Shown here one piece after another: positions 1 to 64,000 of a stretch of 64,000 nt of DNA (its first letter is position 1; each line of letters opens with the position of its first letter). The notes below the pieces were generated by a model. The model saw only the letters and a list, made by a program, of their open reading frames with translations, did not search any database and was not told the origin of the DNA. The stretch spans positions 92,018-156,017 of the forward strand of contig DATDVR010000006.1 of the NCBI GenBank assembly GCA_035289925.1. The letters run 5' to 3'. Made by a program: the position numbers and the translations under genes. The DNA comes from Candidatus Nanoarchaeia archaeon. GTDB lineage: Archaea; Nanobdellota; Nanobdellia; SCGC-AAA011-G17; DATDVL01.

Positions 1-166
1 ATGAAATCTAAAGACATTTTACAAACTATCCAAAGGACTTTTTACCTTTTTAAGCCTTTTTAATTAGTATGGGGTATGCTGGATTATGGAAAAAAGAATT
101 TTGGTTTATAAACCTTCACAGGCAGTTTGTCGTGAATCTAAAATTTGCGGAAAATTCGGAAGAATT

Positions 167-982
167 TTATAGAAAATCCAATGGACTCTTGACTTTCTTT
201 AGTTGCGCATTTGACACATTAACATATTTTTGGGTCGTACTTAAATCTGCGTGACCGAGTAATTCCTGAATTATTCTTATGTCAGTTCCAGCTTCTAACA
301 AATGCGTTGCAAAAGAACTTCTTAATGCATGGCAGAAAACTCTTTTCTTTATTCCAGCTTTTTTTGCAGCATTATTCACAATCTTTTGCGCCATTCTTAT
401 AGATAAAAAGCCTTTCTTTGACGGAAATAAATATTCAGAATCTTCTTTTCTTTTTTCAAGATATTTTTTCAACTTTTCAATCAGTGAAACTGACAAAATT
501 ATATGCCTGTCTTTTCTTCCCTTTCCAGATCTGACTTTGCCCATCTTTTCAGAGAAGTCTAAATCGATAATCTTCATCTTTACAGCTTCTGAAACCCTCA
601 GGCCTGAAGAATAAAGCAGCTCAACTAATAATCTGTGCTTAGGATTTTCTATTGCATCCAGCAGGGAAGACATCTCTTCTTTCGACAAGACAGTTGGAAT
701 CTTTTTTTCTAATTTAGGGGTCTTTATCTTAGCAAAGATATCCTTTTCAAGAACTTCTTTGTAAAAAAACTTTAGGGTAGACAAAATAAGCGATGTTGAA
801 GCAGGCTTTATTTTTTTCTCTGACATCATATAAGCAAGATAGCTTTTGACATCATCTTCTGTTATTGAAGGAGGCTCTTTTTTTGTATAGTTAAGAAACA
901 ATTGATTGTGGCGCATATAATTTTTAACAGTAACTTCTGAAAAGCCCCTTAACTTAAGCTCAGTTTCCAGCTTTTTCAGCAT
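167..982 (-). CDS. xerA: XerA-type tyrosine recombinase
   Basis: N-terminal SAM-like domain (LRGFSEVTVKNY); catalytic R (GLRVSE), K (GKGRKDR), HALR, LGH and Y (STTQKY); 271 aa. Confidence 0.92.
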   Translation of the reverse strand: MLKKLETELKLRGFSEVTVKNYMRHNQLFLNYTKKEPPSITEDDVKSYLAYMMSEKKIKPASTSLILSTLKFFYKEVLEKDIFAKIKTPKLEKKIPTVLSKEEMSSLLDAIENPKHRLLVELLYSSGLRVSEAVKMKIIDLDFSEKMGKVRSGKGRKDRHIILSVSLIEKLKKYLEKRKEDSEYLFPSKKGFLSIRMAQKIVNNAAKKAGIKKRVFCHALRSSFATHLLEAGTDIRIIQELLGHADLSTTQKYVNVSNAQLKKVKSPLDFL

Positions 983-1721
983 GCTCTACCTCTTCAAAAT
1001 AAACCAAGTCTGAAAGCTTCTTTTTCTCTTCAAGATTTAACTTCCTGTATAAAGTAGGGAAAAACCCGTCAATTGTTAAAATAAATTCATCGCCTTGCGA
1101 CTCTATTACAGTATCAGCAACCAGATGAAATGCTAGATAAGATGCAGCGTCCTCCAATTTATTTCTATTAATTTTTGATGTTATCCTGTAATGCATTGCA
1201 TTCAATTTTGGATGCCTCTGTGGGACTCCTTCCAAAGCAAATTTTTCAAGCTGTTCCTTTAAATTTTTTATTTCAGAGAAAGTGTAGAATCTGCAGGGGA
1301 TTTTATCCGTATTTGAATAGACAACCGCATTATATCTTACTTGTTCATATCTTTCAACTGCAATGATGTTAACTTCCGGAGATTTTCTGCTGAGTATATT
1401 TATAGTCCTTATTTTATTAACAGGAATAATCCTGCCATTTTCCAATCCTATTCCATCTTCTTTTCCAAAATATATTTTTCTATCAAGATCGGTATTTCTT
1501 GTGGAAATAATACCGTCTTCAGTTTCTATATAATAATTACATCCAATGTCGTCCAAAAGATTTAGACATTCCTTTGTTTTTTCCTTTCTTTTTTTATTAT
1601 GTCCATAAAAAATCACTGAAACTTCCATATTTTTATTTACTCTTGGCGGCAAGAAAGAAGCCTTGGCTATTGCTGAAGGCAAATTACTATTTCCATCAAA
1701 AAAATTTATTGGAAGCGCCAT
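960..1721 (-). CDS. Hypothetical protein, overlapping the xerA start (same operon)
   Basis: 253-aa ORF; no recognised motif. Confidence 0.6.
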   Translation of the reverse strand: MALPINFFDGNSNLPSAIAKASFLPPRVNKNMEVSVIFYGHNKKRKEKTKECLNLLDDIGCNYYIETEDGIISTRNTDLDRKIYFGKEDGIGLENGRIIPVNKIRTINILSRKSPEVNIIAVERYEQVRYNAVVYSNTDKIPCRFYTFSEIKNLKEQLEKFALEGVPQRHPKLNAMHYRITSKINRNKLEDAASYLAFHLVADTVIESQGDEFILTIDGFFPTLYRKLNLEEKKKLSDLVYFEEVEHAEKAGN

Positions 1722-1723
1722 TT

Positions 1724-2074
1724 TTACTTTCTTTCGTAGATAATTTTTGCTACTTTCACTTCGTCGGTAAATTCTATTTTATTTTTTGCTGCTCTTTTAT
1801 CAAGATAATTGCTTACTTTTGCTTCCAACGCTGCCAAAGGACCCCTTGCCTGATCAACAAAAGAGTCTTTTTCATAGTTCAATCTTAAAATCCAGTCATC
1901 TATTTTAGGGTCAATCCTCATAAGCTCAACAGAAGTTATTACTTTCTTTGCTTCCTGATTTTCATCAGCAATCCTTTCAATGACGACAGACTGTTCTATG
2001 CTGCTGCAGTTAGATGATCCGTATACAACCCCTGCAACGCCCAACAATCCAACCAATGTTCTTTTGTAGTTCAT
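1724..2074 (-). CDS. Hypothetical secreted or membrane-anchored protein
   Basis: Basic-hydrophobic N-terminus (MNYKRTLVGLLGVAGVVYG). Confidence 0.6.
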   Translation of the reverse strand: MNYKRTLVGLLGVAGVVYGSSNCSSIEQSVVIERIADENQEAKKVITSVELMRIDPKIDDWILRLNYEKDSFVDQARGPLAALEAKVSNYLDKRAAKNKIEFTDEVKVAKIIYERK

Positions 2075-2086
2075 TTTAAGTTCTCC

Positions 2087-2362
2087 TTAAGCAACGACTG
2101 GAATTGAACCAGTTTCGCTTCCTTTCTTTGGTTCTGCCAAAACCATTTCTTCTAATAAGTTCAATGCCGCAGGCTTTCCTTTTTCTGCTGCAGTTCTCAT
2201 TATAACGTCATGGTCAGTCATAGTTAATTGCAATTTTTCAGCTAGAAATTCTGCTCTCTTTTCAGGATCATATTTATTGATTCCTAAACCTTCGTATAAT
2301 TCTACAAGTTTTTTACTTTCAATTGGGGTGTAAGACCCTATTTCTTCTTTTGTCCATATCAT
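2087..2362 (-). CDS. Hypothetical protein, first gene of the xerA operon
   Basis: 91-aa ORF preceded by AGGTGATAGGAG RBS on the minus strand. Confidence 0.6.
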   Translation of the reverse strand: MIWTKEEIGSYTPIESKKLVELYEGLGINKYDPEKRAEFLAEKLQLTMTDHDVIMRTAAEKGKPAALNLLEEMVLAEPKKGSETGSIPVVA

Positions 2363-2381
2363 TTTAAGCTCCTATCACCTT

Positions 2382-2409
2382 GGTTCGTATAAGTTTTTTA
2401 ATATGAACC
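2382..2409. other. dif-like Xer site S1
   Basis: GGTTCGTATAA-GTTTTT-TAATATGAACC, 11-6-11 imperfect palindrome. Confidence 0.8.
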
Positions 2410-2603
2410 TCATTTAAATATCTTTCGAACTATAAATTCATTAGTTTTTATTAAAGTTGTGGAGGAAAAATTGAAAAAACTGTCAATCAAGTTGTAAGAT
2501 TTACGAAAAATTCTAGGAAACCTTCTTAAAGAATTTTAACTTTAGATTGTTAAGGCTTAGCAAAAAGCTTATAAATAAGTTAAACTTAGTCAAACTAAGT
2601 AAT

Positions 2604-2834
2604 ATGGTACAAGCTTTGATAGAATTGGACGAGAACACCAATAGGGTATTGAACATAGTGAAAGCTAAATACAACCTAAAGGACAAGGGAAAAGCAGTAG
2701 AGTTCCTTGTAACCAAGTATATTGAAGATGAAGAAGAGCCAGACTTGAAACCAGAATTCATCGCGAAGATAAAGAAGATTGAGAAACAAAAATCAATAAG
2801 GGTGAAAGACTTTGCTAAGCGCTATGAAGTGTGA
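2604..2834 (+). CDS. DUF2683-like antitoxin
   Basis: MVQALIELDENTNRVLNIVKAKYNLKDK; ATG 2604 follows TATA and operator repeats; overlaps RelE-like gene. Confidence 0.7.
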   Translation: MVQALIELDENTNRVLNIVKAKYNLKDKGKAVEFLVTKYIEDEEEPDLKPEFIAKIKKIEKQKSIRVKDFAKRYEV

Positions 2835-3121
2835 AGCAAATGTACGAACCAGACATAAAGAAAGATCTAGATAAAATATTATTTAAGCTATATAAAAGGG
2901 ATAAAGAACAATATTTTAAAGTCAAAAAGAAGATAATATATCTTCAAGAAAACCCTTTTCACGCTTATAAATTCTTGAAAGAACCGCTGCAAGGATACAA
3001 TAGGGTTCACGTAACTGGCAGCTTTGTCTTAATCTTTAGAATAAATCATACAAACAGGACTATTGAACTGAAACACTATGATCATTGGGATAATGTCTAT
3101 AAATGGAGGCCAAAAGAATGA
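2831..3121 (+). CDS. RelE/StbE (YafQ-like) toxin
   Basis: ENPFHAYKFLKEPLQGYNRVHVTGSFVLIFRI, RelE-like; 96 aa. Confidence 0.75.
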   Translation: MKQMYEPDIKKDLDKILFKLYKRDKEQYFKVKKKIIYLQENPFHAYKFLKEPLQGYNRVHVTGSFVLIFRINHTNRTIELKHYDHWDNVYKWRPKE

Positions 3122-3303
3122 TAAAGATAATACAATCGATAGTTGATTTAGAAGACAGGGAAAACAGAGTAGTCAACCTTGTCAAGGCTAAGCATGGTTT
3201 TATAAATAAATCAGACGCCATAAACAATATTATTAGAAAATATGAAGAATTAGTTCTTGATAATGTACTGAAACCAATTATGGAAGAAAAGAAACAATAT
3301 TAA
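3103..3303 (+). CDS. Second DUF2683-like antitoxin paralog
   Basis: QSIVDLEDRENRVVNLVKAKHGFINKSDAIN, similar to 2604..2834. Confidence 0.65.
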   Translation: MEAKRMIKIIQSIVDLEDRENRVVNLVKAKHGFINKSDAINNIIRKYEELVLDNVLKPIMEEKKQY

Positions 3304-3310
3304 TCTTTTT

Positions 3311-3338
3311 AATACTTCAAATGTTTGTTATACGCACC
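3311..3338. other. dif-like site S2 (one good arm)
   Basis: AATACTTCAAA-TGTTTG-TTATACGCACC; right arm reverse complement GGTGCGTATAA is 10/11 to the E. coli XerC arm. Confidence 0.6.
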
Positions 3339-4150
3339 TATTCTCCAGTTTGTCTTTTATAAAACTTATACCCAAAGAAAACTACAACTAATATAGCACT
3401 TATTATAGCCGTAATATTTGCTCCAACTTCACCAAAAAAACGTACTACTATAAATAATAATATTACACAAATGAATATCACTGCAATAATATCAAAAAAT
3501 TTTTTCCAGGGTTTTTCTCTGAATACCTCAATAATTAAAGCCATTAATGCAACAAACAACATTATCCAAGTAGCAATCCACATATCCTCACTTAAATCCT
3601 CTAAATCTACATTTAATTTTAATAGTTTATCATTCGCTTCTATAGTTTTCTTATTTGCCTCTTCTGTTTGTTTCCACAAGTCATATTGCCAACGGGGCAT
3701 TACATCAAAAGTAAAATTATAACCACCAAAATGTCTAACATAATTATTATGTGTAAATCTTCTATAAAATTCTATATCTCCTTTTTTTGATATTACTTGG
3801 ATTTTATAGTCCCCAACAGTGTCAAATTCTTCTACAAAATACTCTGTTTCATTCTTACCTATTGGTGAAATAGTAAGGTTCCTTGAAGGTTCTAAATATA
3901 CAGGAAATTCCCTTTGTGATCTAATCAGGCTTCCTTTAGGATTAAATAATAAAACTAAGATAGTATCATTTATAGTTACATTTCCAGTATTATTCAATGA
4001 AATTTCATAATAAAAAAAATCGCCAACTACTTTAGCGTCAAAGGCCTCCTTAATTAAAATCTTATGAGTTATCGTTAATTCTGATGCATTTACAATTATA
4101 GAAAAATTTAGTATTAATAAAAACAATAAAAAAAGATGTTTTTTAATCAT
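3338..4150 (-). CDS. Exported/membrane protein (signal peptide, beta-rich domain, coiled coil, C-terminal TM helices)
   Basis: Hydrophobic N-terminus and three C-terminal hydrophobic segments. Confidence 0.7.
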   Translation of the reverse strand: MIKKHLFLLFLLILNFSIIVNASELTITHKILIKEAFDAKVVGDFFYYEISLNNTGNVTINDTILVLLFNPKGSLIRSQREFPVYLEPSRNLTISPIGKNETEYFVEEFDTVGDYKIQVISKKGDIEFYRRFTHNNYVRHFGGYNFTFDVMPRWQYDLWKQTEEANKKTIEANDKLLKLNVDLEDLSEDMWIATWIMLFVALMALIIEVFREKPWKKFFDIIAVIFICVILLFIVVRFFGEVGANITAIISAILVVVFFGYKFYKRQTGE

Positions 4151-4194
4151 AGGTTGGTAAATACTATAAACTTTATAAAGGTTTTCACTAATTC

Positions 4195-5095
4195 GGTCTA
4201 GTTGAAAATCTCTATTTTCAACAAAGAAGAATTATGAATAATTCCTCTCATGTACATGTCTGATCTCTGTGTTTGGATTAATCTAGAGCTAACGCTAGCT
4301 CCATACTTTTGTTTGGTTGCACCAAACAAAGACTCGCTTATCTCCCTTCTATAATAAGTCCTTGTCCTCCAATGCTTTCTCATAATCTTCCTGTAAAATC
4401 CTTTTCTTGTGCTCTTCCTGCATGGAATCATTGAAGTGATTCCATGCTTGTAGCAAAGATGATGTACAGCTTCGCTATCATAGCCCTTGTCAGCTACAAG
4501 AATCCTTGGAGTGGCTGACAATCTTTTAAGCAAGTAAGAAACATCTTTTGTGTCATGCCTTGGCTTTGCACGAAGGCGCAAAGCCAAAATCTTCTTGCGC
4601 CTTGTGTCTACAACAGCACTTAGCTTTAAAGGCCTGCTAATTGGCTTCACTCTGTCAATCCTTTTGATGTAGTGCCAGCTAGGATTTGTCCTACTTATTG
4701 TTGTTGCATCAATGGATGCAACATTTATCTCAGCAAATAAAGCTGTCTGGGCAAACAACTTCTCAATAATCTTAGCTACTTTTTTATTCATCTTGGCTAA
4801 AGCTGAATAAGTAGGTACTTCAAATCCCAGATTATACAAAAGCTTTGCAGCTCTCCTATAGGAGAGCCTGCATGCTTGCCTTATCCAAAGGGCAAGCATA
4901 TGCTGCCAGAATTCATACTTCTTTGGTCCATAGTGATGAAACCATCTTGGCATGTTTGCTCTTCTGAGCAAACGCTTAATTTTATTTACTAGTTTTACTT
5001 CTGTTTTCATGGGTAGCTAAGTCCTACCCCCTAATGTTGCTTTACCCAAAGCACATTAGGTTATTTATATTTTTCTAGACATTTTCAACAACGCC
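4195..5095 (-). mobile_element. IS5-type insertion sequence (DDE_Tnp_1), 901 bp, 9-bp TSD
   Basis: TIRs GGTCTAGTTGAAAAT and GGCGTTGTTGAAAAT (rc); TSD CACTAATTC at 4186-4194 and 5096-5104. Confidence 0.9.
4198..5010 (-). CDS. IS5-type DDE transposase
   Basis: SIDAT, LVADKGYDS, RREISESLFGATK motifs; 270 aa. Confidence 0.9.
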   Translation of the reverse strand: MKTEVKLVNKIKRLLRRANMPRWFHHYGPKKYEFWQHMLALWIRQACRLSYRRAAKLLYNLGFEVPTYSALAKMNKKVAKIIEKLFAQTALFAEINVASIDATTISRTNPSWHYIKRIDRVKPISRPLKLSAVVDTRRKKILALRLRAKPRHDTKDVSYLLKRLSATPRILVADKGYDSEAVHHLCYKHGITSMIPCRKSTRKGFYRKIMRKHWRTRTYYRREISESLFGATKQKYGASVSSRLIQTQRSDMYMRGIIHNSSLLKIEIFN

Positions 5096-5139
5096 CACTA
5101 ATTCAAAAAATATTTAAGGATGTCCGCTTTAATATAAGG

Positions 5140-5577
5140 ATGAAAAATTTAAAGTTTGTTCCTATTGAGCCGGATGATGAAGAGCAGTTTGACATTTTTA
5201 AAACAAAATCAAAATGTTTTAATTGTAAATCTGACATAGAGTTTATTACTTATCATTCTCAAGTAAATGGATATGATAATTACTTGGGTAGTTTTCCTTT
5301 CTTGGATGAAATATTATTAAAAAAGTATCCAAATTATCTGATAAAACGATTTTCTAAAACTGCTGGAGAAGTTGTTATAAGCAATCTGTGTCGGGGATGT
5401 GACGTAATACAAGGAAATTTCTTTCAAAGTGATATTTGGAGGGAGCAACACTTTGGGCATATTAAGCTGGAATTTATTGAAACTATTAATGTTAAAATAG
5501 ATGACCTATTCGATGAAGAAGAACTAATATTATTAAATGAATATGAAAAAGAAATGTTCTTAGAAGATAATAAATAA
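5140..5577 (+). CDS. Hypothetical Zn-binding protein
   Basis: CxxC pairs (CFNC, CRGC); stop abuts site S3. Confidence 0.6.
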   Translation: MKNLKFVPIEPDDEEQFDIFKTKSKCFNCKSDIEFITYHSQVNGYDNYLGSFPFLDEILLKKYPNYLIKRFSKTAGEVVISNLCRGCDVIQGNFFQSDIWREQHFGHIKLEFIETINVKIDDLFDEEELILLNEYEKEMFLEDNK

Positions 5578-5604
5578 GGGCCTATAATTTAGATTATGTG
5601 AACC
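5577..5604. other. dif-like site S3
   Basis: AGGGCCTATAA-TTTAGA-TTATGTGAACC. Confidence 0.7.
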
Positions 5605-5689
5605 TCTAGGAAAAATAAACCCTGAGAAAATTTATTAATTTTATCTCTTTGGTATATAATTTAGCTTGTACAGGTTTAGTTAGAATAGA

Positions 5690-6217
5690 TTAAGCTTTTT
5701 CAACTTTTGAGCTATAGCATTTGTTAGTATCTGTCTGAAGAGATAACTTGCGCCAAGCGGTGGAGAAAAATGAACCTTTAGTTGGGGGCAACCCGCAATC
5801 CATCTCAGACACAATACTGTCATATTTACCTATAAAATCACCATTTATTGGATTATATACTAAAACCCCCTCATCTCTTGTAATTACAAGGACATAAGTA
5901 TGAAATTCGTCGTTTAAATAATAGCTAAAGTAGCCAAAAGGATTATAAGCCCCTGCCAAAGCATTAGAGTTTGTTAGGTAAATCTTCCCCCACATCAACC
6001 TTGTACGTTCTCTTAAATTATAAGCGCAATAATATTCGCCATTATAGTCATTTTTAATCTGCCCCTGATGGGGATTATAACTATTCTGGCAATTATTTTC
6101 TCTAAAGAAATCTTCAACTGTTGCGCTTGTTGGGGCAATATAAGGCAATAAAAAAATCATTAGTCCAATAGCTACAATTAAAACCCATACGAGTATTTCT
6201 TTATAAAACTCCTTCAT
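5690..6217 (-). CDS. Membrane-anchored Cys-containing hypothetical protein
   Basis: N-terminal TM segment; 175 aa. Confidence 0.6.
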   Translation of the reverse strand: MKEFYKEILVWVLIVAIGLMIFLLPYIAPTSATVEDFFRENNCQNSYNPHQGQIKNDYNGEYYCAYNLRERTRLMWGKIYLTNSNALAGAYNPFGYFSYYLNDEFHTYVLVITRDEGVLVYNPINGDFIGKYDSIVSEMDCGLPPTKGSFFSTAWRKLSLQTDTNKCYSSKVEKA

Positions 6218-6267
6218 TCTATAAACAACCTAGATTTTGAGACCTTTGTAGATATATAAATTTATTT

Positions 6268-6295
6268 AGTTCGTATAACCTAGCTTATCTGTACT
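6268..6295. other. dif-like site S4
   Basis: AGTTCGTATAA-CCTAGC-TTATCTGTACT. Confidence 0.7.
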
Positions 6296-6493
6296 AGACG
6301 TAAGATTTACGGCTTTTCTTCAGTAAAATTAATAAAAAGAAGAGTATTCTAAGTATTATGATAACTAGAACAAAGTCAAAAATGAGGATACCAAAAGAAT
6401 CGCTTATATTCTATATTAACAATAAAAATGATACTAAAAACTTTAATGAAAAATGGGTTAAGGAAGCTATAGCTTTTCTAAAAGGGGCCTAAA

Positions 6494-6697
6494 ATGACTG
6501 AAAAAGAGGTTGGTAAGTTTATGTTTTGCATCAATGCTATTCAAGATTCCAATGGAAATGTTGATCTAGAAACTGAAACTGCAAGTCATAACATCTCTAT
6601 TGAGTCAGTTATATTACTTATGAAGTGCTATTTAAAGTTGCAAGAACATGATTATTTTGAGGATTATAAAAACAGTGTTTCTAAGTTTAAGGCTTAG
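6494..6697 (+). CDS. Small hypothetical protein
   Basis: 67-aa ORF; its TAG stop lies inside half-site S5. Confidence 0.5.
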   Translation: MTEKEVGKFMFCINAIQDSNGNVDLETETASHNISIESVILLMKCYLKLQEHDYFEDYKNSVSKFKA

Positions 6698-6704
6698 GCG
6701 CACT
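6694..6704. other. dif-like half-site S5
   Basis: TTAGGCGCACT (rc AGTGCGCCTAA), followed by the same AGACGTAAGATTT flank as S4. Confidence 0.45.
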
Positions 6705-6767
6705 AGACGTAAGATTTCCGGTTTTTGATACGTAAAGCTTATTAAGACTATTTCCTTAATTAAGAAT

Positions 6768-6980
6768 ATGAAAAACAAATACAATGTAATAGTTGAGAAA
6801 GGTGAAGATGGGTACTTAATATCTGATGTAGTTGAACTTTCAGGATGTCATACTCAGGCTAAAAGCTATAATGAATTGCTTAAAAGAACCAAAGAAGCTA
6901 TAAAAGGCTACTTGAAAGCATTTAAAAATGAAGATGATGTTAAGACAGAATTTCTAAGTTTGCAGCAAATTGAGGTCTAG
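6768..6980 (+). CDS. HicB-like (UPF0150) antitoxin
   Basis: YNVIVEKGEDGYLISDVVELSGCHTQAKSYNELLKRTKEAIKGYL. Confidence 0.8.
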   Translation: MKNKYNVIVEKGEDGYLISDVVELSGCHTQAKSYNELLKRTKEAIKGYLKAFKNEDDVKTEFLSLQQIEV

Positions 6981-7046
6981 ATGGCAAAATTGCCCCTAAT
7001 TACCGCTGCCCTATTTGCGATGTTTATGACGTATATGATTTTTTGA
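6981..7046 (+). pseudogene. Possible truncated hicA start
   Basis: ATG directly after hicB stop encodes MAKLPLIT, like HicA N-termini, then stops after 21 codons. Confidence 0.35.
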
Positions 7047-7127
7047 AAACAGTCTGAGATTATTGTATTTGTACTTTTAAATTTCAAATGCGTAAAGCTT
7101 ATAAATATATTATACGTATAAATACGT

Positions 7128-7463
7128 ATGAAAATAACTGAAAAAGACGTAATAGCAATCAATCAAAAATTTGATGATGGGACTATAGTAAACAGAGGAA
7201 GCTTTGATTTTGCTTTGGCATCAATAAGAAAGAGCCAGGATTGGCAAGAACAAATAGCCTATCTGTTAAGGGCTTTATTGGTAGATCATATCTTTAAAGA
7301 TGGTAACAAAAGAACTGCAACTTATCTTTTAATAGATGCTCTAGAAAGGGGAAGCTTCAAATTTAATCAAGAAGAATTGGGGATTTTAACAGTAAAAATA
7401 GCAAAGGGCAATATAAATGATATAAAAGAAATAAAAAAGCTAATAGCAGGAGTGATATACTAA
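7128..7463 (+). CDS. Doc-like Fic family toxin
   Basis: HIFKDGNKRTA, the Doc variant of the Fic motif. Confidence 0.8.
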   Translation: MKITEKDVIAINQKFDDGTIVNRGSFDFALASIRKSQDWQEQIAYLLRALLVDHIFKDGNKRTATYLLIDALERGSFKFNQEELGILTVKIAKGNINDIKEIKKLIAGVIY

Positions 7464-7464
7464 A

Positions 7465-7713
7465 ATGGCTAGTAGGAAATATGACGCAAATAGGAAGATA
7501 AGCACTAACATAGACAAAAGATATCCAATTGTATTCAAAATGTTAGAAGAATATGACAAGACTCATAAGCTAAGAAAAGACAGCTACAAGAAGAAGATAG
7601 ACCTTACTATAGATACTCAAATATGGAACAGGTTCAAGGCTCACTGCAGGGAAAAGAACATCAAAATGAGCAATGTGGTTGAGAACTTGATAAAGAAGGA
7701 GATAAAGACTTAG
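7465..7713 (+). CDS. Ribbon-helix-helix protein, putative antitoxin
   Basis: C-terminal IDLTIDTQIWNRFKAHCREKNIKMSNVVENLIKKEI. Confidence 0.6.
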   Translation: MASRKYDANRKISTNIDKRYPIVFKMLEEYDKTHKLRKDSYKKKIDLTIDTQIWNRFKAHCREKNIKMSNVVENLIKKEIKT

Positions 7714-7768
7714 GGGTCTTAGAAGGAAGGTTAAGGCTATAGCCAGAGATGTAACAGTTCTTGTTTAA
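7709..7768 (+). pseudogene. Orphan 3' remnant of a paralog of 11383..11664
   Basis: LRGLRRKVKAIARDVTVLV* vs LSGLETRVKTIANDVTVLV*. Confidence 0.7.
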
Positions 7769-7781
7769 ACAAAATTCTTCA

Positions 7782-7806
7782 GGTTCGCATAAACCTTATA
7801 CAAACT
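7782..7806. other. dif-like site S6 (collapsed 3-bp spacer)
   Basis: GGTTCGCATAA-ACC-TTATACAAACT. Confidence 0.6.
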
Positions 7807-7865
7807 ATAAACTTTTCAATTTTTTAATAGAAATCTTTATAAACTATAACAAACTATAGTCTGCT

Positions 7866-8084
7866 ATGGCAACTACAATACAAGTAAGTGAAAAACTACA
7901 ACAAGAGTTAAACAAAAGAAAGCTTTACGATAAAGAGACTTATGAAGAGGTAATTTGGGGCGTCATGGAAGACAGCATGGAATTGAATGAGGAAACAAAA
8001 AAAGATATTAAAGAAGCAAGATTAGAGCTTAAAGAAGGAAAAGGAATACCTCTTTCAGAAGTTAAAAAGAAGCTGGGATTGTAA
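7866..8084 (+). CDS. RHH-type antitoxin
   Basis: MATTIQVSEKLQQEL...ETYEEVI...GIPLSEVKKKLGL; overlaps RelE start. Confidence 0.75.
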   Translation: MATTIQVSEKLQQELNKRKLYDKETYEEVIWGVMEDSMELNEETKKDIKEARLELKEGKGIPLSEVKKKLGL

Positions 8085-8332
8085 TGTATAACATAGTGTT
8101 CTCGCCAAAAGCGCGTAAACAGCTTCAAAAATTGGAAACCGATGTTCAGATAAGAATATGTAATGCCCTAGATAAAATCAAAGTAAGGCCAGAAGACTAT
8201 CTAACTCAGATGGTTGATGATCCTTCTTTCAAATTGAGGGTAGGAGATTATAGGGTCCTTATAGACCTAAACCATACAAAGTCTCAAATAGAAGTTATCA
8301 AAGTAGGGCATAGAAAAAACATCTATAAATAG
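8084..8332 (+). CDS. RelE/ParE family toxin
   Basis: YNIVFSPKARKQLQKL...FKLRVGDYRVLI. Confidence 0.85.
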   Translation: MYNIVFSPKARKQLQKLETDVQIRICNALDKIKVRPEDYLTQMVDDPSFKLRVGDYRVLIDLNHTKSQIEVIKVGHRKNIYK

Positions 8333-8343
8333 AATTCTGGTGA

Positions 8344-8354
8344 GGTGCCCGTAA
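8344..8354. other. dif-like half-site S7
   Basis: GGTGCCCGTAA, 9/11 to E. coli XerC arm GGTGCGCATAA. Confidence 0.45.
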
Positions 8355-8393
8355 ATTCACAAACCTTATAAAGCATATTCTTGAGTATATAGG

Positions 8394-8687
8394 TTGATTA
8401 AAATGGTTGAAGAAATAAAAATTGAAGGGCGTTATGAGAGATTAGAACAAGAACTTGAAAGAAGCTTCAATATAAAAGAAGGCGATTCTGAGCTTATAGG
8501 TATATCAAAATTAATTTTTCAGTTTGCGAAGCCTTTCAGTTTAAGTGATAGGGTTATGTTATCTATGGCTGCAGATCCAAGAATGGATGTTTTTGGCAAT
8601 GCCATTGGACCTTTTTGTTTATTTATTAAATATGAATTTTATGCATTAGCTTTAGCAAAATTGGCAGAGAATTATATTAAAGGTTGA
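8394..8687 (+). CDS. Hypothetical protein
   Basis: 97-aa ORF behind a duplicated promoter block. Confidence 0.55.
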   Translation: MIKMVEEIKIEGRYERLEQELERSFNIKEGDSELIGISKLIFQFAKPFSLSDRVMLSMAADPRMDVFGNAIGPFCLFIKYEFYALALAKLAENYIKG

Positions 8688-9016
8688 TAAAAATGAATGA
8701 AGTTAACCTAGAAACAAAGCTTCTTGAACAGGGATGGACTTTTTGGTTTACTGAATTAACAGTTGAACAAGCAGATATGTTAAATAAAAAATTATTTCCA
8801 AAAAATATTGGGGTAGGGTTATCTAAAGCATTCAAATATGAAGTAGCCAAAACTCCTGAAGAAGCTGAAAAGGAGTATAATAAGAGATTCCCTTTAAGAG
8901 ATATTAAGGCAATAATAAGAGAAGATGGCAGGATAGCTATTTATGGTAAAGGAGAGTTTCCTGATAAAAAAATTATGGATCATATGGTTGGTTTTATTGA
9001 TTATAGTTTAAAGTAA
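8684..9016 (+). CDS. Hypothetical protein
   Basis: 110-aa ORF overlapping the previous gene. Confidence 0.55.
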   Translation: MIKMNEVNLETKLLEQGWTFWFTELTVEQADMLNKKLFPKNIGVGLSKAFKYEVAKTPEEAEKEYNKRFPLRDIKAIIREDGRIAIYGKGEFPDKKIMDHMVGFIDYSLK

Positions 9017-9024
9017 TTTTAGCA

Positions 9025-9035
9025 GGTTCGCATAA
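9025..9035. other. dif-like half-site S8
   Basis: GGTTCGCATAA, identical to the S9 left arm, 8 nt after a stop codon. Confidence 0.6.
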
Positions 9036-9073
9036 TAACAAACATTACAATAACTGTAAGATTTTTTGTTTTT

Positions 9074-10072
9074 CTATAGAAAAACATCCCAATAGATCTC
9101 AGTAAATTCCAAGGCACTAAACCGAACAAGGCCGGCATAATCTCTAATCTCTTTGCCATTAGGTTTGGATTTATCTGCTGTTCCTAATGCTTCAAGATAT
9201 TCGGCCCTGTATTTTTTGCGTATTATCATTGGCGGGTATCCTTTCTTCAGAAGTATATAATTGAGGAGCATTCTTCCTGTTCTTCCGTTTCCGTCTGCGA
9301 ATGGATGAATCTTTTCAAATTTATGATGAAAAATTGTAGCTAAGACTAGGGGGTGCAAGGTTTCTGCATTTTTTTGGTACCATCTTATCAGCAGATCCAT
9401 ATCAGTTTTTACAAAAGGTGCAGGAGTTGCATCAAAATTGCTTCTTAAAACCCTCACATCAACATTCCTGTAGCCCTTCCTAGGGTCAATATTCTCCATC
9501 AGTTTAGAATGTACATCTATGATAAGCTCATGAGTTAATTCTTTTTTCGAGTCATGCAGACTAAAGAAGACTTTCTCTGTATTTTGAAGATCATATATTT
9601 CTCTTAAGGTTCTGCCTTTTGGGGTTATTCCTTCATGCAAAAGATTTCTAGTCTCTTGAAGAGTTATAGTATTTCCTTCAATAGAGGTTGTATTGAAGGA
9701 AAACTCCACTACAAAATTCTTTAAAGTCTCTTCTTTAGTCAATTTATCTTGCTTTTTAAACTGTTCATTATAATGTATTCTGCAAGCCTCCACTTCTTCA
9801 GTTTTATCAAGCAAGTAAGAATCTTTCTTTAATCTCAATGTCTTTGCCTTTTCCAAATAATGGTTTGACTCTAGGAATGAATGTATCTTTTTGTAAGCCT
9901 TTCTTATCTTACTTTTATATCTGGGCAAGTGTTCTAGTTTCTTTTTAACCCCTTCAATTGAATCCCCCAAGTATGCAATGTCCTTAACCAGGATTCTCTT
10001 CCCCTTTCTCTCAGAAGCCCTTAGGTAATAATAGTTCTTTCCCCCCATAGACTTCTTGTATATGTAAACCAT
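9074..10072 (-). CDS. Fic family protein (canonical AMPylase motif)
   Basis: HPFADGNGRTGR; NTTSIEGNTIT. Confidence 0.9.
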   Translation of the reverse strand: MVYIYKKSMGGKNYYYLRASERKGKRILVKDIAYLGDSIEGVKKKLEHLPRYKSKIRKAYKKIHSFLESNHYLEKAKTLRLKKDSYLLDKTEEVEACRIHYNEQFKKQDKLTKEETLKNFVVEFSFNTTSIEGNTITLQETRNLLHEGITPKGRTLREIYDLQNTEKVFFSLHDSKKELTHELIIDVHSKLMENIDPRKGYRNVDVRVLRSNFDATPAPFVKTDMDLLIRWYQKNAETLHPLVLATIFHHKFEKIHPFADGNGRTGRMLLNYILLKKGYPPMIIRKKYRAEYLEALGTADKSKPNGKEIRDYAGLVRFSALEFTEIYWDVFL

Positions 10073-10223
10073 ACATTCTACTAAGAATCCCGAGTTTATA
10101 AATCTTACCCTCTACATGGCAAATTTTTGATTGTAAGGGGTAAAACCCAGAAATTAAACAGTATTCTATATTTTTTAAGCATAAATAGAAACCTTTATAT
10201 ATAGATACGTATTATTACGTAAT

Positions 10224-11018
10224 ATGGAACTAATATCAAAAGTAAGTAAAGGAAGTAAAATGGATCAAATTTACATACCTAAAAAAAGAGCTGGTTTGCC
10301 TATCGGAGATTATGTTTTAATAACCCCTGTAAAAAAAGCAGGTGAAATAAACCTTTTTTATCATAACGTTAAAACTTTAGAAAGTATAAAGATTATGCTA
10401 ATAAAAGAAATATTCAATGCTATAAATGAAAAAATTGAATGTAGCAACATTATCCTTACTGGTTCTTTTTTAGAAAATGGATTTAAGTTTAACGACATAG
10501 ATTTATTGATAATTAATAATGAGAAAATATCTGGGAAAAAACTAAAAAGTTTGTCAAAAGAGCTTTCAGAGAAATTTAATATAAAATTCCAGGCGCTTAG
10601 TTTAGACTTAAAAACCTTAAGAGAGGGGCTTTCAACAGACCCACTATATGAAGCTATGCTAAGCAGATATGTTTCAAAGGAAAGGCTTATTTTAAATGCT
10701 AAAAGAAGAATAAACCCAAAAATATTAGATTTGCATTTAATTGAAAGTGAGACTTTAATCCATAATTTTGACTATGCTGATGGAATAGAAAAGTATTCGC
10801 TAATAAGGAACCTTATAGCCATCAGCCTGTTTTTAGACAATAAAAAAGTGACTGGAGGGAGCATAGATGTCCTTATAAAAAAGATATTTGATATATCTTC
10901 TACTGCCCTAATAAAGAACAACATGCTTAACAAACAAGAATTTCTTAAGAGATACAAGGATTTTTATAAAAAAACATTTGACAAGCTAATGGGGAAGTTA
11001 AATGACACAAAATCGTAA
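10224..11018 (+). CDS. AbrB-like DNA-binding domain fused to a minimal nucleotidyltransferase
   Basis: N-terminal QIYIPKK...GDYV; LTGSFL...NDIDLLI (GS..DxD). Confidence 0.7.
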   Translation: MELISKVSKGSKMDQIYIPKKRAGLPIGDYVLITPVKKAGEINLFYHNVKTLESIKIMLIKEIFNAINEKIECSNIILTGSFLENGFKFNDIDLLIINNEKISGKKLKSLSKELSEKFNIKFQALSLDLKTLREGLSTDPLYEAMLSRYVSKERLILNAKRRINPKILDLHLIESETLIHNFDYADGIEKYSLIRNLIAISLFLDNKKVTGGSIDVLIKKIFDISSTALIKNNMLNKQEFLKRYKDFYKKTFDKLMGKLNDTKS

Positions 11019-11343
11019 TACTTTGATTAAATTAATGATTGGAAATCTTTCAAATGCCGTTATCCATAATATACTAGAAAAAGCTATTGAAAAACATGAA
11101 TTAATAGACAAGTATAGAAAAGAAATGCAAGTTAGCATGAATGTTGCCATGAAATATCGCTCAAAAATCACCCCTTTAAATGCCTACTTGCAAACCAAAG
11201 ATATTAATTTTATTAGAGATAAAATAACCAACAAAGTTAACAATGAATTAAAGAAAAGAATAGCCAAGGGATATAGTGGAATTGATTTAGGACTAGTTTC
11301 AGAAATTGTCGAGGAATTTCTTGTAAAAGTTAAGGTAAAGTAA
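11002..11343 (+). CDS. Hypothetical helical protein, putative MNT partner
   Basis: Overlaps the MNT gene; 113 aa. Confidence 0.55.
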   Translation: MTQNRNTLIKLMIGNLSNAVIHNILEKAIEKHELIDKYRKEMQVSMNVAMKYRSKITPLNAYLQTKDINFIRDKITNKVNNELKKRIAKGYSGIDLGLVSEIVEEFLVKVKVK

Positions 11344-11382
11344 ATTCATAATCTTTATAAAGCATATTCTTGAGTATATAAG

Positions 11383-11664
11383 TTGATTAAAATGGAAACA
11401 TACGCTTATATTGTTGAAGATAGAAAAGGGAAGTACCAACTTAGAGAAAGGGAAGGAAATGATGCATACCAAGAAGATGTAAGTTTGGGAAACCAATGGG
11501 GATTTAAGGTTGTTAAGTGTTTTGTACTGCCTGAAGAGAGATCTAAAGAACTTGCAGAGATTCTTTTATCTTTGAGTCGTTTCGTAGAGGAAGGGCAAAA
11601 AGATTTAAGTGGACTAGAAACAAGAGTAAAAACTATAGCTAATGATGTAACAGTTCTAGTTTAA
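11383..11664 (+). CDS. Hypothetical protein
   Basis: 93-aa ORF; stop 11 nt before S9. Confidence 0.6.
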   Translation: MIKMETYAYIVEDRKGKYQLREREGNDAYQEDVSLGNQWGFKVVKCFVLPEERSKELAEILLSLSRFVEEGQKDLSGLETRVKTIANDVTVLV

Positions 11665-11675
11665 AAAAAGTTTAA

Positions 11676-11703
11676 GGTTCGCATAATATATCTTATACGA
11701 ACC
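11676..11703. other. Near-perfect dif site S9
   Basis: GGTTCGCATAA-TATATC-TTATACGAACC; arms extend to 13 bp (11674-11705); left arm 10/11 to E. coli dif XerC arm. Confidence 0.88.
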
Positions 11704-11776
11704 TTTTACTCGTAATTTACAGTTAACAACTATATTAATTAAAGTTACTGTTTTTGCTTAAAAGTTTTAGACTGAT

Positions 11777-12127
11777 TTAATGAGATACTTCTTTTTCCAT
11801 CTGTTGCCTGTAATATTCTTCTTGTTCTCTAAATATACTTTCGTATTGGTCCTGTAATGCGTTTTCCATCAAATATTTCTTTGACTCTTCCATCAATTGT
11901 TCTCTGTAATCTTCTTCCTGTAATTCTTTTTCCATCTCTTCCATCTGTTGTTCTCTTAAATCTTCATATTGGTCTTGTAATTCTTGTTGTTGTTCTCTTA
12001 ACATATCTTCATACTGGTCATTATATGTGGTTTGTCTATAGTAAGAAGATCTTATAGCACTTGTCATTATACTTAGAAACAGAATTATCCAAAACCAAGT
12101 CATCAAACTTCCTTTCTTATTTTTCAT
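11777..12127 (-). CDS. Membrane-anchored E/Q-rich protein with class III (pilin-like) signal peptide
   Basis: MKNKKG|SLMTWFWIIL; repeated DQYExxxREQ motif. Confidence 0.6.
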   Translation of the reverse strand: MKNKKGSLMTWFWIILFLSIMTSAIRSSYYRQTTYNDQYEDMLREQQQELQDQYEDLREQQMEEMEKELQEEDYREQLMEESKKYLMENALQDQYESIFREQEEYYRQQMEKEVSH

Positions 12128-12288
12128 AAAAATGGCAATATCCCCTTCCTTTTATTATTTTCTATTTTCTATCAACTACCAACCGTTAACTTTACAATGT
12201 ACTTTACTACTATTATGATTAATCTTTCAATCAACGCTTAAAAGTTTTAGATGACAAAGTATTTAAGATTACAAGCCATAATCAAGGC

Positions 12289-12879
12289 ATGCATATAACA
12301 AAAGAAGAGAGGCACAAGATTACAATCTTGTATATTGCTGCTATAGCTTATTTCTTGCTGTCTGCTTTCTTCTATCTAAACAAAGGAAACCAAGAGTTTT
12401 TGTACTACATTGGGCTGATGGTTATTTTAATTTCTTATTTTTACTTCAAGCATGAAGAGTTTAAATTCACTTTTGAGATCTATTTGGGACTGTTTATAAT
12501 AGGGTTTTTGCACGCTTTAGGGGGGGTTTTATACATAAATGGGGTAAAGCTCTACAACATTTACTTTTGGATATTAAAATACGACAATTTCGTGCATTTT
12601 GTTGCTTCACTGATAATAACCTTGATTGCATTCAACCTGCTAAAGCCTAATTTGGAGCAGGATTTTCTGAAAAAGCCGTGGAAACTTGGGTTCTTGATAG
12701 TGACTATAGCCATGGGTTTGGGCGCTTTTATAGAGATTGGGGAGCTGATAGCAGTTATATTTTTCCATGCTGAGCAGGCTGTCGGCACTTATTTGAACAA
12801 TGTATTGGACTTGGTTTTCAACCTTTTAGGAAGCTTGGCCGGGGCAATCTACTTGTTTTTATGGCACAAAACTCATTAA
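12289..12879 (+). CDS. DUF2238-like integral membrane protein
   Basis: Multiple TM helices; YDNFVHF and EIGE motifs. Confidence 0.6.
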   Translation: MHITKEERHKITILYIAAIAYFLLSAFFYLNKGNQEFLYYIGLMVILISYFYFKHEEFKFTFEIYLGLFIIGFLHALGGVLYINGVKLYNIYFWILKYDNFVHFVASLIITLIAFNLLKPNLEQDFLKKPWKLGFLIVTIAMGLGAFIEIGELIAVIFFHAEQAVGTYLNNVLDLVFNLLGSLAGAIYLFLWHKTH

Positions 12880-12906
12880 AAAACCTTTAATCTTTGCTTA
12901 AAAGTT

Positions 12907-13437
12907 TTAGCTCTTTCTAAAACAGAAGTATGAGATTGCTATTGCTAACACAGATCCTAAAAAGAAGAAACCGTTCCTAAAACCAGAATCTTGAATTTCA
13001 AACACTGATGAACCTGTAATAGAACTAGGCAAGTATAAGGAAGCCGTGACTAAAAGAAACAAGATGGCTGCTGCCAATGAATCTTCCAAATTATGCTGCA
13101 TTTTTTCTATTCTGCCGCCTCTCTTTTTTTCCTGTTGAACAATTCCCTTGAAGATTATTCCTTTTTTTGTGTACTTCTCAACTATCGCTTCAAATCCTTT
13201 ATATGGTAATTTTCCTTCTTCAAATGATTTATATGCATTACTTAAACCTTTACCAAGAATATAATAAGTTTCCCTATTAATTTTCTTAGCCTTAAGACTT
13301 TGCTTTAATTCTGTTAAAACACCGTAATAAAGATGATGTGCTGCTGTTTCTTCTCTTATTTCTTTATCTCTTTCTGAAATTTTGCCGTATCTTTTTCCTT
13401 TACCAGATAGAGCATGAATATACCTCATTATTCCCAT
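12907..13437 (-). CDS. Hypothetical protein with C-terminal SITG TM hairpin
   Basis: C-terminus similar to 19191..19676. Confidence 0.6.
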   Translation of the reverse strand: MGIMRYIHALSGKGKRYGKISERDKEIREETAAHHLYYGVLTELKQSLKAKKINRETYYILGKGLSNAYKSFEEGKLPYKGFEAIVEKYTKKGIIFKGIVQQEKKRGGRIEKMQHNLEDSLAAAILFLLVTASLYLPSSITGSSVFEIQDSGFRNGFFFLGSVLAIAISYFCFRKS

Positions 13438-13557
13438 ATAGATTAATAAAAAATTAAAGTATATAAGACTTTTTATTGAAAAATGGTTGGAATTTTGCTG
13501 TTCAAATTTTGAACAGTTGGGGAAAAGTATATAAAATAGGGGTTATATAAGAATAGT

Positions 13558-14199
13558 ATGCTTTCATGGTTCTTCAAAAAAGGGGATAATTCTAAACAAT
13601 TGGATACAAAATTCAAGCTTTTAGATGAAAATATAAGGGGTTCTTTTACGCATATCAAGGAAGACATGAAGAAAATAGGCGATTGGATTGATTTCTTTAA
13701 TAGCAAGGAAAAGGACCAAAAAGAGAAGTTTCAAAGGCTTGAATGGAAGATTGAGGCTCTTGAGGACCAACTTTCAAAGAAAAAAGAGTACCATATTGTT
13801 GAAAAAGTAGTTGAAAGTGAGGTCAACCGTTCAAACAGCCGTTCAAATTTTGAACATGTTCAACCGTTCAACCGTTCAGTTCAACCGTTCATGAACGTTC
13901 AACCAGGTGTTCAACCGGAATATTTCCTGAAAAAAAATCAAGAAATTGATATTTTAACACCAGCGCAAAAGAGAGTTTTAGGTTTACTTTTGTATTCTGG
14001 TGGGCCAATGGACTACCAAGAAATTGCTAGAAGATTAGAAATTAATGAGATAACTGCAAGGAGACATATGAATGATCTAAGAAGAGCAGGAATAGAGGTA
14101 AAAAGGAAACTGAGTGATAACGGGAGAAAGAACCTATTCTTCATAGATAAAAACCTAAAAGAGCAGATAGTAAAAGGCAAGTCTAAAGGTGAAAAGTGA
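13558..14199 (+). CDS. Coiled-coil plus C-terminal HTH protein with internal GTTCA repeats
   Basis: LTPAQKRVLGLL...YQEIARRLEINEITARRHMNDLRRAG. Confidence 0.75.
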   Translation: MLSWFFKKGDNSKQLDTKFKLLDENIRGSFTHIKEDMKKIGDWIDFFNSKEKDQKEKFQRLEWKIEALEDQLSKKKEYHIVEKVVESEVNRSNSRSNFEHVQPFNRSVQPFMNVQPGVQPEYFLKKNQEIDILTPAQKRVLGLLLYSGGPMDYQEIARRLEINEITARRHMNDLRRAGIEVKRKLSDNGRKNLFFIDKNLKEQIVKGKSKGEK

Positions 14200-14405
14200 T
14201 GATAGGGTAAAAGGGGGTTAAATTGGCCTTTTTTTAGTCGAAGTGAGAGTTCTAATAGATAGAGAAAAGCAGTATTGAAAGATAAAAAAGGACTAAAGTG
14301 AGAGGTAATCCGTAAGATTTTCCGGAAATCTTCCTGTTCAAATGCTGTTTGAATGGTTGAACGGCTAAAAAGGTCAAATTGGGCTTAGAATTGGCAAAGT
14401 GAGGG

Positions 14406-15062
14406 TTAGTTAAGGGTAGTTTGGGTAGGATCGCGCTTATAGTAATAGTAAGAAATGAGCTTTTCTTTCAAGTTCAAGCCCAAAAATGAGGGATCAAGGG
14501 TTAAAACAACGGTATTGTCCTTCATTTTTTTCTTGATTATAGGCACTCCTTTTTGTATAGAAGTTGAGATATAGCTGCGGACAGCACTAGATGAAATATT
14601 GAGTTTTTGTCCAATTTCCTTGTAAGTGAGAGATCCCTGCTCCTCAACAAGTTGATAAATTAATAAAAAAGTGTTGAATTCTTTTTTAGTCAAGTTTTCA
14701 AAGATTTTTGAAATATCTATATTAAGTTTTTTAAGCTCTTCAAAAGGATTATTTTGCTTGATTTTATCTTTTTGCCGGAAATCTTCCTGTTCAAATTTAT
14801 CATAAGTATGCTTCTGTGTTTGATTGTTTGATTGTTTGATTGTTTGATTGTTTGATTCCATAGGAAATAGGGGGGTGTTTAAGGCTAAATTAGCCTCTGT
14901 TTCCTTTTTAGACGCTTCTGATCTCAATGTAGAAAGTTCATTCCTTAAGGATTCTAGAAGAGCTTTATTTTGACTTAATTCGGCTTCTAAACGCAAAATA
15001 TCATCTTTAACTTTAGAAAAAGCTTGTTTGATACTATCTCTAAACTGATCATCAGCCCCCAT
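14406..15062 (-). CDS. Coiled-coil plus C-terminal HTH protein with internal 8-bp tandem repeat
   Basis: LTKKEFNTFLLI...TYKEIGQKLNISSSAVRSYIS. Confidence 0.75.
   Translation of the reverse strand: MGADDQFRDSIKQAFSKVKDDILRLEAELSQNKALLESLRNELSTLRSEASKKETEANLALNTPLFPMESNNQTIKQSNNQTQKHTYDKFEQEDFRQKDKIKQNNPFEELKKLNIDISKIFENLTKKEFNTFLLIYQLVEEQGSLTYKEIGQKLNISSSAVRSYISTSIQKGVPIIKKKMKDNTVVLTLDPSFLGLNLKEKLISYYYYKRDPTQTTLN
14819..14857 (+). repeat. (TTTGATTG) x ~5 tandem repeat inside CDS
   Basis: Four full units plus 7 nt, read directly. Confidence 0.9.
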
Positions 15063-15140
15063 TTAGCTAGTAGAAGCGTGCTTCCTTAAATAGTTTGCGC
15101 GTTTGATTCTGTGCTTGATTGTTTGATTTTTTTATTAAAA

Positions 15141-15464
15141 CTAAGAAAGGCGCTTGAATGCGGCAAAAGCAGAGTCTGATAATTGCCATCTTCTTCTTAT
15201 GAGAAGCTCTTTTCCCTTGCTTGATTTTGAGATTTCTTTGACTAGGCTTGCTTCTTTTAACTCGAGAAGAAGACGTTTGGTAAACTCTTCGTCCCTTAAA
15301 ATCTCCCTTGCAACCTCAACTGTAAAGAGAGACTTGGGATTGACTTCATAGAGGTAAGATAGAATATTTTCCTTGATTTTATCTGCTTTTTGCTTAGAAA
15401 TTACTGACATAAAATAAGATAGAAAAAGGTTATATTTAAACTTTATTAGTTGTTCGGTATACAA
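15141..15464 (-). CDS. Winged-helix hypothetical protein
   Basis: LFTVEVAREILRDEEFTKRLLLELK...RRRWQLS; real start may be the internal MSVISKQK. Confidence 0.6.
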   Translation of the reverse strand: MYTEQLIKFKYNLFLSYFMSVISKQKADKIKENILSYLYEVNPKSLFTVEVAREILRDEEFTKRLLLELKEASLVKEISKSSKGKELLIRRRWQLSDSAFAAFKRLS

Positions 15465-15466
15465 AA

Positions 15467-15898
15467 TTAACCAATATAGTTCTTAGGACTTGCGTTCGAA
15501 TTTATCCTTATTGGCAATGGAACTGGCTGGGGCAACCCTATTTCTTGGGATAAAGCCAAGGCCTTAATATTGCACTTTGTTAGGACTGTAGTCAAGACCT
15601 GTGTTGCAATCTTTTCATCGCCAAGCTTCTTGCTTTTCTTCCATGAAGCCAATAATTCGTTTATCTTCTTAGAATCTGCCATGTAAATCAAATGCCCTTT
15701 TAAGTCAATATTTCCGACTTTAGGCTCGTAAACAACAGAATATGTAAAGTCAAACTTTATGGCCTTATTCTCTGTTTTGACCATTAACTGCTCTTCTTCT
15801 ATTGTGTCTATTGCCAGGTTGTTTTTAATCTCAACCTTTCCTTTTAGCAAGGACTTTCTCTCAATGTTTATCTTATCAAAGTTAAAAGCTATAATCAT
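15467..15898 (-). CDS. Conserved hypothetical protein
   Basis: 143-aa ORF with its own TATA promoter. Confidence 0.65.
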   Translation of the reverse strand: MIIAFNFDKINIERKSLLKGKVEIKNNLAIDTIEEEQLMVKTENKAIKFDFTYSVVYEPKVGNIDLKGHLIYMADSKKINELLASWKKSKKLGDEKIATQVLTTVLTKCNIKALALSQEIGLPQPVPLPIRINSNASPKNYIG

Positions 15899-16010
15899 TC
15901 ATCTCACCGAAAACAACTGTATAAAAGTAGTTTATAAAGGTTTTGGGTTAGGCTTTAGCAACTGCAGTATAAAACCATACAAAAAAAGAGGGATAACAAC
16001 TATAAAAAGT

Positions 16011-17153
16011 TTACTTTATCTTTTTCAAAATATGTCTTTTTCCACGCCAATCTAAAGCATGCAAAAGAACTTCCCTTATTGTTGAAACTGGAATAACTTT
16101 GATTTTAGCTTTCAATTTTGGGGTAACTAAAACATCTTGCGCATTGGCTTTTGGGATTATAACTTCTTTTAATCCTGCTTGAATTGCTGCTTCTATTTTT
16201 TGTGTTACACCACCAATAGCTAAAACTTCTCCTCTAACTGACAAAGAGCCAGTCATGGCTACAGATTGCTTTACAGGAACTTTAGTCAAAGCTGAAATAA
16301 TTGCAGTTGCTACGGCTATTGAAGCAGAATCTCCTTCTACACCTGACGAAGCAGTCTGCAAAAACTGTACAAAGATATCATATTTTTCTTTTATGTCTTC
16401 GCCAAAATACTTCAAGATAATTGCTGAAACATTTTTTACAGCTTCTTTTGCTATTTCTCCTAATTTCCCTGTTGCAACGAACTCTGTCTTTTTGCCTCCA
16501 ATAGTTACTGCAGATTCTATTGGCAAGACAACGCCTGAATAAGAACCTTCAGATCCCATAACAGCAAGACCATTAACTCTACCAACAGAAGTTCCTGTTA
16601 TCCTGATAATGTCATATTCTTTCTTGTTTTCAATGTACTTGTCTACAATTTGTTGTTCTAAAGTTCTTGACAATCTCTTTGCCCCATAAATGTGCTTTTT
16701 TTCTACAAACTTTGATTTTTCTTCTAAAGCTAAATCGCCAGCTGCTCTTACTAAACCGCCCAGTTCTCTTAGTTTTAATGTTAATTTGCCTGCTCTTCCA
16801 GTTCTTCTTCTAGCTTCGTCAATGATTACATTTACTGCTTCTCTTGTGAAATGTGGAATTTTTTTATCTTTTTCAACTTCCTGAGCGACAAAAATTGCTA
16901 TTTTATCACGATTAGAAACATTGTCATCCATTGTTAGATTCATGTTGACTTCGTAACCATAACCTCTGATTCTAGATCTCAAAGCAGGGTGCATTTTCTT
17001 CATAGTTTCTAAAGTTCCTGCTGCAACCAAAATAAAATCGCAATTGTGAGTAATAATCCCATTAGCCAAGTAGGTTCCATTTAAAGTAGAAATATTATAA
17101 ACATAACCGTCATAATCTATTCTTCTAATATTCTTTATTTTACTTATTTTCAT
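16011..17153 (-). CDS. lon: LonB part 3: IntC of intein 2 (37 aa) plus C-extein with protease domain
   Basis: MKISK...NGIITHN|CDFILVAAG; catalytic GDSAS Ser and GGVTQK Lys; ATG at 17153. Confidence 0.9.
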
Positions 17154-18999
17154 TTTTGCTCCAGAACCGTAATGTTGGAATTGGAATGTTATATAAATTG
17201 GCAACATCTTTTATGGACCAGCCAGAATAGACCCTGCCTAAAACGTCCATCTTAAACTGTTGGTCATATCTTCTATAAGTCGGAGGTATCCTCGCCAGTA
17301 CTGTATTCTTAGATAGTTTTAGTTTTTTTGTTATCTGTTTTATAGTTAAACCCCGTCTTCTTAGTTCATCTATTTTAGAATATGCTTCTACAAGTCTTTT
17401 TTGATTTGCATGATATTTTTTGCCTTCTATTGCGATGTTATGTAAGGAATTATTCTTATCAAATGCATAAGTAATGTTGATGCCGTTTAATAAGTTGGAT
17501 AATTGCTCATAAGAGGTGGCTAATTTAAAAGAATATCGTGCAGCAGACACTTTTTCTCCTTTTAAAGTTTTAATATATTCTTTGCTTTTCTTAGTACTAG
17601 ATGTTTTAACGTTGTTCTTATTAAGAAATGTTTTTATTTCGTCCAGGAAGGCTAGGTGCTCTCTTTCAAATTTATTTATTTTTGCCATTAAAAAATGTGG
17701 GCTATTTGATATGTTTTTTATATTCCCATATAGTTCTGCCGATATTAAGGAACTGAAAAATTCTTTCTCTATAACACTAGAACCATGAATCCAGTTTGGG
17801 ACTTTAAAGGGTTGAGCGACCTTATCATTCTTTGGAACCCCTAATGCAATAAACAACCTAGCAAGATTGGTGTTATTTATTGAGGCTTCAATCCCTTTTT
17901 CAGTCTTTCTTATTTTACAATTTTTCTTTATATCTTCTCCGAATACTTTTTTTGCATCATCTAGGAAAGCGGAGATGTCATTTCCCGCCTTGAGACCCGC
18001 ACTAAAATAAATCCTCCTTATATTAACACCGCCATCGCCGAACAAAACTCCGGATAATCTTGCTAATAATGGCAGACGCAAGTCGTCTCTTGCTAAAGGG
18101 CATATCTTTTTAGAAACGAGATATTCAACTGCCTTTATTGCTCTTGGCTTTGCCCCTTTGATCCAGTTCCTTATAGTACTTTCGTCTACTTCTAATAATT
18201 TTGCTAAATCTTTTTTTAACATATTTTCTGAGAGCTTACAATAAGCTAGATAAGCATACGCAATTCGTTTTTGCTCTTTTGAATAAGTTTCTATGATGTC
18301 TATTTCATTAAAGATTACTTCTTCATCACCATTGTAGCAAACAATATTGTCTGCCGTGTTTAGATTGCCTGCCTTTTCCATACCTTTTATTGTCAGTAGG
18401 GGGTGGTCTGGGGTTACTTTTATTTTAGTTCCATCGTCAAGCTCAATCTCTATAACCTCCCCACAGTATTTAGTCTTATAAAGAACTAAAGGGATATCTT
18501 TCTGAAACTGGGTATTAAACGAAAGGATTTTGTCATTCTGTGAGAGAGGAGAAGAAAGTGTTCTATTTTGGCCTATTCTAACCAATTGCTTTTTTGACAA
18601 ACTGTTTTCTATATAATCCCCTATAGGGGTGTATTTGCCATTAATATGTACTGGCGTGTCTGGAGTCAAACAAGGAACAGCTTCAGTTCTTACCATAGCA
18701 CCAGAACTTCTTTCAGACTGACCCGTAATAGGATATTTTTTCTCCTGCATGGCTGTTAAAAGTTCCTGCTGAGATTGTGGCTGTAAATTTCCAATTTCGT
18801 CTATAAACAAGACTCCTTTGTTTGCACGATGGATCATTCCTGCTATAACACGTTCGTGTGCGGGGGTGCCTAAACCGCCTGAGTTTTTAACTAGAATTTT
18901 ATTAGCAAACAAGTTGCCTGAGGATGTTGTTAAGTTGTATAAATAACCATTATAAGGGATTTTTTCTACTTTCTTGACGCGTTCTGGTTTTAAGTGCAT
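17140..18999 (-). CDS. lon: LonB part 2: IntC of intein 1 (39 aa), 70-aa extein, N-part of intein 2 (510 aa, LAGLIDADG and HTH)
   Basis: ...ILVKN|SGGLGTP...FIDEI...TEAVP|CLTPDT; LSGVLFGDG. Confidence 0.9.
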
Positions 19000-19043
19000 A
19001 ATACTTAGAAGGTAGATGAGTTTTTAAAGATTTTGTTGGGTTT

Positions 19044-19175
19044 GGCTCTGTTGAAAATCTCAGTTTAGTTGTAACATTTAAGCTATAATATTCTTCAATT
19101 TACTAGTGAGCGACTATTTATACGAACCTTCTATTGTAAAGAGATGTAGCTTTTCTAGACATTTTCAACAACACC
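19044..19175. mobile_element. 132-bp MITE copy 1, related to the IS at 4195
   Basis: Ends GGCTCTGTTGAAAAT / ATTTTCAACAACACC; 9-bp TSD GTTGGGTTT. Confidence 0.92.
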
Positions 19176-19190
19176 GTTGGGTTTGTTAAT

Positions 19191-19676
19191 TTACTTTCTA
19201 AAACAGAAAAAGGCAATTGCAACTGCTAAAACAGAGCCAAAAACAAACAAGTAATTTCTTGCCGAAGCATCAGCGACATTATAAATGGAGGCTCCTGTAA
19301 TTGAAGGAATAAATAAGGAGGAAACTAAGACGGAAAAAAGGAGAATAGACGGTAGATAAGAAGGTTTCTTCCTTTTTACTAAAGTGTCTCCAATTCTAGT
19401 AAAGTCCCTATAAGTGACATCCCCTCTTTGAAATGCGGTATATGCCTTATTCAACCGGTCTAGACTTCTTATAAAGGCCCTTTCGTCTCGTGGATTATCA
19501 AATCCTTTAAAGTTTGCACGGTCAAAATTGGGGGCCATGTAAAGGATAAGTTCCCTGCGGTACCTGAGAAATTCTTTATCTGTGGGTTCCTTTCTTTCTT
19601 GAGACTGGAAGAATTCTTCTACTTTATTTAATATTCTTTCTAGCTTTCCTTTTTCCTTAACGTTTATTACCCTCAT
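19191..19676 (-). CDS. Hypothetical protein with C-terminal SITG TM hairpin, between the split-intein halves
   Basis: 161 aa; own TATA; C-terminus similar to 12907..13437. Confidence 0.65.
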   Translation of the reverse strand: MRVINVKEKGKLERILNKVEEFFQSQERKEPTDKEFLRYRRELILYMAPNFDRANFKGFDNPRDERAFIRSLDRLNKAYTAFQRGDVTYRDFTRIGDTLVKRKKPSYLPSILLFSVLVSSLFIPSITGASIYNVADASARNYLFVFGSVLAVAIAFFCFRK

Positions 19677-19711
19677 AGTAGTTTTTAGATGAAAGAGGTA
19701 TTTAAAATTAT

Positions 19712-20722
19712 CTAACTATCTAATGTTAAAACTTTGTGCCAAGGCCTAATTTTGTCTGCATTTATATATTTTATTTGATTAAAGATAGTTTTTACAGCCA
19801 CTTTATGCTCTGGTGTTACAATTAATTCTTTTCCATATTCTGTTGTTATTTTAATTAAATTTCCTTTTCTTTTGTGTTTGTTTACTGATAAAACCTCTAC
19901 AGCTTCAATTTTGTTGTTTTTCTCACCAAGGATAGTTAATTCCTTATTTGAAAGGAATACCGCATTATAACTTCCTTTTTTAATTAAGTCTTTCTTATGT
20001 TTTTTTAATAATTGATCAACAACATCAAATTTTGTATATTGTAGTAAATATTGATTATTTTTTGTTGGTTGTAAAACTATTATGTCATCACTGTAGGATG
20101 ATAAAAAACATTGCAGAGGATCGTGAAGTACGTCCCCGAGTAAAGAACCTGCATGAGCGCCAGTAGCGTCTACAAAAGGAGCTTTGTCCTTGTCTGAAGA
20201 ATCAATAAGTAATTTTGGGATTCCAGATGTATTTGTTTTCATTCTTCTAGCCATGTTGATATAAATTACAAAAACTGCCAAAAAAATCATTGAGCTTACC
20301 AAAGCAGCAGCTGCCAATATATCCCCATACTGCTTTCTAATCCACCAAGGAGAGAAAAGTGACAATAAAACTAGGAAAAAGAAAAGGAAGTTTTGGGATT
20401 TAAATGAAGAGTTTAGTTGTAGTTTAGTTTGGTCTATCAGCTGCTTGCCTTTGCCTTTAGGCATTGTCCTGACCAAAGGAACATTTTCATCACTTGAATT
20501 TGGAAAAATAAGAACGTCAAGCAATTTTTCTTTCGGCAATAACTCTGCCAAGGCTTGACCTGTCAAAGATTTTCCAGTGCCTGGCTCTCCAATCAATAAA
20601 ACATTTCTGCGTTGTTTTGCTGCTTTCTTGATTATCTCTACAGCCTCTTCCTGGCCTATAATCTGGTCTACTGTGCTCTTAGAGATATTAATATCTGCTG
20701 TAGTTTTGTAGTTTAATGGCAT
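19712..20722 (-). CDS. lon: LonB part 1: 204-aa N-extein plus 132-aa IntN
   Basis: GEPGTGKS Walker A, two TM helices, HDPLQ|CFL...VTPEHK...ADKIRPWHKV. Confidence 0.92.
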   Translation of the reverse strand: MPLNYKTTADINISKSTVDQIIGQEEAVEIIKKAAKQRRNVLLIGEPGTGKSLTGQALAELLPKEKLLDVLIFPNSSDENVPLVRTMPKGKGKQLIDQTKLQLNSSFKSQNFLFFFLVLLSLFSPWWIRKQYGDILAAAALVSSMIFLAVFVIYINMARRMKTNTSGIPKLLIDSSDKDKAPFVDATGAHAGSLLGDVLHDPLQCFLSSYSDDIIVLQPTKNNQYLLQYTKFDVVDQLLKKHKKDLIKKGSYNAVFLSNKELTILGEKNNKIEAVEVLSVNKHKRKGNLIKITTEYGKELIVTPEHKVAVKTIFNQIKYINADKIRPWHKVLTLDS

Positions 20723-20757
20723 TTTTTAGTTAAATGAAAGAAAGTATATAAACGTTT

Positions 20758-21021
20758 TTAAATGATGTCTTCTTCAGCAACAACTACGAAATCACCTACT
20801 GCTATAACTGCGGAGAATGGAATTGTTAATTCATTGTTCTGGTTTTTTTCTAAATCTAATCCTTCTGCGTAGCTTGTTGGGTTTCTCAAAATAATTTGTA
20901 TTAATTCTCCTGTTCTTGTTTCAAAAGTAATGTTTGAGACTTCACCAAACCTTTTTCCAGATTTTGTAACAACAGTCTTACCTAAAAGCTGCTTAGAATA
21001 CTTCTTGTCGTCTTCTGCCAT
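20758..21021 (-). CDS. PRC-barrel domain protein (CdpB-like)
   Basis: LLGKTVVTKSGKRFGEV...IPFSAVIAVGDFVVV. Confidence 0.85.
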   Translation of the reverse strand: MAEDDKKYSKQLLGKTVVTKSGKRFGEVSNITFETRTGELIQIILRNPTSYAEGLDLEKNQNNELTIPFSAVIAVGDFVVVAEEDII

Positions 21022-21107
21022 GGTTTTATTTTATGTAAGGTTATTTATAAAGGTTTCGTGTTTTTGTGGTTATTATTAGGAAATATAAGTAAAAAATTTG
21101 ACCTATA

Positions 21108-21531
21108 GTTCTATTGGAGTTTTTTAATTAAAGTTTTAGTTTTTTGTGGTTTAACCCACCTACCCTGTGGTTTCTTATGGAGAATGTGAATTTGAAATTT
21201 GTTGTTTTTTAGATTGGAAAAATGAAAAAAAGGTATATAATTATAGTATTATTTAAAGAAAAAATTGTATTTTGAATTTATTTTGAAAAAACGCTATTTT
21301 GTGTTTATAGAGTCTAGAAAGTTATTATATTATATATAATATAATTATTATTTATATTATATATTTTAAGCTTTTCGGTGATGTAATATAAGATATGATA
21401 AAATAATATAATAAAAAGTTTATTTTATAATAATGATTTTTGAGATTTCTAAAGGAAATTAAGGTGTTTTTTAGTTATATTAAAAAATTTTCACAAAAAA
21501 CAAAACAATTCCAATATTTTCCAAACGAAAT
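21108..21531. other. Predicted replication origin (oriC)
   Basis: Mini-ORB-like TCCA-N3-GAAA motifs inverted on the left (21108, 21170) and forward on the right (21446, 21519) of a very AT-rich core, upstream of cdc6. Confidence 0.7.
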
Positions 21532-21585
21532 ATAGGTCTGAGTGTATAAATGTTTAAATAGTTGTTGACAATTAGATAGAAAACT

Positions 21586-22797
21586 ATGGGGGATGACTTA
21601 ACACTTTTCTTAGAAAATTTTATCAAGAAAGAACCAATTTTCGACGATAAAAAAGCCCTACAGTCAAATTACACACCAATTAATGTTCCTTATAGGAATA
21701 AACAAATTCAACAAATAGCTGGAATTTTCGCTCCGGCATTAAGACTTGAAAAACCTTCTAATCTTTTTATTTATGGAAAAACCGGAACCGGAAAAACAGT
21801 TTCTGTGAAACACACAACAAATACAATCATGGAAATTGCGAATAGAAACAATTTGCCATTGAAAGTCATTTATATCAACTGCAAATTAAAAAGAGTCGCC
21901 GACACAGAATATAGGCTTGTTGCTCAGTTAGCTTATGAGTTCGGCAAAGACGTTCCTGCAACTGGGTTGCCAACAGACGAAGTTTATAAGATTTTCTTGA
22001 AGGTACTTGACAGCGAGAAAAAAGTAGTTATATTAATTTTGGATGAGATTGACCAATTAGTGAATAAAGTTGGGGATGGAATCTTATATAATCTAACAAG
22101 AATAAATTCTGAACTTAAAAACAGCCAGATTTCAATAATAGGCATAAGCAACGATCTTATGTTTGCAGACAATATTGATCCAAGAGTGAAAAGCAGCCTT
22201 AGCGAAGAAGAATTAGTTTTCCCACCATACAACGCTATACAACTGCAAAAAATACTTAGAGAAAGAGCAAAAATAGCTTTCAGGGGCGGAGTTGTTGCTG
22301 AAGGTGTGATTGAAAAATGCGCAGCTTATGCTGCAAGAGAACATGGGGATGCAAGAAGAGCTTTAGAATTACTGAGAGTTGCTGGCGAGATTGCAGAAAG
22401 AAAAAATGAAAACAATCTTTTAGTTGAGCATATAGATGAAGCTGAAGAAAAAATCGAGAGAGACAGAGTTTTGGACATAATAACAACGCAGCCAAAACAA
22501 TTCAAACTAACTTTATACTCTATTTTGACAACGTGCAGCGATAGCAAAGGAGACAAACAGATATTTACTGGCGATGTTTATGAAGTGTACAAAGATGCAT
22601 GCGCAAAAACAGGAGTAAAACCTTTGACACAAAGAAGGGTTTCTGATATAATTGCAGAACTTGACATGCTGGGCATTATAAGCGCGAGAGTAATAAGCAA
22701 AGGAAGATATGGAAGGACAAAAGAAATTTCGCTTGCAATACATCCTTCGATACTGCCAAAGACTAGCGAGGCATTGAAAGAAGGGCTGAATTTATGA
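21586..22797 (+). CDS. cdc6: Orc1/Cdc6 replication initiator
   Basis: GKTGTGKT, ILDEID, HGDARRAL, C-terminal winged helix. Confidence 0.97.
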   Translation: MGDDLTLFLENFIKKEPIFDDKKALQSNYTPINVPYRNKQIQQIAGIFAPALRLEKPSNLFIYGKTGTGKTVSVKHTTNTIMEIANRNNLPLKVIYINCKLKRVADTEYRLVAQLAYEFGKDVPATGLPTDEVYKIFLKVLDSEKKVVILILDEIDQLVNKVGDGILYNLTRINSELKNSQISIIGISNDLMFADNIDPRVKSSLSEEELVFPPYNAIQLQKILRERAKIAFRGGVVAEGVIEKCAAYAAREHGDARRALELLRVAGEIAERKNENNLLVEHIDEAEEKIERDRVLDIITTQPKQFKLTLYSILTTCSDSKGDKQIFTGDVYEVYKDACAKTGVKPLTQRRVSDIIAELDMLGIISARVISKGRYGRTKEISLAIHPSILPKTSEALKEGLNL

Positions 22798-24431
22798 GCG
22801 AAGTAGTTAAATTATTTTTAAACAAAGGATTTTTGATTAGCCCAGACTTTGTCGGCATTGAGAACTTTAAAAATGAAGTTTTCATTGAAAGGCTTGATGA
22901 GTTCAACAAGAAAGAAGGGCCAATCGTTCTGAACAAAGACTTGTTTAAAGTTTTCAGCAATGGAGGAATAAGCTCTGAACTGAACTGGCTCGAGTTTGAA
23001 AGGTCAAAAGCATTGCACGAAAAAGGCAAGAAAAATAAAATTTACGATACTTTTCTAGAAATACTAAATTATAGCTCTGATCCAAAAATGCAAGAGAAAG
23101 TCAGCCTTGTGCTTGAAGAAGTGAAGAAAGAAGAGGAAAAAGTAATCATTGAAAAGCAGCAGGAGAATGGGAACAATGTAATAATATTAAAAAGCTTTAA
23201 GGATGATGCTAAAAAAAGAGGAGTAGCTGATTTCACAAACCATTTCAGAGTAAGATATGAAGGCTTAAGAAATTTGTTGATGAACAGGGCAGAGCTACAG
23301 AACCTTACTTCAATAAGCAGGATAAAAGGAAAAGAAGGAAGAGAGCAGGTTTCATTGATTGGAATGGTTTTTGACAAGAGGGAAACAAAAAATGGAAATA
23401 TCTTACTTGTAATAGAAGACTTGAGCGGAAGCATAAATGTCCTTGTCAACAAAGACAAATCTTTATTCAGGGCTGCAAAGGACATCTGCTTTGACGAAGT
23501 CATTGGAATAAGCGGCACTGTTGGTGATAACATATTATTTGCAAACAGCTTAGTTTTTCCAGATGTTCCGTTAACAAATCCACTGAAAAAATCAAAAGAT
23601 GATGTTTATGCTGCAGTAATTTCTGATACACAGATTGGCTCTAAGAATTTTTTGCATGAAGAATTTTTAAAATTCATAAAATGGATAAATGGAGAAGTTG
23701 GAAGCGACGACCAGAAGGAGATTGCTGGTAAGATAAAATATCTGTTTGTTCCTGGGGACGTTGTTGATGGCGTAGGAGTTTATCCCGGGCAGGAAAAAGA
23801 ACTGTTGATACCTGACATGATGAAGCAATATGAACTTTGCGCCAATCTTTTTGGACAGATAAGAAAGGATATCCAAATTATAATGGCTCCTGGGAACCAC
23901 GACGCTACAAGGACTGCTGAACCTCAGCTGCCAATGATAAATGAATGGACAAAAGGATTGAGAGAACTACCAAACATTCATATGGTAAGCAGCCCAGCAT
24001 GGGTGAACATACATTCTTCTGTTGATTTTCCTGGATTTAATGCCTTGATTTATCATGGAGCCAGCATAAAATATTATTCTGCAAATGTTGAAAGACTAAG
24101 ATTGGCAAAGGCAAAAGAAAATCCTGCAGAGACTGTCAAATATTTATTGCAGAAAAGACATTTGGCACCTACACATGCTTCTACAATTTATGTGCCTGAA
24201 ACTAAAGAAGATCCATTGATGATTGACAAGATACCTGACTTTGTAATCTGCGGGGATTTGCATTTGTTCGACAGCGATGTCTACAATGGGATAACGATAG
24301 TTAATTCTGCATGCTGGCAGTCAACAACCGCACACCAAATCAAAGGCGGATTCAGGAATGATGCTGGCAAAGTCACTTTGATAAACTTGAAAACAAGAGA
24401 CGTTAAAGTAATAAATTTTGTTAAAGAATGA
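22794..24431 (+). CDS. DNA polymerase D small subunit (DP1)
   Basis: OB fold plus calcineurin-like phosphoesterase (GDVVDG, GNHD, NSACWQ); between cdc6 and DP2. Confidence 0.93.
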   Translation: MSEVVKLFLNKGFLISPDFVGIENFKNEVFIERLDEFNKKEGPIVLNKDLFKVFSNGGISSELNWLEFERSKALHEKGKKNKIYDTFLEILNYSSDPKMQEKVSLVLEEVKKEEEKVIIEKQQENGNNVIILKSFKDDAKKRGVADFTNHFRVRYEGLRNLLMNRAELQNLTSISRIKGKEGREQVSLIGMVFDKRETKNGNILLVIEDLSGSINVLVNKDKSLFRAAKDICFDEVIGISGTVGDNILFANSLVFPDVPLTNPLKKSKDDVYAAVISDTQIGSKNFLHEEFLKFIKWINGEVGSDDQKEIAGKIKYLFVPGDVVDGVGVYPGQEKELLIPDMMKQYELCANLFGQIRKDIQIIMAPGNHDATRTAEPQLPMINEWTKGLRELPNIHMVSSPAWVNIHSSVDFPGFNALIYHGASIKYYSANVERLRLAKAKENPAETVKYLLQKRHLAPTHASTIYVPETKEDPLMIDKIPDFVICGDLHLFDSDVYNGITIVNSACWQSTTAHQIKGGFRNDAGKVTLINLKTRDVKVINFVKE

Positions 24432-27400
24432 AAGAATATTTTGAAAAGCTGGGCAATGAAGTGAAGAGAAGCTATGATATAGCTAGCGAAGCAAGAAAGA
24501 AAGGGCTTGATCCGAGCGGGGATGTTGAAGTCATGCTTGCATCAAAGATGGCTGAGAGAGTAAAAGGCATTGTAAGCACGGTTTCTCCTCAAATTGGCGA
24601 GAGCAAGATTGTTGAGAGAATTGATGAACTTGAAAAACAATATGGAGCGCAAGACTGGAGAGTTGCCTTTATATTGTCCTTGGAAGTTGCCCAAGAAAAG
24701 CTCTGCAAATTCAAAGACAAAAGAGAGGCTGCTGAAGTTGGATTAAGAGTCGGGCTTGCTTACCTTACAAACGGGGTTTTAAGCGCTCCTTTGGAAGGGT
24801 TTGTTCAATTAAAATTAAGAAAGAGAAAAAAAGACGGCAAAGAATACTGGGCGTTGTATTTTTCTGGTCCAATAAGAAGCGCAGGCACAACTGCAGTCTG
24901 TGTTTTTGCTGCTGTTGCGGATTATGTAAGAAAAGAACTTGGATATGCTGAATACGACCCTACTGAAGAAGAGGTTAATAGAATTGTATCTGAACTTTAT
25001 GATTTCCATGACAGAATAACTAATTTACAATACTTGCCTACTGAAGAAGAGATAACATTCATGGTTTCCAACTTGCCTATACAGATTGATGGAGATCCAA
25101 GCGAAACTATGGAAGTAAGCAATTTCAAGGATTTAGACAGGATTGATACTAACAGATTGAGAAATGGAGTTTGTTTAGTTGTTGGTGAAGGGCTATGCCA
25201 GAAGGCTGCAAAATTCTATTCTAAATTCAGCAACATGATGAAGGATTTTGGAATGGAAAGATGGAAATTTCTTGGAGATTATATTGCTCTGCAAAAAAAA
25301 TTGAGGGCAAAGGATGTCTCGAAAGACGATGTAAAAATAAAACCAGACTTTAACTTCATGAAAGATGTTGTCGCTGGCAGGCCAATATTCACACATCCAA
25401 TGGCAAAAGGTGGTTTTAGATTAAGATATGGAAGAAGCAGGGTCTCTGGATTTTCAGCACAGGCAATACATCCTGCTACGATGTGTATCCTTGACGGCTT
25501 TTTAGCTTCTGGCAGCCAATTAAAAGTTGAGAGGCCTGGAAAAGCATGCGTGCTTGGAAGCTGCGACACAATTGAAGGCCCAATTGTAAAACTAAAAGAT
25601 GGAAGCGTGGTATTTGCAGAAACTGAAGAGCAAGCAAAAAAAGTAAATGACTATGTTGAGGAAATATTATACTTAGGAGATTTGTTAATCAATTATGGAG
25701 ATTTTTTGAACAGAGGACATGTTCTAGTCCCTGCAGGCTATTGTGAAGAGTGGTGGCAACAGGAAGCAGAGCATCCTGAAAAAAATATTGATGTTGATAC
25801 TGCAATTGAACTTTGTAAAAAAGGAAAACCTTTGCATCCGAGATATACATTTCATTGGAACGACATAACAAGAGAACAATTTTTTAGTGTAATTGATTTG
25901 CTAAAAAAATCTTCAATAAAAGATGACAAAATAGTATTGCCTTTAGACTATAACATCAAAGATGACGTTGAGAATAAAGATCCAAAGAGAGCATTAGAAA
26001 TTCTTGGAGTGCCACATAGAGTTGTGATAAATGAGCATATGATAATTGAAGGAGACTGGGCGAAAGCTCTGCTGTTTACTTTAGGTGACTTTAATTTTGA
26101 ACCTAACGACAATGTTCTTGAAATGCTCAACAAGAAAAATAGCTTTTTGATAAGGGACAAGTCTGGAACTTTTATAGGTGCGAGAATGGGGAGGCCTGAA
26201 AAGGCAAAGATGAGAAAATTGAAAGGAAGCCCGCAGGCGTTGTTTCCTGTTGGAGCGCAAGGCGGAAGAATGAGAGACTTCAGATCTGCTTTAGAAAAAG
26301 GATTTGTCAAATCTGACTTCAATTTAAGAAAATGCGAGAAGTGCAACCAGGAAACAGTATACAAGCTATGCGAGACCTGCGGAAATGAAACAAAGCAGCT
26401 TTATTATTGCGACGAATGCAAAATAGTAAAAGACAAAAAATGCCATGAAAGAAGCTTCACATACAGCAGCCAGAAACTTGACATACACAAATACTTCAAT
26501 AAAGCCTTGGAAATCATAGGAACAAGAGAATATCCAGAATTAATCAAAGGAGTAAAGGGAACTATGAATGAAGACCATACTCCTGAGAATCTTGTAAAAG
26601 GAATTTTAAGAGCAATGAATGGACTTTATGTGAATAAGGATGGTACTATAAGATATGACATGACTGAAACTCCTATAACACATTTCAAACCTAAGGAAAT
26701 TGGAACTTCTGTTGCAAAATTGAAAGAACTTGGATATGAAAAAGACTGCTATGGAGTAGATTTGGTAAGCGAAGAACAGATATGCGAATTGAAAGTTCAA
26801 GACTTGATACTACCTGCATGCCCTGACAGTCTTGAAGAAGGGGCTGATGAAGTTTTATTCAGAATTGGGAAGTTTGTCGATGACCTGATGGAAAAATTCT
26901 ACAAATTGCCAAGATTTTACAACTTTAAAACAAAAAAGGATATTGTTGGAAGCCTGGTTTTAGGATTGAGCCCGCACACTTCTGCAGGCATTGTAGGAAG
27001 AGTAATAGGTTTTTCAAAAACTCAGGGATTCTTGGCACATCCTACCTACCATTCGATAATGAGGCGCGATTGTGACGGAGATGAAGCCTGCATAATATTG
27101 CTTATGGACGCCCTTATCAATTTTTCAAGAGGATTTTTGCCTGCACATAGAGGAGGAAAGCAGGATGAACCTCTAGTATTGACTACAAAAATAATACCTA
27201 AGGAAGTAGATGACATGGTATTTGATATGGACATCTGCTGGAAATATCCTTTGCAACTTTACAATGCAGCATTGGAATATAAAAGCCCAAAGGAAGTCAA
27301 GATTGAAAAATTAGGGATGTTTTTAGGAACACCAAGAGAATATGAAGGCTATGGATTTACACATGACACTTCAGACTTTAATAATGGTGTAAAATGCAGC

Positions 27401-27817
27401 ACTTACAAATCAATACCTACGATGCTTGAAAAAGTCCAGAAACAGATGAGGGTTGCTGAAAAACTTAGAGCAGTTGATGAAGTTGATGTTGCTGGATTGA
27501 TAATTGACAGGCACTTCATGAGAGACATAAAAGGAAACTTGAGAAAGTTCTCACAGCAGGAATTTAGATGTGTTGAGTGCAATGAGAAATATAGAAGACC
27601 CCCATTGCAAGGAAACTGTATCAAATGCGGAGGAAAATTATTGTTTACTGTATCTGAAGGGAATATATTAAAATATTTAGAGCCTTCTCTTATGCTTGCT
27701 GAGAAGTATGACTTGGCACCTTATCTTAAGCAGAACTTGAAGATAACTAAAGCTAGAATTGAAAGCATATTTGGGAAAGATGAAACCAAGCAAGAAGCAT
27801 TGAAGAAGTGGTTTTAG
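24428..27817 (+). CDS. DNA polymerase D large subunit (DP2)
   Basis: GPIRSAGTT, GGFRLRYGRSR, RRDCDGDE, Zn fingers; 1129 aa, no intein. Confidence 0.97.
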   Translation: MKEYFEKLGNEVKRSYDIASEARKKGLDPSGDVEVMLASKMAERVKGIVSTVSPQIGESKIVERIDELEKQYGAQDWRVAFILSLEVAQEKLCKFKDKREAAEVGLRVGLAYLTNGVLSAPLEGFVQLKLRKRKKDGKEYWALYFSGPIRSAGTTAVCVFAAVADYVRKELGYAEYDPTEEEVNRIVSELYDFHDRITNLQYLPTEEEITFMVSNLPIQIDGDPSETMEVSNFKDLDRIDTNRLRNGVCLVVGEGLCQKAAKFYSKFSNMMKDFGMERWKFLGDYIALQKKLRAKDVSKDDVKIKPDFNFMKDVVAGRPIFTHPMAKGGFRLRYGRSRVSGFSAQAIHPATMCILDGFLASGSQLKVERPGKACVLGSCDTIEGPIVKLKDGSVVFAETEEQAKKVNDYVEEILYLGDLLINYGDFLNRGHVLVPAGYCEEWWQQEAEHPEKNIDVDTAIELCKKGKPLHPRYTFHWNDITREQFFSVIDLLKKSSIKDDKIVLPLDYNIKDDVENKDPKRALEILGVPHRVVINEHMIIEGDWAKALLFTLGDFNFEPNDNVLEMLNKKNSFLIRDKSGTFIGARMGRPEKAKMRKLKGSPQALFPVGAQGGRMRDFRSALEKGFVKSDFNLRKCEKCNQETVYKLCETCGNETKQLYYCDECKIVKDKKCHERSFTYSSQKLDIHKYFNKALEIIGTREYPELIKGVKGTMNEDHTPENLVKGILRAMNGLYVNKDGTIRYDMTETPITHFKPKEIGTSVAKLKELGYEKDCYGVDLVSEEQICELKVQDLILPACPDSLEEGADEVLFRIGKFVDDLMEKFYKLPRFYNFKTKKDIVGSLVLGLSPHTSAGIVGRVIGFSKTQGFLAHPTYHSIMRRDCDGDEACIILLMDALINFSRGFLPAHRGGKQDEPLVLTTKIIPKEVDDMVFDMDICWKYPLQLYNAALEYKSPKEVKIEKLGMFLGTPREYEGYGFTHDTSDFNNGVKCSTYKSIPTMLEKVQKQMRVAEKLRAVDEVDVAGLIIDRHFMRDIKGNLRKFSQQEFRCVECNEKYRRPPLQGNCIKCGGKLLFTVSEGNILKYLEPSLMLAEKYDLAPYLKQNLKITKARIESIFGKDETKQEALKKWF

Positions 27818-27866
27818 TTATGACTTTATAGTAACTACAAAATCACAAGCTTTATATACTAGTAAA

Positions 27867-28667
27867 ATGCTTATTTTTACCATGACGGCTGATACTTTAG
27901 TAAATAAAGAAGTAAAGTTATTCTACAATGGAAGCTTAGCTGATGCTCTAGAAAACTGCAATAAAGAAGACTATCAAGTATTATCAATGTCATAAATAGC
28001 AGATGCAAGAATTCAAGCTTCAAAAGAAGATCAATTATGGAGAAACTGGCTAAGCTCAACAAGCATCAGAGCAACAGGAAAGACAAAGCAAGGAAATGCA
28101 GTTGTAGTCTATGCTCATGTTCCAAATCATTTTTCAGAACCTAAAAACATAAGAAATGCAATAGAACAAGGTTTAGTTAATGGTGCTGGAAAATTACCAG
28201 AAAAAGAATTTCAAAGACTTTTAGACTTAAAAGATGATAAAAATGTATTTGTAATAGATTATAATGCTTTAAAAAGTTCAACTTCAGGTGTAATTCCAGT
28301 TTTAAAAGCTTTAGCTCATCCTCAGACAGTTCCATTTTTAGGCGGAGAGGAAAGAGCTCAAAAATATCTAGAAAAACATTCTCAATTTTATGGTAAAAAT
28401 ATTGGAGTCTGGCATTCAGATGATTTAAGGAAAGAACCATTAGGTCGCCTTTTGTTTGTTGGCTACTACGTCAACTACGGTCTTTATGGCGACTACGACC
28501 TTGACATCAATGGTAGATACGCTGGGGTACGTGCAGTCGGCGCGCAAAAATCCCCAAAGGAAATAAAAGCACCAACTTTGGAAGATATTACAAAAGAATT
28601 AAATCCTTTTGTTTTAGAGAAAGATAGGAAAGAAGTTCTAGAAATATTAAGGAAATACGTTAAATAA
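27867..28667 (+). pseudogene. DGR target gene copy 1 with in-frame TAA at codon 43
   Basis: Colinear with 44659..45459 (801 nt); CCA GAA changed to TCA TAA at 27990-27995. Confidence 0.88.
28446..28529 (+). repeat. DGR variable repeat VR1
   Basis: 84-nt match to TR; 10 mismatches, all at TR adenines. Confidence 0.95.
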
Positions 28668-28680
28668 TTTTTTCTTAACT

Positions 28681-29880
28681 TTATAGCATAAAATAAAGTA
28701 TTACTGGTAACAACAAACAGCCCATCAAATGATTTCTACCAAAACCTTTCAAAGCAGGTATTAAGCCGACCGAAGTTGAGATTACCAACACGAAAAAACC
28801 TAAGAAACCTGAGAAAACAAAGCTAAGAATTACAATCAATAAAATTATTGAAAGACAAAGTAACCTGTAATTTATTTTTGATATTAACTTTGAGAATTTT
28901 TTAGCGAAAAATAAAGTCAATATTGAAGCCAAACCAGAAGCAACTAAGGAAACTGCCACAAATATAATTAAATTTTGCAATGTTAGTGTCTGAATTATCT
29001 TTGAGACTATTACTATGGCCCCATTTCTTGCCTTTTCTATTGTAAATAACGCAATTATTGAGATAAACATGTTGACTGTGTTCATGCCGCCATTTAAAAT
29101 CAAGTAACCTTTGTCTCCTAAGTTTTTTGTAAATGAAGAACCTAAGATTGCGGCTTGTGAAGGACCTAAGCCAGGAAGAAAAGAACATAAGCCTGATGAA
29201 AAAACAGAGGTTAAAATTGCTTTTGCTGCTAAGCTTTTTTCTATTCTAGGAAAAATCTGGAACTGGTAAGGAATTTTTACCTTATCATTTATGCTTAGCA
29301 ATAAACCTGAAATGCCGAACAATCCCGAAAGCAATGGAAATAATGGATCTTCCAAATTTAAATTGAAAACTGTTAAACCCAAAATCCCTGAAAGAATAAA
29401 AATGAAAAAAGCAAAGAATTTTTGCCTACTTTCCTTCAAAATTAAGACTAAACAAGCTAAGATTAATAGATAGCCAATATATTTCTGTATTATTGAATAA
29501 AAATATTTAACATAAAATAACATTAATGGAGTCAATGCAGCTATCAAAATCAAAGAAATCAAGGAACCTATTGTCAACAGACTAACTGCTTCATATCCTT
29601 TGCCTTCTAGCAATAATCTATGGCCTGGCAAGACAGAAAGAACCTGCTCTGCGTCTGGAGCACCAAGGAAAACAGAGGGAATTGCATCGAGAAAAGTATG
29701 AGTTATTGCCATTGAAATAATTAAAATAGATAAAATCAATGGAGAAGTGAACTTCAACAAGAAAGGAGAAGAGGATAAAATAAGCAAAGAAACTAGATTG
29801 ATATGAATTCCTGGAGTCAAGCCAGTAAAACAGCCTAGAAAAATGCCAATTATTACTGCAATTAATATTTCAAATAACAT
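28681..29880 (-). CDS. TctA/DUF112 family membrane protein
   Basis: GLTPGIHIN, VLPGHRLLLEGKG, many TM helices. Confidence 0.8.
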   Translation of the reverse strand: MLFEILIAVIIGIFLGCFTGLTPGIHINLVSLLILSSSPFLLKFTSPLILSILIISMAITHTFLDAIPSVFLGAPDAEQVLSVLPGHRLLLEGKGYEAVSLLTIGSLISLILIAALTPLMLFYVKYFYSIIQKYIGYLLILACLVLILKESRQKFFAFFIFILSGILGLTVFNLNLEDPLFPLLSGLFGISGLLLSINDKVKIPYQFQIFPRIEKSLAAKAILTSVFSSGLCSFLPGLGPSQAAILGSSFTKNLGDKGYLILNGGMNTVNMFISIIALFTIEKARNGAIVIVSKIIQTLTLQNLIIFVAVSLVASGLASILTLFFAKKFSKLISKINYRLLCLSIILLIVILSFVFSGFLGFFVLVISTSVGLIPALKGFGRNHLMGCLLLPVILYFML

Positions 29881-29945
29881 GTAGATATTATTTATTTAGA
29901 ATTTAAGAAGATGAACCTTAAAAACCCGAAAAATATACAAAAAAA

Positions 29946-30290
29946 TCATAGTTTTTTTATTTCTGATGCTAAAATTTCTAGTTTGCCTTGGTATTCGCCA
30001 ACTTTTCCTACAACTTCCACGAAATCTCCTGTTGATATTTGGATGTCTTGCGAGAAAATAACTACTTTAATACTAGAAGTTACATCGCTAACCGTCATCA
30101 TAGTAGTTGATTGGGTTGATTTTACTGAAGAAACAAGGCCTTGAATCCTAACTTCCTTGTCTATTTGCAGCGAAGTTATCTCTGAAATCTTTGACAATGG
30201 AAGTTCTGTTCTCTCCACTATAAACAATAAAATTAATATGCCTATTAATGAAGTAAAAATAGCTATCTTTAGAAAAGTTTTTTCATTCAT
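29946..30290 (-). CDS. Membrane-anchored OB-fold protein
   Basis: N-terminal TM; VRIQGLV...GDFVEVVGKVGEYQGKLEI. Confidence 0.75.
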   Translation of the reverse strand: MNEKTFLKIAIFTSLIGILILLFIVERTELPLSKISEITSLQIDKEVRIQGLVSSVKSTQSTTMMTVSDVTSSIKVVIFSQDIQISTGDFVEVVGKVGEYQGKLEILASEIKKL

Positions 30291-30291
30291 C

Positions 30292-30885
30292 TTATCTATT
30301 GCCGTCTAATCTTGCCCACTTGCCTTCGCTGTTTCTACCATGAACTTGATAACTTTCTTTTCTTTCTCCAATAATGTAATTTCTGCATCCAACATAAGGT
30401 GAATAACCATTTGTAATAATGTTTGGCTGATTCCATTCTGGCGAGTTGATCTTAAATTTTCTTATTGCTTCTCTGAATTCTTTTAAACCTTCTCTTAATT
30501 GTTTTTTAACTCCAGTTAAACTTGATTCTTTTATTTCTCTTATGTCTATTGTACCGTTGACGCCTACAATGTCTAGTTCCCTTATTCTTTCTAAGTTTCC
30601 TTTCTTACCGCCTTTTCTTGTGTAGGTTACGTGAGTTGCAACAAAACGGTATTTCCCACTTTTTAGCATACACTCTGCAACTTCCCATACTATATTATCG
30701 TGCGGCAAACCTTGTAACCTTTCTCTAAAATATTTTGAATCTAATCGTTCTTCTAAATCAAATTCAATCCTATGATTTTCAGGTAATATTGGTACTTTTT
30801 TTGCAGCCTCGAGAATTAATTCTATTGGTATTTTTTCATCTCTAAAATAATTATGATATCTTACTGCGCTTAAACATGATGTCAA
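30292..30885 (-). CDS. Hypothetical protein, possible PD-(D/E)XK fold
   Basis: ELDIVG...IREIK pattern; start uncertain. Confidence 0.45.
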   Translation of the reverse strand: MTSCLSAVRYHNYFRDEKIPIELILEAAKKVPILPENHRIEFDLEERLDSKYFRERLQGLPHDNIVWEVAECMLKSGKYRFVATHVTYTRKGGKKGNLERIRELDIVGVNGTIDIREIKESSLTGVKKQLREGLKEFREAIRKFKINSPEWNQPNIITNGYSPYVGCRNYIIGERKESYQVHGRNSEGKWARLDGNR

Positions 30886-31040
30886 ATGATGCCCCCTCTT
30901 TTTTTAGAATTAGAAACCCCCAGAACCTCTTTTCCCAGGTCTTTAGGCATATAAATTACATGTCTAAACGCTTTATATACATTTATACACTGCAATAGTT
31001 ATTATAGTTCATAGAAAATTACAGAAAGTTTTATATTTGA

Positions 31041-32132
31041 ATGTATTTTCATTACTGCATGGATATACAAAATAAAGTTGAACTAATAAAATCTTTTGCT
31101 GAAGAAGTAGTTACAGAAGAGGAACTAGTAAAAGTTTTTGAAAATAATAATCATCCTATTGCATATGATGGTTTTGAGCCTTCTGGAGTAGCTCCAATTC
31201 ATTTTGGTTTACTTAGAGCAACAAATTTAAAAAATATGTTAAAAGCCGGAGTAAAATTTAAGTTATATTTAGCAGATTACTTTGCTTTTATTAATAATAA
31301 ACTCGGTGGTGATTTAGAAAACATTAGAACTGCTGGTAAATATTTTATTGAAGTTTGGAAAGCTTGTGGAATTGACATTAATAAAGTTGAAATAATTTGG
31401 GCAAAGGATTTGATGAATAGCATAGATTATTGGGGTAAGACTTTAAGTATTGCTAGACAAATTTCTCTTGAAAGGAATTTAAGAGCCGTAACAATAATGG
31501 GTAGAAAAGAAGGGGAAAAACTTAGTATGGGCCAGCTTTTTTACCCTTCTATGCAAGTAACCGATATTTTCATGATGGATGTTGATATTTGCCAATTGGG
31601 CATGGATCAAAGAAGAGCGAATATTCTTGCAAGAGAAGTAGCAGAAAGATTGAAATGGAAAAAACCTGTTGCAGCTCACCATCATATTTTGTTAGGTCTA
31701 CAAGGTTTACAAAAAAAGGAAACAATTGAAGAAACCATGGTTGCTTCTAAAATGTCCAAGTCTGATCCAAGATCGGCAATCTATATGCACGATAGTTTTG
31801 ATGAAATAAAAAGAAAAATAAATTCTGCTTATTGCCCTGCAAAAATTGAAGATGGAAATCCTCTTTTAGAATATCTTAAACACATTGTACTTAAGGAATT
31901 AAAAGAAATTAATATAGAAAGAGATTCTAAATTTGGTGGCGATATTAGTTTTGGTAATTATCAAGAATTAAGACATGCATACATTAATGGCGAAATACAT
32001 CCTGTTGACTTAAAAACCTGTGTTGTTAATGAATTGGAAAAATTGATTAAACCAGTAAGAGAGCATTTTGAGAAAAACAAGCAGGCAAGAGAACTTTATA
32101 CTAAAGTAAAAAACTTCCAAGTAACAAGATGA
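31041..32132 (+). CDS. tyrS: Tyrosine--tRNA ligase
   Basis: YDGFEPSG, GMDQRRA, KMSKS. Confidence 0.92.
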   Translation: MYFHYCMDIQNKVELIKSFAEEVVTEEELVKVFENNNHPIAYDGFEPSGVAPIHFGLLRATNLKNMLKAGVKFKLYLADYFAFINNKLGGDLENIRTAGKYFIEVWKACGIDINKVEIIWAKDLMNSIDYWGKTLSIARQISLERNLRAVTIMGRKEGEKLSMGQLFYPSMQVTDIFMMDVDICQLGMDQRRANILAREVAERLKWKKPVAAHHHILLGLQGLQKKETIEETMVASKMSKSDPRSAIYMHDSFDEIKRKINSAYCPAKIEDGNPLLEYLKHIVLKELKEINIERDSKFGGDISFGNYQELRHAYINGEIHPVDLKTCVVNELEKLIKPVREHFEKNKQARELYTKVKNFQVTR

Positions 32133-32635
32133 GATTGTTTATTGCAATAGATGTTAATTCTGAAGAAATAGATGGAGTTAAAGAGAGGTTTGAAATTGAT
32201 GGAGCAAGGGCTGATGGAAGCAAGCATTTGACTCTGAAGTTTCTAGGGGAGGTTGAAAATAATAAGTTAGGCAAGATTGTTGATGCTTTAAGCAAAGTTG
32301 AGTTTAAAGAATTTGAAATTAAAACAACTGATATTGGCGGATTCCCGAATTTGAAGAGGCCAAGAGTTATTTATCTTGGAATAAGGAGCGAGGAATTGAC
32401 TGATTTAATGAAGAAAATAGAAAAAATCCTGCCAGAATTCAAAGACAATAAGGAATTCAAACCACACCTGACTATAGCTAGAGTGAAATTTATCAAGGAT
32501 AATTTAAGAGAGTTAATTAGAAATATAAGAGTGAAAGAGAAGAAGTTTAAAATTAAGGAGTTTAAACTGTATGAAAGCAGATTTAATGGAAAGAGATTTG
32601 AGCATCATGCGATAAAAACATTTAACTGTATCTAG
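32129..32635 (+). CDS. thpR: RNA 2',3'-cyclic phosphodiesterase (2H)
   Basis: MRLFIAI, HLTL and HLTI motifs. Confidence 0.9.
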   Translation: MRLFIAIDVNSEEIDGVKERFEIDGARADGSKHLTLKFLGEVENNKLGKIVDALSKVEFKEFEIKTTDIGGFPNLKRPRVIYLGIRSEELTDLMKKIEKILPEFKDNKEFKPHLTIARVKFIKDNLRELIRNIRVKEKKFKIKEFKLYESRFNGKRFEHHAIKTFNCI

Positions 32636-33281
32636 AATCAATGATTTTCTTTATTTCTGAAGCCTTTTTTGGTCCTATCTTCTCTACTTTTTGCAGTTCT
32701 TCTTCAGATGCGTTGAAAACATTTTTAACAGACTTGAAATGCTTCAGCAAAGACTCTGCCAATGAGGAACCTATGCCTGGCAAGGACTGCAAAATGTAAA
32801 GCTGCTGTTCTTTTAACGTTAAAGGCTTTCTTGATTGCAATAGACTGATTGGAGTCCTGTGTTTTTCAATCCTTTTTGCAAGAATTTCTATGAAGGCGGC
32901 AGTATCTCGATAGTTTTTTGTGTAGATAATAGGAATCTGGAAGTCAACTGCTATTGTTGCCAGCATGCCTCGTATAGAATTTGGATGAAAATTACGTATC
33001 TTGTAGATGTTTTCTTCTCCTTCAATAATAAGCAAAGGTACTTGATAATGTTTTTTTATTTCTATCAACTGAGAAAGCAGTCTTTTGTCAATTATTGAGT
33101 TCAAGAAATCATTTGTAGTCTTTCTTTCTATGCCAACAGTTAAGATATTGCCGTGCAAATCTTTTGTTTGTACAAGATAATCTGCTATAACCAATTGTTT
33201 TACTTCAACATCAAACTCTTTTGCCAATTCCTTAATAATGCCAGAGCTTCTTTCCCTTTGGTCTGCTATTATTTTTATCAT
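32622..33281 (-). CDS. ERCC4/XPF nuclease with HhH
   Basis: DQRE, ERKTTNDF, LPGIG. Confidence 0.9.
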   Translation of the reverse strand: MIKIIADQRERSSGIIKELAKEFDVEVKQLVIADYLVQTKDLHGNILTVGIERKTTNDFLNSIIDKRLLSQLIEIKKHYQVPLLIIEGEENIYKIRNFHPNSIRGMLATIAVDFQIPIIYTKNYRDTAAFIEILAKRIEKHRTPISLLQSRKPLTLKEQQLYILQSLPGIGSSLAESLLKHFKSVKNVFNASEEELQKVEKIGPKKASEIKKIIDSRYS

Positions 33282-34822
33282 TGCAATTTAGCCTGCTTTT
33301 CTTTTTTTGTTTTTATGTTCAACAAAATATTTTTCATAAGCTTCTCTTTTCTCAATGAAGACCAATAGTAAGCTTCATCTCTTGTTTTTTTTGCCATCAA
33401 AAAGATAACTTTGCCTGGCTTTGTCCTTGCTGTCCTGCCTTGCCTTTGAATCTTTCTTAATTCTGACGGGATAGGCTCGTAAAAAACAACAGCTGCAACT
33501 TCTGGCAGGTCTAAACCCTCTTCCCCTACTGAAGACGCAACCAAGATGTTGAATTCATGATTCTTGAAAGCATCAATAATTGACTGCTGCTCGACCTGAT
33601 TTTGCCCTTTGTCCTGCCTGTCTGCCTGACCGACAAATCTTTTTGCTTTTATGCCTGCCAAGTTAAGTTCTCTTGCTATCTCTGCCACAGTATCACGGTA
33701 AGTTGCGAAGACAATTATCTTAGCTTCTTTGTTTTCTGAAATATCTTTCTTAATAATTTCAATCAACTTGATAATCTTAGGATGCTTTACTTTATTCTCT
33801 ATAAGTTTTTGTGTTAACTGCAGAGCTCTTTTTATGTCTGGATTTGCCAAAATAGTTTTTGCAGCCTTTGTTGTTTCAACTTCAAGTTTTTTCCAGTAAT
33901 TTTCTAAAGCACTGATTGTTTGTGTCTCAATCAAAGCTAAAGCATGTTCTACTTTTATTATTTGGGCTACTAAAGAGATGCCATAAAATGCTATTTTACT
34001 TCCAGAAGTTATTTCTGATTGAAATCTTTTTTGAAGCATCAATAAATCTTTTTTGTTTATGTATTTTACAGGCTTTGAGAAACCTAAATTTTGAAGCTTT
34101 TCCAGGTTTTGCTCGTAGACTTTCCTGATTATTGAAGCCAATTGAGTTATTTCCTGCGTCAACTCAATGCTGATCCATGAAATATCTTTCTTTTGAATGT
34201 AAGGAGAGACATCTTCATCATGCTCTGTCCTGATTTCTACAGCTTCAATTGCCAAATTGTTGCAGATTTCTTCTATTCTTTCCTTTGATGAGCCTGGAGA
34301 TGCAGTCAATGCAAGAATTCTTGGGAATTTGGATTGTTCTAAGTATTTTTTTACTATGAAAGTGTTTGCGTAATTTGCCCTTGAACGATGCGCTTCATCC
34401 AAGCAGATCAAAGAGAAGTTTTCCAAGCTAATCCTGTTGTTTTGCAAGTCAGATTCTATTGTTTGCGGAGTTGCAATAATTATTTTTGATTGGTCAAACA
34501 AGTCATGCCTCTTTGATGGGACTAATGAGCCTGTGAACAAAGCTATCTCTATGTTTGTAGTGTGCTGTTTGAACGTGTGAACGTGCTGGTTGCATAAAGG
34601 CTTTGTAGGAGCTGTGATAAGTATCTTTGATTCTGGGAATTTTTTCATTCTTTCAGAAGCAAGAAGCATTGCGATTGCTGTTTTTCCAATTCCTGTAGGC
34701 AGAACTACCAAAGTATTTTTATCTAGACAAGTCTTTAGAATATTCTGCTGGTAAATCCTTGGCGTAAAATTAGCTAGCTCCATAAGCCAGCTATTATGTA
34801 AAACTTTAAATAACTTTCTCAA
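33278..34822 (-). CDS. hef: Hef/FANCM-like SF2 helicase
   Basis: PTGIGKT, DEAH, TASPG, QRQGRTAR. Confidence 0.88.
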   Translation of the reverse strand: MRKLFKVLHNSWLMELANFTPRIYQQNILKTCLDKNTLVVLPTGIGKTAIAMLLASERMKKFPESKILITAPTKPLCNQHVHTFKQHTTNIEIALFTGSLVPSKRHDLFDQSKIIIATPQTIESDLQNNRISLENFSLICLDEAHRSRANYANTFIVKKYLEQSKFPRILALTASPGSSKERIEEICNNLAIEAVEIRTEHDEDVSPYIQKKDISWISIELTQEITQLASIIRKVYEQNLEKLQNLGFSKPVKYINKKDLLMLQKRFQSEITSGSKIAFYGISLVAQIIKVEHALALIETQTISALENYWKKLEVETTKAAKTILANPDIKRALQLTQKLIENKVKHPKIIKLIEIIKKDISENKEAKIIVFATYRDTVAEIARELNLAGIKAKRFVGQADRQDKGQNQVEQQSIIDAFKNHEFNILVASSVGEEGLDLPEVAAVVFYEPIPSELRKIQRQGRTARTKPGKVIFLMAKKTRDEAYYWSSLRKEKLMKNILLNIKTKKEKQAKLQ

Positions 34823-34833
34823 TTGGGGAAAGC

Positions 34834-35100
34834 ATGCTTGTAAAGGTATTAGGGCTGGTTGATTTAGTTGCAGGATTATTAATAGTTGGAAGCTGGTTCA
34901 ATTTCACGCCTTTATTCGGATGGTATGTTGCGCTATTTTTGCTGATTAAATCAATAATATACCTCAAAGAAATAATAAGCATAATGGATCTTTTAGCGGT
35001 CTTGTTTTTGATACTGGCTTTGTTAAATATAAACACAATCTTCAGCTGGATGTTTGCTCTTTGGTTGATACAGAAAGGTTTTTTCAGTTTGGTTGCCTAA
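34834..35100 (+). CDS. Small membrane protein
   Basis: 88 aa, hydrophobic throughout. Confidence 0.65.
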   Translation: MLVKVLGLVDLVAGLLIVGSWFNFTPLFGWYVALFLLIKSIIYLKEIISIMDLLAVLFLILALLNINTIFSWMFALWLIQKGFFSLVA

Positions 35101-35849
35101 GTGAATTCTACATAATAATAGTAAAGCACCAATAAAATTGCTGCAATCATCAATGAAAGAATTAAAGCTGTGAATAAATGCAGATAGATGATTAAGTAAT
35201 AGCAGCCTATTATGAAGGCAGCTCCAAATACGAATAAAGGCTTTGAGCCAAAGAAAGTTTCTGCCCCATCAAGTTTTGGCAATGGAATTATGTTTGATAA
35301 TGCGAAAGCAGTGCTGATTACTATTAAATTTGTTGTTATTGCAGTTGCTGGGAACATTTTTAATATTAAAGCAAACAACATTGCAGTCAAGGGACCTGTC
35401 AAGGCTATTTTTGCAGTCTCAAAGTCAGTTAAATGCGTATATTTTCTCCCTAACCTGTACATTGGATTTATTGAAATCAATGAAAGGCCTACTGCTGCAA
35501 ATTTCAACTGGCCTGAAGAAAGAATTACAATTAATATTGGAAGTATAAAGCCAAGATATAAGCTTTCTATGCCAAATGGAAGCTTGCTGAATTCCCTGCT
35601 TTTTGAAAATCCATACCTCTTGATTTTCCAAACACGATGTTCTGTTGTGCACCCAGACCTAGAAGCTATCAATTTTTGACCTAATTCTTGAACAACCAAT
35701 ACTATAAGTGAGAATAATGCAAACTTCAAGAAATTTAAAATCCAATATGAAAACATAAATGAAGATCTTCCATCATCAAAGCCAAAAACAAAACCCAAAA
35801 CTAACGCAGAAACTACAAGGTGTTTGACTTCTGTTTTATTGAATAACAT
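35097..35849 (-). CDS. M50/site-2 protease homolog with degenerate HExxH
   Basis: QELGQK in place of HELGHK; NIIPLPKLDG retained. Confidence 0.7.
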   Translation of the reverse strand: MLFNKTEVKHLVVSALVLGFVFGFDDGRSSFMFSYWILNFLKFALFSLIVLVVQELGQKLIASRSGCTTEHRVWKIKRYGFSKSREFSKLPFGIESLYLGFILPILIVILSSGQLKFAAVGLSLISINPMYRLGRKYTHLTDFETAKIALTGPLTAMLFALILKMFPATAITTNLIVISTAFALSNIIPLPKLDGAETFFGSKPLFVFGAAFIIGCYYLIIYLHLFTALILSLMIAAILLVLYYYYVEFT

Positions 35850-36502
35850 TTTAATAGCTCTACTATCGAATCTTCATGGCCTGCACCGACTATTGCAAGT
35901 ATCTTACCTTTATTGTGAAGCATCAAATTATATAAAGCTTTTGCCATAAATTCGTTTCTCTCAACAACCAATGTCAAGTAGAATGAAGGATATTTTTTCC
36001 TGAACTCTTCTGTCAATTCCTTTATTATTTTCTTGTGCGGAACTTTTTTTAGGTCAAAATCCGCCTTTGTCTTGAAGAACAAACTTAGAATTGTTTCAAA
36101 AACAAAGTTTATTTTTTCTTTCCATGTCATTCTCTTTGATAATTTTGCCAAAGTAATGTCGATGTCTTGGTCTATCAATGCTATCTTTATATTGTTTTCA
36201 TGCGCCAACTGGAAAGCTTTCTTCATTTCAGAGCCTGGAGAGACCCCAGATAATTTTCCAAGACTTTTTTCTATATAAGAACCAATCAAATTGAAGAAAT
36301 AACCTTTCAAACCTATCTTTCTTATGTCTTTTATAGATGTTTTTTGTTTTTTTTCAGAGAGTAATGCCCTCAAACGCTTGGAATCAAGCTCCAAAGCAAC
36401 TATTTTTGGCTTTATTTTGCTGATTAATGCTTCAACCTGGTTGACACTTTCCAATGCAATGTGCGATGAGCCTAACAGGCAAACGTTCTTGTATTTGAGC
36501 AT
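35813..36502 (-). CDS. TraB/PrgY family protein
   Basis: LGSSHI, VALELD, PGSEM, ERNEFMA, VGAGH. Confidence 0.88.
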   Translation of the reverse strand: MLKYKNVCLLGSSHIALESVNQVEALISKIKPKIVALELDSKRLRALLSEKKQKTSIKDIRKIGLKGYFFNLIGSYIEKSLGKLSGVSPGSEMKKAFQLAHENNIKIALIDQDIDITLAKLSKRMTWKEKINFVFETILSLFFKTKADFDLKKVPHKKIIKELTEEFRKKYPSFYLTLVVERNEFMAKALYNLMLHNKGKILAIVGAGHEDSIVELLKCYSIKQKSNTL

Positions 36503-36575
36503 ATTAAGCTAATATTGAAGGGCAAAATATTTAAATACAGCAGTTATTTAAAAAGCAAAGAAAGGAGGACTCAAA

Positions 36576-36863
36576 ATGTTAAAGCTAAAGAAGATAAGCG
36601 ATGTTTACGAAATGAAGGTTTTTACTGATACTGGTGAATTTTTCGGCGAAGTAGAAGAAAGCATCCTGGCTTCAAACAAAGTTTTTGGATGGAGAGTAAG
36701 AGCAACAAAGACATCTTCGTTAAGCAAAGTTTTAGGAGGAGCTAAAGGTGTTATTGTTCCTCATCAGCTTGTCAAGGCAATAGGGGACATCATGATTATA
36801 AGCAAGAATGCAATCCCTTCATATGAAGAATTGCCTAAGGACGATGCTTCTGTTCAGGACTAA
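36576..36863 (+). CDS. PRC-barrel domain protein
   Basis: VFTDTGEFFGEVEE...IVPHQLVKAIGDIMII. Confidence 0.85.
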   Translation: MLKLKKISDVYEMKVFTDTGEFFGEVEESILASNKVFGWRVRATKTSSLSKVLGGAKGVIVPHQLVKAIGDIMIISKNAIPSYEELPKDDASVQD

Positions 36864-36896
36864 AGCTTTATATACAAAAAAAGAGGATAAAATAGT

Positions 36897-37448
36897 ATGC
36901 CTACACCATTAAACAATGCTGTCGAGTTTTTAAGAGATTTTGGTTTTTTTAATGTTGTACTTCCTTTCTTACTTGTTTTTACAATTGTATTTGGGATACT
37001 AGAAAAAACTAAATTATTTGGAACTGAAGGCAAAGAGCATCATCCAAAGAAGAACCTGAATGCGATGGTTGCATTTTCAATGGCTTTCTTTGTTGTTGCC
37101 GCTTCAAATATTGTAGAAGTAATACAATCTAGCTTGCCTGCAGTTACATTGGTTTTAGTTATTGTTTTATTGTTCATGCTTCTTTTGGGAAGCTTTGCCG
37201 GGCAGCAGAAAGAAGGAGGATTTGATTTATGGGACAAAGGATGGATAAAGTGGGTGCTGATAATCTTTGTGTTGATTGCAGTAATCTCAATATTCTTGAA
37301 TTCGTTTGGATACTTAAGTGTTACACTAGATTATGTTTTAAACCAGTTTAATGATACTTTATTTGCTTCAATTGTTTTTATAGTATTGATAGTTGGTGCA
37401 ATATTTTATATACTTCATGAGAAAAAAGAAGATAAAAAGGGTGATTAA
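36897..37448 (+). CDS. Membrane protein, tandem paralog 1
   Basis: LPFLLVFTIVFGILEKTKLFG. Confidence 0.7.
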   Translation: MPTPLNNAVEFLRDFGFFNVVLPFLLVFTIVFGILEKTKLFGTEGKEHHPKKNLNAMVAFSMAFFVVAASNIVEVIQSSLPAVTLVLVIVLLFMLLLGSFAGQQKEGGFDLWDKGWIKWVLIIFVLIAVISIFLNSFGYLSVTLDYVLNQFNDTLFASIVFIVLIVGAIFYILHEKKEDKKGD

Positions 37449-37450
37449 TA

Positions 37451-38029
37451 ATGGCTTCATTTGATCAGGTTTTAGTTGCATGGGACAATTATGGTGTGTT
37501 TGAATATTTACTACCATTTTTAGTTGTATTCACAATAACTTTTGCTTTATTGCAGAAGGTATCTTTATTTGGTAGCGATGGCAAATCTAAAAAGATAAAT
37601 GTCATACTTGCTTTAGCATTTGGACTATTATTTTTGCAGAACATTTACCTAAGAACTTTGTTCCAGAGATTCATACCTAACATTTCTTTTATAATGATAG
37701 TTTTCTTACTATTCTTATTACTATTAGGAATATTTAGTGGAGGAGCAACTGCATGGAGCGGATTTGCTTTGTTTTTGGCTTTTATATTTTCAATAATCTC
37801 TGTGATAATTGCAGTATCAAATGACTATCTTGGGCAAGGATACAGCAGCTTGTACGAATGGTGGTTTACAATGGACACTGTAGCAAGATCCACTGTAGTA
37901 TTTGTGCTAATAATCTTGATTGTAATAGGATATGCAATTAAAGACGACAGCAACCAGCAAGGCGGATTAATGAAGGGGATAAGAGCATTCATGGGCGAAA
38001 TACAAGGCGGACAAGGAAAGCAACCTTAA
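37451..38029 (+). CDS. Membrane protein, tandem paralog 2
   Basis: LPFLVVFTITFALLQKVSLFG. Confidence 0.7.
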   Translation: MASFDQVLVAWDNYGVFEYLLPFLVVFTITFALLQKVSLFGSDGKSKKINVILALAFGLLFLQNIYLRTLFQRFIPNISFIMIVFLLFLLLLGIFSGGATAWSGFALFLAFIFSIISVIIAVSNDYLGQGYSSLYEWWFTMDTVARSTVVFVLIILIVIGYAIKDDSNQQGGLMKGIRAFMGEIQGGQGKQP

Positions 38030-38030
38030 A

Positions 38031-38549
38031 ATGGCTAATCCACTTCAAATAGGTTTGTTGAATTTTTTAACACCAGCGTTTGTTTTCATGCTAGTTTTTG
38101 GCATTCTTTATGCTTTTTTGACTAAAACAAAACTATTTGGAGAAAGCTTGGGAGTAAATTCTCTTATAGCTTTCACAATTTCAATATTATTTTTATTATT
38201 CCCTGGAGGACAGGCAGTTGTAAAATTAATAACTCCTTGGTTCTTCCTATTATTTTTACTGACAATTTTGTTGGTAGCATTTTTCATATTCTTGGGAGCA
38301 AGCGATAAGGACATTGTAACAAATGTTGTAAAGAATAATACAGTATTAACAATAATAATCTCTGCAATTGTAATTGTATTTTTAGTTGCATTGAGCCAAG
38401 TTTATGGAGATTTTTTGAGCGTTAATACTGGCAGCGGCTATTGGATGAGCGTAAAAAGAAGCATCTTGAATGCCAAAGTTCTTGGAGCTGTCTTAATCCT
38501 TATAATTGGAAGCTATGTTGTAAGATTTGTTGCTGCCGAAAATAAGTAA
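38031..38549 (+). CDS. Membrane protein, tandem paralog 3
   Basis: FVFMLVFGILYAFLTKTKLFG. Confidence 0.7.
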   Translation: MANPLQIGLLNFLTPAFVFMLVFGILYAFLTKTKLFGESLGVNSLIAFTISILFLLFPGGQAVVKLITPWFFLLFLLTILLVAFFIFLGASDKDIVTNVVKNNTVLTIIISAIVIVFLVALSQVYGDFLSVNTGSGYWMSVKRSILNAKVLGAVLILIIGSYVVRFVAAENK

Positions 38550-39173
38550 TCAGCGTTTTTTCATTTCATCTACAATCTTAGAAAGCTCTTTAATGTTTGA
38601 AGATAAAGGTCTTATTATATTTTGTAAAACTTTTTCCAAAGCTTTTATTTCAACGCCAACATCTGAGATGTTCTTGTCGTAATCCTGAACTTTTCCTATA
38701 ACTGCCTGCTGCATGCTGTCAAATCTTGACTGCATTCTTAGCATTTCCTGCTTCATTGAAACTATTTCTGTTCTGACTCTTTCTCTGAATGTGTTGAAAT
38801 CTCCAAAATCTTCCATGGCCCTTTTGAATTTTTCTTCAACTATTGCCTCTGCAATTTCCTCAATGTTTTCTGCTGGCCTTGTGCTGATTGCTTGAAGCTG
38901 AATCTGCTGCTGAGGAGCTTGCGGAATGAAAGCTCTTGACTGCTCTTGAGGAGTAGAATGCAATGATGAAGACTGCATCTCTGAAAAACTTGGCGAAGGA
39001 GCATCTTCAATTGAACCCTTGATTTCTGCCTGATTCAAAGACTCTTCTATCAACTGTGATGAATAACCCTGCCTTTGCAGATTGTCGACAATCTGCTCTT
39101 TACTGAATCCCCTGTTCTTAAGCTCTAGAACGAGATCTACGGGAGGAATTGCGTTTTCTTCCAGTTTGTTCAC
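38550..39173 (-). CDS. Coiled-coil hypothetical protein
   Basis: IEEIAEAIVEEK, DVGVEIKALEKV. Confidence 0.65.
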   Translation of the reverse strand: MNKLEENAIPPVDLVLELKNRGFSKEQIVDNLQRQGYSSQLIEESLNQAEIKGSIEDAPSPSFSEMQSSSLHSTPQEQSRAFIPQAPQQQIQLQAISTRPAENIEEIAEAIVEEKFKRAMEDFGDFNTFRERVRTEIVSMKQEMLRMQSRFDSMQQAVIGKVQDYDKNISDVGVEIKALEKVLQNIIRPLSSNIKELSKIVDEMKKR

Positions 39174-39534
39174 CTTCTTTTTTTCTTGATTGTAGTTTTT
39201 TATTAATGATTTCTTCTACTTCTTCTACTGTTATAAACTTAAGGGGGTCCCACATATTAATATACTTTTCCAATACCTTTATGTCATCTTTCTTGGCAAA
39301 ATTTGATATTTCCCTCGCTATATCCTTTAGCGCTTCTTTAAGGTTGTACAGTTCTGTTTTTATCTCTCTTGATTCTGCTTCTGTTGTCTTCAAGTCCTTT
39401 GCTATTTTCTTGTACTCTTCAATCATGTTCTGGTTGATTAAAAGAAGACGCTCGCCAAATAAGTTGTACTTGTTTTCTAAGGTTCTTACTCTGGCGCTTA
39501 AATCTGACAAAATGTAGGACAAATCTTGTGGCAT
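39118..39534 (-). CDS. Coiled-coil hypothetical protein
   Basis: VLEKYINMWDPLKF; RBS and promoter upstream. Confidence 0.65.
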   Translation of the reverse strand: MPQDLSYILSDLSARVRTLENKYNLFGERLLLINQNMIEEYKKIAKDLKTTEAESREIKTELYNLKEALKDIAREISNFAKKDDIKVLEKYINMWDPLKFITVEEVEEIINKKLQSRKKEGEQTGRKRNSSRRSRSRA

Positions 39535-39591
39535 TCAACACCTCTTAATAAAGCTCAAAGATAGAGAATATATAAAGCTTATGGCTATTTT

Positions 39592-39723
39592 GGCTCTGTT
39601 GAAAATCTCAGTTTAGTTGTAACATTTAAGCTATAATATTCTTCAATTTACTAGTGAGCGACTATTTATACGAACCTTCTATTGTAAAGAGATGTAGCTT
39701 TTCTAGACATTTTCAACAACACC
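39592..39723. mobile_element. 132-bp MITE copy 2, identical to copy 1
   Basis: 9-bp TSD GGCTATTTT at 39583-39591 and 39724-39732. Confidence 0.92.
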
Positions 39724-39725
39724 GG

Positions 39726-40322
39726 CTATTTTAAAACAATACCTTCATCCTTTATTTCAAAAAGAAATTCATCTTTTGACGGCATCAGAACCAACTTTCT
39801 TGGGGATTTTTTTAATTCTATTAGATTATTGAAGTCATTGAACAAAATTTTACCACCTACAGGACGAACCTCATTTTTTTCAAGCGAACTAGAAACTTGG
39901 CTTACTACAATAACTGAGCAATACCTTGAAATAGAATTCAGCATCTTCATTTGGGCAATCAGCATTTTATTTGCTAATTCAGCCTTGCTGTTGACTAATC
40001 TTCTATAATAACCTGTTATCGTGTCAACTATTACTAAAGAGAACTTGTCCTTTATTTTTAATAACTGCTTTATTGAATTGTGCTGCTCCTTGAAGCTCTT
40101 TACCTTTGCGACCATGATTTTATCAAGAAATTTTTCATAATCCTTGCCTGCCAATTGCTTGAAACGCTCAATTGAGAAGCCGTTTTCTGAATCTATTATG
40201 AAAGAAGACTTGCCTTTCTTGGCTAATTCTATAGCCTTCATCATTGCTAAAGTTGTCTTGCCTGTGCCTGCTATTCCATATATGCAGTTGATGTTTTTGT
40301 TGAGAAAATCCAACACTTTCAT
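39726..40322 (-). CDS. radB: RadB DNA repair ATPase
   Basis: GIAGTGKT, IDSENGFSIER, VDTIT, VSQV; ~200 aa without RadA N-domain. Confidence 0.82.
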   Translation of the reverse strand: MKVLDFLNKNINCIYGIAGTGKTTLAMMKAIELAKKGKSSFIIDSENGFSIERFKQLAGKDYEKFLDKIMVAKVKSFKEQHNSIKQLLKIKDKFSLVIVDTITGYYRRLVNSKAELANKMLIAQMKMLNSISRYCSVIVVSQVSSSLEKNEVRPVGGKILFNDFNNLIELKKSPRKLVLMPSKDEFLFEIKDEGIVLK

Positions 40323-40387
40323 AAAGTTGATAATTAGTTGTTTTTTAAAAAGCTGTTGCTAGCTTAACCGAAATATTTATATACCTA

Positions 40388-44612
<4,225 letters not shown>

Positions 44613-44658
44613 TTACTTCATAGTAACTACAAAATCACAAGCTTTATATACTAGTAAA

Positions 44659-45459
44659 ATGCTTATTTTTACTATGACAGCTGATACTTTAGTAAATAAA
44701 GAAGTAAAGTTATTCTACAATGGAAGCTTAGCTGATGCTCTAGAAAACTGCAATAAAGAAGGCTATCAAGCATTATCAATGCCAGAAATAGCAGATGCAA
44801 GAATTCAAGCTTCAAAAGAAGATCAATTATGGAGAAACTGGCTAAGCTCAACAAGCATCAGAGCAACAGGAAAGACAAAGCAAGGAAATGCTGTCGTAGT
44901 TTATGCACATGTTCCAAATCATTTTTCAGAACCTAAAAACATCAGAACAGCAATAGAACAAGGCTTAGTTAATGGCGCTGGAAAATTACCACAGGAAGAA
45001 TTTCAAAGGCTTTTAGATTTAAAAGACGACAAAAAGGTATTTGTAATTGATTATAATAAATTAAAGAGTTCAACTTCAGATGTAATTCAAGTTTCTAAAG
45101 CTTTAAAGCATTCTCAAACAGTTCCATTTCTAGGTGGACAAGAAAGAGCTGAAAAATATCTAGAAAGACATTCTCAAGTTTATGGAAAAAATATTGGAGT
45201 CTGGCATTCAGACGATTTAAGAGATGAACCATTAGCTCGCCTTTTGTTTGTTGGCAACTACGTCAACTACGGTCTTGATGGCATCAGCGACCTTGTCCTC
45301 AATGGTAGTTTCGCTGGGGTACGTGCAGTCGGCGCGCAAAAATCTCCAGTGGAAATTAAAGCACCAACTTTGGAAGATATCTTAAAAGTTTCAAGGGATT
45401 TTGTTCCAAGGACATGCAGAGATGCTTTCAAAGAAGAAATAAGAAAACTTTATCAATAA
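44659..45459 (+). CDS. DGR target gene copy 2 (VR near C-terminus, probable CLec-like fold)
   Basis: Contains VR2; upstream of TR and RT; true start probably MTADTL at 44674. Confidence 0.92.
   Translation: MLIFTMTADTLVNKEVKLFYNGSLADALENCNKEGYQALSMPEIADARIQASKEDQLWRNWLSSTSIRATGKTKQGNAVVVYAHVPNHFSEPKNIRTAIEQGLVNGAGKLPQEEFQRLLDLKDDKKVFVIDYNKLKSSTSDVIQVSKALKHSQTVPFLGGQERAEKYLERHSQVYGKNIGVWHSDDLRDEPLARLLFVGNYVNYGLDGISDLVLNGSFAGVRAVGAQKSPVEIKAPTLEDILKVSRDFVPRTCRDAFKEEIRKLYQ
45238..45321 (+). repeat. DGR variable repeat VR2
   Basis: 13 mismatches to TR over 84 nt, all at TR adenines. Confidence 0.95.
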
Positions 45460-45663
45460 TTTTATATAATCGTTTTTTTCTTTAATATATGCTTTAGCAT
45501 AGCTTAGCTGATGAATAACTTTTAGTTATGAAGTTAAGGTTTGTTAGGCTACACGCTCTTTTACTAAGGCTGTAAAAAGCTATAAAATTCAGCTGCAACA
45601 TCTAGTAGCTAGTCGAAAACGTGAAGCAGCAGTGATATAACAAGTAAGAGAGCTAGCTTGCGT

Positions 45664-45747
45664 CGCCTTTTGTTTGTTGGCAACAACGACAACAACGGTC
45701 TTAATGGCAACAACGACCTTGACAACAATGGTAGATACGCTGGAATA
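45664..45747 (+). repeat. DGR template repeat TR
   Basis: Non-coding, rich in AAC/AAT/GAC triplets, immediately upstream of RT. Confidence 0.95.
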
Positions 45748-45756
45748 ACCTAACAA

Positions 45757-46850
45757 ATGCTAGAGCTTTTAACAATGAAGACTTACAATAATTTATGGAA
45801 GCAACTTTGCAGCTACACAAATCTTTTAATGGCTTTTAACAATGCTAAGAAAAGAAAGTCTAAAAAGGATTATGTCCTTAAATTTGAAAAAGACTTGGAT
45901 AAAAACTTAGAAGAACTAAGATTAGAACTGTTATTTCACACTTACAATCCAAAACCTTTAAGGACATTTATTTTAAGGGACCCTAAAACAAGAAAAATCT
46001 CCAAGTCAGATTTTAGGGACAGGATAGTTCATCATGCCTTGTGCAATATTTTAGAGCCTATATTAAGCAAACCCTTCATTCATGATTCCTACGCAAATAG
46101 AAAGGGCAAAGGGAATCTAAAGGCTTTGAATAGATTTGATTATTTTAAAAGAAAGGTAAGCAAAAATAATAATAAAAATTGCTATGTCTTGAAAGCTGAC
46201 ATTAAACATTATTTTGATGAAGTTCCTCATGAAGTTTTATTGAATATCTTAAAGAAAAACATTAAAGATGCAAAGATTATTTGGCTAATAAGCAAGATAT
46301 TAAGCAATTTCAATTCTAGAGTAAAAGGAATAGGAATGCCCCTAGGAAATTTAACATCACAGTTCTTCGCTAATATTTATCTTAATGAATTAGACCAGTT
46401 TGTAAAGCATAAACTTAAAGTAAAATATTATATTAGATATGTTGATGATTTTGTCATTTTTGATTCATCTCAAGAAAAATTACTCGAGGGGGGGGGGCGA
46501 TTAACGATTTTTTAAAAGAAAGTTTGAAGTTAGAATTGCATCCAAATAAATCTAAGATAATAAACCTTGATAAAGGCATTAATTTTCTAGGTTTTAGGAT
46601 TTTTTATTACCATAAGCTTCTAAGAAAAGTAAACAAGAGAAAATTGCTAAAAAGAATGAAAAAGTACAAGGATCTGTATGATTCTAAAAAAATTGATTAT
46701 GACAAGATTTATTGCTCTTTCTGCGGCTGGAAGGGCTATGCTAAAAATGCAAATACCTTTAATCTAAGAAAAGAAGTAATTAAATTTCTTGATAAATACT
46801 TTCCAGGAGAAATATCTACGGGAGAATTAAATAAATACTTAAAATTATAA
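45757..46850 (+). pseudogene. DGR reverse transcriptase, frameshifted at G10 (46488-46497)
   Basis: RDRIVHH, GMPLGNLTSQFFANIYL, YVDD; downstream frame INDFLKESLKLELHPNKS...INFLGFRI. Confidence 0.9.
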
Positions 46851-46851
46851 T

Positions 46852-47721
46852 TTACTCTGTTATAACGTTTTTTCCAACAATTATAGAATGCTCTGTTTGA
46901 GCTACCATGCCTCTGCTTTTTTCTGGCAGTTGAGTGTATTGCTTTAAAATTCCTTCACTTTCTAGCTGCCTTAAAATAAATTGAGCATTTGGAACCTTGA
47001 TCCAGCGACACGAAAATGGTAAAGTGTTGTATTTTTTCTCTATTAATTGGATAACTTGCCTAGCTGATTGTAATCTTGTTGGCTTTTTATTTATTAAAGC
47101 GTAAATCCCACATGGTTTTCCATCTGACACTAAGCCAGAACCTGTTGTTGAGAATGGCTCTATTGCTATAGCTTGACCTTCTTTCAATTTTGTTGGGTCT
47201 TTGTTGTCATAATTAGGAACTATTGGCCAGTCATGCACAATATATTGGTTTAAACCATGACCGCATAGATTAGTTATTGAATGGAAACCTGCCTTTTCTA
47301 TTGTTGCTTGGATTGCTTTACCAACTTCTGACAAAGAAACTTCAGGCTTGACAACTTTTATTGCTGCAGCCAAAGCATCTTCAGAAGCTTTTATCAAATT
47401 TTTCCACTTATTTGTTTTAACTTCTACTGTGCAAGCAGTATCTGCAACAAAACCATTAATATGAGAGCCCATATCTAGCTTGGCAACATCACCTTCTTTC
47501 AATTCTATTGCATCATTCACAAAAGGAGAGTAATGTGCTGCTATGTCGTTCAATGAAATGCAAGTTGGAAATCCAGGCTCTGCTCCTAAATCGCGCATCT
47601 TGTTCTCTACAGCTTCTGCTATGTCAACTATTTTAGCCTCTGGCTTGAACAATTTCCTGCCGTATTCTCTTGCCTGAGAAGCAATCTTACCAGCCTTTAC
47701 ATAATCTTCAAATTCCGACAT
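46852..47721 (-). CDS. map: Type II methionine aminopeptidase
   Basis: AAHYSP, DMGSHINGFVADTA, HGL, AIEPF, EHS. Confidence 0.95.
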   Translation of the reverse strand: MSEFEDYVKAGKIASQAREYGRKLFKPEAKIVDIAEAVENKMRDLGAEPGFPTCISLNDIAAHYSPFVNDAIELKEGDVAKLDMGSHINGFVADTACTVEVKTNKWKNLIKASEDALAAAIKVVKPEVSLSEVGKAIQATIEKAGFHSITNLCGHGLNQYIVHDWPIVPNYDNKDPTKLKEGQAIAIEPFSTTGSGLVSDGKPCGIYALINKKPTRLQSARQVIQLIEKKYNTLPFSCRWIKVPNAQFILRQLESEGILKQYTQLPEKSRGMVAQTEHSIIVGKNVITE

Positions 47722-47803
47722 AAAATTGAAAGAAAATTAGTGTATTTAAAACATACTGTTATAGCATAGTTAAGTTTATAATTTTAAAAAGTATTGCTAA
47801 TGC

Positions 47804-48373
47804 ATGCTTTACTCGGTTTGCTTCTTTCCACCACAAGACTTTATCAGAAGAGCTGCTGAATTAAGAAAAAAATTAAAAGATTATTCTAACGAAAGGCCGG
47901 ATTATCTTTCGCATTGCCTACTGTTTAAATCATACTTATTAGAAGAAACTGAGGAAAGGACAAAAAGGGACTTAGAAGATGTCGTAAGAAAACATGACAG
48001 CTTTAAAGTAACCACTGGAAAAATCTGCAAGGCTGGCGGAAAAAATCTTATTATGCTAAATTTAAAGCATTCATCAGAACTTTTTAACCTAAGGAATGAA
48101 GTACATGCGAAATTGCAAAATTATATAGACTATAATTCAAACTTCAACAACAGGAAGAAGATATTTGTACCCAATCTTCAGGATTTGCTTCATTATAAGG
48201 AGTTTTATCATCCATTTATCTCATTGTGCAAAACAGATTCCACTTTGAACGGACATGATCTTCATTATTTTGAAAATTTTGGCATGGAGATAGGGAGTAT
48301 AATTTTAATGATAAAAAAAGACAGATGGGAACCTGTCAAAAATTATCCATTGGTCAAAATTCCCCCAACTTAG
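47804..48373 (+). CDS. Degenerate 2H-phosphoesterase-like protein
   Basis: Weak 2H-like pattern; motifs not canonical. Confidence 0.4.
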   Translation: MLYSVCFFPPQDFIRRAAELRKKLKDYSNERPDYLSHCLLFKSYLLEETEERTKRDLEDVVRKHDSFKVTTGKICKAGGKNLIMLNLKHSSELFNLRNEVHAKLQNYIDYNSNFNNRKKIFVPNLQDLLHYKEFYHPFISLCKTDSTLNGHDLHYFENFGMEIGSIILMIKKDRWEPVKNYPLVKIPPT

Positions 48374-50813
48374 ACTGGGCGTGATCTTCTTTCAGGTAAG
48401 TTTCCTTGTAGCCTAGAGCTTCAAAAATGCTTTTCACTGCCGGAATAACCTGGTTGTTGACATAATATTCTGAATCGTATGAAGAACTTTCTTCTGGCAA
48501 TTTAGCACGATCCCTTATCATACCTTTTCCTTCATTGATAATGTAATAAATTGTTGTGCCCGCAGGTATCTCAGCACCCTGTTCTATCATCTTTTTAGCG
48601 ACAGCAACATGAGGCCCAATTTGCTCATAGCTTTTTATTTCCTTTGTCAGATTTCTCCTTATTATCATTTTTTTCATGTCTATCTTCTTTTGCCTGGCCT
48701 GCTTTATTATTTCCTTGACAAAATTTATTGCCTTTTGAGGAGCATTTTCTTTTAAAACCATGTCTAAAACTTTTTCTTGCACTTCTTTTGCTAATATACT
48801 CCAATCTCCTCTTATAGTTTCGAAACCCCTTACCTTAATGCTGCCTTTTTCGTCTATCAATGCATATTTTTTCTTCGCTCCTTTAGTTTCTGACTTTTTG
48901 CTTACAAAAATACCACGGACATAGAAGTTTTCAAGCTCAAGCTCCATAAGAGAAGGAAGACCTCTGTTTATTTCCTTTAGAAAATCCAATGCATCCTTCT
49001 TTGTTTTTTTACCAAGTCTTATGAAAATTGAATCTGTGTCTCCGTAAACAACTTCAAACTCTTTTTTTGCCTTTTCTATGACCTGCTGGACATAATTTCT
49101 AGCATATGCAGTAACGCTTTGCGCACATTCCAAGCTGTACCAGCGCCCTCCTGAAAATCCCAGATAACCATAAAATGAATTTGCCAAAATTTTTAGGCTG
49201 TACTGCCTTGCGTCAAGTATCGGATCTTTTCCATTTTTCTTGATAATCTCTTTTATTCTGTTTCTTCTTGTCAAAATATCACGCAGGATTATTGGAATGA
49301 AACCTTCATGCTTGCTTGTGAAGTAATGCTTTATTTTTCTTTTATTGACCTCTATCTCTGGAGTTTCGTAAGCGTTTTTAGAATCTAAAGTCAAAGTGCT
49401 TGGGCATATATTATGCGAGGTAATTATTGTTGGATATAGGCTCCTGAAGTCGAAGACTGCCAGATTTTCGTACAAGCCAGGAGAGGGCTGGTAAACAAAA
49501 GCACCTTCATAGCTGTCCATAGACCTGTCTGAAATTGAATTATATGATGGCCTGTTTGGAACCAATTCCCTGAACTGCTGTATGTTTCTCAACAAATATC
49601 CTTCAACAAACTGGCCGAAAGTCATCCTGCAGATGTCCTGAACTGGCTGGCCAATAATTTTTGTGAACTCATGAAGATTTGGAAGCATTTTTTCAGTTAA
49701 TCTAAAAGTCAATTCTGCATCTTTCAAGTTATATTTGCAAAATTCTTTTAGTTTCTTTTGATTATTATCATCCCATGCCCCTGCGAGCTCTGGAATCTCA
49801 ACATCGGCTTTGCCTTCATTTAGCATCTCCTTTGCTACGGTATCTAAATCATAGCTTTCAAGCTGAATTTCTCCTCCAGAAGTTATCCTTTTTATAAACC
49901 TGTAGATATCCAAGTGTGCAAAACCTGTCAATTGAACTGATGACAACTCCCCGCGCTTTCTGAATGATATCTTGCTGAAATCAAGATTGATATTTAGCTC
50001 TACATTATTCTTTTTTGCCCTTGATCTTAAATAAGGGAAATCAAAGCCATCAGAAAAATAGCCAACCAAGTAGTCTGGCTTGAATTCTTTTATTGTTTTT
50101 ACTGCTTCTAAAATCAATTCTTTTTCATCTTTTACAAAATGAATATATTTCTCTGCCTTATCAAGCTTTTTCCATGTTATTACTTTCTTGAAATTATCAG
50201 AGTAAAAACCAACCATCAAAATCGGGTCTTTTTCTTCCCTTGGGATTCTTAGCTTATTATAAACCTCAATATCAAATCCCAAAATCTTTGGACTAAGCAT
50301 CTCTTCTCCTGTCTGTTCTATGGATTTTGCTTCTAAAACCAAATCTACGTCTGCATTTGCATCAAATTCCTCCCCATTTACGCTGCAAAGGACCAAAGTT
50401 GATATTTTTTTGTCAATCAAGTAGCGCTTTTCAAAAGTAATGTCTGCTTCTGCTACCATGGCAATGCCAGAAATCTTTTTTACTATGTCTTTCACTGCTG
50501 GAACTGCCTTTGGATGGTTTACAACCACTTTAATTGCTGAGATGTCCTTCCCTAAATATTTTCTTTCACTTACTTCTGTTGAAGAAACATAAAAAAGAGA
50601 CTCGTCATGCTTCACCCTAATTTTTTCCATCTCTTTCCTTATTGAAGCAACTTTTGTCTTGGACTCTGGGACTGCATAAAAATATGGCTCAAAATTTGAA
50701 TCTATTACACAAACTCTTTTTCCATCTGTTGACCTGCCAAAAAGCCTTATGACTGCTTTGCCAGCCTTATTTGTTACATAATCCACATCTATTGGGTAAA
50801 ACTGCATTTCCAT
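48354..50813 (-). CDS. polB: Family B DNA polymerase
   Basis: FDIE, DFRSLYP, KILANSFYG, YGDTDS. Confidence 0.96.
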   Translation of the reverse strand: MEMQFYPIDVDYVTNKAGKAVIRLFGRSTDGKRVCVIDSNFEPYFYAVPESKTKVASIRKEMEKIRVKHDESLFYVSSTEVSERKYLGKDISAIKVVVNHPKAVPAVKDIVKKISGIAMVAEADITFEKRYLIDKKISTLVLCSVNGEEFDANADVDLVLEAKSIEQTGEEMLSPKILGFDIEVYNKLRIPREEKDPILMVGFYSDNFKKVITWKKLDKAEKYIHFVKDEKELILEAVKTIKEFKPDYLVGYFSDGFDFPYLRSRAKKNNVELNINLDFSKISFRKRGELSSVQLTGFAHLDIYRFIKRITSGGEIQLESYDLDTVAKEMLNEGKADVEIPELAGAWDDNNQKKLKEFCKYNLKDAELTFRLTEKMLPNLHEFTKIIGQPVQDICRMTFGQFVEGYLLRNIQQFRELVPNRPSYNSISDRSMDSYEGAFVYQPSPGLYENLAVFDFRSLYPTIITSHNICPSTLTLDSKNAYETPEIEVNKRKIKHYFTSKHEGFIPIILRDILTRRNRIKEIIKKNGKDPILDARQYSLKILANSFYGYLGFSGGRWYSLECAQSVTAYARNYVQQVIEKAKKEFEVVYGDTDSIFIRLGKKTKKDALDFLKEINRGLPSLMELELENFYVRGIFVSKKSETKGAKKKYALIDEKGSIKVRGFETIRGDWSILAKEVQEKVLDMVLKENAPQKAINFVKEIIKQARQKKIDMKKMIIRRNLTKEIKSYEQIGPHVAVAKKMIEQGAEIPAGTTIYYIINEGKGMIRDRAKLPEESSSYDSEYYVNNQVIPAVKSIFEALGYKETYLKEDHAQSKLGEF

Positions 50814-50836
50814 ATTATAATAGTGAGAATTAAGCT

Positions 50837-51484
50837 TTAAATAAGTTTTGCGTTTGTCTCTAATTTTATTGCCCTTGGCTTGAACATGAAAGCATAATTT
50901 GAGTCAAAATAACCACAACGCATCTTGTCTAAAGGAATTCTAGTCCTGTTTGATAACATCAAGGCATAAAAATATACCTGAGTTGAAGCATATTTTTCTT
51001 TTAAGGCATTTGGCTTGTAATCCCAAACCCAAACATTATCGTTTTCAACTCTTAGAACATCTATATGCCCCGTCAAAGGCTGGATTGTGTTGAATATATT
51101 TACAAAATCTGGTATTTCGTCATGCTGAGACCACAATGGTATTTCTATTGCAACAGTTTTGTCATCATTTTCCAACATGAAGTATTGGACTTTCAAATGA
51201 TTGCTAGAATATCTCTTGCTGTTTTCTTCCAAGCCTAGCTTTGCCAACTGTGAAACTTCATGGCCTTGAACTTCTATCATGTCAAATGGAACCTTGAACT
51301 TCAAAGCAGAGCTTCTTGGACCGCCATTGAAAAATTGGTTAGGACAACTAGTGAACATATCTTTCAAGTATCTCTGCAAAGGCGTCAAACCATTGCATAA
51401 TTTATCTGTTTTATTAAAATGGACAGTATAAGGATAGAAACCTCCGCTGTGATTGAGGTTTAAACTTTTTATGATGAGAAACAC
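50837..51484 (-). CDS. PD-(D/E)XK (Cas4-like) nuclease domain protein
   Basis: GHIDVL...WDYKP...QVYFYALML. Confidence 0.7.
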   Translation of the reverse strand: MFLIIKSLNLNHSGGFYPYTVHFNKTDKLCNGLTPLQRYLKDMFTSCPNQFFNGGPRSSALKFKVPFDMIEVQGHEVSQLAKLGLEENSKRYSSNHLKVQYFMLENDDKTVAIEIPLWSQHDEIPDFVNIFNTIQPLTGHIDVLRVENDNVWVWDYKPNALKEKYASTQVYFYALMLSNRTRIPLDKMRCGYFDSNYAFMFKPRAIKLETNAKLI

Positions 51485-51486
51485 CT

Positions 51487-51981
51487 CTATTTTTTTATTA
51501 AATATCTTTTATTATCTAAATCTGTAAACTGGTCTGCTGCTTCCTTCAATTTTGACGAGCAGCTCCTTCCGAAAGCCATGACTTCTAATCTGCAGCCCAT
51601 TGCTCTTTTTACATGCTGCAATAAATCAACATAATCTCCGTCGCCTGAAACTAAAATTACTGTGTCTAGTTTTGGAGCTAATCCAATAATGTCCATGCAG
51701 ATTCCTACATCCCAGTCACCTTTTTTAGCACCGCCATAGAAAATTTGCAAATCTTTTGCTTTGACTTCATAACCTATATGGGATAAAGCATCGAAGAAAT
51801 TCTTTTCTTCACCTACATCTGCCTTGATTACATAAGCAATCGCTCTTATAAAATTCCTATCTGCTATTGCCTGCTTCAATATTTCCTTGAAATTGACTTT
51901 AGAATTATGCAATTGTTTTGCAGAATAATACATGTTCTGAACGTCTACAAACACACCTACTCTTTGAGCCTTTGACTGCAT
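51487..51981 (-). CDS. NYN domain (LabA/DUF88) protein
   Basis: FVDVQN, KGDWDVG, SGDGDY. Confidence 0.9.
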   Translation of the reverse strand: MQSKAQRVGVFVDVQNMYYSAKQLHNSKVNFKEILKQAIADRNFIRAIAYVIKADVGEEKNFFDALSHIGYEVKAKDLQIFYGGAKKGDWDVGICMDIIGLAPKLDTVILVSGDGDYVDLLQHVKRAMGCRLEVMAFGRSCSSKLKEAADQFTDLDNKRYLIKK

Positions 51982-52059
51982 ATGCTTTAATATTTTTAGG
52001 TAGAATATAAAGGTTTTGATATAGAAAGATTTTAATATCTGTTAGTATCTTGGAATTGT

Positions 52060-52440
52060 ATGGAACTTAGAAATGCTGAAATGCCTGAAATTCTAATTGG
52101 TGGTTATTTAATTACTAGATATAGCCTTGGCGGAACCGTTGTTGCTAAAATTACAAAAAAACATATTGATGAATTTGGAACAAAAAATGGTCTTATGGGG
52201 ATACAAGGTGATTTTGGAATTGAAGACGTTATAATCCATTTGCCTGAGGAAGTTCAAGAATTTAAAACTAATCTGGATGTTTTAATTTACGAAGTTGATG
52301 GTGTATATGTTCCTGAAAGCAAAAAAAATCTCTTGCCTTCTTTATCTGAAAATCAGAATTATAAACGTAGCTTAGAAGGCTTGGAAAAACCTCATCAGGT
52401 CATGACTAAAAGTAAACTTGAACAGATAGCATCTGAATAG
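52060..52440 (+). CDS. Hypothetical protein
   Basis: 126-aa ORF with TATA upstream. Confidence 0.5.
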   Translation: MELRNAEMPEILIGGYLITRYSLGGTVVAKITKKHIDEFGTKNGLMGIQGDFGIEDVIIHLPEEVQEFKTNLDVLIYEVDGVYVPESKKNLLPSLSENQNYKRSLEGLEKPHQVMTKSKLEQIASE

Positions 52441-52482
52441 TTTTTAATAACTTTTATAAATAAGGCAATACTTTTTCTTACT

Positions 52483-53493
52483 ATGGGTGTAAAGCTTACT
52501 GGTCTGCTTCCTAAAAAAGAGCTGAGTTTTGACGATTTAAAGAACAAGAGGATAGTAGTTGATTTTTCTAATTCAATCTATCAGTTTATTAGCTCAATAA
52601 GGCAGCCTGATGGAACTCCATTGATGGACAGCCAGGGAAGAGTTACAAGCCATCTGATGGGGATATGGACAAGATTCATGAACTTGATAAGAAAAGATGT
52701 AAAATTAATCATAGTTCTTGACGGAAAAGCTCCGATATTAAAAATCAAAGAGCAGGAAGAAAGGGCTTTTAGAAAAGAAATTGCAAAAGAGAAATTCCAG
52801 CAAGCAAAAGATGAGGAAGACATTGAAGGCATGGCGAAATATGCAAAGCAAAACCTTAGAGTTTCAAAGGAAATGATAAATGAAAGCAGAGAACTTATGG
52901 AAGCAATGGGACTGCCAGTAATACAAGCGCCTTCTGAAGCTGATGCACAGATGTCTTTCATTGTTGAAAGAGGAGATGCATGGGCTGCTGCGACAACAGA
53001 CGTTGATCCATTATTGCATGGGTGCCCTAGATTGGTTACTAACTTGACATTAAGCCAGAAAAGAAGATTACCATCAGGAAAAGTTGTGAATATAACGCCA
53101 GAACTTATTGAATTGAAAGAGGTTTTGTCAAATTTAGGCTTGAATCAAGACCAATTGATTGCATTAAGTATATTAGTTGGCACAGATTACAATGAGGGCA
53201 TAGAGAGAGTTGGACCAAAAACAGCATTAAAATTAGTGAAGCAGCATCATGATTTTGAAACATTGTTCAAGGAAGTGAAAGCTGACTTCAACTGGAAGCA
53301 GATATATGCTGTGTTCAAGTCAATGCCGATAATGAAAAACTATCAATTGAAATGGAATGAATTGGATGTTGATAAAGTAAAAAAGATACTTGTAGACAGA
53401 CATGATTTTTCAGAAGAAAGAGTTGATTCAAACTTGAGAAAAACTGAAAAGAAAATAGACAAGGCTCAAAAAGGACTAGGAGATTTTTTCTAA
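52483..53493 (+). CDS. fen: Flap endonuclease 1
   Basis: MGV start, QPDGTPLMDSQGRVTSHL, APSEADAQ, GTDYN. Confidence 0.96.
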   Translation: MGVKLTGLLPKKELSFDDLKNKRIVVDFSNSIYQFISSIRQPDGTPLMDSQGRVTSHLMGIWTRFMNLIRKDVKLIIVLDGKAPILKIKEQEERAFRKEIAKEKFQQAKDEEDIEGMAKYAKQNLRVSKEMINESRELMEAMGLPVIQAPSEADAQMSFIVERGDAWAAATTDVDPLLHGCPRLVTNLTLSQKRRLPSGKVVNITPELIELKEVLSNLGLNQDQLIALSILVGTDYNEGIERVGPKTALKLVKQHHDFETLFKEVKADFNWKQIYAVFKSMPIMKNYQLKWNELDVDKVKKILVDRHDFSEERVDSNLRKTEKKIDKAQKGLGDFF

Positions 53494-53494
53494 A

Positions 53495-54385
53495 ATGGAA
53501 TGGTTTTTTTACGCTTTGATATCTGCTATAGCATTTGGATGCTATTATCTTCTGCTTAAAAAAAATCTAGCAAGGGAACATGCATTTGTGTATCTTGCTT
53601 TCTATTCTTTTGTAATTGCAATGATATCTTTAGTTTTTTACAAGCAAGTAGTTTTACCAACTTCTTTATTGCAGGCGTTTCTGCTGTTGCTTGATGGATT
53701 TTTCCTTGCATGCTTTTTTTTATTTATGACTTATGCTTACAAAAATCTTGAAGGAAGTGAAGTATCTCCTTTAGGAAACCTGAGCCTGCTACTTACAATA
53801 CTCTTAAGCGTATTAATTCTAGGAGAAACACTAACTTTTTTGGACATTTTAGGGATATTTTTCATGATTGCTGGTGTTTATCTGCTTGAAATTGGGGTCA
53901 AAATAAAGAATTTTGGTATTGTGTTAAAGGATAAACATAGAAAATACCTTATTTATATAATAATTGGATTGATATTTTCTTCATTGACTTCAATAATAGA
54001 AAAAATTGTCTTAAGTCCAGAAGTCTTGGGACTTCCCATCCCATCTACAGATCCTGTAAGCTTTCATGTAATAACAAGATTTGTGATATTCTTCTTTTTT
54101 ATTCCTGTTGCAGCACTTAGGCCTAACTTTGTTCAAGGGATTAAGCATGGCTATAAAAATGTAGGATTTGGCGTTTTGATTGCCGCTGCTATATATACAA
54201 TTGCAAACATATTATATTTTAAAGCAATGGATCTTGGAAAAGTATCTCATGTTATACCTGTTGCCGCACTTTCAAGCTTATTTGTAACTATAGTTGGCGG
54301 GACATTGTTCCATGAGCATAGATTGAAGCAAAAAATTATTGCATGCCTAGTAATAATATTCGGAGTCTGGCTCATAGTGATGTGA
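53495..54385 (+). CDS. EamA/DMT family transporter
   Basis: About ten TM helices in two repeats. Confidence 0.82.
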   Translation: MEWFFYALISAIAFGCYYLLLKKNLAREHAFVYLAFYSFVIAMISLVFYKQVVLPTSLLQAFLLLLDGFFLACFFLFMTYAYKNLEGSEVSPLGNLSLLLTILLSVLILGETLTFLDILGIFFMIAGVYLLEIGVKIKNFGIVLKDKHRKYLIYIIIGLIFSSLTSIIEKIVLSPEVLGLPIPSTDPVSFHVITRFVIFFFFIPVAALRPNFVQGIKHGYKNVGFGVLIAAAIYTIANILYFKAMDLGKVSHVIPVAALSSLFVTIVGGTLFHEHRLKQKIIACLVIIFGVWLIVM

Positions 54386-54386
54386 A

Positions 54387-54983
54387 ATGATAAAAAGAAT
54401 AGTATTTGATAATGGAGGAGTAATGGTAAAAGTGTCTTCAAAGTATTTTCTGCCATATTATGCCAGAATGCTTAAAATACCATTAAAAAAATTAGAGCAT
54501 GTCTATTGGCAACTGTCAACTGAACTGGATGTTGGAAAAGAGAGCGAGAAAGAATTTTATAGAAAACTATTGAAACATGTTAACAGAAAGTATGACTATA
54601 AGAAACTATTGAAAGTTAGATATTCTTTGATAAAATTTCTGCCAGGCACTTTGGACATTGTGAAAAAACTTAAAAAGAAGTACAAGTTGGCTATGCTCAA
54701 CAATGAGTACAAGGAATGTATGAATCATCTCAAGAAAAAATACAATTATTTCAGTTATTTTCAACCAAGAATTACTTCTTCAGAAGTTGGAGTAAGAAAA
54801 CCTGAAGCTAAGATATATAAGATAATGCTAAAAAAACTCAGGATAAAACCTAGCGAATGCCTTTTTCTTGACGACTTGCAGCTGAATGTCAATGCTGCTA
54901 AAAAAATTGGAATAAAAACTATTCACTTTAAGAATGCAAAACAGCTTAGAAAAGAACTTAATAAATTTGGGATAGAAGTATGA
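54387..54983 (+). CDS. HAD family phosphatase
   Basis: FDNGGV, RKPEAKIY, FLDD. Confidence 0.88.
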   Translation: MIKRIVFDNGGVMVKVSSKYFLPYYARMLKIPLKKLEHVYWQLSTELDVGKESEKEFYRKLLKHVNRKYDYKKLLKVRYSLIKFLPGTLDIVKKLKKKYKLAMLNNEYKECMNHLKKKYNYFSYFQPRITSSEVGVRKPEAKIYKIMLKKLRIKPSECLFLDDLQLNVNAAKKIGIKTIHFKNAKQLRKELNKFGIEV

Positions 54984-55213
54984 AAGTTAAAGTGTACACC
55001 ATGAAGGACTGCATGGCATGCAAAGAAACTGTATCTTGGTTGAAGAAAAACAAAATTAAATTTGATGAAATAGATGTTACTTTTGACAATGAAGCACAGG
55101 ATTATTTAAAAAGCAAAGTGGGGCATAGCTTTGTACCTATAATTGAAGTTGATGGAACCATTTTAGATCCAACTAAAGCTTGGTTTGAAAAACTAAAGGA
55201 AATATTTAAATGA
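54980..55213 (+). CDS. Glutaredoxin-like protein
   Basis: CMAC motif, FVP, 77 aa. Confidence 0.82.
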   Translation: MKVKVYTMKDCMACKETVSWLKKNKIKFDEIDVTFDNEAQDYLKSKVGHSFVPIIEVDGTILDPTKAWFEKLKEIFK

Positions 55214-56019
55214 CAAATATCAAAGAAGCATTGGCTGAGAAATTAACTAAGAAAGAAATAAACCTATTGCCTACTTCTTTTGATGCTATTGGAAGCATAG
55301 CTATTTTTAATGATTTTTCTAAGAAATTAAGAAGAAAAGAGAAGATGATTGCTGAAACATTGATGAAGTTGAACAAGAATATCAAGACTGTTGCTAAAAA
55401 AACTAAAAAATATTCTGGGAAGTTCAGATTAGCCAAGATAAAAGTGATTGCTGGAAGGAAAACCAAGGAAACTTTGCATAAAGAAAATGGAGTTATGCTA
55501 AGATTAGATGTTGAGCAATGTTATTTTTCTCCTAGGACTGCAAATGAAAGGTTGAGAATTGCTAAACTAGTCAAAAATGACGAAAGCATACTTGTTTTTT
55601 TCTCTGGAGTTGCGCCTTTTCCTTGCGTCATTGCTAAAAATTCAAAAGCAAAGGATATCTATGGAATTGAATTGAACAAAAAAGCCAACGAATATGGTCT
55701 TGAGAATGTTAAATTGAATAAATTAAAAAATGTTAAACTGTTTAATGGCGATGTTAAAAAATTAGTGCCCAGGATAATTGGAAAATTTGATAGGATTCTA
55801 CTTCCTTTACCTAAAGATGCTGAAAAATATCTAAAATTAGCCATCACTAAAATTAAAAAAAATGGAGTTATACATCTTTACAGATTTGCAAGCGAGAATG
55901 ATTTTAAAAAAATAACTAAAAAATATAAAACTAAATTTAAAAGTGTTAAATTAATCAAATGCGGGCAATTTGCACCAGGGATATATAGAATTTGCTTGGA
56001 TTTAATTAAATTTAAATAA
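55210..56019 (+). CDS. Trm5/Taw2 (Met-10+) tRNA methyltransferase family
   Basis: YFSPRTANER, FSGVAPF, FDRILLPLP. Confidence 0.85.
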   Translation: MTNIKEALAEKLTKKEINLLPTSFDAIGSIAIFNDFSKKLRRKEKMIAETLMKLNKNIKTVAKKTKKYSGKFRLAKIKVIAGRKTKETLHKENGVMLRLDVEQCYFSPRTANERLRIAKLVKNDESILVFFSGVAPFPCVIAKNSKAKDIYGIELNKKANEYGLENVKLNKLKNVKLFNGDVKKLVPRIIGKFDRILLPLPKDAEKYLKLAITKIKKNGVIHLYRFASENDFKKITKKYKTKFKSVKLIKCGQFAPGIYRICLDLIKFK

Positions 56020-56068
56020 TACTTACTCTATAGTAACTACAAAATCACAAGCTTTATATACTAGTAAA

Positions 56069-56851
56069 ATGCTTATTTTTACCATGACAGCTGATACTTT
56101 AGTAAATAAAGAATTAAAGTTATTCTACAGTAACAGATTAGCTGATGCTCTAGAAAACTGCCAAGAAGCAGGCTATAAACCATTATCAATGCCAGAAATA
56201 GCAGATGCAAGAATTCAAGCTAAAAAAGAAGATCAATTATGGAGAAACTGGCTAAGCTCAACAAGCATCAGAGCAACAGGAAAGACAAAGCAAGGAAATG
56301 CAGTTGTAGTTTATGCACATGTTCCAAATCATTTTTCAGAACCTAAAAACATCAGAACAGCAATAGAACAAGGATTGATAAATGGCGCTGGAAGATTACC
56401 ACAGGAAGAATTTCAAAGACTTTTAGAATTAAAAGATGATAAAAAGGTATTTGTAATAGATTATAATAAATTAAAGAGTTCAACTTCAGATGTAATTCAA
56501 GTTTCTAAAGCTTTAAAACATCCTCAAACAGTTCCATTTTTAGGTGGACAAGAAAGAGCAGAAAAATATCTAGAAAAACATTCTCGAGTTTATGGTAAAA
56601 ATATTGGAGTCTGGCATTCAGATGATTTAAGAGATGAACCATTAGCTCGCCTTTTGTTTGTTGGCAACTACGTCGACAGCGGTCTTAATGGCTTCAACTT
56701 CCTTGACCTCTATGGTAGATTCGCTGGGGTACGTGCAGTCGGCGCGCAAAAATCTCCAAAGGAAATAAAGACACCAACTTTAGAAGACATTTTAAATTTA
56801 ACAGCAAAACTTTCTCCTGAAGATAGAGAAGAGCTTAAAAAAAGATTATAA
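56069..56851 (+). CDS. DGR target gene copy 3 (remote)
   Basis: Paralog of 44659..45459; contains VR3. Confidence 0.92.
   Translation: MLIFTMTADTLVNKELKLFYSNRLADALENCQEAGYKPLSMPEIADARIQAKKEDQLWRNWLSSTSIRATGKTKQGNAVVVYAHVPNHFSEPKNIRTAIEQGLINGAGRLPQEEFQRLLELKDDKKVFVIDYNKLKSSTSDVIQVSKALKHPQTVPFLGGQERAEKYLEKHSRVYGKNIGVWHSDDLRDEPLARLLFVGNYVDSGLNGFNFLDLYGRFAGVRAVGAQKSPKEIKTPTLEDILNLTAKLSPEDREELKKRL
56648..56731 (+). repeat. DGR variable repeat VR3
   Basis: 14 mismatches to TR, 13 at adenines and one G-to-T. Confidence 0.93.
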
Positions 56852-56854
56852 TTT

Positions 56855-59506
56855 TTAGATAATCAACTGCCTTCTTTCTTTTATAGCTGATGGCGAATCT
56901 CCACCATGCCAACTTCTTTTTGGCTTTATCTGAATAGGATAAATTCTTTCAGAATTGTCATCCAATAAGATTGCCGAGCCTTTAACTTTTGGTAAATCAT
57001 TCATGAAACCTTGAATGTCTGATAATAAATAAGTCTGCATCATCTGATTCAATGCTTCCAAGTCTATTTTTGAAGTCAAGCGATGACTAATTATTACATC
57101 GGATTGAGTTATAACATCTTTATGAATCTCTCCAGGCTGCTGGGTTGCTGCTATTAATGAAATCCCAGGTTGACGCCCTTCCCTTAAAATTTGGATTAAA
57201 GCATCTGTTGCTGGAGTTGAACCTGTTCTTGGTAAAAATTCATGACAATTGTGTACAATAAAACCATTCGCTACAAAATTGTGTAAATCTTCTACCTCTA
57301 AATCGTAAACTTCTTCTTTTTCTAGAATTTCTATATTTTTAATTTTTTCAAATATAATTTCAGTTTGATACCTCTTTTTTATCCATTTATCAAAATGATC
57401 AAAAGAATTTGATGCTCTTATTTTTCTATCGTGCCTTGTCCATTCTTTTACATAGTAAAGAGGGATACTAAGTTGTTTTGATATCTGATTAAGTTTAAAT
57501 CCTTTCTTATGGAGTCTAGTTATATTTTCTTTTATTTTTAATCGTTCACGTACTTTTTCTTCTTTTGCTTTAAGATAGGCCAACCATTTATAACCTGCCA
57601 TCTCCTTTTCTTTGCAATAACGGTAACCTATTTTTTCTAGGAACAATAAAGTGTTTTTTATACTCTTCGCTAGAGTTAAGACTATCTTTATTGTCTTATC
57701 TCCATTCTTTCTTATATTGCCTGGTCTTTTAGCAATACTACTCACTTTTATACCTAAACTTTCGAATAAATACTTTAACTGATTAGCAAATTTGAATGCC
57801 TTTTTTTCTAGTTTTTCTAGTTTATTAAAGCTTAATCTTATTGGATTGAAATCTGATTTTGCTGTTGAAGACTGTGAAATATTTTTACCATCACTTCCCA
57901 TATACGCCCCTAAAAATTCTATCTTTTCTTTGTTTGTTGCTTTTAATAACCACTTTGGTATTAGATATTTTTGTGTTGCTTTGTCACCTATAGGGGTTCC
58001 TAACTTTTTGAAATATCTAAATGCTTTTGTAGAAGCGCCTATTGATTTGCTGACTCCATTTACAAAGTGTTCTATTCCTTTGTCATCTGTTATTTTTGAC
58101 TTTGTCCTTCTTGTCGTTATTTTACTAGATTTGAATCCCATTATTTTTAAATCCTCTTTTATTTTTTGCAAATCTAAATCTGACTTTTTGCCACTGAATC
58201 CTAAAGATTTGGTTTTTTCACTTGTCCAACCATCTCCAAATAAATGCCCCACAATTCTTGCTTGCGTTAATTTATAATTTTTTGAGTAATGTTGTATTGC
58301 TATTGAGCCTATTTCTGGCACGCTTACTGCTGAGGCAAACCCATATCTTGTTAATACTCTATGCTCTGGAGTGCATATTAATTCTCTTCCTGTTTCTGTC
58401 CTTATTTTTATTAAATCTCTTTTTTCTTTTTTAAAGACTCGTTTTACCTTTTTATGTAAAAATTCTTTTTTATTAGTGTCAAATGATAAAACTTCAAAAT
58501 TTTCTCCCTTTTTTGATCTATTAACTATGTCTCCTATTCTTGTATGAGCTTTATCAGTTATTATTTCACATTTGTAAGGTAGGCATTCATCTACCATTAG
58601 CCAGACTAGTGGCTGCTCTAATTTATCTTCACCTTCAAAATACTTGTCATAAGTTCCTATTGATTCAACTTCCTCACTTTTTCTTGAACTTATCCTTTGA
58701 TTAAGAAGTTTTTTAGAAATCAAACCTATAATCAAGCTTTTTATGCTCCAGTTTCCTGAAACGTTTGTATAAGGACTTAGATCTAGAACTGTTACTTCGC
58801 CAGCTTTAACTAAATCCTCAATCTTAGTGCCGTATTTTTTAAATAAGCCCCAGTTTGAAGCCACAGAAAAAAAACTTTCAACCAAGTCTTTTGTCTTATG
58901 CTCTGCCTTGCTGTTAGATTTTACCAAAGTTACTATGTCGTCAATTCCATAATCTGATGATTCTTCTGCCAATTCTGTTATCACTTGGTCAATCAATATT
59001 CCTGGCGAGTCTGTCAATGAAATGTCAAATACTGAGCACCAATCTGAAGTTGTCAATTCTGCTGTTTTTATTGAAAGCTCGTTGTCTACTGGTATTCCCC
59101 TATTTTTGTAATCATTGAAAGAACCGTAAGGAACAAACAAGTTAATATTCAATCCTTCAGGCTTTATATTCCATTGTTGTAATAATTTTTCCTGCTTCAA
59201 GTTAGGATATTTCATTGTCCAGAATATCCCCATCGTGTCAAACATCAGAACTGCAAGATTTTTTGAAACTTCTTCAGGAAGCTTAACCATCTCTTCTGCT
59301 ATTGCGGATAATGAAAAACTTTTGCCACTTCCGCGCTTACCTGAGACTAAAACTATATGAGAACTTGCTACATCTAAAAGAATGTTGTTGCTTAACGAAG
59401 TCGTAGGGCCCATCTTTACATAGTTCTTGCCTATGAAGATAGTGCCTCGTTCACCAAGCCTTTTTTTATCACTCTCGTTTCTTCCCACTATTACATTGTA
59501 AGGCAT
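56855..59506 (-). CDS. HerA/DUF87-like P-loop ATPase with intein
   Basis: GKRGSGKS; DE|intein|CHEFLP; LREGRQPGISLIAATQQP; start taken as MPYNV. Confidence 0.85.
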   Translation of the reverse strand: MPYNVIVGRNESDKKRLGERGTIFIGKNYVKMGPTTSLSNNILLDVASSHIVLVSGKRGSGKSFSLSAIAEEMVKLPEEVSKNLAVLMFDTMGIFWTMKYPNLKQEKLLQQWNIKPEGLNINLFVPYGSFNDYKNRGIPVDNELSIKTAELTTSDWCSVFDISLTDSPGILIDQVITELAEESSDYGIDDIVTLVKSNSKAEHKTKDLVESFFSVASNWGLFKKYGTKIEDLVKAGEVTVLDLSPYTNVSGNWSIKSLIIGLISKKLLNQRISSRKSEEVESIGTYDKYFEGEDKLEQPLVWLMVDECLPYKCEIITDKAHTRIGDIVNRSKKGENFEVLSFDTNKKEFLHKKVKRVFKKEKRDLIKIRTETGRELICTPEHRVLTRYGFASAVSVPEIGSIAIQHYSKNYKLTQARIVGHLFGDGWTSEKTKSLGFSGKKSDLDLQKIKEDLKIMGFKSSKITTRRTKSKITDDKGIEHFVNGVSKSIGASTKAFRYFKKLGTPIGDKATQKYLIPKWLLKATNKEKIEFLGAYMGSDGKNISQSSTAKSDFNPIRLSFNKLEKLEKKAFKFANQLKYLFESLGIKVSSIAKRPGNIRKNGDKTIKIVLTLAKSIKNTLLFLEKIGYRYCKEKEMAGYKWLAYLKAKEEKVRERLKIKENITRLHKKGFKLNQISKQLSIPLYYVKEWTRHDRKIRASNSFDHFDKWIKKRYQTEIIFEKIKNIEILEKEEVYDLEVEDLHNFVANGFIVHNCHEFLPRTGSTPATDALIQILREGRQPGISLIAATQQPGEIHKDVITQSDVIISHRLTSKIDLEALNQMMQTYLLSDIQGFMNDLPKVKGSAILLDDNSERIYPIQIKPKRSWHGGDSPSAIKERRQLII
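57248..58585 (-). mobile_element. 446-aa intein with LAGLIDADG endonuclease in the Walker B motif
   Basis: CLPYKC start, CTPEH, HLFGDG, YMGSDG, NGFIVHN|C. Confidence 0.9.
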
Positions 59507-59548
59507 TAATTTCACAACCTTTTTAAAGTATAAATAGTTTGCCCTATT

Positions 59549-60400
59549 ATGATAAATCAAATTAAGACTGTCTTGCTTTTAGGGATATTAACTGCAATAA
59601 TGCTATTTATTGGCAGCTTATTTGGAACTACAGGACTGACTATAGCCTTAATACTTGTTTTAGGCATGAATTTGATAAGCTATTTTTTCTCACATAAAAT
59701 AGTGCTTGCTATTTATAGGGCCAAGGAAGCTAGTAAAAAGGATTATCCTAAATTACACGCAATTGTTGAAAATGTAGCTAGAAAAGCAGGAATTCCTAAG
59801 CCTAAGGTTTACATAATACCTAGTGACAATCTGAATGCCTTTGCTTCTGGAAGGAATCCTAAAAATGCAGTTGTTGCTTGCACAGAAGGAATATTGAGGG
59901 TTTTAAATGAAAAAGAGCTTGAAGGAGTTTTAGCTCATGAAGTTTCTCATGTAAAGAATAGAGATATTTTAATAGGGACAATTGCAGCTACAATTGCTGG
60001 AGTTATAACCTATGTAGCGCATATGGCAAGATTTGCTGCTATATTTGGCGGAGGGAGAGATAGAGAAGGAAATTCAAACATAATAGGTCTGTTACTTATT
60101 TCAATAATTGCGCCTATAGCTGCAATGATAATACAATTAGCAATCTCAAGAGCAAGAGAATATCATGCTGATGAAAGCGGAGCTAAATTATTGAAAGATG
60201 GAGAAGGATTAGCTTCTGCTTTGTTAAAGCTAGAAAAACATAATAAAATGCACCCAATGAGATTCGGCTCTCCATCGTTTTCTCATTTATTTATTAGTAA
60301 TCCATTATCTGGCGGAGGGCTAGTTAATTTGTTTCTAACCCACCCCCCAATTCACCTTCGTGTAAAGAAACTAAGAGAATTGAGCAAGAGCTTTGGATAA
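59549..60400 (+). CDS. htpX: HtpX zinc metalloprotease
   Basis: NAFASG, AHEVSH, SRAREYHAD, THPP. Confidence 0.93.
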   Translation: MINQIKTVLLLGILTAIMLFIGSLFGTTGLTIALILVLGMNLISYFFSHKIVLAIYRAKEASKKDYPKLHAIVENVARKAGIPKPKVYIIPSDNLNAFASGRNPKNAVVACTEGILRVLNEKELEGVLAHEVSHVKNRDILIGTIAATIAGVITYVAHMARFAAIFGGGRDREGNSNIIGLLLISIIAPIAAMIIQLAISRAREYHADESGAKLLKDGEGLASALLKLEKHNKMHPMRFGSPSFSHLFISNPLSGGGLVNLFLTHPPIHLRVKKLRELSKSFG

Positions 60401-61987
60401 TATTTCATCAAATTCTTCATTATACGTTATAATTTTTATTTCTTTTCTTAAAAACTCAAGGTTTCTTACATCTTCTGATAGAGTAACGATTGCTTTATTT
60501 TTGATATCTAAAGCTTTTGCCTTGTGAGATAATTCTCTCGCATAATTGATAGCTTTTCTTGTTTTTAGATTTCTTTTAGCTTCAATAATCAATTCTTTAT
60601 TACCTTTTATTGCATAAACGTCTATTTCATGCTTTTCCGAGATATCTTTATTTGCTAATATCACATTATTAAAAGTAAGCCATCCTAACTTGTTGAGTTT
60701 CTTGAATATTTTTTCCTCTAATTTTGTCCCAATTGATTTGTTCGATTTAAAACCTATTATTTTGTCATATCTGTTTGCTTCTTTCCACATTTTTTGTTTT
60801 TTATCTTTGCTTCTGCTATATATCGAGTTTGCTATCAAATAATTTGCATAAAAATGAGTTTTTCTTAAATTTGTTTTTGTTTTCTTCATTAATTCGTTGA
60901 CTTTCTTTTTGATGTTTTCTGTTAAATTTCTTTGTCCTTTAGCTACCCTAAGGATCTGAACCGGTGAATAGTCGATTAGCATAGCTATTTGCTTACATGA
61001 CAAATTTGAATATTGCATAAATTTATTCAAGTCGTCTTTGTTGTTTATCTCCTTTGGGAGGTCACTTTCCTTCTTTTTCAATAAATTATGAACAAAATTT
61101 CTACGCTTTGCCATTTTCTTTAAGTCTTCTATATCTAGGATAACAATACCACGTTTTTCTTGAATTGCCTTACCAATTTTACTTGTTTTAAATTGAGTGA
61201 CAATGACTACCTTAGAACAAATACTCTTTAATTCTGACAATTTATCGCAGTAACTCTTTAATTTGTTTTTCAATTGCTTTTCTTTTGAAGCTTTGCATTC
61301 TATAATTATTTTTAAATTCTTTTTTATAGCGTAAATGTCTGTGCAGTGCCTTATTTTTAGTTTTTTGTCAGCAAGAATGGGATTTAAAAAAATCTTAAAA
61401 CCAGCTTTTTTGAAGATTTTTGCTACTTTCTTTTCAAATTTTGACCCTTCATTGTTTTCATTTTTTAATTTAATTATTTCCGGATATCTCTTCACAGACT
61501 TTAACTTGAGACTTTCTTTATTTGTTAGTTCTGCCTTATACAAATCAAATAAGATACCTCCCTTATCTTTCGAATCTATGAATTTCTTATATCTCTTTAA
61601 AATTCTAGTAATTATATAAGGTCTTAATTTTATCTTTTCATCTTTTATCCATTTAATAGTTGCATCACAAATATCTAATATTTGTGCGCATTGTCTGTAA
61701 CTTAAGTTATATTCTTTTCTTATTTCCTCTATAAGCTTTTTAATATTAATGTTGCCATAGTAAATTAATTCTTCATTTGAGTAGGGTATTCTTTTTAATA
61801 GTTTTTGGAGGTTATCCTTTCTTCTCTTTGGTCTGGCTATATTATTTTCCCACCTATGAACAGTTCCTGATCCAACACATAACAACTTGGCTAAATCTGG
61901 TTGGGTATAACCATAAATATATCTAATTCCTTTTAGAATACTTGATAATTCTTCTTGTTTAAATTTACCATTTGCCATAGGGGACAA
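60371..61987 (-). CDS. Multi-HTH protein with two restriction endonuclease-like domains
   Basis: XRE-like HTHs; FEKKV..TDIYA..IIECK and LEEKI..EIDVYA..IIEAK. Confidence 0.72.
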   Translation of the reverse strand: MSPMANGKFKQEELSSILKGIRYIYGYTQPDLAKLLCVGSGTVHRWENNIARPKRRKDNLQKLLKRIPYSNEELIYYGNINIKKLIEEIRKEYNLSYRQCAQILDICDATIKWIKDEKIKLRPYIITRILKRYKKFIDSKDKGGILFDLYKAELTNKESLKLKSVKRYPEIIKLKNENNEGSKFEKKVAKIFKKAGFKIFLNPILADKKLKIRHCTDIYAIKKNLKIIIECKASKEKQLKNKLKSYCDKLSELKSICSKVVIVTQFKTSKIGKAIQEKRGIVILDIEDLKKMAKRRNFVHNLLKKKESDLPKEINNKDDLNKFMQYSNLSCKQIAMLIDYSPVQILRVAKGQRNLTENIKKKVNELMKKTKTNLRKTHFYANYLIANSIYSRSKDKKQKMWKEANRYDKIIGFKSNKSIGTKLEEKIFKKLNKLGWLTFNNVILANKDISEKHEIDVYAIKGNKELIIEAKRNLKTRKAINYARELSHKAKALDIKNKAIVTLSEDVRNLEFLRKEIKIITYNEEFDEILSKALAQFS

Positions 61988-62113
61988 AAATAGAGTTTTA
62001 TTTATAAACTATCTTAGGGAGTTTGTCTTGTGTCTCTATTAATTTACAGATTTATCGGAAGATTTACGAAAATTTCGTAAGATTTATGGAAAGACAACCT
62101 TTTAGATAAGTAG

Positions 62114-63079
62114 TTAACTAAGAAATGGCAAGGTGTTAATTTCTTCCTTCTCGCTTTTTACTGGTAAGATTTCTATTTCTATATACTGGTTTTTGAAAAG
62201 ATTTCTCATATTTTCAATTAGATTTCTTAGATCATTTTCACTTTTATAAAGCAAAGAAATAAAACAATTAGGCTTGCCTAGCATAAAAGCAGTAGTTATT
62301 ATATGTGGCGAATCCCTTGCAAAATCTCTTATTTTAGCCTGATTTTCAGATGAAAATTCTTTAATATTAATCAAAAGAGTTGCATAAAAATAACCTAGTT
62401 TCTCTGTATCAAATTGGATTCTAGATCCAAGAAGAACGCCCTTTTCATTTAATTTTTTTAATTTATAAAGTATTAATTCTGATGAAAGTCCAGTTTTTTT
62501 AGCGATATCAATAAATTTTGTTCTTGCATTTTTTTCCAAAACCTTAAGTATAGCTTTATCTTTTTCGTCTAAAATCTCATTCTTTTTTTGATATTCTGCT
62601 AAAATGTAGTCTTCCCTCTTTTTATTTCCTAAGAATTTTATTGGATAAAGCTCTGCAAAGTATGGCTGTAGAATTAAGTAATCAAGAATATATTTATTAT
62701 GTTTTTGCAAAAGATTAGTAAGATAGTCATTTTTCTCCTTATCGTTTCTGAAAATCAAAGTCATAAATAAGTCATATTTCGCTAATATCTCTCCTCTAGA
62801 AATCCAAAAGCTATCTTTTAAATGCTCTTTCATAAAAATATTTATATTTTCTTGTTTGTTAAATTTGAGAAGGATTACGATAAGTTTGGTATATCCTAAT
62901 TTACTGTAATTAATAATTGGAATAAATTTTTTTATAATCCCGATTTGAATCAATTTATTTATCTTATAATCAACTTGCTCTCTACTCAAACCACTACCTT
63001 TTGCAATTTTTGTTAAAGTTTCCCTGTTATTGTGGTATAGATATGCTAAAAGCTTTTTATCTGTTGGTTTTAGTTTCAT
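62114..63079 (-). CDS. Tandem Lrp/AsnC family regulator
   Basis: Two HTH-AsnC repeats (DKKLLAYL, DKAILKVL). Confidence 0.82.
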   Translation of the reverse strand: MKLKPTDKKLLAYLYHNNRETLTKIAKGSGLSREQVDYKINKLIQIGIIKKFIPIINYSKLGYTKLIVILLKFNKQENINIFMKEHLKDSFWISRGEILAKYDLFMTLIFRNDKEKNDYLTNLLQKHNKYILDYLILQPYFAELYPIKFLGNKKREDYILAEYQKKNEILDEKDKAILKVLEKNARTKFIDIAKKTGLSSELILYKLKKLNEKGVLLGSRIQFDTEKLGYFYATLLINIKEFSSENQAKIRDFARDSPHIITTAFMLGKPNCFISLLYKSENDLRNLIENMRNLFKNQYIEIEILPVKSEKEEINTLPFLS

Positions 63080-63223
63080 TTCTTTAATTATTAGAATTGA
63101 ATATTTATAAAAGTTTCGATTTATTAAATAATTGACTAATAAGTTTTAATATATTAGTAAAAATCATGCAAAAGTTATATATTGGAGATAGCCTCATTAG
63201 AAGTATAATTATTTGGAGGCGTT

Positions 63224-63490
63224 ATGTTAAAGTATAAGCTTAAGAAATTGGGAACGTCAGATTGTGTGATCGGGGGTTGCCCTACATTATATGAGCTAGC
63301 TGAGGAGTGTGTTTATGGAGCTTGCCCTAGGGTTTTTGAAGATAGAGAAAATAAAGAGGTCTTTATTGTTGTAGGAAAAGCGATGAACCCTGGTGATTTT
63401 GATGGTCTTGAGGGCAAAGTTGGAGAGGGAGAGACTATTGTTGCTATTCCAAAAAATTTAATTGAAAAATTAAGAAATATGAAATTTTAA
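63224..63490 (+). CDS. Small hypothetical protein with duplicated CxxGxCP motif
   Basis: CVIGGCP and CVYGACP. Confidence 0.55.
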   Translation: MLKYKLKKLGTSDCVIGGCPTLYELAEECVYGACPRVFEDRENKEVFIVVGKAMNPGDFDGLEGKVGEGETIVAIPKNLIEKLRNMKF

Positions 63491-63774
63491 TTTATAACCT
63501 CTAATTTTCCAAATCTACCTGCTGTCAACTGCATTTCGCCTTGGAATTCATTTACATAACCATTTGTAATCTTGAGTTTTGAACCGACTTTTACTTTGTC
63601 AATTTCATCATTCCACAAAGTTAGCTTCATTTCTGACTCTCCATCAGATATTGTGGCGTTGCAAACGCGTCCATCCTTTCCAAATTTGTTGAAAGTTCTT
63701 GGCTCTTCTAAGGATTTTATTTCTACTTCAATATCTACTTTGCTCATCCTTGGCTTTAATTCTGATAGTTTCAT
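63487..63774 (-). CDS. Single-OB-fold ssDNA-binding protein (SSB/RPA-like)
   Basis: ISDGESEMKLTLWN, NGYVNEFQGEMQLTAGRFG. Confidence 0.85.
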   Translation of the reverse strand: MKLSELKPRMSKVDIEVEIKSLEEPRTFNKFGKDGRVCNATISDGESEMKLTLWNDEIDKVKVGSKLKITNGYVNEFQGEMQLTAGRFGKLEVIN

Positions 63775-63799
63775 TTTACAATTAATTTTATGACTCTTT

Positions 63800-64000
63800 T
63801 TAAACCTTGTGTTTTAAAAATTCAACTTCCTCTTCATCTAAATCTAAGTTTAAAGTGTGCTTTTTGTAGATAATTGCAAGATAAGGAATAACATCCTTGA
63901 TAATTCTTTTAGTTGAGCAGTGCAATCTATCTGACAATTTTTCAGCTATTGCCTTTCTCTTGAAGTACTTTTGATTCGACATCCATATTTTTAACAATCT
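63800..64000 (-). CDS. rfcL: Replication factor C large subunit, C-terminal part (cut by window edge)
   Basis: IAEKLSDRLHCSTKRIIKDVIPYL...LDEEEVEFL. Confidence 0.55.
   Translation of the reverse strand, partial: RLLKIWMSNQKYFKRKAIAEKLSDRLHCSTKRIIKDVIPYLAIIYKKHTLNLDLDEEEVEFLKHKV

Follow-up and report, generated by a model that had tools for sequence, protein, structure and literature searches.

The window, that is, the whole 64,000-nt stretch of DNA analysed here, carries the gene for a tyrosine recombinase, xerA, and, 10.7 kb from it, a perfect dif-like site (S9), with about 9.3 kb of accessory genes lying between the two (Table 1). In profile searches the recombinase is matched by the NCBIfam equivalog recomb_XerA_Arch at 254.8 bits (cut-off 220) and by Pfam Phage_integrase (3e-43), and its best solved relative is the P. 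abyssi XerA (4a8e); on these sequence matches the recombinase of the array is a bona fide archaeal XerA, as had been claimed earlier. No other Xer was found in the assembly, and family searches with the ORFs recovered no other recombinase within the array. The three lineage-specific genes next to xerA are assigned to its transcription unit because their ORFs overlap or abut; they have neither family matches in profile searches nor homologues at the xerA loci of relatives. The array itself comprises toxin-antitoxin pairs, Fic/Doc proteins, a nucleotidyltransferase, membrane proteins and one IS, which Xer-type sites divide into blocks of 1-4 genes rich in toxin-antitoxin modules, a description from the earlier note with which the profile matches agree. 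The blocks measure 0.4-2.6 kb, and replication and virion genes are absent from them. They occur in both orientations and have their own host-type promoters; since these promoter motifs are found all over the genome, the cassettes are either long resident or derived from close kin. Several have counterparts elsewhere: the hicB block shows 70% nucleotide identity with a hicAB cassette on another contig of the genome (C9), homologues of the Doc/RHH pair adjoin xerA in one genome (G010), and the same DUF7557/ParE pair adjoins a half-site in another (G032). Homologues of the Fic protein elsewhere in the order have no flanking dif-like sites.

Table 1. Genes and dif-like sites from xerA to S9, with positions in the window
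Feature	Position	Strand	Content and evidence
xerA	167..982	-	tyrosine recombinase, 271 aa; NCBIfam and Pfam matches
Three lineage-specific genes	960..2362	-	253, 116 and 91 aa; one transcription unit with xerA
S1	2382..2409		near-full site GGTTCGTATAA-gttttt-TAATATGAACC; 11/11 + 9/11
Cassette A	2410..3310	+	DUF2683-like antitoxin 2604-2834; YafQ/RelE-like toxin 2831-3121; second DUF2683-like gene 3118-3303
S2	3311..3338		one-armed; right arm TTATACGCACC (3328-3338, -) 10/11; left arm 5/11, unrelated
Membrane protein gene	3338..4150	-	270 aa; ORF and profile search
Multi-copy IS	4199..5095	-	DDE_Tnp_1 transposase 4198-5010
Gene of no assigned function	5140..5577	+	145 aa; ORF
S3	5577..5604		AGGGCCTATAA-tttaga-TTATGTGAACC; 7/11 + 10/11; strong arm 5594 (-)
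Gene of no assigned function	5690..6217	-	175 aa; ORF
S4	6268..6295		AGTTCGTATAA-cctagc-TTATCTGTACT; 10/11 + 7/11; strong arm 6268 (+)
Two small genes	6358..6697	+	44 and 67 aa; behind host-type promoter motif GTAAGATTTACGG
S5	6694..6704		claimed arm TTAGGCGCACT; 8/11, chance level by sequence
hicB block	6768..7045	+	hicB antitoxin 6768-6980 (profile match), then truncated hicA-like remnant (read from sequence)
Doc/RHH pair	7128..7713	+	Doc/Fic-fold toxin 7128-7463; RHH antitoxin 7465-7713; profile match
Relic	7714..7806	+	copy of the 90-aa gene (3' end), with S6; homologous to 11610-11703
S6	7782..7806	+	whole dif with 3-nt spacer, GGTTCGCATAA-acc-TTATACAAACT; left 11/11, right 9/11
DUF7557/ParE pair	7866..8332	+	DUF7557 antitoxin 7866-8084; ParE toxin 8084-8332; profile match
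S7	8344..8354		claimed arm GGTGCCCGTAA; 8/11, unsupported as site
Two genes of no assigned function	8403..9016	+	94 and 107 aa; behind 55-bp promoter block 8351-8406
S8	9025..9035	+	perfect left arm GGTTCGCATAA, 11/11; right arm absent, 4/11
Fic-domain protein	9074..10072	-	332 aa; profile match
Nucleotidyltransferase-like gene and two others	10224..11664	+	264, 113 and 90 aa; second promoter-block copy 11340-11395
S9	11676..11703		GGTTCGCATAA-tatatc-TTATACGAACC; perfect 11-6-11; 11 + 11

Nine dif-like sites had been proposed for this interval, and seven of them stand: the perfect S9, two further full sites (S1 and S6) and four one-armed ones with their strong arms at 3328, 5594, 6268 and 9025. 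The other two, at 6694 and 8344, are marked out by position only, as 8/11 matches occur about once per 0.7 kb; the homology of the S5 flanks to 6283-6336 comes from a common promoter motif. The claim that the sites mark gene boundaries is borne out, every one being intergenic or overlapping a stop codon: S2, S3 and S5-S9 lie 0-13 nt from a stop, with S2 placed between those of two convergent genes and S3 beginning on that of the 145-aa gene, and S1 and S4 are upstream of start codons. A TAGTTTAAA box 10-12 nt upstream is common to S6, S8 and S9. Arms with at most one mismatch number 10 in the window, as against 1.08 expected from shuffles, and full sites were absent from the shuffled windows. 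Only two of the window's arms fall outside the array (19118 and 39666), both in copies of a 132-bp MITE derived from the IS of the array. Hence, the statement that comparable arms are lacking elsewhere holds for the window apart from the MITE and fails for the genome, where two more clusters of 11-6-11 sites occur at 16.1-19.3 kb of contig C3 and 5.4-9.2 kb of contig C9, at the 3' ends of genes among MazF, VapBC, HicAB and Fic cassettes. The array and these two clusters contain all eight of the genome's sites with a 6-nt spacer and at least 17/22 matches. The genome-wide arm scan proposed earlier gave a divided answer: 8 of the 31 one-mismatch arms fall within 9.3 kb of the 916-kb genome (binomial P = 7e-10), all eight at gene ends, but the total is not in excess of the 39 found with a reversed-pattern control. 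The signal resides in the exact matches and their clustering, not in the genome-wide count of one-mismatch arms.

That count, together with the commonness of 8/11 matches, might suggest that intergenic DNA, being AT-rich, matches the site pattern by chance, or the contig might be a chimera across the IS. The IS is a source of contig breaks, and a 116-kb contig of another sample departs from it in a different direction, joined to a different region. Chance would not account for the excess over shuffles, the absence of full sites from them, or clustering at P of about 1e-9. As for the contig, the alternative join makes linkage across the IS depend on the present assembly, on two independent ones (L094 and L104) that cross the IS in the same order, and on order-level synteny, the same conserved gene block adjoining xerA in relatives. 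We regard such an artefact as close to refuted.

S9 is the sole perfect 11+11 site of the genome, and its spacer is similar to those of relatives' dif sites (tgtatc, catata); by these sequence features it is the probable chromosomal dif. In relatives of the same order dif lies just upstream of xerA, with the full site 59 bp to 4.8 kb away in the 11 checked, and the distance from xerA to a conserved Lon-containing gene block, 12.6 kb here, is 1.3-2.7 kb in six of them. At the position of S1 relative to xerA, relatives likewise have a site or half-site. Here S1 separates the promoter of the xerA operon from its first gene, which begins 20 nt downstream of S1, and S1 therefore probably serves additionally as an XerA operator. 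In most junction sites a single 11-nt arm is intact and stops precisely where the spacer begins. This asymmetry (left arms of 11/11 in S6 and S8, a right arm of 4/11 in S8, 11 + 9 in S1) gives them the look of hybrid sites cut at the XerA cleavage position, since neutral decay would hit both arms; on this reading the one-armed sites would be XerA substrates. Moreover, the left arm of S1 joined to the right arm of S2 makes a 21/22 site, suggesting that cassette A was inserted into one former full site. Accordingly, we lean towards a chromosomal cassette island linked to XerA and dif, formed by serial integration in the manner of IMEX or dif modules and now largely locked, as the likely though far from certain explanation. 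Circular DNA bearing a dif-like site, often with one good arm, would recombine with dif or a secondary site through XerA, the assembly's sole Xer; each integration would leave one hybrid site and regenerate one good site, and the inserted gene blocks would have pushed the perfect dif S9 away from xerA.

Alternatively, the proximity to xerA and dif could be coincidental and the array a flexible or defence island of the usual kind, which genes enter and leave by homologous recombination with conserved flanks, IS activity or illegitimate recombination. The dif-like arms would then be decayed duplicates of dif or XerA operators rather than crossover scars. On its left, the relic (7714-7806) is not bounded by a site, so that other processes have reshaped the array too; the array contains a multi-copy IS, for which an alternative join exists; the promoter blocks shared with other loci offer substrates for homologous exchange; and the array is invariant among samples. 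In all species of a nine-species genus (g13) the half-site adjoining xerA has the TATA box on one side and the ATG on the other, a typical operator position. Against this, an operator role accounts for one site per genome and not for arrays, decay would not leave 11/11 arms with unrelated sequence beginning exactly at the spacer, and the sites recur at cassette 3' ends at three loci of this genome. The synteny test in related genera also tells against it, and upholds what the earlier note had expected of it, in that conserved sites by xerA bracket species-specific genes. The xerA loci of 42 relatives carry 54 sites on the upstream side of xerA (273 kb) versus 5 on the downstream side (207 kb), an approximately 8-fold difference in density, with at least one upstream site in 27 of the loci and at least two in 17. 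In genus g35 a dif with spacer 'tccctc' is identical in three species bar one arm base, with unrelated left flanks, and a second site ('tggtgc') is common to two species in which the genes between the two sites are entirely different. In g13 a 'tataca' site is kept in six species, its spacer varying in two, and a 'catatc' site in four of the nine; species-unique genes lie between and beyond both, and one HNH/zinc-ribbon cassette is found at three different positions. Full sites with distinct, conserved spacers thus persist as the genes between them turn over, and we consider the flexible-island account unlikely.

The related genomes with the same layout suggest that the host XerA of these Woesearchaeota-like DPANN archaea probably has the further role of building a gene-cassette island, like Xer recombinases in bacteria. 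It would be an archaeal case of a theme known there from dif modules and dif-integrating elements; as the earlier note had supposed, no description of such XerA cassette arrays was found in the searched literature. Whether XerA is still capturing, excising and reordering cassettes among S1-S9, as on an active integron-like platform, is another matter. The recombinase gene at the end of the array, the sites at cassette 3' ends and the toxin-antitoxin cargo are integron-like, and sites with shared spacers do exist, namely three in direct orientation with the common spacer core 'ggatg' on C9 and, in G032, two toxin-antitoxin cassettes each preceded by an identical spacer-plus-arm, 'cttcac TTATACGAACT'. 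Three independent population assemblies terminate within S1, one of them exactly at the arm/spacer border, which is at most suggestive, for the cassette-island reading as for an active platform. However, tyrosine recombinases normally require matching spacers, and those of the array all differ, so that its sites cannot readily recombine with one another; the array would then be a stable trace of earlier insertions and not a place where cassettes are busily shuffled. Outside the IS it is 100% identical in all population contigs that span it (at least four data sets), and no gain or loss of cassettes was seen among these assemblies of a clonal population. Hence, the idea of ongoing capture and shuffling is not sustained. 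The integron-like identity also proposed has to be given up: XerA lacks the IntI-specific domain and falls below the integron-integrase cut-off (TIGR02249, 222 versus 265 bits), no attC sites were found in the array, and the cassettes have their own promoters and both orientations. We judge an active platform to be quite improbable.

Among known systems, integrons, including the archaeal ones (Ghaly et al., 2022), share with the array the adjoining recombinase gene, the site at each cassette 3' end and the enrichment in toxin-antitoxin cargo; in addition to the points above, the array differs from them in having 28-bp double-stranded Xer-type sites. In Acinetobacter, XerC/XerD move dif (pdif) modules (PMC6449649, PMC13141974, PMC12907356), which resemble the array in having many 28-bp Xer-type sites around small accessory modules, toxin-antitoxin systems as common cargo, no dedicated recombinase in the modules and a content that varies between related replicons. 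In contrast to those modules, first described on plasmids, the array is archaeal, served by the single recombinase XerA, and located on the chromosome, where xerA and the true dif anchor it; many of its junctions have only one good arm, and nothing in it corresponds to the alternating C/D-D/C orientation rule. In IMEX (the Vibrio CTX, TLC and VGJ phages, the gonococcal island and a Legionellales element; PMC5357621, PMC9765430, PMC4246890), integration at the chromosomal dif by the host Xer yields a hybrid site and restores dif, successive integrations give rise to an array next to dif, and an attP with one poor arm is tolerated. The units here differ in being small gene blocks devoid of replication or virion genes, in an archaeon without FtsK, and they are known in chromosomal form only. 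A single recombinase with a genetically linked dif is also described for XerS/difSL and XerH/difH (PMC2731167, PMC3325230). The hosts of those systems are bacteria. To our knowledge, the literature describes no cassette array separating a xerS or xerH gene from its dif site. Finally, dimer resolution by XerA at dif in Pyrococcus, Sulfolobus and Thermoplasma (PMC2958812, PMC8371274) involves an orthologous XerA and, as here, a single perfect 11-6-11 dif per genome. In Thermococcales dif is described as a single copy that does not adjoin xerA, whereas here secondary sites occur alongside a dif with linkage to xerA.

The recombinase encoded at the edge of the array is an archaeal XerA, as the earlier note had held: it scores 254.8 bits against NF040815 (recomb_XerA_Arch; cut-off 220), its residues 4-264 align to the best solved relative, P. 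abyssi XerA 4a8e, and the tyrosine-recombinase catalytic regions (LRVSE, GKGxKDR, HxLRxxxATH and LGHxxxxTTQxY) are kept. Its gene is the last of an operon with three lineage-specific genes, the first of which starts 20 nt from S1, the first of the dif-like sites that run along the array to S9. Between S1 and S9 follow, in order, a DUF2683/YafQ-like toxin-antitoxin triplet, a membrane protein gene, a multi-copy insertion sequence (IS), two genes of no known function, two small genes, hicB with a truncated hicA, Doc with an RHH antitoxin, a DUF7557/ParE pair, two further genes of no known function, a Fic protein gene, and a nucleotidyltransferase-like gene with two small genes. Family searches of the array genes detected no recombinase within 2410-11675 besides the IS transposase.

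The window is positions 92018-156017 of contig C6 of the host assembly, which comprises 916 kb in 16 contigs at 33% G+C. The pattern GGTTCGYATAA-N6-TTATACGAACC (at most three mismatches) has two matches in the window, S9 being perfect and S1 having two mismatches, against an expectation of 0 in shuffled sequences. For the 11-nt arm alone (up to one mismatch), 10 matches were counted against 1.08 expected: eight between 2382 and 11703, and the other two, at 19118 and 39666, inside copies of a 132-bp MITE. Across the genome, the arm stands out by its distribution but not by its total: eight of 31 such arms are concentrated in 1% of its length (P = 7e-10), whereas a reversed-pattern control gives 39, that is, no excess. 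Exact arms number 13 genome-wide, with roughly one expected by our own composition estimate. The feature is real and statistically solid. The arm is identical at 10/11 positions to GGTGCGCATAA, the XerC arm of E. coli.

Coordinates of the features of the array and of related elements (plain numbers, window positions; C-numbers, contigs of the host assembly; L-numbers, retrieved DNA stretches; arms as matches out of 11)
Feature	Position	Strand	Left arm	Right arm	Remarks
xerA	167-982	-			archaeal XerA, 271 aa
S1	2382-2409		11	9	
S2	from 3311		5	10	
S3	from 5577		7	10	
S4	from 6268		10	7	
S6	from 7782		11	9	3-nt spacer
S8	from 9025		11	4	
S9	11676-11703		11	11	sole 11+11 site in 916 kb (assembly 88.5% complete)
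IS of the array	4199-5095				DDE_Tnp_1 transposase
Relic	7714-7806				duplicate of 11610-11703
55-bp block	8351-8406; 11340-11395; C2:1015; C2:42789; C10:67577; C12:5239				
G(G/T)AAGATTTACGG motif	e.g. 2494; 6300; 6709; C5:62362; C7:39887				
132-bp MITE	19060-19195; 39610-39745; C5:170560; C7:36935; C10:84041				
C3 site cluster	C3 16141-19282				L043 7142-10283
C9 site cluster	C9 5467-9209				L044
Second tyrosine recombinase	C5 58325-59686				453 aa; L045 3325-4686
cdc6/orc1 and DNA polymerase D genes	21586-27817				both polymerase subunits

Every one of the sites is intergenic or overlaps a stop codon, most lying 0-13 nt past the stop, which bears out their reported placement at gene boundaries; Xer-type sites or strong arms mark seven junctions of the array. 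Two more sites had been claimed at 6694 and 8344. These reach at most 8/11 in one arm only and are not counted here, because such matches recur about every 0.7 kb. S9, at the distal end, is probably the chromosome's dif, a prediction made because it is unique and perfect and because its spacer (tatatc) is similar to those of dif in relatives (tgtatc, catata). All the other array sites are secondary. Each has a spacer differing from all others in the array; S8 and S6 are left-arm-only junctions, and the left arm of S1 combined with the right arm of S2 gives 21/22. Together with the perfect S9 at the distal end, this pattern would fit units inserted at dif, which would restore dif on one side and leave a hybrid site on the other. 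The relic at S6 comprises the final codons of the 90-aa gene that is the last before S9 and the entire dif minus three spacer bases, with homology extending only as far as the right arm's outer end. A TAGTTTAAA-like box stands 10-12 nt ahead of the identical left arm in S6, S8 and S9, with the stop codons in different registers.

Several other repeats were considered and set aside. The MITE carries an exact GGTTCGTATAA arm, which the full-length IS lacks, and has the terminal repeats of the array IS; its five copies form a single family and thus count as one event rather than as independent extra dif arms. As a cassette-specific att sequence, the motif GTAAGATTTACGG is ruled out by its being a promoter-associated repeat upstream of many genes genome-wide, and so is the 55-bp block, which precedes many genes across the genome. 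The latter comprises a promoter plus start codon and is found at six or more loci, with 80-93% identity and preceding genes unrelated to one another. The motif G(G/T)AAGATTTACGG has dozens of intergenic copies, mostly 10-20 nt ahead of a TATA-like box and in many cases after the repeat CTTAGCGAGGTTGTCACGTGTCT..., and may be a genome-wide promoter-proximal element.

With respect to known systems, the integron analogy of the earlier note fails for both the recombinase and the sites. This XerA lies below the TIGR02249 integron integrase cut-off (222.4 versus 265 bits, in two stretches), is only 271 aa long and does not have the additional IntI domain around patch III. Likewise, 28-bp Xer-type sites occur in place of the folded attC sites that follow integron cassettes, and no attC or other known RNA or site family was detected in 1-14000, where a permissive Rfam scan gave one weak unrelated match. 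Moreover, whereas the cassettes of integrons mostly lack promoters, share one orientation and are driven by Pc, the array genes occur on both strands and the cassettes bear the promoter motifs usual for this genome. The absence of attC and of an IntI signature therefore rules out an integron, including in the sense of the archaeal integrons, which have IntI and attC (Ghaly et al., 2022). A tRNA-targeted island is also ruled out, because neither the window nor the array edges of relatives contain a tRNA gene. The locus instead shares with archaeal XerA/dif systems the XerA equivalog, the catalytic regions and the single perfect 11-6-11 site, and with the Acinetobacter dif modules and the integrative mobile elements exploiting Xer (IMEX), both known from bacteria, the site-bounded units without a recombinase of their own. 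A 2021 review of archaeal tyrosine recombinases gives dif as single-copy and XerA solely as a resolvase, and in Thermococcales dif is not adjacent to xerA. The literature searched yielded no account of site arrays linked to XerA in archaea, DPANN included, and on the reading favored below the array would be a new, archaeal form of a theme known from bacteria.

The context of xerA across the order, in relatives labeled Woesearchaeota or Nanoarchaeia archaea, points in the same direction. XerA orthologues are present in 40 of the 41 genomes searched at 40-72% identity, and scans of metagenomes and species genomes yielded no XerA closer than 72%. The gene neighbors a conserved block with two HTH genes, small genes and an intein-bearing Lon, and its distance to this block is 12.6 kb here as against 1.3-2.7 kb in six relatives. 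By a stringent search, 20 of 201 genomes of the order have a perfect-type site (17 in single copy, two with two sites and the host genome with three), as opposed to just one of the 201 with a match to a reversed-pattern control. All 11 relatives that were checked have it upstream of xerA, at distances of 59 bp to 4.8 kb. Scoring 42 xerA loci of relatives for full sites of at least 16/22 or single arms of at least 10/11, we obtained 54 sites per 273 kb upstream of xerA versus 5 per 207 kb downstream; upstream sites number one or more at 27 of these loci and two or more at 17, though the 42 are non-independent, with several per genus. In eight other genomes, the Fic-cassette homologues have no flanking sites. 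Among viruses and plasmids, the same dif has a single match, perfect to the pattern, at 4412-4439 of a high-GC IMG/VR viral contig (L086), which is evidently bacterial and unrelated to the host lineage.

In two related genera, g35 and g13, the synteny comparison upheld the expectation of whole-unit differences with breakpoints at the sites. In the genus g35 (three species), a site with the spacer 'tccctc' agrees between all three at every position but one arm base, and the DNA to its left is unrelated. A second site, with the spacer 'tggtgc', is common to two of the species; the interval between the two holds one TPR gene in one species and seven different genes with a third site in the other. 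In the genus g13, every one of the nine species has an arm some 15 nt ahead of the xerA ATG, placed after a TATA-like box and before the start codon. Here, a 'tataca'-spacer site is kept in six of nine species, its spacer varying in two, and a 'catatc'-spacer site in four of nine; the genes between and after them are mostly unique to a species, and one HNH/zinc-ribbon gene occupies three different array positions. In a further relative, G032, an identical 'cttcac TTATACGAACT' precedes each of two toxin-antitoxin cassettes, one of them of the DUF7557/ParE type also found in the window array. Separately, we noticed that a small zinc-ribbon and HNH-like protein recurs in the xerA-linked arrays of distant genera (L025 7131-7652; G103, G185 and G122 of g13). 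We also noticed in g13 (L066-L069, e.g. L067 7470-7643) an element of about 170 bp, 76-89% identical between species and not a tRNA, that borders the far edge of the variable region by xerA.

Given this context across the order, we consider a cassette island built by Xer recombination to be the most likely explanation, and on balance a probable one, with a mechanism that we infer as follows. Small circular DNAs would have been inserted serially by XerA at dif or at secondary sites, in the manner of bacterial IMEX and dif modules. Recombination of dif with a poor partner site would leave an intact arm beside unrelated sequence that starts at the spacer. The alternative, that the asymmetric arms arose by decay of duplicated sites, is disfavored because decay would not yield such asymmetry, which we accordingly attribute to recombination. 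The differing spacers would mean that the array is now locked. It has been shaped by other processes too: by the IS, by partial overwriting at 7714 and through promoter blocks that are shared. S1 and its counterparts in relatives may double as XerA operators, since they are located between promoter and start codon.

Population contigs retrieved by exact-protein look-up (ERZ49030xx, ERZ272547xx, ERZ285635xx-638xx, JGI 3300002502 and Logan runs) speak against the current shuffling of cassettes that had been envisaged: those spanning the array match the window at 100% identity outside the IS, with no cassette gained or lost. The sampled population is therefore clonal, and the identity of the array says little on longer time scales. 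Two assemblies (L094, L104) traverse the IS in the same order as the window contig. In a 116-kb contig from another sample (L087), the IS is joined not to 5096 onwards but to the end of C9, in a pyruvate-dehydrogenase/lipoate region; this join is either an IS-mediated variant or rearrangement or a mis-join. The IS is found at many contig ends of the host assembly. Three independent assemblies terminate within S1, at 2392, 2405 and 2418, the first being the last base of the left arm, at its border with the spacer, and in one sample two scaffolds overlap by 2338-2392 alone. These ends hint at a branch in the assembly graph and may reflect a structural variant at S1.

Extending the Xer-built island to a general system, we tentatively consider, as a possibility that we hold to be the less probable one, that in Woesearchaeales-type DPANN the housekeeping XerA drives a conserved platform for gene capture that has xerA and dif as its anchors and is, in function, an archaeal counterpart of the integron based on Xer. 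Cassettes would then bring in one-armed dif-like sites, the secondary sites, each with a distinct conserved spacer, would serve as separate 'addresses' preventing collapse of the array, and expression of xerA would be tied to the platform through the promoter-proximal site. Already on the main reading, a XerA-linked cassette island recurring across a DPANN order would extend Xer hijacking to Archaea, in hosts without FtsK to control the Xer reaction, and would offer ultra-small symbiotic archaea with genomes of about 0.9 Mb a concrete route for acquiring toxin-antitoxin and accessory genes. The combination of xerA with a site array would also be a simple metagenome marker for their flexible gene pool, and the one-armed junctions and distinct conserved spacer sets provide testable predictions on the mechanism of XerA.

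Elsewhere in the host genome, sites with a 6-nt spacer scoring at least 17/22 number eight in all, every one of them within the xerA array, C3 16.1-19.3 kb or C9 5.4-9.2 kb; other spacer lengths give five matches in total, three of them within these three clusters. The C3 and C9 clusters have 11-6-11 sites after gene 3' ends, amid genes for MazF, VapBC, NYN, HicAB, Fic and winged-helix proteins. Three C9 sites have the spacer core 'ggatg' in common, and a hicB cassette is common to the C6 and C9 arrays at 70% identity. These clusters also show a Fic/membrane gene pair flanked by two inverted copies of a winged-helix gene end with its site. On C5, a second, distant tyrosine recombinase has an exact GGTTCGTATAA arm 2.7 kb off, in a divergent promoter region; the sites near it, at C5:62380 and C5:65687, are not at cassette ends. 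Finally, the genes for cdc6/orc1 and both DNA polymerase D subunits lie about 10 kb from dif, so that the xerA/dif locus seems to sit near the likely replication origin and not on the opposite side of the chromosome.

What the first reader, a model, noticed from the sequence alone, without database searches (positions are those of the whole stretch)
16011..18672. Second Lon intein also broken: overlapping ORFs or a +1 frameshift, giving a three-piece protease
Seen: the 510-aa endonuclease-containing N-part stops at 17140 after an HTH. A 37-aa IntC ([20 protein letters not shown]...THN|C) starts at ATG 17153 in the +1 frame, overlapping by 14 nt; removing one A from the A5 run would fuse them. 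Established: natural IntC fragments are ~35-40 aa and often begin MxKI. Inference: two orthogonal trans-splicing events would build a 617-aa LonB (204+70+343). A homopolymer sequencing error or frameshifting is the alternative.
Basis: partly seen in the sequence, partly recalled or inferred. Interest (0 to 1): 0.65.

Follow-up and report, generated by a model that had tools for sequence, protein, structure and literature searches.

The report
Split Lon intein keeping its endonuclease
The second intein in this small archaeon's only Lon protease gene really is divided between two overlapping genes, with its DNA-cutting (homing endonuclease) domain still attached to the first half; the same break is present in all 14 related sequences where the junction can be read, so it is a conserved and apparently undescribed form of split intein, not a sequencing error.

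Summary
Observation confirmed. On the minus strand a 619-aa ORF (18999-17140) holds IntC1, a 70-aa LonB piece and a 510-aa N-part of intein 2 with a LAGLIDADG endonuclease and HTH tail. It stops at TAA 17142-17140. A 37-aa IntC2 plus the 343-aa LonB C-part starts at ATG 17153 in the +1 frame, overlapping by 14 nt.

The sequencing-error reading is rejected. Thirteen other loci from independent assemblies carry this intein (IntN2 32-68% identical among the nine full-length ones). In all of them the endonuclease-bearing ORF ends at the same point and a separate IntC2 ORF starts in another frame. There are at least five junction designs and two frame offsets. No contiguous form appeared among 1.84 billion representative proteins. 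In one locus a contiguous intein 1 sits in the same ORF as the split intein 2.

Splicing residues and both LAGLIDADG acidic residues are conserved. Carriers are scattered among intein-free lonB alleles, as expected of a mobile element. Trans-splicing giving a 617-aa LonB from three pieces is inferred, not shown. I rate it a new variant of a known kind.

The parts
19712..20722 (-). LonB piece 1: N-extein (204 aa, Walker A GEPGTGKS, membrane segment) followed by IntN1 (132 aa, no endonuclease)
   Evidence: TIGR00764 positions 2-196, intein_Nterm hit, ends ...HDPLQ|CFLSS...
18883..18999 (-). IntC1 (39 aa, [10 protein letters not shown]...ILVKN), start of ORF2
   Evidence: 69-94% identical IntC1 heads ORFs of about 460 aa in many relatives; the extein alignment to TonLonB starts at residue 39/40.
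18673..18882 (-). Middle extein, 70 aa (SGGLGTPAH...VLFIDE...RTEAVP) with Walker B
   Evidence: aligns to Thermococcus onnurineus LonB (3K1J) residues 180-251; the TIGR00764 match starts at position 195.
18313..18672 (-). Intein 2, N-terminal splicing lobe (about 120 aa; Cys1 = residue 110 of ORF2; block B TPDH at 196-199)
   Evidence: intein_Nterm TIGR01445, 49 bits against a cut-off of 24.5, residues 110-203. C110, T196, H199 invariant in all 9 aligned proteins.
17143..18312 (-). Intein 2 homing-endonuclease module fused in frame to the N-lobe: two-motif LAGLIDADG core (LFGDGG with D322; LISAELYG with E422) plus C-terminal HTH tail. It ends ...FWSKNENK.
   Evidence: HTH families. D322 and E422 invariant; pLDDT about 70-95 from residue 230 on; best structural matches are the TliVMA intein (7QSU/7QSS) and I-DmoI (TM about 0.63 on the target).
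17140..17153 (-). 14-nt stop/start overlap: ATG (17153-17151) of IntC2 lies upstream of the TAA (17142-17140) of ORF2. GGAG lies 5 nt upstream of the ATG. A5 run at 17153-17157.
   Evidence: The same 14-nt design occurs in L022 and L119; other designs occur in the other loci.
17043..17153 (-). IntC2, 37 aa ([37 protein letters not shown]), blocks F and G, ending His-Asn
   Evidence: Intein_splicing profile positions 121-155; intein_Cterm TIGR01443, 20.7 bits against a cut-off of 15.6; 38-81% identical in 8 other loci.
16011..17042 (-). LonB piece 3: C-extein (343 aa) starting with the +1 Cys (CDFILVAAG); AAA lid and Lon protease domain
   Evidence: Lon_C 7.8e-35, LonB_AAA-LID, TIGR00764 positions 266-606; the only Lon_C match in the 916-kb genome.

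Best explanation
This is a genuinely split, endonuclease-bearing intein at a second insertion site of lonB (...RTEAVP|CDF..., equal to P250|C251 of Thermococcus onnurineus LonB). The intein DNA is one contiguous block of about 1.63 kb, but it is translated as two polypeptides. (i) One is IntC1-70 aa extein-IntN2, in which the N-terminal splicing lobe is fused in frame to a two-motif LAGLIDADG homing endonuclease with an HTH tail. (ii) The other is a 37-aa IntC2 fused to the LonB C-part. IntC2 starts at an ATG that overlaps the upstream stop by 14 nt, so it is most likely co-transcribed and translationally coupled, with GGAG 5 nt upstream. Inferred steps: IntC2 docks onto the N-lobe and completes the HINT fold. 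Cys1, the block-B Thr/His, the terminal His-Asn and the +1 Cys then carry out class-1 protein splicing in trans. Together with the separately split intein 1, this joins three gene products into a 617-aa LonB. Also inferred: because the element is contiguous in DNA and keeps an apparently intact endonuclease, it still moves as a unit and breaks lonB into two ORFs wherever it inserts. Shown here: the ORF structure, its conservation, the conserved catalytic residues and the patchy distribution. Not shown: transcription, translation start, splicing, endonuclease activity.
For: (1) Structure in the window. (2) Of 9 homologous proteins 38-57% identical, all full-length ones end at the same point, e.g. 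...WLKNENK...WCRNEK...WKKNYYAGDS. (3) The junction was read in 13 other loci from independent assemblies (Logan, JGI, ENA, NCBI MAGs). In each, IntC2 starts on its own ATG (GTG in L120) in a different frame. Overlaps are 14, 14, 11, 1, 1, 8, 8, 8 nt, 17 nt, and 11 or 44, 1, 1, 8 nt. The frame offset is +1 in most and +2 in L024, L040, L123 and L124. (4) An exhaustive phmmer search of 1.84 billion representatives gave only 5 hits below 1e-30. Each of them ends within a few residues of the end of its match, so none has a C-extein after the endonuclease. P0014 ends ...YWKNNYLGGY. (5) Internal controls: in L124 one ORF contains a contiguous endonuclease-bearing intein 1 followed by the split intein 2. 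The window itself has a contiguous intein in a HerA-like ORF at 56855-59560. (6) C110, T196, H199, D322 and E422 are invariant, and HN|C is kept in all IntC2. The intein_Nterm and intein_Cterm models score above their cut-offs. (7) This is the only Lon in the genome and its protease domain is intact. (8) On an extein tree the 8 carriers need 8 gains or losses, at least 6 of them forced by supported branches. The window's nearest LonB alleles (G002 and G003, 77-79% identical) lack intein 2. Empty and occupied sites differ by an exact 1627-1645-nt insert.
Against: Shine-Dalgarno-like motifs are rare before genes of this window (6 of 48 against 6.6% background), and two loci (L022, L119) lack one before IntC2, so the initiation mechanism is uncertain. 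The GGAG in the window partly comes from a conserved Trp codon. The AF2 model gives low confidence for the splicing lobe. That fits an unfolded split fragment but may only reflect a 9-sequence alignment. Conservation of the split could in principle be neutral rather than selected. The block-F Asp is Asn (VYN).
Confidence: 0.85

Rival explanations
1. Homopolymer sequencing or assembly error: the true sequence has A4 and the intein is an ordinary contiguous endonuclease-bearing intein.
For: Removing one A of the A5 run fuses the frames into a 995-aa ORF. Another note on this genome reports a G10-tract frameshift elsewhere in the window, so homopolymer problems cannot be excluded a priori. Reads could not be inspected.
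Against: 13 other loci from different samples and assemblers have the same split. Several have junctions without any homopolymer (TAATG, TGATG, ATGNNTAA) and a different frame offset. L022 and L119 share the same AAAAATGAAAAYAAGTAA design. No contiguous relative was found in 1.84 billion representatives. Only 1 of 18 homopolymer runs in the intein lies at the split point.
Confidence: 0.02
2. Programmed recoding (+1 ribosomal frameshift or transcriptional slippage at the A run) makes a single contiguous precursor that splices in cis; the two ORFs are only apparent.
For: The overlap contains an A-rich stretch (AAA AAT GAA AAT AAG TAA) in three loci.
Against: The required shift is +1 in most loci but +2 (equivalent to -1) in L024, L040, L123 and L124. 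No slippery motif is shared. Every locus keeps a start codon at the canonical first residue of IntC, and 7 of 9 have a GGTG/GGAG/GAGG motif within about 12 nt upstream of it. An A5 run is too short for efficient transcriptional slippage (own knowledge).
Confidence: 0.04
3. The break inactivated splicing: the pieces either work as a non-covalent LonB assembly or the gene is decaying.
For: Splicing was not tested. The block-F Asp is replaced by Asn. Split genes without inteins are known in Nanoarchaeota (own knowledge).
Against: All nucleophiles and the TxxH and HN motifs are invariant across relatives only 32-68% identical in IntN2. This is the only Lon gene in the genome and its domains are intact. 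An unspliced 510-aa insert next to the Cys that opens the CDFILVAAG strand would sit inside the AAA+ core. Persistence in at least 14 lineages argues against decay.
Confidence: 0.06

Closest known systems
Canonical naturally split inteins (cyanobacterial DnaE; Nanoarchaeum equitans PolB)
   Same: Two polypeptides. The split lies at the canonical site between the N-lobe (blocks A, B) and a C-fragment of about 35-40 aa (blocks F, G). The IntC begins MxKI..., with Cys1 and a +1 Cys. The host gene is essential.
   Different: Those are mini-inteins without an endonuclease, and reviews define split inteins that way (PMC4760082, PMC10663303). Their halves lie at separate loci. Here IntN carries a full LAGLIDADG endonuclease with an HTH tail (510 aa), the two ORFs overlap by 1-17 nt, and the element is patchily distributed like a mobile intein.
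'Fractured genes' of marine metagenomes (Dassa et al. 2009, PMC2677866)
   Same: IntN and IntC genes lie in one locus with a homing endonuclease between the splicing halves. The 3' end of the endonuclease reading frame overlaps the start of the IntC gene (6-69 bp in 15 of their loci; 1-17 nt here).
   Different: There the endonuclease is a free-standing gene of the GIY-YIG or Vsr-like type, and the loci are probably from phages. Here it is a LAGLIDADG domain fused in frame to IntN, in cellular DPANN archaea. This corresponds to a half-completed 'step IIIa' of their model, a state that the passages I read do not describe as observed.
Contiguous LonB inteins (Thermococcales-type; e.g. P0041, P0027, P0038, P0044)
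   Same: The host protein is the same, they carry a LAGLIDADG endonuclease about 30% identical to this one, and they use class-1 residues.
   Different: They sit at site 1 (HDPxQ|SGGLGTP) and are one polypeptide. Intein 2 sits 70 residues downstream (TEAVP|CDF), and every member seen is split.
Engineered three-fragment ligation with two orthogonal split inteins (e.g. Pinto et al. 2020, PMC7090010)
   Same: A middle fragment carries an IntC at its N-terminus and a different IntN at its C-terminus, so two trans-splicing reactions join three pieces.
   Different: That design is artificial. Here it would be a natural arrangement, and I know of no published natural case with two split inteins in one protein (own knowledge; no hit).

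Membership tests
Class-1 intein (HINT splicing domain) | Block A nucleophile (Cys/Ser1) directly after the N-extein | tested here: met
   Cys110 of ORF2 follows ...RTEAVP and is invariant in 9 sequences. intein_Nterm TIGR01445 scores 49 bits against a cut-off of 24.5.
Class-1 intein (HINT splicing domain) | Block B TxxH | tested here: met
   TPDH; T196 and H199 are invariant.
Class-1 intein (HINT splicing domain) | Block G His-Asn followed by a +1 Cys/Ser/Thr | tested here: met
   ...IITHN|CDF in the window; HN|C in all other loci. intein_Cterm TIGR01443 scores 20.7 bits against a cut-off of 15.6.
Class-1 intein (HINT splicing domain) | Protein splicing activity | not testable with these tools
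   Needs expression and mass spectrometry.
Naturally split (trans-splicing) intein | N and C parts are made as separate polypeptides | tested here: met
   Separate ORFs in different frames with their own start codon, in the window and 13 other loci. That they are translated this way is inferred from ORF conservation.
Naturally split (trans-splicing) intein | Mini-intein without an endonuclease domain, as split inteins are defined in reviews | tested here: not met
   IntN2 carries a complete two-motif LAGLIDADG domain and an HTH tail. Definitions in PMC4760082 and PMC10663303.
Naturally split (trans-splicing) intein | Trans-splicing demonstrated | not testable with these tools
Fractured gene (Dassa et al. 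2009) | Free-standing endonuclease gene between the IntN and IntC genes | tested here: not met
   The endonuclease is in frame with IntN2, with no stop between them. Relatives do show the free-standing form at site 1, e.g. L003.
Fractured gene (Dassa et al. 2009) | Endonuclease 3' end overlaps the start of the IntC gene | tested here: met
   14 nt here and 1-17 nt (11 or 44 in L121) elsewhere, against 6-69 bp in the paper.
LAGLIDADG homing endonuclease | Two LAGLIDADG helices, each ending in a catalytic acidic residue; I-DmoI-like fold | tested here: met
   LFGDGG (D322) and LISAELYG (E422) are invariant. Foldseek matches 7QSU/7QSS and I-DmoI with target TM about 0.63.
LAGLIDADG homing endonuclease | Site-specific cleavage of the intein-free allele | not testable with these tools
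   Only indirect evidence: the patchy distribution on the extein tree.
Archaeal LonB protease | Full-length match to the LonB model once the inteins are removed | tested here: met
   The three pieces match TIGR00764 at positions 2-196, from 195 on, and 266-606 of 608. Lon_C and LonB_AAA-LID domains are present.

The most novel reading that the evidence does not exclude
Intein 2 is a homing-competent split intein. It would be a mobile element carrying an active LAGLIDADG endonuclease on its N-fragment and a built-in stop/start cassette, so each invasion of an empty lonB allele turns one gene into two translationally coupled genes. The split state would be favoured by selection rather than being an accident, since no re-fused form is seen although a 1-nt change would suffice in some loci. 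In genomes that also have the split intein 1, LonB would be made by two orthogonal natural trans-splicing reactions from three polypeptides.
Probability: 0.5. Interest if true: 0.8.

Novelty: new variant of a known kind. Interest (0 to 1): 0.7.

Why it matters
Natural split inteins are few. All textbook examples are endonuclease-free mini-inteins regarded as immobile end-points of intein evolution. This family keeps the homing endonuclease on the N-fragment, is still contiguous in DNA, and is scattered among intein-free alleles. It offers a living example of the step between contiguous inteins, fractured genes and classical split inteins. It also makes two long-standing questions directly testable: how split inteins arise, and whether they can spread. 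In practice it offers new short (37-40 aa) IntC partners and, together with intein 1, a naturally co-evolved and presumably orthogonal pair for three-piece protein ligation. For genome annotation, these lonB pieces should not be called pseudogenes or 'sigma-54 regulators', as one NCBI record names the middle piece.

Tried and rejected

2. Close relatives: 60 genomes of the same order and 401 of the class have no close copy of intein 2. The homologous loci came instead from the big protein and contig collections.

3. Internal promoter: a TTTATATA box lies 40 nt upstream of the IntC2 ATG in the window, but it is not conserved in the other loci and the motif occurs 35 times in the window. I rejected it as chance.

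4. Shine-Dalgarno argument: only weak. SD-like motifs are rare in this genome and absent before IntC2 in L022 and L119.

5. Literature: searches for a described split LonB intein or an endonuclease-bearing natural split intein found none. PMC3906313 only names the Pab and Pfu Lon inteins. That the published Thermococcales Lon inteins sit at site 1 is inferred from P0041, whose exteins closely resemble T. onnurineus LonB. I did not check the deposited Pyrococcus sequences.

6. Folding the reconstituted IntN2 + IntC2: a fused sequence may not be submitted to the structure tool. Only ORF2 alone was folded, and its splicing lobe came out at low confidence.

7. Kinship of the other carrier genomes is not disclosed by the tool.

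Full report
**What is in the window.** The window is AT-rich (about 33% GC). It lies in a 916-kb, 16-contig, 88.5%-complete genome whose relatives are labelled Woesearchaeota, Nanoarchaeia or Nanobdellota. The only Lon protease domain in that genome is encoded on the minus strand in three ORFs:

- 20722-19712: 204-aa N-extein plus a 132-aa IntN1.
- 18999-17140 (619 aa): 39-aa IntC1, a 70-aa extein, and the 510-aa N-part of a second intein.
- ATG 17153 to 16011: 37-aa IntC2 plus the 343-aa C-extein.

A 161-aa gene (19676-19191) separates the first two ORFs. The last two overlap by 14 nt. The minus strand reads ...TTC TGG AGC AAA AAT GAA AAT AAG TAA, with the ATG of IntC2 in the +1 frame. Deleting one A gives a single 995-aa frame. 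The three pieces tile the LonB model TIGR00764 at positions 2-196, from 195 on, and 266-606. The middle piece aligns to residues 180-251 of Thermococcus onnurineus LonB (3K1J). That places intein 2 between P250 and C251.

**Anatomy of intein 2.** The splicing residues are all present:

- Cys1 is residue 110 of ORF2.
- Block B is TPDH (residues 196-199).
- IntC2 ends ...THN and is followed by the +1 Cys.

The NCBIfam intein N- and C-terminal models both score above their cut-offs. Between the N-lobe and the stop lies a two-motif LAGLIDADG endonuclease (LFGDGG with D322; LISAELYG with E422) and an HTH-rich tail. An AlphaFold model gives pLDDT of about 70-95 from residue 230 on. Confidence is low for the extein and the splicing lobe. 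The closest structural matches are the endonuclease-bearing TliVMA intein (7QSU/7QSS) and I-DmoI.

Comparison with other sequences answers the question instead.

- A search of 5.8 billion proteins found eight relatives of ORF2 that are 37-57% identical. All full-length ones end at the same place (...WLKNENK...WCRNEK...WKKNYYAGDS...WKKAGDLNV).
- Their contigs, plus loci from GTDB genomes and JGI metagenomes, give 13 further junctions.
- In every one, a separate ORF begins at the first residue of IntC2, in a frame different from the endonuclease ORF.

| Overlap | Loci |
|---|---|
| 14 nt | window, L022, L119 |
| 11 nt | L023; L121 (11 or 44 nt, depending on the start) |
| 8 nt (ATGNNTAA) | L041, L042, L025, L125 |
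| 1 nt (TAATG or TGATG) | L024, L040, L123, L124 |
| 17 nt, GTG start | L120 |

The frame offset is +1 in most loci and +2 in the four with a 1-nt overlap. Among the nine loci with a full-length IntN2, those sequences are only 32-68% identical to one another. An exhaustive HMMER pass over 1.84 billion representatives found five close relatives. Each ends within a few residues of the end of its match, so none has a C-extein after the endonuclease.

Two internal controls exclude a general artefact. In L124 a single ORF contains a contiguous, endonuclease-bearing intein 1 followed by the split intein 2. The window itself has a contiguous intein in a HerA-like ORF. A homopolymer error is therefore excluded as the explanation of the architecture. 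Frameshift recoding is unlikely, because neither the offset nor any slippery motif is shared.

**Is it functional?** C110, T196, H199, D322 and E422 are invariant, and HN|C is kept everywhere. LonB is single-copy and its domains are intact. Most loci have GGTG, GGAG or GAGG 4-12 nt before the IntC2 start. In the second clade these come from variable Gly-rich tail codons, which hints at selection for ribosome binding. SD-like motifs are otherwise rare in this genome and two loci lack one, so I treat coupling or re-initiation as likely but unproven. A TATA-like box in the window is not conserved.

**Mobility.** Intein 2 is absent from 60 relatives in the same order and from 400 other genomes sampled from the class. 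The window's closest LonB alleles (same family, 77-79% identical exteins) have an empty site, whereas other carriers have exteins only 61-69% identical. On an extein tree of 48 sequences, the eight carriers each sit next to intein-free alleles. That needs 8 changes, at least 6 of them forced by supported branches. Occupied and empty sites differ by an exact 1627-1645-nt insert between the Pro and Cys codons. This is the pattern expected of a homing element, and every copy carries the break. It could also reflect repeated precise loss.

**Context: intein 1.**

- Site 1 (HDPxQ|SGGLGTP) occurs in contiguous form. One example, P0041, has exteins closely resembling Thermococcus onnurineus LonB.
- It also occurs with IntN1 fused to the endonuclease and a separate IntC1 (L023, L031, L027).
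- It occurs with a free-standing endonuclease gene between the halves (L003).
- It occurs without an endonuclease, as in this window.

The site-1 endonucleases are about 30% identical to the intein-2 one. The 'IntN-endonuclease | IntC' form is thus a recurrent state in these archaea. At site 2 it is the only state seen.

**Comparison with what is known.** Reviews define split inteins as split mini-inteins (PMC4760082; PMC10663303). The closest published arrangement is the 'fractured gene' of Dassa et al. 2009 (PMC2677866):

- It has IntN, a free-standing GIY-YIG or Vsr-like endonuclease gene, and IntC.
- The endonuclease 3' end overlaps the IntC start.
- The authors proposed that loss of the endonuclease gene's flanks could fuse it into the intein (their step IIIa).

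The present family looks like that step half done (or half undone), with a LAGLIDADG enzyme and in cellular archaea. I found no paper describing it. Notes from other agents of this scan report the same kind of LonB arrangement in other genomes. I treated them as leads, not evidence.

**Verdict.** The sequencing-error alternative is rejected. The feature is a conserved, probably mobile, endonuclease-bearing split intein. In this genome it makes LonB a three-piece protein that needs two trans-splicing events. Splicing, orthogonality and endonuclease activity remain to be shown experimentally.

Noticed in passing
window 19191-19676 (-) and 12907-13437 (-): The 161-aa gene between the two halves of split intein 1 is a paralogue of a 176-aa gene 6 kb away (33% identity, E 2e-18). 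The two share a C-terminal hydrophobic segment ending ...FCFRK. Neither has a Pfam family.
   Followed up: partly
window 56855-59560 (-): A 901-aa HerA/DUF87-type ATPase carries a contiguous intein (Intein_splicing 3.1e-25, residues 336-771) whose endonuclease is distantly related to that of Lon intein 2. The genome search also showed further intein-like matches on other contigs of this genome (C4, C7, C12), so it is intein-rich.
   Followed up: partly
L124 (JGI Ga0315289_10000056) 1-4217: One lonB ORF combines a contiguous endonuclease-bearing intein at site 1 with the split intein at site 2 (TGATG stop/start overlap).
   Followed up: yes
L031 (G321:C48) 1380-1386: At site 1, the IntN1-endonuclease ORF (688 aa) is followed by an in-frame stop, one codon, and then the ATG of the IntC1 ORF. 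This is the same 'endonuclease on the N-half' split, made by a stop codon instead of a frame change.
   Followed up: partly
L023 (Logan SRR22387811) 3227-3649: A 140-aa PD-(D/E)XK-like gene (PDDEXK_5, weak hit) sits between the IntN1-endonuclease ORF and the IntC1 ORF. In this locus both Lon inteins are of the endonuclease-bearing split type.
   Followed up: no
L120 (ENA ERZ27247128) 3660-3694: A variant junction: relative to L040 it has one T fewer and A changed to G. The endonuclease ORF is therefore extended by 5 codons (…GGFSVSNE) and IntC2 would start on GTG with a 17-nt overlap. The contig ends 4 nt after the stop.
   Followed up: partly
P0009 / L025 (GCA_043809245.1): NCBI names the middle LonB piece (IntC1 + extein + IntN2) a 'sigma 54-interacting transcriptional regulator'. 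This is a mis-annotation caused by the 70-aa AAA+ fragment.
   Followed up: no

Follow-up and report, generated by a model that had tools for sequence, protein, structure and literature searches.

Two split inteins predicted to join a three-piece LonB protease in a DPANN archaeon

The only LonB protease of a small DPANN archaeon of the Woesearchaeota group is encoded in separately translated pieces, and we consider it highly probable that these polypeptides are joined by protein trans-splicing at split inteins. The first of these inteins, at what we designate site a, recurs as a split intein at the same LonB position across Woesearchaeota and related Nanoarchaeia, in about 65 genomes counted at species level. 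A related second intein, at site b, is also split, and it is likely, with somewhat less assurance, that LonB here is a natural three-piece protein in which two related split inteins act without cross-reaction, the pieces are joined in order, and the split forms are cassette-like and transmissible.

The lonB locus and its three pieces

The window, by which we mean the whole stretch of 64,000 nucleotides that was analysed, carries the lonB pieces ORF1, ORF2, and ORF3 in that succession along 4.7 kb of the minus strand, in one locus and with original order and orientation kept, as in genes described as fractured. They constitute the one lon in this 916-kb genome, which is 88.5% complete, and together span positions 2–607 of the LonB model TIGR00764 (2–196, 194–267, and 266–607, respectively). 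Each piece alone scores below the model's cut-off of 516.6 bits, as expected of fragments. All locus features are on the minus strand, and they are listed here in the direction of transcription.

20745–20752, minus strand: TATA-like box TTTATATA, its start 30 nt ahead of the ORF1 ATG
20111–20722, minus strand: LonB N-extein, residues 1–204 (TIGR00764 2–196, E = 8e-58; aligns to Thermococcus onnurineus LonB, 3K1J)
19715–20110, minus strand: IntN-a, 132 aa, Cys1, block B TPEH (TIGR01445 and PF14890 matches)
19191–19676, minus strand: ORFx, orphan ORF of 161 aa, hydrophobic at its C-terminus and preceded by a TATA-like box at −30
19041–19176, no strand assigned: MITE-like repeat of 136 nt whose terminal inverted repeats are imperfect (GGTGTTGTTGAAAATGTCT ... 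AGATTTTCAACAGAGCC)
19021–19028, minus strand: TATA-like box TTTAAAAA, starting at −29 and ending 21 nt before the ORF2 ATG, outside the repeat
18883–18999, minus strand: IntC-a, 39 aa, followed by Ser+1 (PF14890, Intein_splicing, positions 121–155, E = 0.002)
18673–18882, minus strand: LonB middle extein, 70 aa (TIGR00764 195–266; gap-free alignment to 3K1J)
17143–18672, minus strand: IntN-b with LAGLIDADG endonuclease domain, 510 aa (TIGR01445, E = 9e-13; RtcB-type intein model, E = 2e-29)
17043–17153, minus strand: IntC-b, 37 aa, MKISK...GIITHN (TIGR01443, 20.8 bits, cut-off 15.6; PF14890 121–155, E = 1.6e-5)
16014–17042, minus strand: LonB C-extein (TIGR00764 266–606, E = 5e-140; Lon_C; aligns to 3K1J)

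The exteins divide the recognizable parts of the protease among them. The N-extein contains Walker A (GEPGTGKS) and the membrane insertion and ends in HDPLQ, the middle extein holds Walker B (VLFIDEI) and ends in RTEAVP, and the C-extein begins CDFILVAAG and carries the AAA+ lid and the S16 protease domain. Removal of both inteins in silico yields a 617-aa LonB that aligns to 3K1J with E = 1e-210 and 704 bits, with no gap at either HDPLQ/SGGLG or EAVP/CDFIL.

Intein a

ORF1 (20722–19712, minus strand, 336 aa) matches TIGR00764 at positions 2–196 and then runs into an intein N-terminal region, which TIGR01445 recognizes at 33.5 bits against a cut-off of 24.5 and which PF14890 also matches. The first codon of IntN-a, a Cys at 20110–20108, directly follows HDPLQ, and a TAG stop at 19714–19712 closes it. 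ORF2 (619 aa) opens 712 nt farther on with its ATG at 18999, and its first 39 residues match the last 35 positions (121–155 of 155) of the Pfam Intein_splicing family, ending in KN/SGGLG (Asn codon 18885–18883, Ser+1 within 18885–18880). Intein a thus bears the marks of a class 1 intein, a nucleophile at residue 1, Thr-x-x-His in block B, and a C-terminal Asn with Ser+1, and it bears the mark of a split intein, since IntN-a ends at a stop and IntC-a has its own ATG on a separate ORF. IntN-a is 43–79% identical to the IntN of relatives, and IntC-a is 94% identical to the IntC of relative L026.

These features agree with a preliminary description of the locus, which had reported the 132-aa IntN with its Cys, TPEH block, and clean stop, a gap of about 710 bp occupied by a gene and a MITE, a TATA element 21 nt upstream of the second start, and the 39-aa IntC ending KN/SGGLG. 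Its statements that the exteins rejoin as DPLQ-SGGLG and that the gap contains no endonuclease remnant were likewise borne out, and its central proposal, a natural trans-splicing split intein, gains support from conservation, selection, catalytic positions, and the seamless predicted product.

In other respects intein a departs from the usual pattern. Its penultimate residue is Lys and not His, position 4 of block F is Asn and not Asp, and the block F His is absent. O'Brien and colleagues reportedly found in 2010 that the Pab Lon intein, with Lys replacing the penultimate His, still splices. The residues at these positions help splicing along but are dispensable, and inteins able to splice without a penultimate His are documented exceptions (PMC4031507). 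Both halves of intein a are positively charged (net +9 for IntN-a and +5 for IntC-a).

The N and C parts are predicted to form a HINT fold together, as modelled on the contiguous mini-intein homologue L085 and not on the two chains of the window. The AF2 model of L085 has a pLDDT of 83.6 and a pTM of 0.79, and its top Foldseek matches are all inteins (probability 1.00, TM up to 0.86), among them the PhoCDC21-1, Pho RadA, Mja KlbA, and TvoVMA inteins. The family IntN profile also matches the Mja KlbA intein 2jmz (E = 1e-8). An alignment of IntN rows only was used as folding input; MAFFT alignments mixing IntN-only and IntC-only rows were set aside because they placed the second half of IntN on IntC, a misalignment attributable to the pseudo-twofold symmetry of the HINT fold.

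The gap between the halves of intein a

No endonuclease or remnant of one was detected in 19000–19711, where the family endonuclease HMM gives negative scores and tblastn finds no match. ORFx, the larger occupant of the gap, has no match in Pfam, NCBIfam, or PHROG and no homologue in 40 relatives, and its C-terminal 55 aa alone resemble another ORF of the same genome. We considered ORFx as a degraded or novel endonuclease and rejected this, since it is unlike the endonuclease of the family and unmatched in those three databases. It is best described as a passenger lodged in the split intein, and possibly it is no genuine gene. The 136-nt repeat has no match in Rfam and recurs elsewhere in the genome in three copies at 99–100% identity and one at 79–80%, with unrelated flanks.

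The TTTAAAAA box upstream of ORF2 stands where motifs of its kind usually stand in this window. TATA-like motifs start at −30 to −27 in 29 of the 52 long ORFs of the window, and −29, where this box starts, is the modal position; this is motif evidence. The box is kept in the closest relative, similar boxes precede IntC in other species, and over the 41 nt from 19031 to 18991 the window shares 78% identity with the sequence preceding IntC in L026. Separate promoter-like motifs are the one feature that bears on the control point suggested in the preliminary description. We rejected the repeat as the source of the ORF2 promoter: it stops at 19041, and a relative without the repeat shares the TATA region.

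Intein b

The second intein interrupts LonB at position 266/267 (RTEAVP/CDFIL) and is split between its endonuclease domain and its IntC. HTH regions flank the LAGLIDADG domain of IntN-b, and a TAA stop at 17142–17140 ends ORF2; the ATG of IntC-b lies inside the end of ORF2, giving an overlap of 14 nt. This stop/start overlap implies co-transcription and coupled translation of the two pieces. A sequence search of the endonuclease alignment against PDB sequences returned no match, so a fold search was needed to identify it as LAGLIDADG: the AF2 model of IntN-b with its endonuclease (pLDDT 91.7) has the TliVMA intein endonuclease, I-DmoI, and PI-SceI as its top Foldseek matches.

The same junction, an IntN-endonuclease stop overlapping the IntC ATG, is found in L113, a second and distant species from the other deep LonB clade, whose IntN-b counterpart is 48% identical. 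Since L113 keeps this junction, LonB here would be a three-piece protein requiring two trans-splicing reactions, and since the junction is common to two species in different deep LonB clades, the split forms look transmissible as cassettes. Site b was found in these two lineages only. No other site-b intein occurs among 240 genomes of the order, and three further candidate matches were rejected as inteins in other genes or site-a cases.

Spread, catalytic residues, and selection in relatives

The split of intein a is not peculiar to this genome. The LonB break at model position 195/196 is present in 12 of the 41 nearest genomes and, across the order, in about 40 of 240. Among 70 loci taken from genomes that represent their species, 64–65 are split. 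In all 12 close relatives examined, IntC begins at its own ATG or GTG. Residue 1 is Ser in 37, Thr in 18, and Cys in 12 of 67 loci, and block B reads TPEH in 61 of these, TPKH in 2, and SPEH in 1. The last intein residue is Asn, the +1 residue Ser, and block F position 4 Asn in 64 of 64 each; the penultimate residue is Lys in 55, Ser in 6, Ala in 2, and Arg in 1, and never His. Because Ser or Thr usually stands at position 1 and Ser at +1, the catalytic nucleophiles of most family members are cysteine-free.

Between the window and L026, dN/dS is 0.137 for IntN and 0.036 for IntC, and IntN values in other close pairs are 0.11–0.15. Both halves of intein a are thus under strong purifying selection (dN/dS 0.04–0.15), and the split state at site a is inherited and maintained and is not a one-off lesion.

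Relatives differ in what lies between or within the halves. The endonuclease is fused to IntN, with IntC as a separate ORF, at 34 site-a loci, 17 of which have an ATGA stop/start overlap at the junction; the spacers of analogous junctions reach 613 nt. A free-standing endonuclease gene stands between the halves at 15 loci where it is intact and at 7 where remnants are left, and other relatives have passengers there, a PD-(D/E)XK or a RibD_C gene. Contiguous forms survive as well. A Micrarchaeota LonB of 1156 aa has a contiguous intein at exactly site a with an endonuclease of the same family, and contiguous mini-intein LonB forms at this site are 786–795 aa long.

A model for LonB assembly

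In the model that we propose, ORF1 would yield LonB(1–204)-IntN and ORF2 IntC-LonB(205...), each gene having its own genome-typical TATA-like box. At site a, which lies between Walker A and Walker B, the 132-aa IntN and 39-aa IntC would associate into a HINT fold and splice by class 1 chemistry: an acyl shift at Cys1, attack by Ser+1, and cyclization of the terminal Asn, so that Gln204 and Ser205 end up linked by a peptide bond. The ancestor was presumably bifunctional, an intein that also contained a LAGLIDADG homing endonuclease. In relatives this endonuclease is fused to IntN or free-standing between the halves; intein a of this genome would have lost it, its gap now occupied by the orphan ORF and MITE-like repeat as passengers. 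If the related second intein works in the same manner, then the 617-aa LonB would need two trans-splicings on three polypeptides, each of them expressed, and the two inteins would have to avoid cross-reaction.

The intein halves could instead serve as a non-covalent dimerization module, with the LonB pieces working without a peptide bond. Split-intein halves bind tightly, association alone could unite the halves of an AAA+ protein, and the family is without the penultimate His, the block F Asp, and the block F His. Binding, however, needs no residue-1 nucleophile, last Asn, or Ser+1, yet these are kept at 67 of 67, 64 of 64, and 64 of 64 loci. Residue 1 drifts among Cys, Ser, and Thr only, the block B TxxH is kept, and contiguous alleles of the same intein exist that must splice for LonB to function, so we regard association without ligation as unlikely. 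At site b alone, a contiguous cis-splicing intein, and hence no true split, could result if ribosomes shifted by +1 on AGC-AAA-AAT-G: were tRNA-Lys on AAA to slip one base forward, it would pair with AAA again, and the next codon would be the IntC ATG. The A5 run adjoining the junction would permit such a slip, and some read-through product may therefore arise. In L113, however, the corresponding sequence is AGA-AAT-G, which is not slippery, yet the stop/start overlap is kept. IntC-b has its own ATG in both species, and at the comparable site-a junctions there are ATGA overlaps or else spacers that extend beyond the reach of frameshifting. Frameshifting in place of a split is, on this evidence, a still less probable account of site b than dimerization is of the locus.

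The preliminary description would have been undone by an intact lon elsewhere with this copy decaying, or by misassembly at the MITE, and each was checked without being found. A MITE-like repeat and an orphan ORF inside a gene are what a lon pseudogene decaying after the arrival of mobile DNA might look like, in an organism without Lon or with another copy, and a second copy could sit in the missing part of the genome. Against this, three long open frames cover the LonB model end to end with both junctions exact, the halves are under purifying selection in a layout shared by so many species, no second lon is present in the genome, and split-bearing relatives have only weak partial matches elsewhere; decay is very improbable. 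Assembly or sequencing error, with site a put down to chimeric joining at the repeat and site b to an indel in a homopolymer, has next to no probability. Repeats do break assemblies, and two short contigs from other runs end at the repeat, 71 nt before ORF2; loss of one A from the A5 run at 17154–17158 would make a single frame of ORF2 and ORF3. Nevertheless, 15 contigs from at least 5 samples carry the 619-aa ORF2 unchanged. The five contigs that were retrieved match the window at 100% identity over 2.6–5.2 kb including the ORF2/ORF3 overlap, which is the same in all five, from at least 5 samples. Three of the five, independent of one another, also cross from ORF1 through ORFx and the repeat into ORF2 at 100% identity, and because these longest contigs are base-identical across the whole locus, misassembly is excluded. 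Independently assembled related species have the same splits.

Implications

Natural split inteins are few. If trans-splicing of LonB is borne out, then DPANN archaea have a large and old split-intein family whose host protein, a membrane AAA+ protease, is cellular and does not belong to replication. Its members would form a living series from contiguous bifunctional inteins through endonuclease fused to IntN, free-standing endonuclease, and bare split forms to splits with passengers, and since this whole evolutionary series survives in living genomes, it would become possible to test directly how split inteins and fractured genes arose. The only Lon of these reduced cells would depend on post-translational ligation, here in two steps, and this dependence could affect the dosage or timing of the protease. 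These inteins might plausibly serve as protein-ligation tools, and if inteins a and b are orthogonal, then nature would have supplied a co-evolved pair with which three fragments could be ligated in order.

Comparison with known systems

Split inteins and fractured genes are known kinds of element, and what is new here, as far as we found, is the split in LonB and its three pieces. Full-text literature searches, which leave most subscription journals outside their coverage, returned no description of a split LonB intein or of a natural protein trans-spliced from three pieces; as far as we found, the ordered joining of three polypeptides by two split inteins has been described for engineered systems only. 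Contiguous LonB inteins have been described in Thermococcales, where Pab Lon has one of 333 aa and Pfu Lon one of 401 aa (PMC3906313). The host protein is the same archaeal membrane LonB, and the insertion site in Pyrococcus, which the preliminary description gave as the same, may be site a. Each of those inteins, however, is one continuous chain and splices in cis, whereas the halves here are separately translated.

The fractured genes of marine metagenomes encode DNA synthesis and repair enzymes, are mostly phage-like, and carry GIY-YIG or Vsr-like endonucleases (Dassa et al. 2009, PMC2677866). Like lonB here, they are one-locus enzyme genes with order and orientation kept and coding DNA between split-intein halves, and the free-standing endonuclease between their halves has a counterpart in relatives of the window. 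The present host, in contrast, is a cellular archaeal protease, and the LAGLIDADG endonuclease domain belongs to the intein itself, many species retaining it as a fusion to IntN. At site a of the window the endonuclease is gone, with an orphan ORF and a MITE in its place; with no free-standing endonuclease gene between the halves, the window is a derivative of the fractured-gene layout and not a member of it.

The DNA polymerase B of Nanoarchaeum equitans is a DPANN housekeeping protein with a natural split intein and no endonuclease. The host protein differs, and the halves of that gene are far apart in the genome, whereas those of lonB are in one locus and its relatives keep graded contiguous, endonuclease-fused, endonuclease-free-standing, and bare split forms. 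The Ssp and Npu DnaE inteins of cyanobacteria are likewise clade-wide and vertically conserved at one site in an essential protein, with an IntC of about 36 aa and a split at the canonical endonuclease insertion point. DnaE, however, is a bacterial polymerase whose intein uses Cys1 and Cys+1, whereas the LonB family has Ser+1 and mostly Ser or Thr at residue 1, and the charge complementarity between halves, strong in DnaE and also seen in gp41-type split inteins, has no equivalent in intein a.

The split LonB locus

LonB in the window is encoded by three of four successive ORFs on the minus strand, running from 20722 to 16011, and is interrupted at two sites: site a, HDPLQ/SGGLG, and site b, position 266/267, RTEAVP/CDFIL (slashes mark the extein junctions). 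At both sites the N-terminal intein half (IntN) and the C-terminal half (IntC) lie on different ORFs.

20722-19712, minus strand: ORF1, 336 aa; positions 2-196 of the archaeal LonB model TIGR00764, then an intein N-terminal region
Between ORF1 and ORF2, minus strand: ORFx, 161 aa; no match to anything
18999-17140, minus strand: ORF2, 619 aa; LonB positions 195-266, then a second intein N-terminal region and helix-turn-helix motifs
From ATG 17153 (best start), minus strand: ORF3, 380 aa; an intein C-terminal motif, then LonB positions 266-606
16011-18672, minus strand: split site-b intein and C-extein region; IntN and LAGLIDADG endonuclease to the TAA at 17140, IntC-b from ATG 17153

If both inteins are removed in silico, a 617-aa protein results that aligns with the T. 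onnurineus LonB structure 3K1J (E=1e-210) and is gap-free at both junctions, which bears out computationally the claim of the preliminary description that the exteins rejoin. Walker A and Walker B lie on opposite sides of site a, so neither half should be able to act as an ATPase alone. A search of the whole assembly (916 kb, 16 contigs, 88.5% complete) returned no lon beyond the three LonB pieces, and thus no intact copy elsewhere of the kind that the preliminary description had considered. Misassembly at the MITE, another of its concerns, is excluded: the exact 619-aa ORF2 occurs on 15 contigs, and the five of these that we compared with the window, from five different samples, are 100% identical to it across 2.6-5.2 kb. 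The ORF2/ORF3 overlap is present in all five, and three span ORF1, ORFx, the 136-nt repeat and ORF2. Assemblies of ERZ27254752, ERZ27254754, ERZ27254845, SRR3989342 and SRR2090153 are the sources of the locus.

Intein halves and intervening DNA at site a

The first residue of IntN-a is a Cys (codon 20110-20108) directly behind ...GDVLHDPLQ, and this half, 132 aa with a TPEH block, ends in a TAG stop. ORF2 starts 712 nt downstream of that stop, and its first 39 residues, IntC-a, match the last 35 positions of the Pfam intein splicing domain. A TTTAAAAA box lies upstream of ORF2, ending 21 nt before the ATG, and the short region with the putative promoter and the start of IntC-a is conserved between the window and its nearest relative. 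In 29 of the 52 long ORFs of the window a TATA-like box falls within a sharp peak at -30 to -27 relative to the start codon, so most of its genes look leaderless; such a box is present for ORF1, ORFx and ORF2 and absent for ORF3.

The gap holds ORFx and a 136-nt MITE-like repeat (19176-19041) with imperfect terminal inverted repeats, for which Rfam has no matching family. The repeat recurs at unrelated positions in the genome, in three more near-identical copies and in one of 79-80%. Within the window the family is also represented at 39589-39724, with partial repeat ends near 5071-5108 and 59737-59775, and the terminal 22-26 nt also occur as isolated copies. Neither a profile of the site-a family endonuclease nor tblastn found an endonuclease in the gap. 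The observation in the preliminary description, of a cleanly terminated IntN and a 39-aa IntC behind its own TATA motif, separated by a gene and a MITE with no endonuclease remnant, is confirmed at all points testable here.

A second split intein at site b

Beyond RTEAVP, ORF2 continues as CLTPD..., the start of IntN-b, and then as an endonuclease domain to the stop at 17140. The ATG of IntC-b lies within the end of ORF2, in a 14-nt overlap, with CDFIL directly behind IntC-b. The endonuclease model (pLDDT 91.7) matches LAGLIDADG enzymes (among them the TliVMA intein endonuclease, I-DmoI and PI-SceI), and the domain is 23-30% identical to the site-a endonucleases of relatives. IntC-a and IntC-b have 15 of 37 residues in common. 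Elsewhere in the genome a 1755-aa open frame contains a further IntC-like match (G000:C12:8420-8527), which makes for at least one additional intein-bearing gene.

None of the other genomes among 240 of the order carries the site-b intein, which was also found in one protein cluster from another run. The contig of that cluster, L113, reads N-extein, IntN-a and endonuclease; a PD-(D/E)XK passenger gene; IntC-a, middle extein, IntN-b and endonuclease; and finally IntC-b and C-extein. The overlap at site b in the window might be bridged by a +1 slip on an A5 run rather than mark a true break, but this is a minor possibility, since L113 keeps a stop/start overlap of the same kind with non-slippery adjoining codons. 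In the LonB C-extein tree L113 belongs to the other deep LonB clade, and because so distant a species has the same kind of junction, the site-b split is real and conserved. LonB of the window is thus a three-piece protein.

Distribution and layouts among relatives

When the LonB model was run against the 40 nearest genomes, a break at model position 195/196 appeared in 12 of 41 genomes, which belong to several families of the order. In most of the rest LonB is uninterrupted and 616-663 aa long. Species-representative genomes were scanned with an IntN alignment, which gave 70 loci, nearly all labelled Candidatus Woesearchaeota, Nanoarchaeia or Nanoarchaeota; their layouts were scored with profiles of both exteins, of IntN and IntC, and of the endonuclease between them.

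Layouts of the site-a intein
Endonuclease fused to IntN behind the N-extein, IntC and C-extein in a separate ORF: 34 loci
IntN, free-standing endonuclease gene, IntC: 15 loci
IntN, endonuclease remnant, IntC: 7 loci
Halves without an endonuclease between them: 8 loci
Contiguous mini-intein: 1 locus
IntN alone, at a contig end or in an unrelated host: 5 loci

Passenger genes between LonB intein halves in relatives
L113:3227-3649: PD-(D/E)XK_5 endonuclease-like gene
L112:1106-1855: RibD_C-domain gene
L014:2506-3609, opposite strand: 368-aa ORF of no known family

Behind a fused endonuclease, stop and start overlap as ATGA at 17 of the 34 loci; the other junctions have a spacer, at most 613 nt long. 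Protein searches added many more clusters of N-halves (~330 aa or ~680 aa) and C-halves (~455 aa), as well as three LonBs with a contiguous mini-intein. Exactly at site a, a Micrarchaeota LonB of 1156 aa has a contiguous bifunctional intein, HDPLQ/CFF...VSN/SGGLG. The LonB C-extein tree separates a group with free or lost endonuclease, including the window, from a group with fused endonuclease (support 100/100), and the window's own small clade comprises L026 with a free-standing LAGLIDADG endonuclease, L030 with nothing, and the window with ORFx and the repeat. By this tree the site-a endonuclease was lost several times.

Several other features of these loci deserve mention. Six loci (L056, L057, L060, L077, L078, L083) have a common 220-320-nt insert between the endonuclease TGA and IntC, starting ...aaaaagctttcccct... 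and ending in a TATA-like ...cttttaaaaaa... ahead of the IntC ATG; the insert may be another small element or else conserved promoter sequence. The LonB exteins of records titled 'uncultured Methanosarcinales archaeon' (L052, L056, L061, L063, L064, L068-L070, L072, L079, L082, L084, L085) fall within Woesearchaeota in the tree, and these bins are probably mislabelled. Two different IntN-a variants in one bin, G019 (L017 on contig C28, L018 on C23), lie on contigs that end or start at the same place, a sign of either several strains or a collapsed duplicate in that bin. A third intein site, inside Walker A (GxPG(TGK)/C...HN/...), occurs in L016 (G018), L024 (G024) and proteins P0113 and P0139, where the inteins are contiguous and each has its own LAGLIDADG domain; LonB of this lineage thus has at least three intein sites.

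Evidence for function, and a model of assembly and origin

Every site-a intein among the 64-67 loci compared begins with a nucleophile (Ser in 37, Thr in 18, Cys in 12); 61 have TPEH as block B, and the last residue is Asn and the +1 residue Ser without exception. With Ser1 and Ser+1 in most members, their catalytic nucleophiles are cysteine-free. Thr, a rare N-terminal nucleophile among inteins, is residue 1 in 18 of 67 members (L028, L038, L047, L051 and 14 other loci). The dN/dS of IntN in the closest pairs is 0.11-0.15, and between the window and L026 it is 0.137 for IntN and 0.036 for IntC. The profile of IntN finds the KlbA intein of M. jannaschii (E=1e-8), and for an AlphaFold model of a contiguous member (pLDDT 83.6) the top Foldseek matches are inteins only (probability 1.00). 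The family is unusual in having Lys as penultimate residue and Asn at block F position 4, and in lacking the block F His. Lys is likewise the penultimate residue of the Lon intein of Pyrococcus abyssi, which reportedly splices. Splicing without a penultimate His is documented (reviewed in PMC4031507). The earlier interpretation, a natural trans-splicing split intein in LonB, is supported.

ORF1 and ORF2 are probably each transcribed as a leaderless message from a separate promoter, and ORF3, since it is without its own box and overlaps ORF2, is probably co-transcribed with it and translated by coupling. IntN-a would then pair with IntC-a, and IntN-b, with its endonuclease, with IntC-b, and two class 1 splicing reactions would yield mature membrane LonB. 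We infer expression of the pieces, splicing, and an absence of cross-reaction between the two inteins. The series of layouts kept in relatives suggests the order of events: the starting point at site a may have been a bifunctional LAGLIDADG intein that acquired a stop/start between endonuclease and IntC, a second break would have set the endonuclease free, and the endonuclease would then have been lost. The gap in the genome of the window would have gained ORFx and the MITE later.

Comparison with known inteins

Our literature search found neither a split LonB intein nor a natural protein that two split inteins put together. In Euryarchaeota, LonB inteins have been described as contiguous elements (PMC4760082; PMC3906313), and split inteins whose halves flank other genes have been described as 'fractured genes' in phage-like DNA enzymes, where the endonucleases are GIY-YIG or Vsr-like (PMC2677866). 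What the window copy adds is that it has lost its endonuclease, that it carries passengers, and that it forms part of a three-piece LonB.

What the first reader, a model, noticed from the sequence alone, without database searches (positions are those of the whole stretch)
27867..56851. One TR/RT diversifying three dispersed paralogous targets
Seen: TR 45664-45747 vs VR1, VR2, VR3 gives 10, 13 and 14 mismatches, 36 of 37 at TR adenines. The VRs differ from each other, lie ~17 kb upstream and ~11 kb downstream of the cassette, and share a GC-rich 3' tail GGGGTACGTGCAGTCGGCGCGCAAAAA absent from TR. About 40 codons follow each VR, and there is no signal peptide. Established: DGR adenine-specific retrohoming; multi-target DGRs are reported in DPANN/CPR. 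Inference: cytoplasmic hypervariable ligand-binding family of unknown function.
Basis: partly seen in the sequence, partly recalled or inferred. Interest (0 to 1): 0.78.

Follow-up and report, generated by a model that had tools for sequence, protein, structure and literature searches.

The report
Multi-target archaeal DGR with frame-broken RT
A tiny groundwater (DPANN) archaeon carries a known type of targeted-hypermutation element whose single template has rewritten the binding pocket of three scattered copies of the AvpA lectin-fold protein, but its reverse transcriptase gene, like the two other copies in the genome, is thrown out of frame by a run of ten G's, so mutagenesis now needs slippage at that run.

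Summary
In detail: TR 45662-45747 matches three VRs with 10, 13 and 14 mismatches, 36 of 37 at TR adenines. Six of those are the fixed IMH/IMH* difference (TGGGGT vs TGGAAT), and VR2 lies only 426 bp from TR, not kilobases away.

The element is a Nanoarchaeota-type diversity-generating retroelement (DGR):
- The targets are AvpA homologues (PDB 5IOO, E 6e-89; model TM 0.96), so the family is known.
- The GC-rich tail is the IMH.
- The Rfam motif RT-16 sits directly in front of TR, here and in 20 of 20 related cassettes.

Multi-target and non-adjacent DGRs are already described.

- The RT is split by a frameshift at a G10 run.
- The genome has three DGR cassettes and seven VRs. Its only three G/C runs of 8 or more sit at the same RT codon, and all three are out of frame.
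- G10 is identical in at least six independent assemblies, and no in-frame allele exists in a collection of about 15 billion proteins.
- Target T1 carries a nonsense codon here but is intact in sister assemblies.

Consensus VRs do not differ between assemblies.

The parts
27851..27858 (+). TATA box (TTTATATA) of target T1. The same ~55-nt promoter block precedes T2 (44643-44650) and T3 (56053-56060).
   Evidence: Paralogue homology starts about 45 nt before the first ATG. The core AAGCTTTATATA recurs in front of many genes of the genome. The TATA-to-ATG spacing favours a leaderless start at the second ATG (27882, 44674, 56084), which is an inference.
27867..28667 (+). Target T1, an AvpA paralogue that is a null allele in this assembly (in-frame TAA at 27993-27995).
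   Evidence: Four clustered substitutions (27970, 27979, 27990, 27993) are the only differences from two sister assemblies over 20.8 kb and 10.9 kb; in those assemblies the gene is intact (P0130).
28444..28529 (+). VR1.
   Evidence: 10 mismatches to TR, all at TR adenines.
28524..28552 (+). IMH-type tail of VR1 (GGGGTACGTGCAGTCGGCGCGCAAAAATC). The same 29 nt lie at 45316-45344 and 56726-56754.
   Evidence: The 20-nt core searched (GTACGTGCAGTCGGCGCGCA) has five exact copies in the genome, including two targets of a second TR that are only about 32% identical in protein. The tail is built from rare codons (CGT 3%, GCG 4%, GGG 11%).
44659..45459 (+). Target T2, the AvpA paralogue next to the cassette (probable start 44674).
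   Evidence: 5IOO, E 6.4e-89; pLDDT 92; TM 0.96 and rmsd 1.0 A to 5ioo_A.
45236..45321 (+). VR2.
   Evidence: 13 mismatches, all at TR adenines.
45461..45468 (+). TATA box about 25 nt before the start of the RT-16 match; the putative promoter of the RT-16/TR/RT transcript.
   Evidence: sequence. The spacing argument is an inference.
45493..45661 (+). RT-16 RNA motif (Rfam RF03019), directly abutting the 5' end of TR.
   Evidence: 91.2 bits against a gathering score of 50; full length 1-158; present in all 20 cassettes tested (18 related cassettes plus this genome's other two), each over the gathering score.
45662..45747 (+). Template repeat (TR). It has 14 A-containing codons, 9 of them AAY. 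IMH* TGGAAT lies at 45741-45746.
   Evidence: about 10^13.7 possible protein variants; only the AGA codon can mutate to a stop.
45775..46515 (+). RT, N-terminal part (motifs 1-5, LGNLTSQ, YVDD), ending at a stop in the wrong frame.
   Evidence: RVT_1, 2.3e-20; best solved relative is the Bordetella phage DGR bRT, 8UB7, 4.8e-31.
46488..46497 (+). G10 homopolymer at which the RT reading frame changes. One more G, or a -1 slip, would restore it.
   Evidence: one of only three G/C runs of 8 or more in 916 kb, all at this RT codon. G10 in at least 6 independent assemblies.
46497..46850 (+). RT, C-terminal part in the -1 frame (AINDFLKESLKLELHPNKSKI...).
   Evidence: it continues the group II RT/maturase model at positions 233-330, where the N-terminal part ends at 225.
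56069..56851 (+). Target T3, an intact AvpA paralogue (probable start 56084).
56646..56731 (+). VR3.
   Evidence: 14 mismatches, 13 at TR adenines.

Best explanation
This is a chromosomal diversity-generating retroelement of the Nanoarchaeota/AvpA type.

Shown:
- The cassette is AvpA paralogue T2 (VR2), a promoter, the RT-16 RNA, TR and the RT.
- Two more AvpA paralogues (T1, T3) sit among housekeeping genes 17 kb upstream and 11 kb downstream. Each has its own copy of the same promoter, and each ends its VR with the same IMH (TGGGGT plus a GC-rich 29-mer). TR has the IMH* TGGAAT instead.
- All three VRs differ from TR, and from each other, almost only at TR adenines.

Inferred mechanism (from the Bordetella phage paradigm and PMC4372165):
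- An RT-16/TR/RT transcript is reverse-transcribed with misincorporation opposite A.
- The cDNA replaces the VR of any gene that carries the IMH.
- This re-draws about 14 residues of the lectin-fold pocket, giving roughly 10^13-10^14 variants per gene.

Present state (shown):
- The RT cannot be translated as one protein, because a G10 run shifts the frame.
- The same holds for the other two RT genes of the genome (G10 and G11 at the same codon).
- This state is identical in every independent assembly found.
- Consensus VRs do not differ between assemblies.
- T1 is a nonsense allele in this assembly.

Inferred consequence: mutagenesis is off in most cells. It occurs only when replication slippage (a heritable phase switch) or transcriptional/translational slippage on the G run restores the frame.
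For: - TR/VR statistics.
- AvpA identity and fold.
- RT of the DGR type in two contiguous halves.
- IMH/IMH* as in PMC4372165; the IMH core has five exact genome copies, and the tail uses rare codons.
- RT-16 abuts TR here and in 20 of 20 related cassettes.
- Genome census of 3 RTs, 3 TRs and 7 VRs.
- The only three G/C runs of 8 or more are in the RTs at one codon, and all three are out of frame (needing +1, +2 and +1 G).
- G10 is constant in assemblies from at least 6 samples and several assemblers. The G11 of RT3 is also seen in a second metagenome.
- No in-frame RT1/RT2 allele among about 15 billion proteins.
- RTs of other families, 67-70% identical, have ordinary residues (e.g. YKRE) at that spot and no run. 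RT3, equally diverged from RT1, keeps the run.
- No MutS or NucS found.
- 19 of 20 frame-broken RT homologues in other genera break exactly at a poly-G or (AG)n repeat, in both frame states.
Against: - So neither VR micro-diversity nor G-run length heterogeneity was seen.
- At consensus level the G run does not vary (always G10) and the VRs do not vary, which fits a silent relic as well as a rarely-ON switch.
- The lower divergence of non-A VR sites between paralogues (1-2 of 58, against 6-10% in the gene body) is only suggestive (Fisher P 0.07-0.24). Continuing service of T1 and T3 therefore rests mainly on the A-specific pattern and the conserved IMH.
- The hairpin expected after the IMH is weak (5 bp, 5-nt loop, z about 0).
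- No Avd gene is present.
Confidence: 0.8

Rival explanations
1. Relic element. All three DGRs of the genome are dead. The G runs are simply the most mutable spot of each RT gene and have slipped out of frame under relaxed selection. The VR differences are fossils of past activity.
For: - All three RTs are out of frame.
- No in-frame allele exists anywhere.
- VRs and G10 are identical across assemblies.
- T1 is a nonsense allele.
- AvpA-like genes with in-frame stops occur in other genomes.
Against: - Each RT has no lesion other than the run.
- TR, IMH, IMH* and RT-16 are intact in all cassettes.
- A G10-11 run in a 33% GC genome without mismatch repair should decay or be lost, yet it is kept at one codon in paralogues only about 65% identical.
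- A run that slips out of frame can slip back, so 'dead' and 'switchable' are physically the same object.
Confidence: 0.3
2. Sequencing or assembly artefact. The true run is G11/G12, the RT is intact, and homopolymer miscalling produced the frameshift.
For: Long G runs are error-prone. One contig ends inside the run (L014).
Against: - The same G10 appears in assemblies from at least 6 different samples made with different assemblers (MEGAHIT k141, scaffolded ANAN16, JGI, Logan).
- RT3 G11 was found twice.
- The three RTs would need different corrections (+1, +2, +1).
Confidence: 0.07
3. Programmed -1 ribosomal frameshifting. The out-of-frame arrangement is the normal gene structure, and a fixed fraction of ribosomes shifts on G GGG GGG.
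For: - A G run is a perfect slippery site.
- RT1 and RT3 both need -1, and in both the zero-frame codon after the run is the very rare CGA (2% of Arg codons).
- The consensus length is stable across samples.
Against: - RT2 needs +1/-2.
- No conserved or stable downstream structure was found.
- In other genera both frame states occur, and (AG)n repeats replace poly-G at the equivalent break. Neither fits a single ribosomal mechanism.
Confidence: 0.15
4. Only T2 is a live target. T1 and T3 are older duplicates that froze whatever VR state the cassette-adjacent gene had when they were copied.
For: - Non-A sites in the VRs are not significantly more alike than the gene body.
- Consensus VRs are static.
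Against: - The 29-nt IMH tail has no substitution in any copy, synonymous or otherwise, despite being built from rare codons; its 20-nt core is exact in all five copies, including very distant paralogues.
- Differences between paralogues in the VR are concentrated at A sites (10-12 of 24, against 1-2 of 58).
- Trans action on non-adjacent targets is established for DGRs (PMC5758913).
Confidence: 0.12

Closest known systems
DUSEL4 Nanoarchaeota DGRs with AvpA targets (Paul et al. 2015, PMC4372165; Handa et al. 2016, PMC5006420; PDB 5IOO)
   Same: - Target protein about 59% identical to AvpA, with the same C-type-lectin fold and a C-terminal VR followed by a tail of about 45 residues.
- IMH TGGGGT against IMH* TGGAAT.
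- TR directly in front of the RT.
- No clear Avd.
- Several DGRs per tiny genome.
- 'Fragmentary' extra VR genes, which were suspected there to be extra targets.
   Different: - Here one TR demonstrably matches three AvpA paralogues, two of them 11-17 kb away.
- The genome has the largest AvpA family among 401 sampled class members (5 copies).
- The RT is broken at a poly-G run, which the cited papers do not mention.
- The GRA-loop hairpin described there is not evident here.
Multi-target and non-adjacent-target DGRs (Treponema denticola; survey of Wu et al. 2018, PMC5758913)
   Same: One TR/RT acts in trans on several IMH-bearing genes, some of them kilobases away. The paralogous targets have distinct VRs.
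   Different: An archaeal lineage with an AvpA subclass of target. In that survey CPR/DPANN DGRs were said mostly to have single targets.
Bordetella phage BPP-1 DGR (bRT-Avd, PDB 8UB7 series)
   Same: It is the closest solved relative of the RT (E 4.8e-31). Shared features are adenine mutagenesis, IMH/IMH* logic, and a structured RNA flanking TR.
   Different: - No Avd.
- The structured RNA (RT-16) lies 5' of TR, not in a TR-RT spacer.
- The element is chromosomal and multi-target.
- The RT is frame-broken.
RT-16 RNA motif (Rfam RF03019; Weinberg et al. 2017, PMC5737381)
   Same: Full-length match above the gathering score.
   Different: The motif was published as an orphan RNA found near RT genes. 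Here it is placed precisely as the 5' neighbour of a DGR template repeat, in 21 of 21 cassettes examined.
Homopolymeric contingency loci of Campylobacter, Neisseria and Haemophilus (established knowledge)
   Same: An intragenic poly-G run of 10-11 sets the reading frame, in a genome without detectable mismatch repair.
   Different: The gated gene is itself a mutator. No length polymorphism has yet been observed for this locus, which is the defining feature of such loci.

Membership tests
Diversity-generating retroelement (DGR) | TR/VR repeat pair whose differences are almost all at TR adenines | tested here: met
   36 of 37 mismatches at A. P = 4.5e-15 after removing the IMH positions.
Diversity-generating retroelement (DGR) | Reverse transcriptase of the DGR clade (motif 4 [I/L/V]GxxxSQ, YxDD) next to TR | tested here: met
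   (LGNLTSQ, YVDD); the best solved relative is the DGR bRT 8UB7, 4.8e-31. TR ends 28 nt before the RT start codon.
Diversity-generating retroelement (DGR) | IMH at the 3' end of VR and a differing IMH* at the 3' end of TR | tested here: met
   TGGGGT plus a GC-rich 29-mer in all VRs, against TGGAAT in TR. This is the motif pair reported in PMC4372165.
Diversity-generating retroelement (DGR) | Hairpin/cruciform just after the IMH (GRA or GNRA loop) | tested here: inconclusive
   only a 5-bp stem (CGTGC/GCGCG, with one T-G pair) and a 5-nt loop. The z-score is about 0.
Diversity-generating retroelement (DGR) | Accessory protein Avd (or HRDC) | tested here: not met
   no suitable ORF between the target and the RT, and the flanking genes are housekeeping. 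Avd is also unclear in the described Nanoarchaeota DGRs, so this does not exclude membership.
Diversity-generating retroelement (DGR) | Intact RT reading frame | tested here: not met
   the frame changes at G10 (46488-46497).
Diversity-generating retroelement (DGR) | Ongoing A-biased variation of the VR within the population | not testable with these tools
At consensus level the VRs are identical in all sister assemblies.
AvpA family (archaeal C-type-lectin-fold DGR variable protein) | Sequence homology to AvpA over the whole CLec fold | tested here: met
   E 6.4e-89, residues 13-266 aligned to 5-255 of 5ioo_A.
AvpA family (archaeal C-type-lectin-fold DGR variable protein) | Same three-dimensional fold | tested here: met
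   pLDDT 92. Foldseek gives E 7e-30, TM 0.96 (target-normalised) and rmsd 1.0 A over 209 residues.
AvpA family (archaeal C-type-lectin-fold DGR variable protein) | VR at the end of the fold, followed by a flexible C-terminal tail | tested here: met
   the VR aligns with AvpA residues about 181-210; low confidence at 221-227, then two helices. The AvpA tail 211-256 was disordered in the crystal (PMC5006420).
RT-16 RNA (Rfam RF03019) | Score above the curated gathering threshold over the full model | tested here: met
   91.2 bits against 50, model positions 1-158 of 158.
SSR contingency locus (phase variation) | Simple repeat inside a coding region whose length sets the frame | tested here: met
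SSR contingency locus (phase variation) | Repeat length differs between cells or populations of the same strain | tested here: not met
   G10 (RT1) in at least 6 assemblies and G11 (RT3) in 2, with no variant; no in-frame allele.
SSR contingency locus (phase variation) | Weak or absent mismatch repair | tested here: met
   no MutS_V or NucS match in the genome, which is 88.5% complete.
Programmed -1 ribosomal frameshift site | Slippery heptamer plus a downstream stimulatory structure, with the same shift in paralogues | tested here: not met
   A slippery run is present. There is no conserved downstream structure, and RT2 needs +1/-2.

The most novel reading that the evidence does not exclude
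The whole hypermutation capacity of this archaeon (three RTs serving seven variable genes, including the three AvpA paralogues of this window) is held behind slippage-prone poly-G tracts that selection keeps in place.

On this reading each cassette is an independently switchable mutator. Most cells keep their proven receptor variants, and a small heritable or transcription-level minority re-draws several paralogues at once.

The tract sits at codon ~237 in this lineage, whereas poly-G or (AG)n repeats sit at codon ~180 in many other Nanoarchaeia RTs. That would mean repeated, convergent acquisition of such gates.
Probability: 0.4. Interest if true: 0.85.

Novelty: new variant of a known kind. 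Interest (0 to 1): 0.55.

Why it matters
As a multi-target AvpA-type DGR the locus is another example of something already described. It adds a clean, complete case: one TR, three dated paralogues, a shared promoter and a shared IMH.

Two points go beyond the literature I could search:
- The orphan Rfam motif RT-16 is shown to be the constant 5' partner of the template repeat in Avd-less archaeal DGRs. This gives that RNA a concrete role to test.
- Every RT gene of this genome is interrupted at one conserved poly-G codon position, reproducibly across samples, and SSR-linked breaks are common in related RTs. If the run works as a gate, then a targeted mutator is itself under a stochastic switch. 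That bears on how organisms with minimal genomes limit the cost of hypermutation. It also bears on how DGR 'activity' is scored in metagenomes, where frame-broken RTs are usually discarded.

Tried and rejected
- **Read-level tests.** The look-up of sequencing runs and read laying were closed, so nothing was obtained.
- **Metagenome scan for VR variants.** Scanning with the VR anchors found nothing, and near-identical records appear to be withheld. The second scan, for the G-run context, returned only the same organism's RT3 locus.
- **Variant contigs L017/L018 (protein P0124).** These looked like a new VR allele. However, they differ from TR at non-A sites and run into unrelated sequence, so I treated them as another strain or a chimera.
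- **L019 differences.** They sit in a poor contig end, not in the VR.
- **L015 fold-back junction at IMH*.** I considered it as a trace of a primed cDNA and rejected that as unsupported: it is a single contig, has only 6-nt microhomology, and the complementarity is not conserved in cassettes 2 and 3.
- **Homogenisation test.** The comparison of non-A VR sites between paralogues was not significant.
- **Pfam and NCBIfam.** Neither gives a family for the targets; only the PDB sequence search did.
- **Cross-templating between TR1 and TR2.** The two share IMH and IMH*, but each VR follows its own TR at the diagnostic non-A sites.
- **Paul et al. 2017.** The Nature Microbiology paper on CPR/DPANN DGRs is not held. 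What I say of it is from memory.

Full report
**1. The observation**

A repeat search finds one four-copy family on the + strand: 28444-28525, 45236-45317, 45662-45743 and 56646-56727. The copy at 45662 is rich in AAC codons and lies just before a reverse transcriptase gene, so it is the template repeat (TR).

Counted in register over 45664-45747, the three variable repeats (VRs) differ from TR at 10, 13 and 14 positions.

Two adenine mismatches in each VR (45744/45745, GGAATA in TR against GGGGTA in every VR) are the same in all copies. They are a fixed signal, not mutagenesis. Without them, 30 of 31 differences fall on 24 A's among 80 positions (P = 4.5e-15).

Between paralogues the VRs differ at 10-12 of the 24 A sites and at 1-2 of the 58 other sites.

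The GC-rich tail, the 40-46 codons after it, and the lack of any hydrophobic N-terminal or internal segment are all confirmed.

One geometric point is wrong. VR2 belongs to the gene that ends 203 bp before TR. Only VR1 (17.2 kb upstream) and VR3 (11.0 kb downstream) are non-adjacent.

**2. What the parts are**

*Targets.* The three target genes are 83-85% identical in protein. T2 matches the crystal-structure sequence of AvpA, the Nanoarchaeota DGR variable protein, at E 6.4e-89 over its whole length. An AlphaFold model of T2 (pLDDT 92) superposes on 5IOO chain A with TM 0.96 and rmsd 1.0 A.

AvpA is a monomeric C-type-lectin-fold protein. Its variable residues line a putative binding site, its last ~45 residues were disordered in the crystal, and its ligand is unknown (PMC5006420).

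TR has 14 adenine-containing codons, nine of them AAY. This allows about 10^13.7 protein variants per gene, and only one codon (AGA) can become a stop.

*IMH.* The tail is the 'initiation of mutagenic homing' (IMH) arrangement described for these archaea, TGGGGT in VR against TGGAAT in TR (PMC4372165). It is under selection as DNA:
- The tail (GGGGTACGTGCAGTCGGCGCGCAAAAATC) follows the five VRs of the TR1 and TR2 families; a search with its 20-nt core found five exact genome copies. Two of these belong to a second target family only about 32% identical in protein.
- It is written in codons that are rare in this 33% GC genome (CGT 3%, GCG 4%, GGG 11%).

The hairpin that should follow the IMH is weak.

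*RT-16.* Directly in front of TR, at 45493-45661, lies a full-length match to the Rfam motif RT-16 (91 bits against a gathering score of 50). That motif was published only as an orphan RNA near reverse transcriptase genes (PMC5737381). It is present in the same place in this genome's other two cassettes and in 18 of 18 related cassettes from other genera. A TATA box about 25 nt upstream suggests that the transcript starts at the motif (inference).

*Other features.* No Avd-like ORF exists. The neighbours of all three targets are housekeeping genes: PolD large subunit, Cdc48 and a TYW2/Trm5-type methyltransferase. Each paralogue brings its own copy of one ~55-nt promoter block. The spacing favours a leaderless start at the second ATG.

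**3.

*The RT is in two frames.*
- The first ORF (45775-46515) holds motifs 1-5 (LGNLTSQ, YVDD). Its best solved relative is the Bordetella phage DGR enzyme.
- The rest (from 46497) continues the RT model without a gap, but in the -1 frame.
- The change occurs at a run of ten G's (46488-46497).

*The whole genome.* Searching the genome (916 kb, 16 contigs) shows three DGR cassettes and seven VRs:
- TR1 with VR1-3, in this window.
- TR2 on contig 5, with an adjacent VR and one on contig 12.
- TR3 on contig 7, with an adjacent VR and one elsewhere on contig 6.

The genome contains only three G or C runs of 8 or more. They are G10, G10 and G11, at the same codon of the three RT genes. By my estimate, about 0.03 runs of ten would be expected by chance.

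All three are out of frame, needing one, two and one extra G respectively. None of the three RT genes has any other lesion.

*The run is real.*
- RT1 has G10 in assemblies from at least six different samples and several assemblers.
- The G11 of RT3 recurs in another metagenome.
- No full-length allele of RT1 or RT2 exists in a collection of about 15 billion proteins. The nearest full-length relative is 72% identical.
- RTs of other families, as distant from RT1 as RT3 is, have ordinary residues (e.g. YKRE) at this spot and no run. So the tract is specific to this lineage and has been kept through about 35% protein divergence.
- The genome has no detectable MutS or NucS.

*Related genera.* I sampled 20 RT homologues whose frame breaks near residue 180. 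Of these, 19 break exactly at a simple repeat: G8-12 in eleven, (AG/GA)n in seven, (CT)9 in one. Both out-of-frame states occur. The sample was chosen for being broken, so it shows what breaks these genes, not how often they are broken.

*T1 is a null allele.* T1 has an in-frame TAA. It is one of four substitutions within 24 bp that are the only differences from two sister assemblies over 20.8 kb and 10.9 kb; there the gene is intact.

*VRs are static.* All sister assemblies have the same three VR sequences.

**4. How it most likely works**

*Shown.* The anatomy of a DGR with one template and three IMH-bearing AvpA paralogues; past adenine-specific rewriting of all three; and an RT that cannot be made without a frame change.

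*Inferred.* An RT-16/TR/RT transcript is copied with errors opposite A. The cDNA replaces the VR of any IMH-bearing paralogue, and TR is protected by its IMH*.

Because the RT is out of frame in the consensus of every sample, mutagenesis should be off in most cells. It could be restored by replication slippage (heritable phase variation) or by slippage of RNA polymerase or ribosomes on the run.

A single programmed -1 ribosomal shift does not fit. RT2 needs the other direction, no downstream structure is conserved, and (AG)n repeats do the same job elsewhere.

A plain relic cannot be excluded, and I give it about 0.3. A homopolymer artefact is unlikely.

**5. Comparison with what is known, and novelty**

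The closest known system is the set of DUSEL4 Nanoarchaeota DGRs with AvpA. It has the same target fold, the same IMH/IMH* motif, the same TR-RT layout and several DGRs per genome.

Multi-target and non-adjacent targets are established: 45 of 372 DGRs in the survey PMC5758913, and seven non-adjacent targets for the Treponema DGR. The headline of the finding is therefore a new member of a known kind.

Two things are new relative to the papers I could search: RT-16 as the fixed 5' neighbour of TR, and the conserved poly-G interruption of every RT in the genome.

Earlier agents of this scan reported poly-G-broken RTs in another piece of this genome and in other genomes. I had found the run before reading those notes, and I re-tested the claim here for RT1 and for 20 relatives.

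**6. Limits**

So neither minority VR alleles nor G-run length classes could be measured, and that is the decisive experiment. 'Cytoplasmic' remains an inference from the absence of a signal peptide.

Noticed in passing
Genome contig C7:27640-27790 (outside the window; locus L059): TR3 carries a 24-nt insert (TAAAAATAAATTAGACGAGTCTTC, able to form a small hairpin) between its A-rich part and IMH*. Both of its VRs lack it. A similar insert appears in a related cassette of another genus (L056).
   Followed up: partly
L015 (ENA ERZ27254845 contig k141_2746084), junction at window 45749: The contig follows the window up to the IMH* (GGAATAAC). It then continues with the reverse complement of 45935-45802, joined at a 6-nt microhomology. 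The complementarity is not conserved in the other two cassettes, so it is probably a chimera, although the position is curious.
   Followed up: partly
L022 (JGI 3300002502 contig, 45.6 kb); proteins P0125-P0127, P0132: One assembly joins the PolD/T1 5' part (with the stop) directly to the T2 3' part, VR2, TR and RT, which would delete 16.8 kb of essential genes. Other assemblies swap internal segments between T2 and T3. This is either mis-assembly across 91-93% identical paralogues or real recombination between them.
   Followed up: partly
window 27970-27993: The T1 null allele consists of four substitutions within 24 bp (G>A, C>T, C>T, G>T) in an otherwise identical 20.8 kb. That is an unusually tight mutation cluster.
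   Followed up: partly
window 19040-19176 and 39588-39724: A 137-nt intergenic sequence is repeated exactly, 20.5 kb apart on the same strand. It has no Rfam match and its function is unknown.
   Followed up: no
L063-L081 (RT homologues of other genera): Most poly-G runs inside RT genes are followed by CGA (Gn-CGA-A/T), at codon ~180 elsewhere and at codon ~237 here. CGA is a very rare codon in this genome (2% of Arg).
   Followed up: partly
window 40806-44612 and L010 1-2856: The Cdc48 gene upstream of T2 contains an intein with a LAGLIDADG domain. AAA/RFC-like genes upstream of T1 also carry inteins, according to precomputed Pfam hits.
   Followed up: no
whole genome: With five AvpA-like genes, this genome has the largest AvpA family among 401 sampled genomes of its class. 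Only 17 of those have any, and several of those copies carry in-frame stops.
   Followed up: partly
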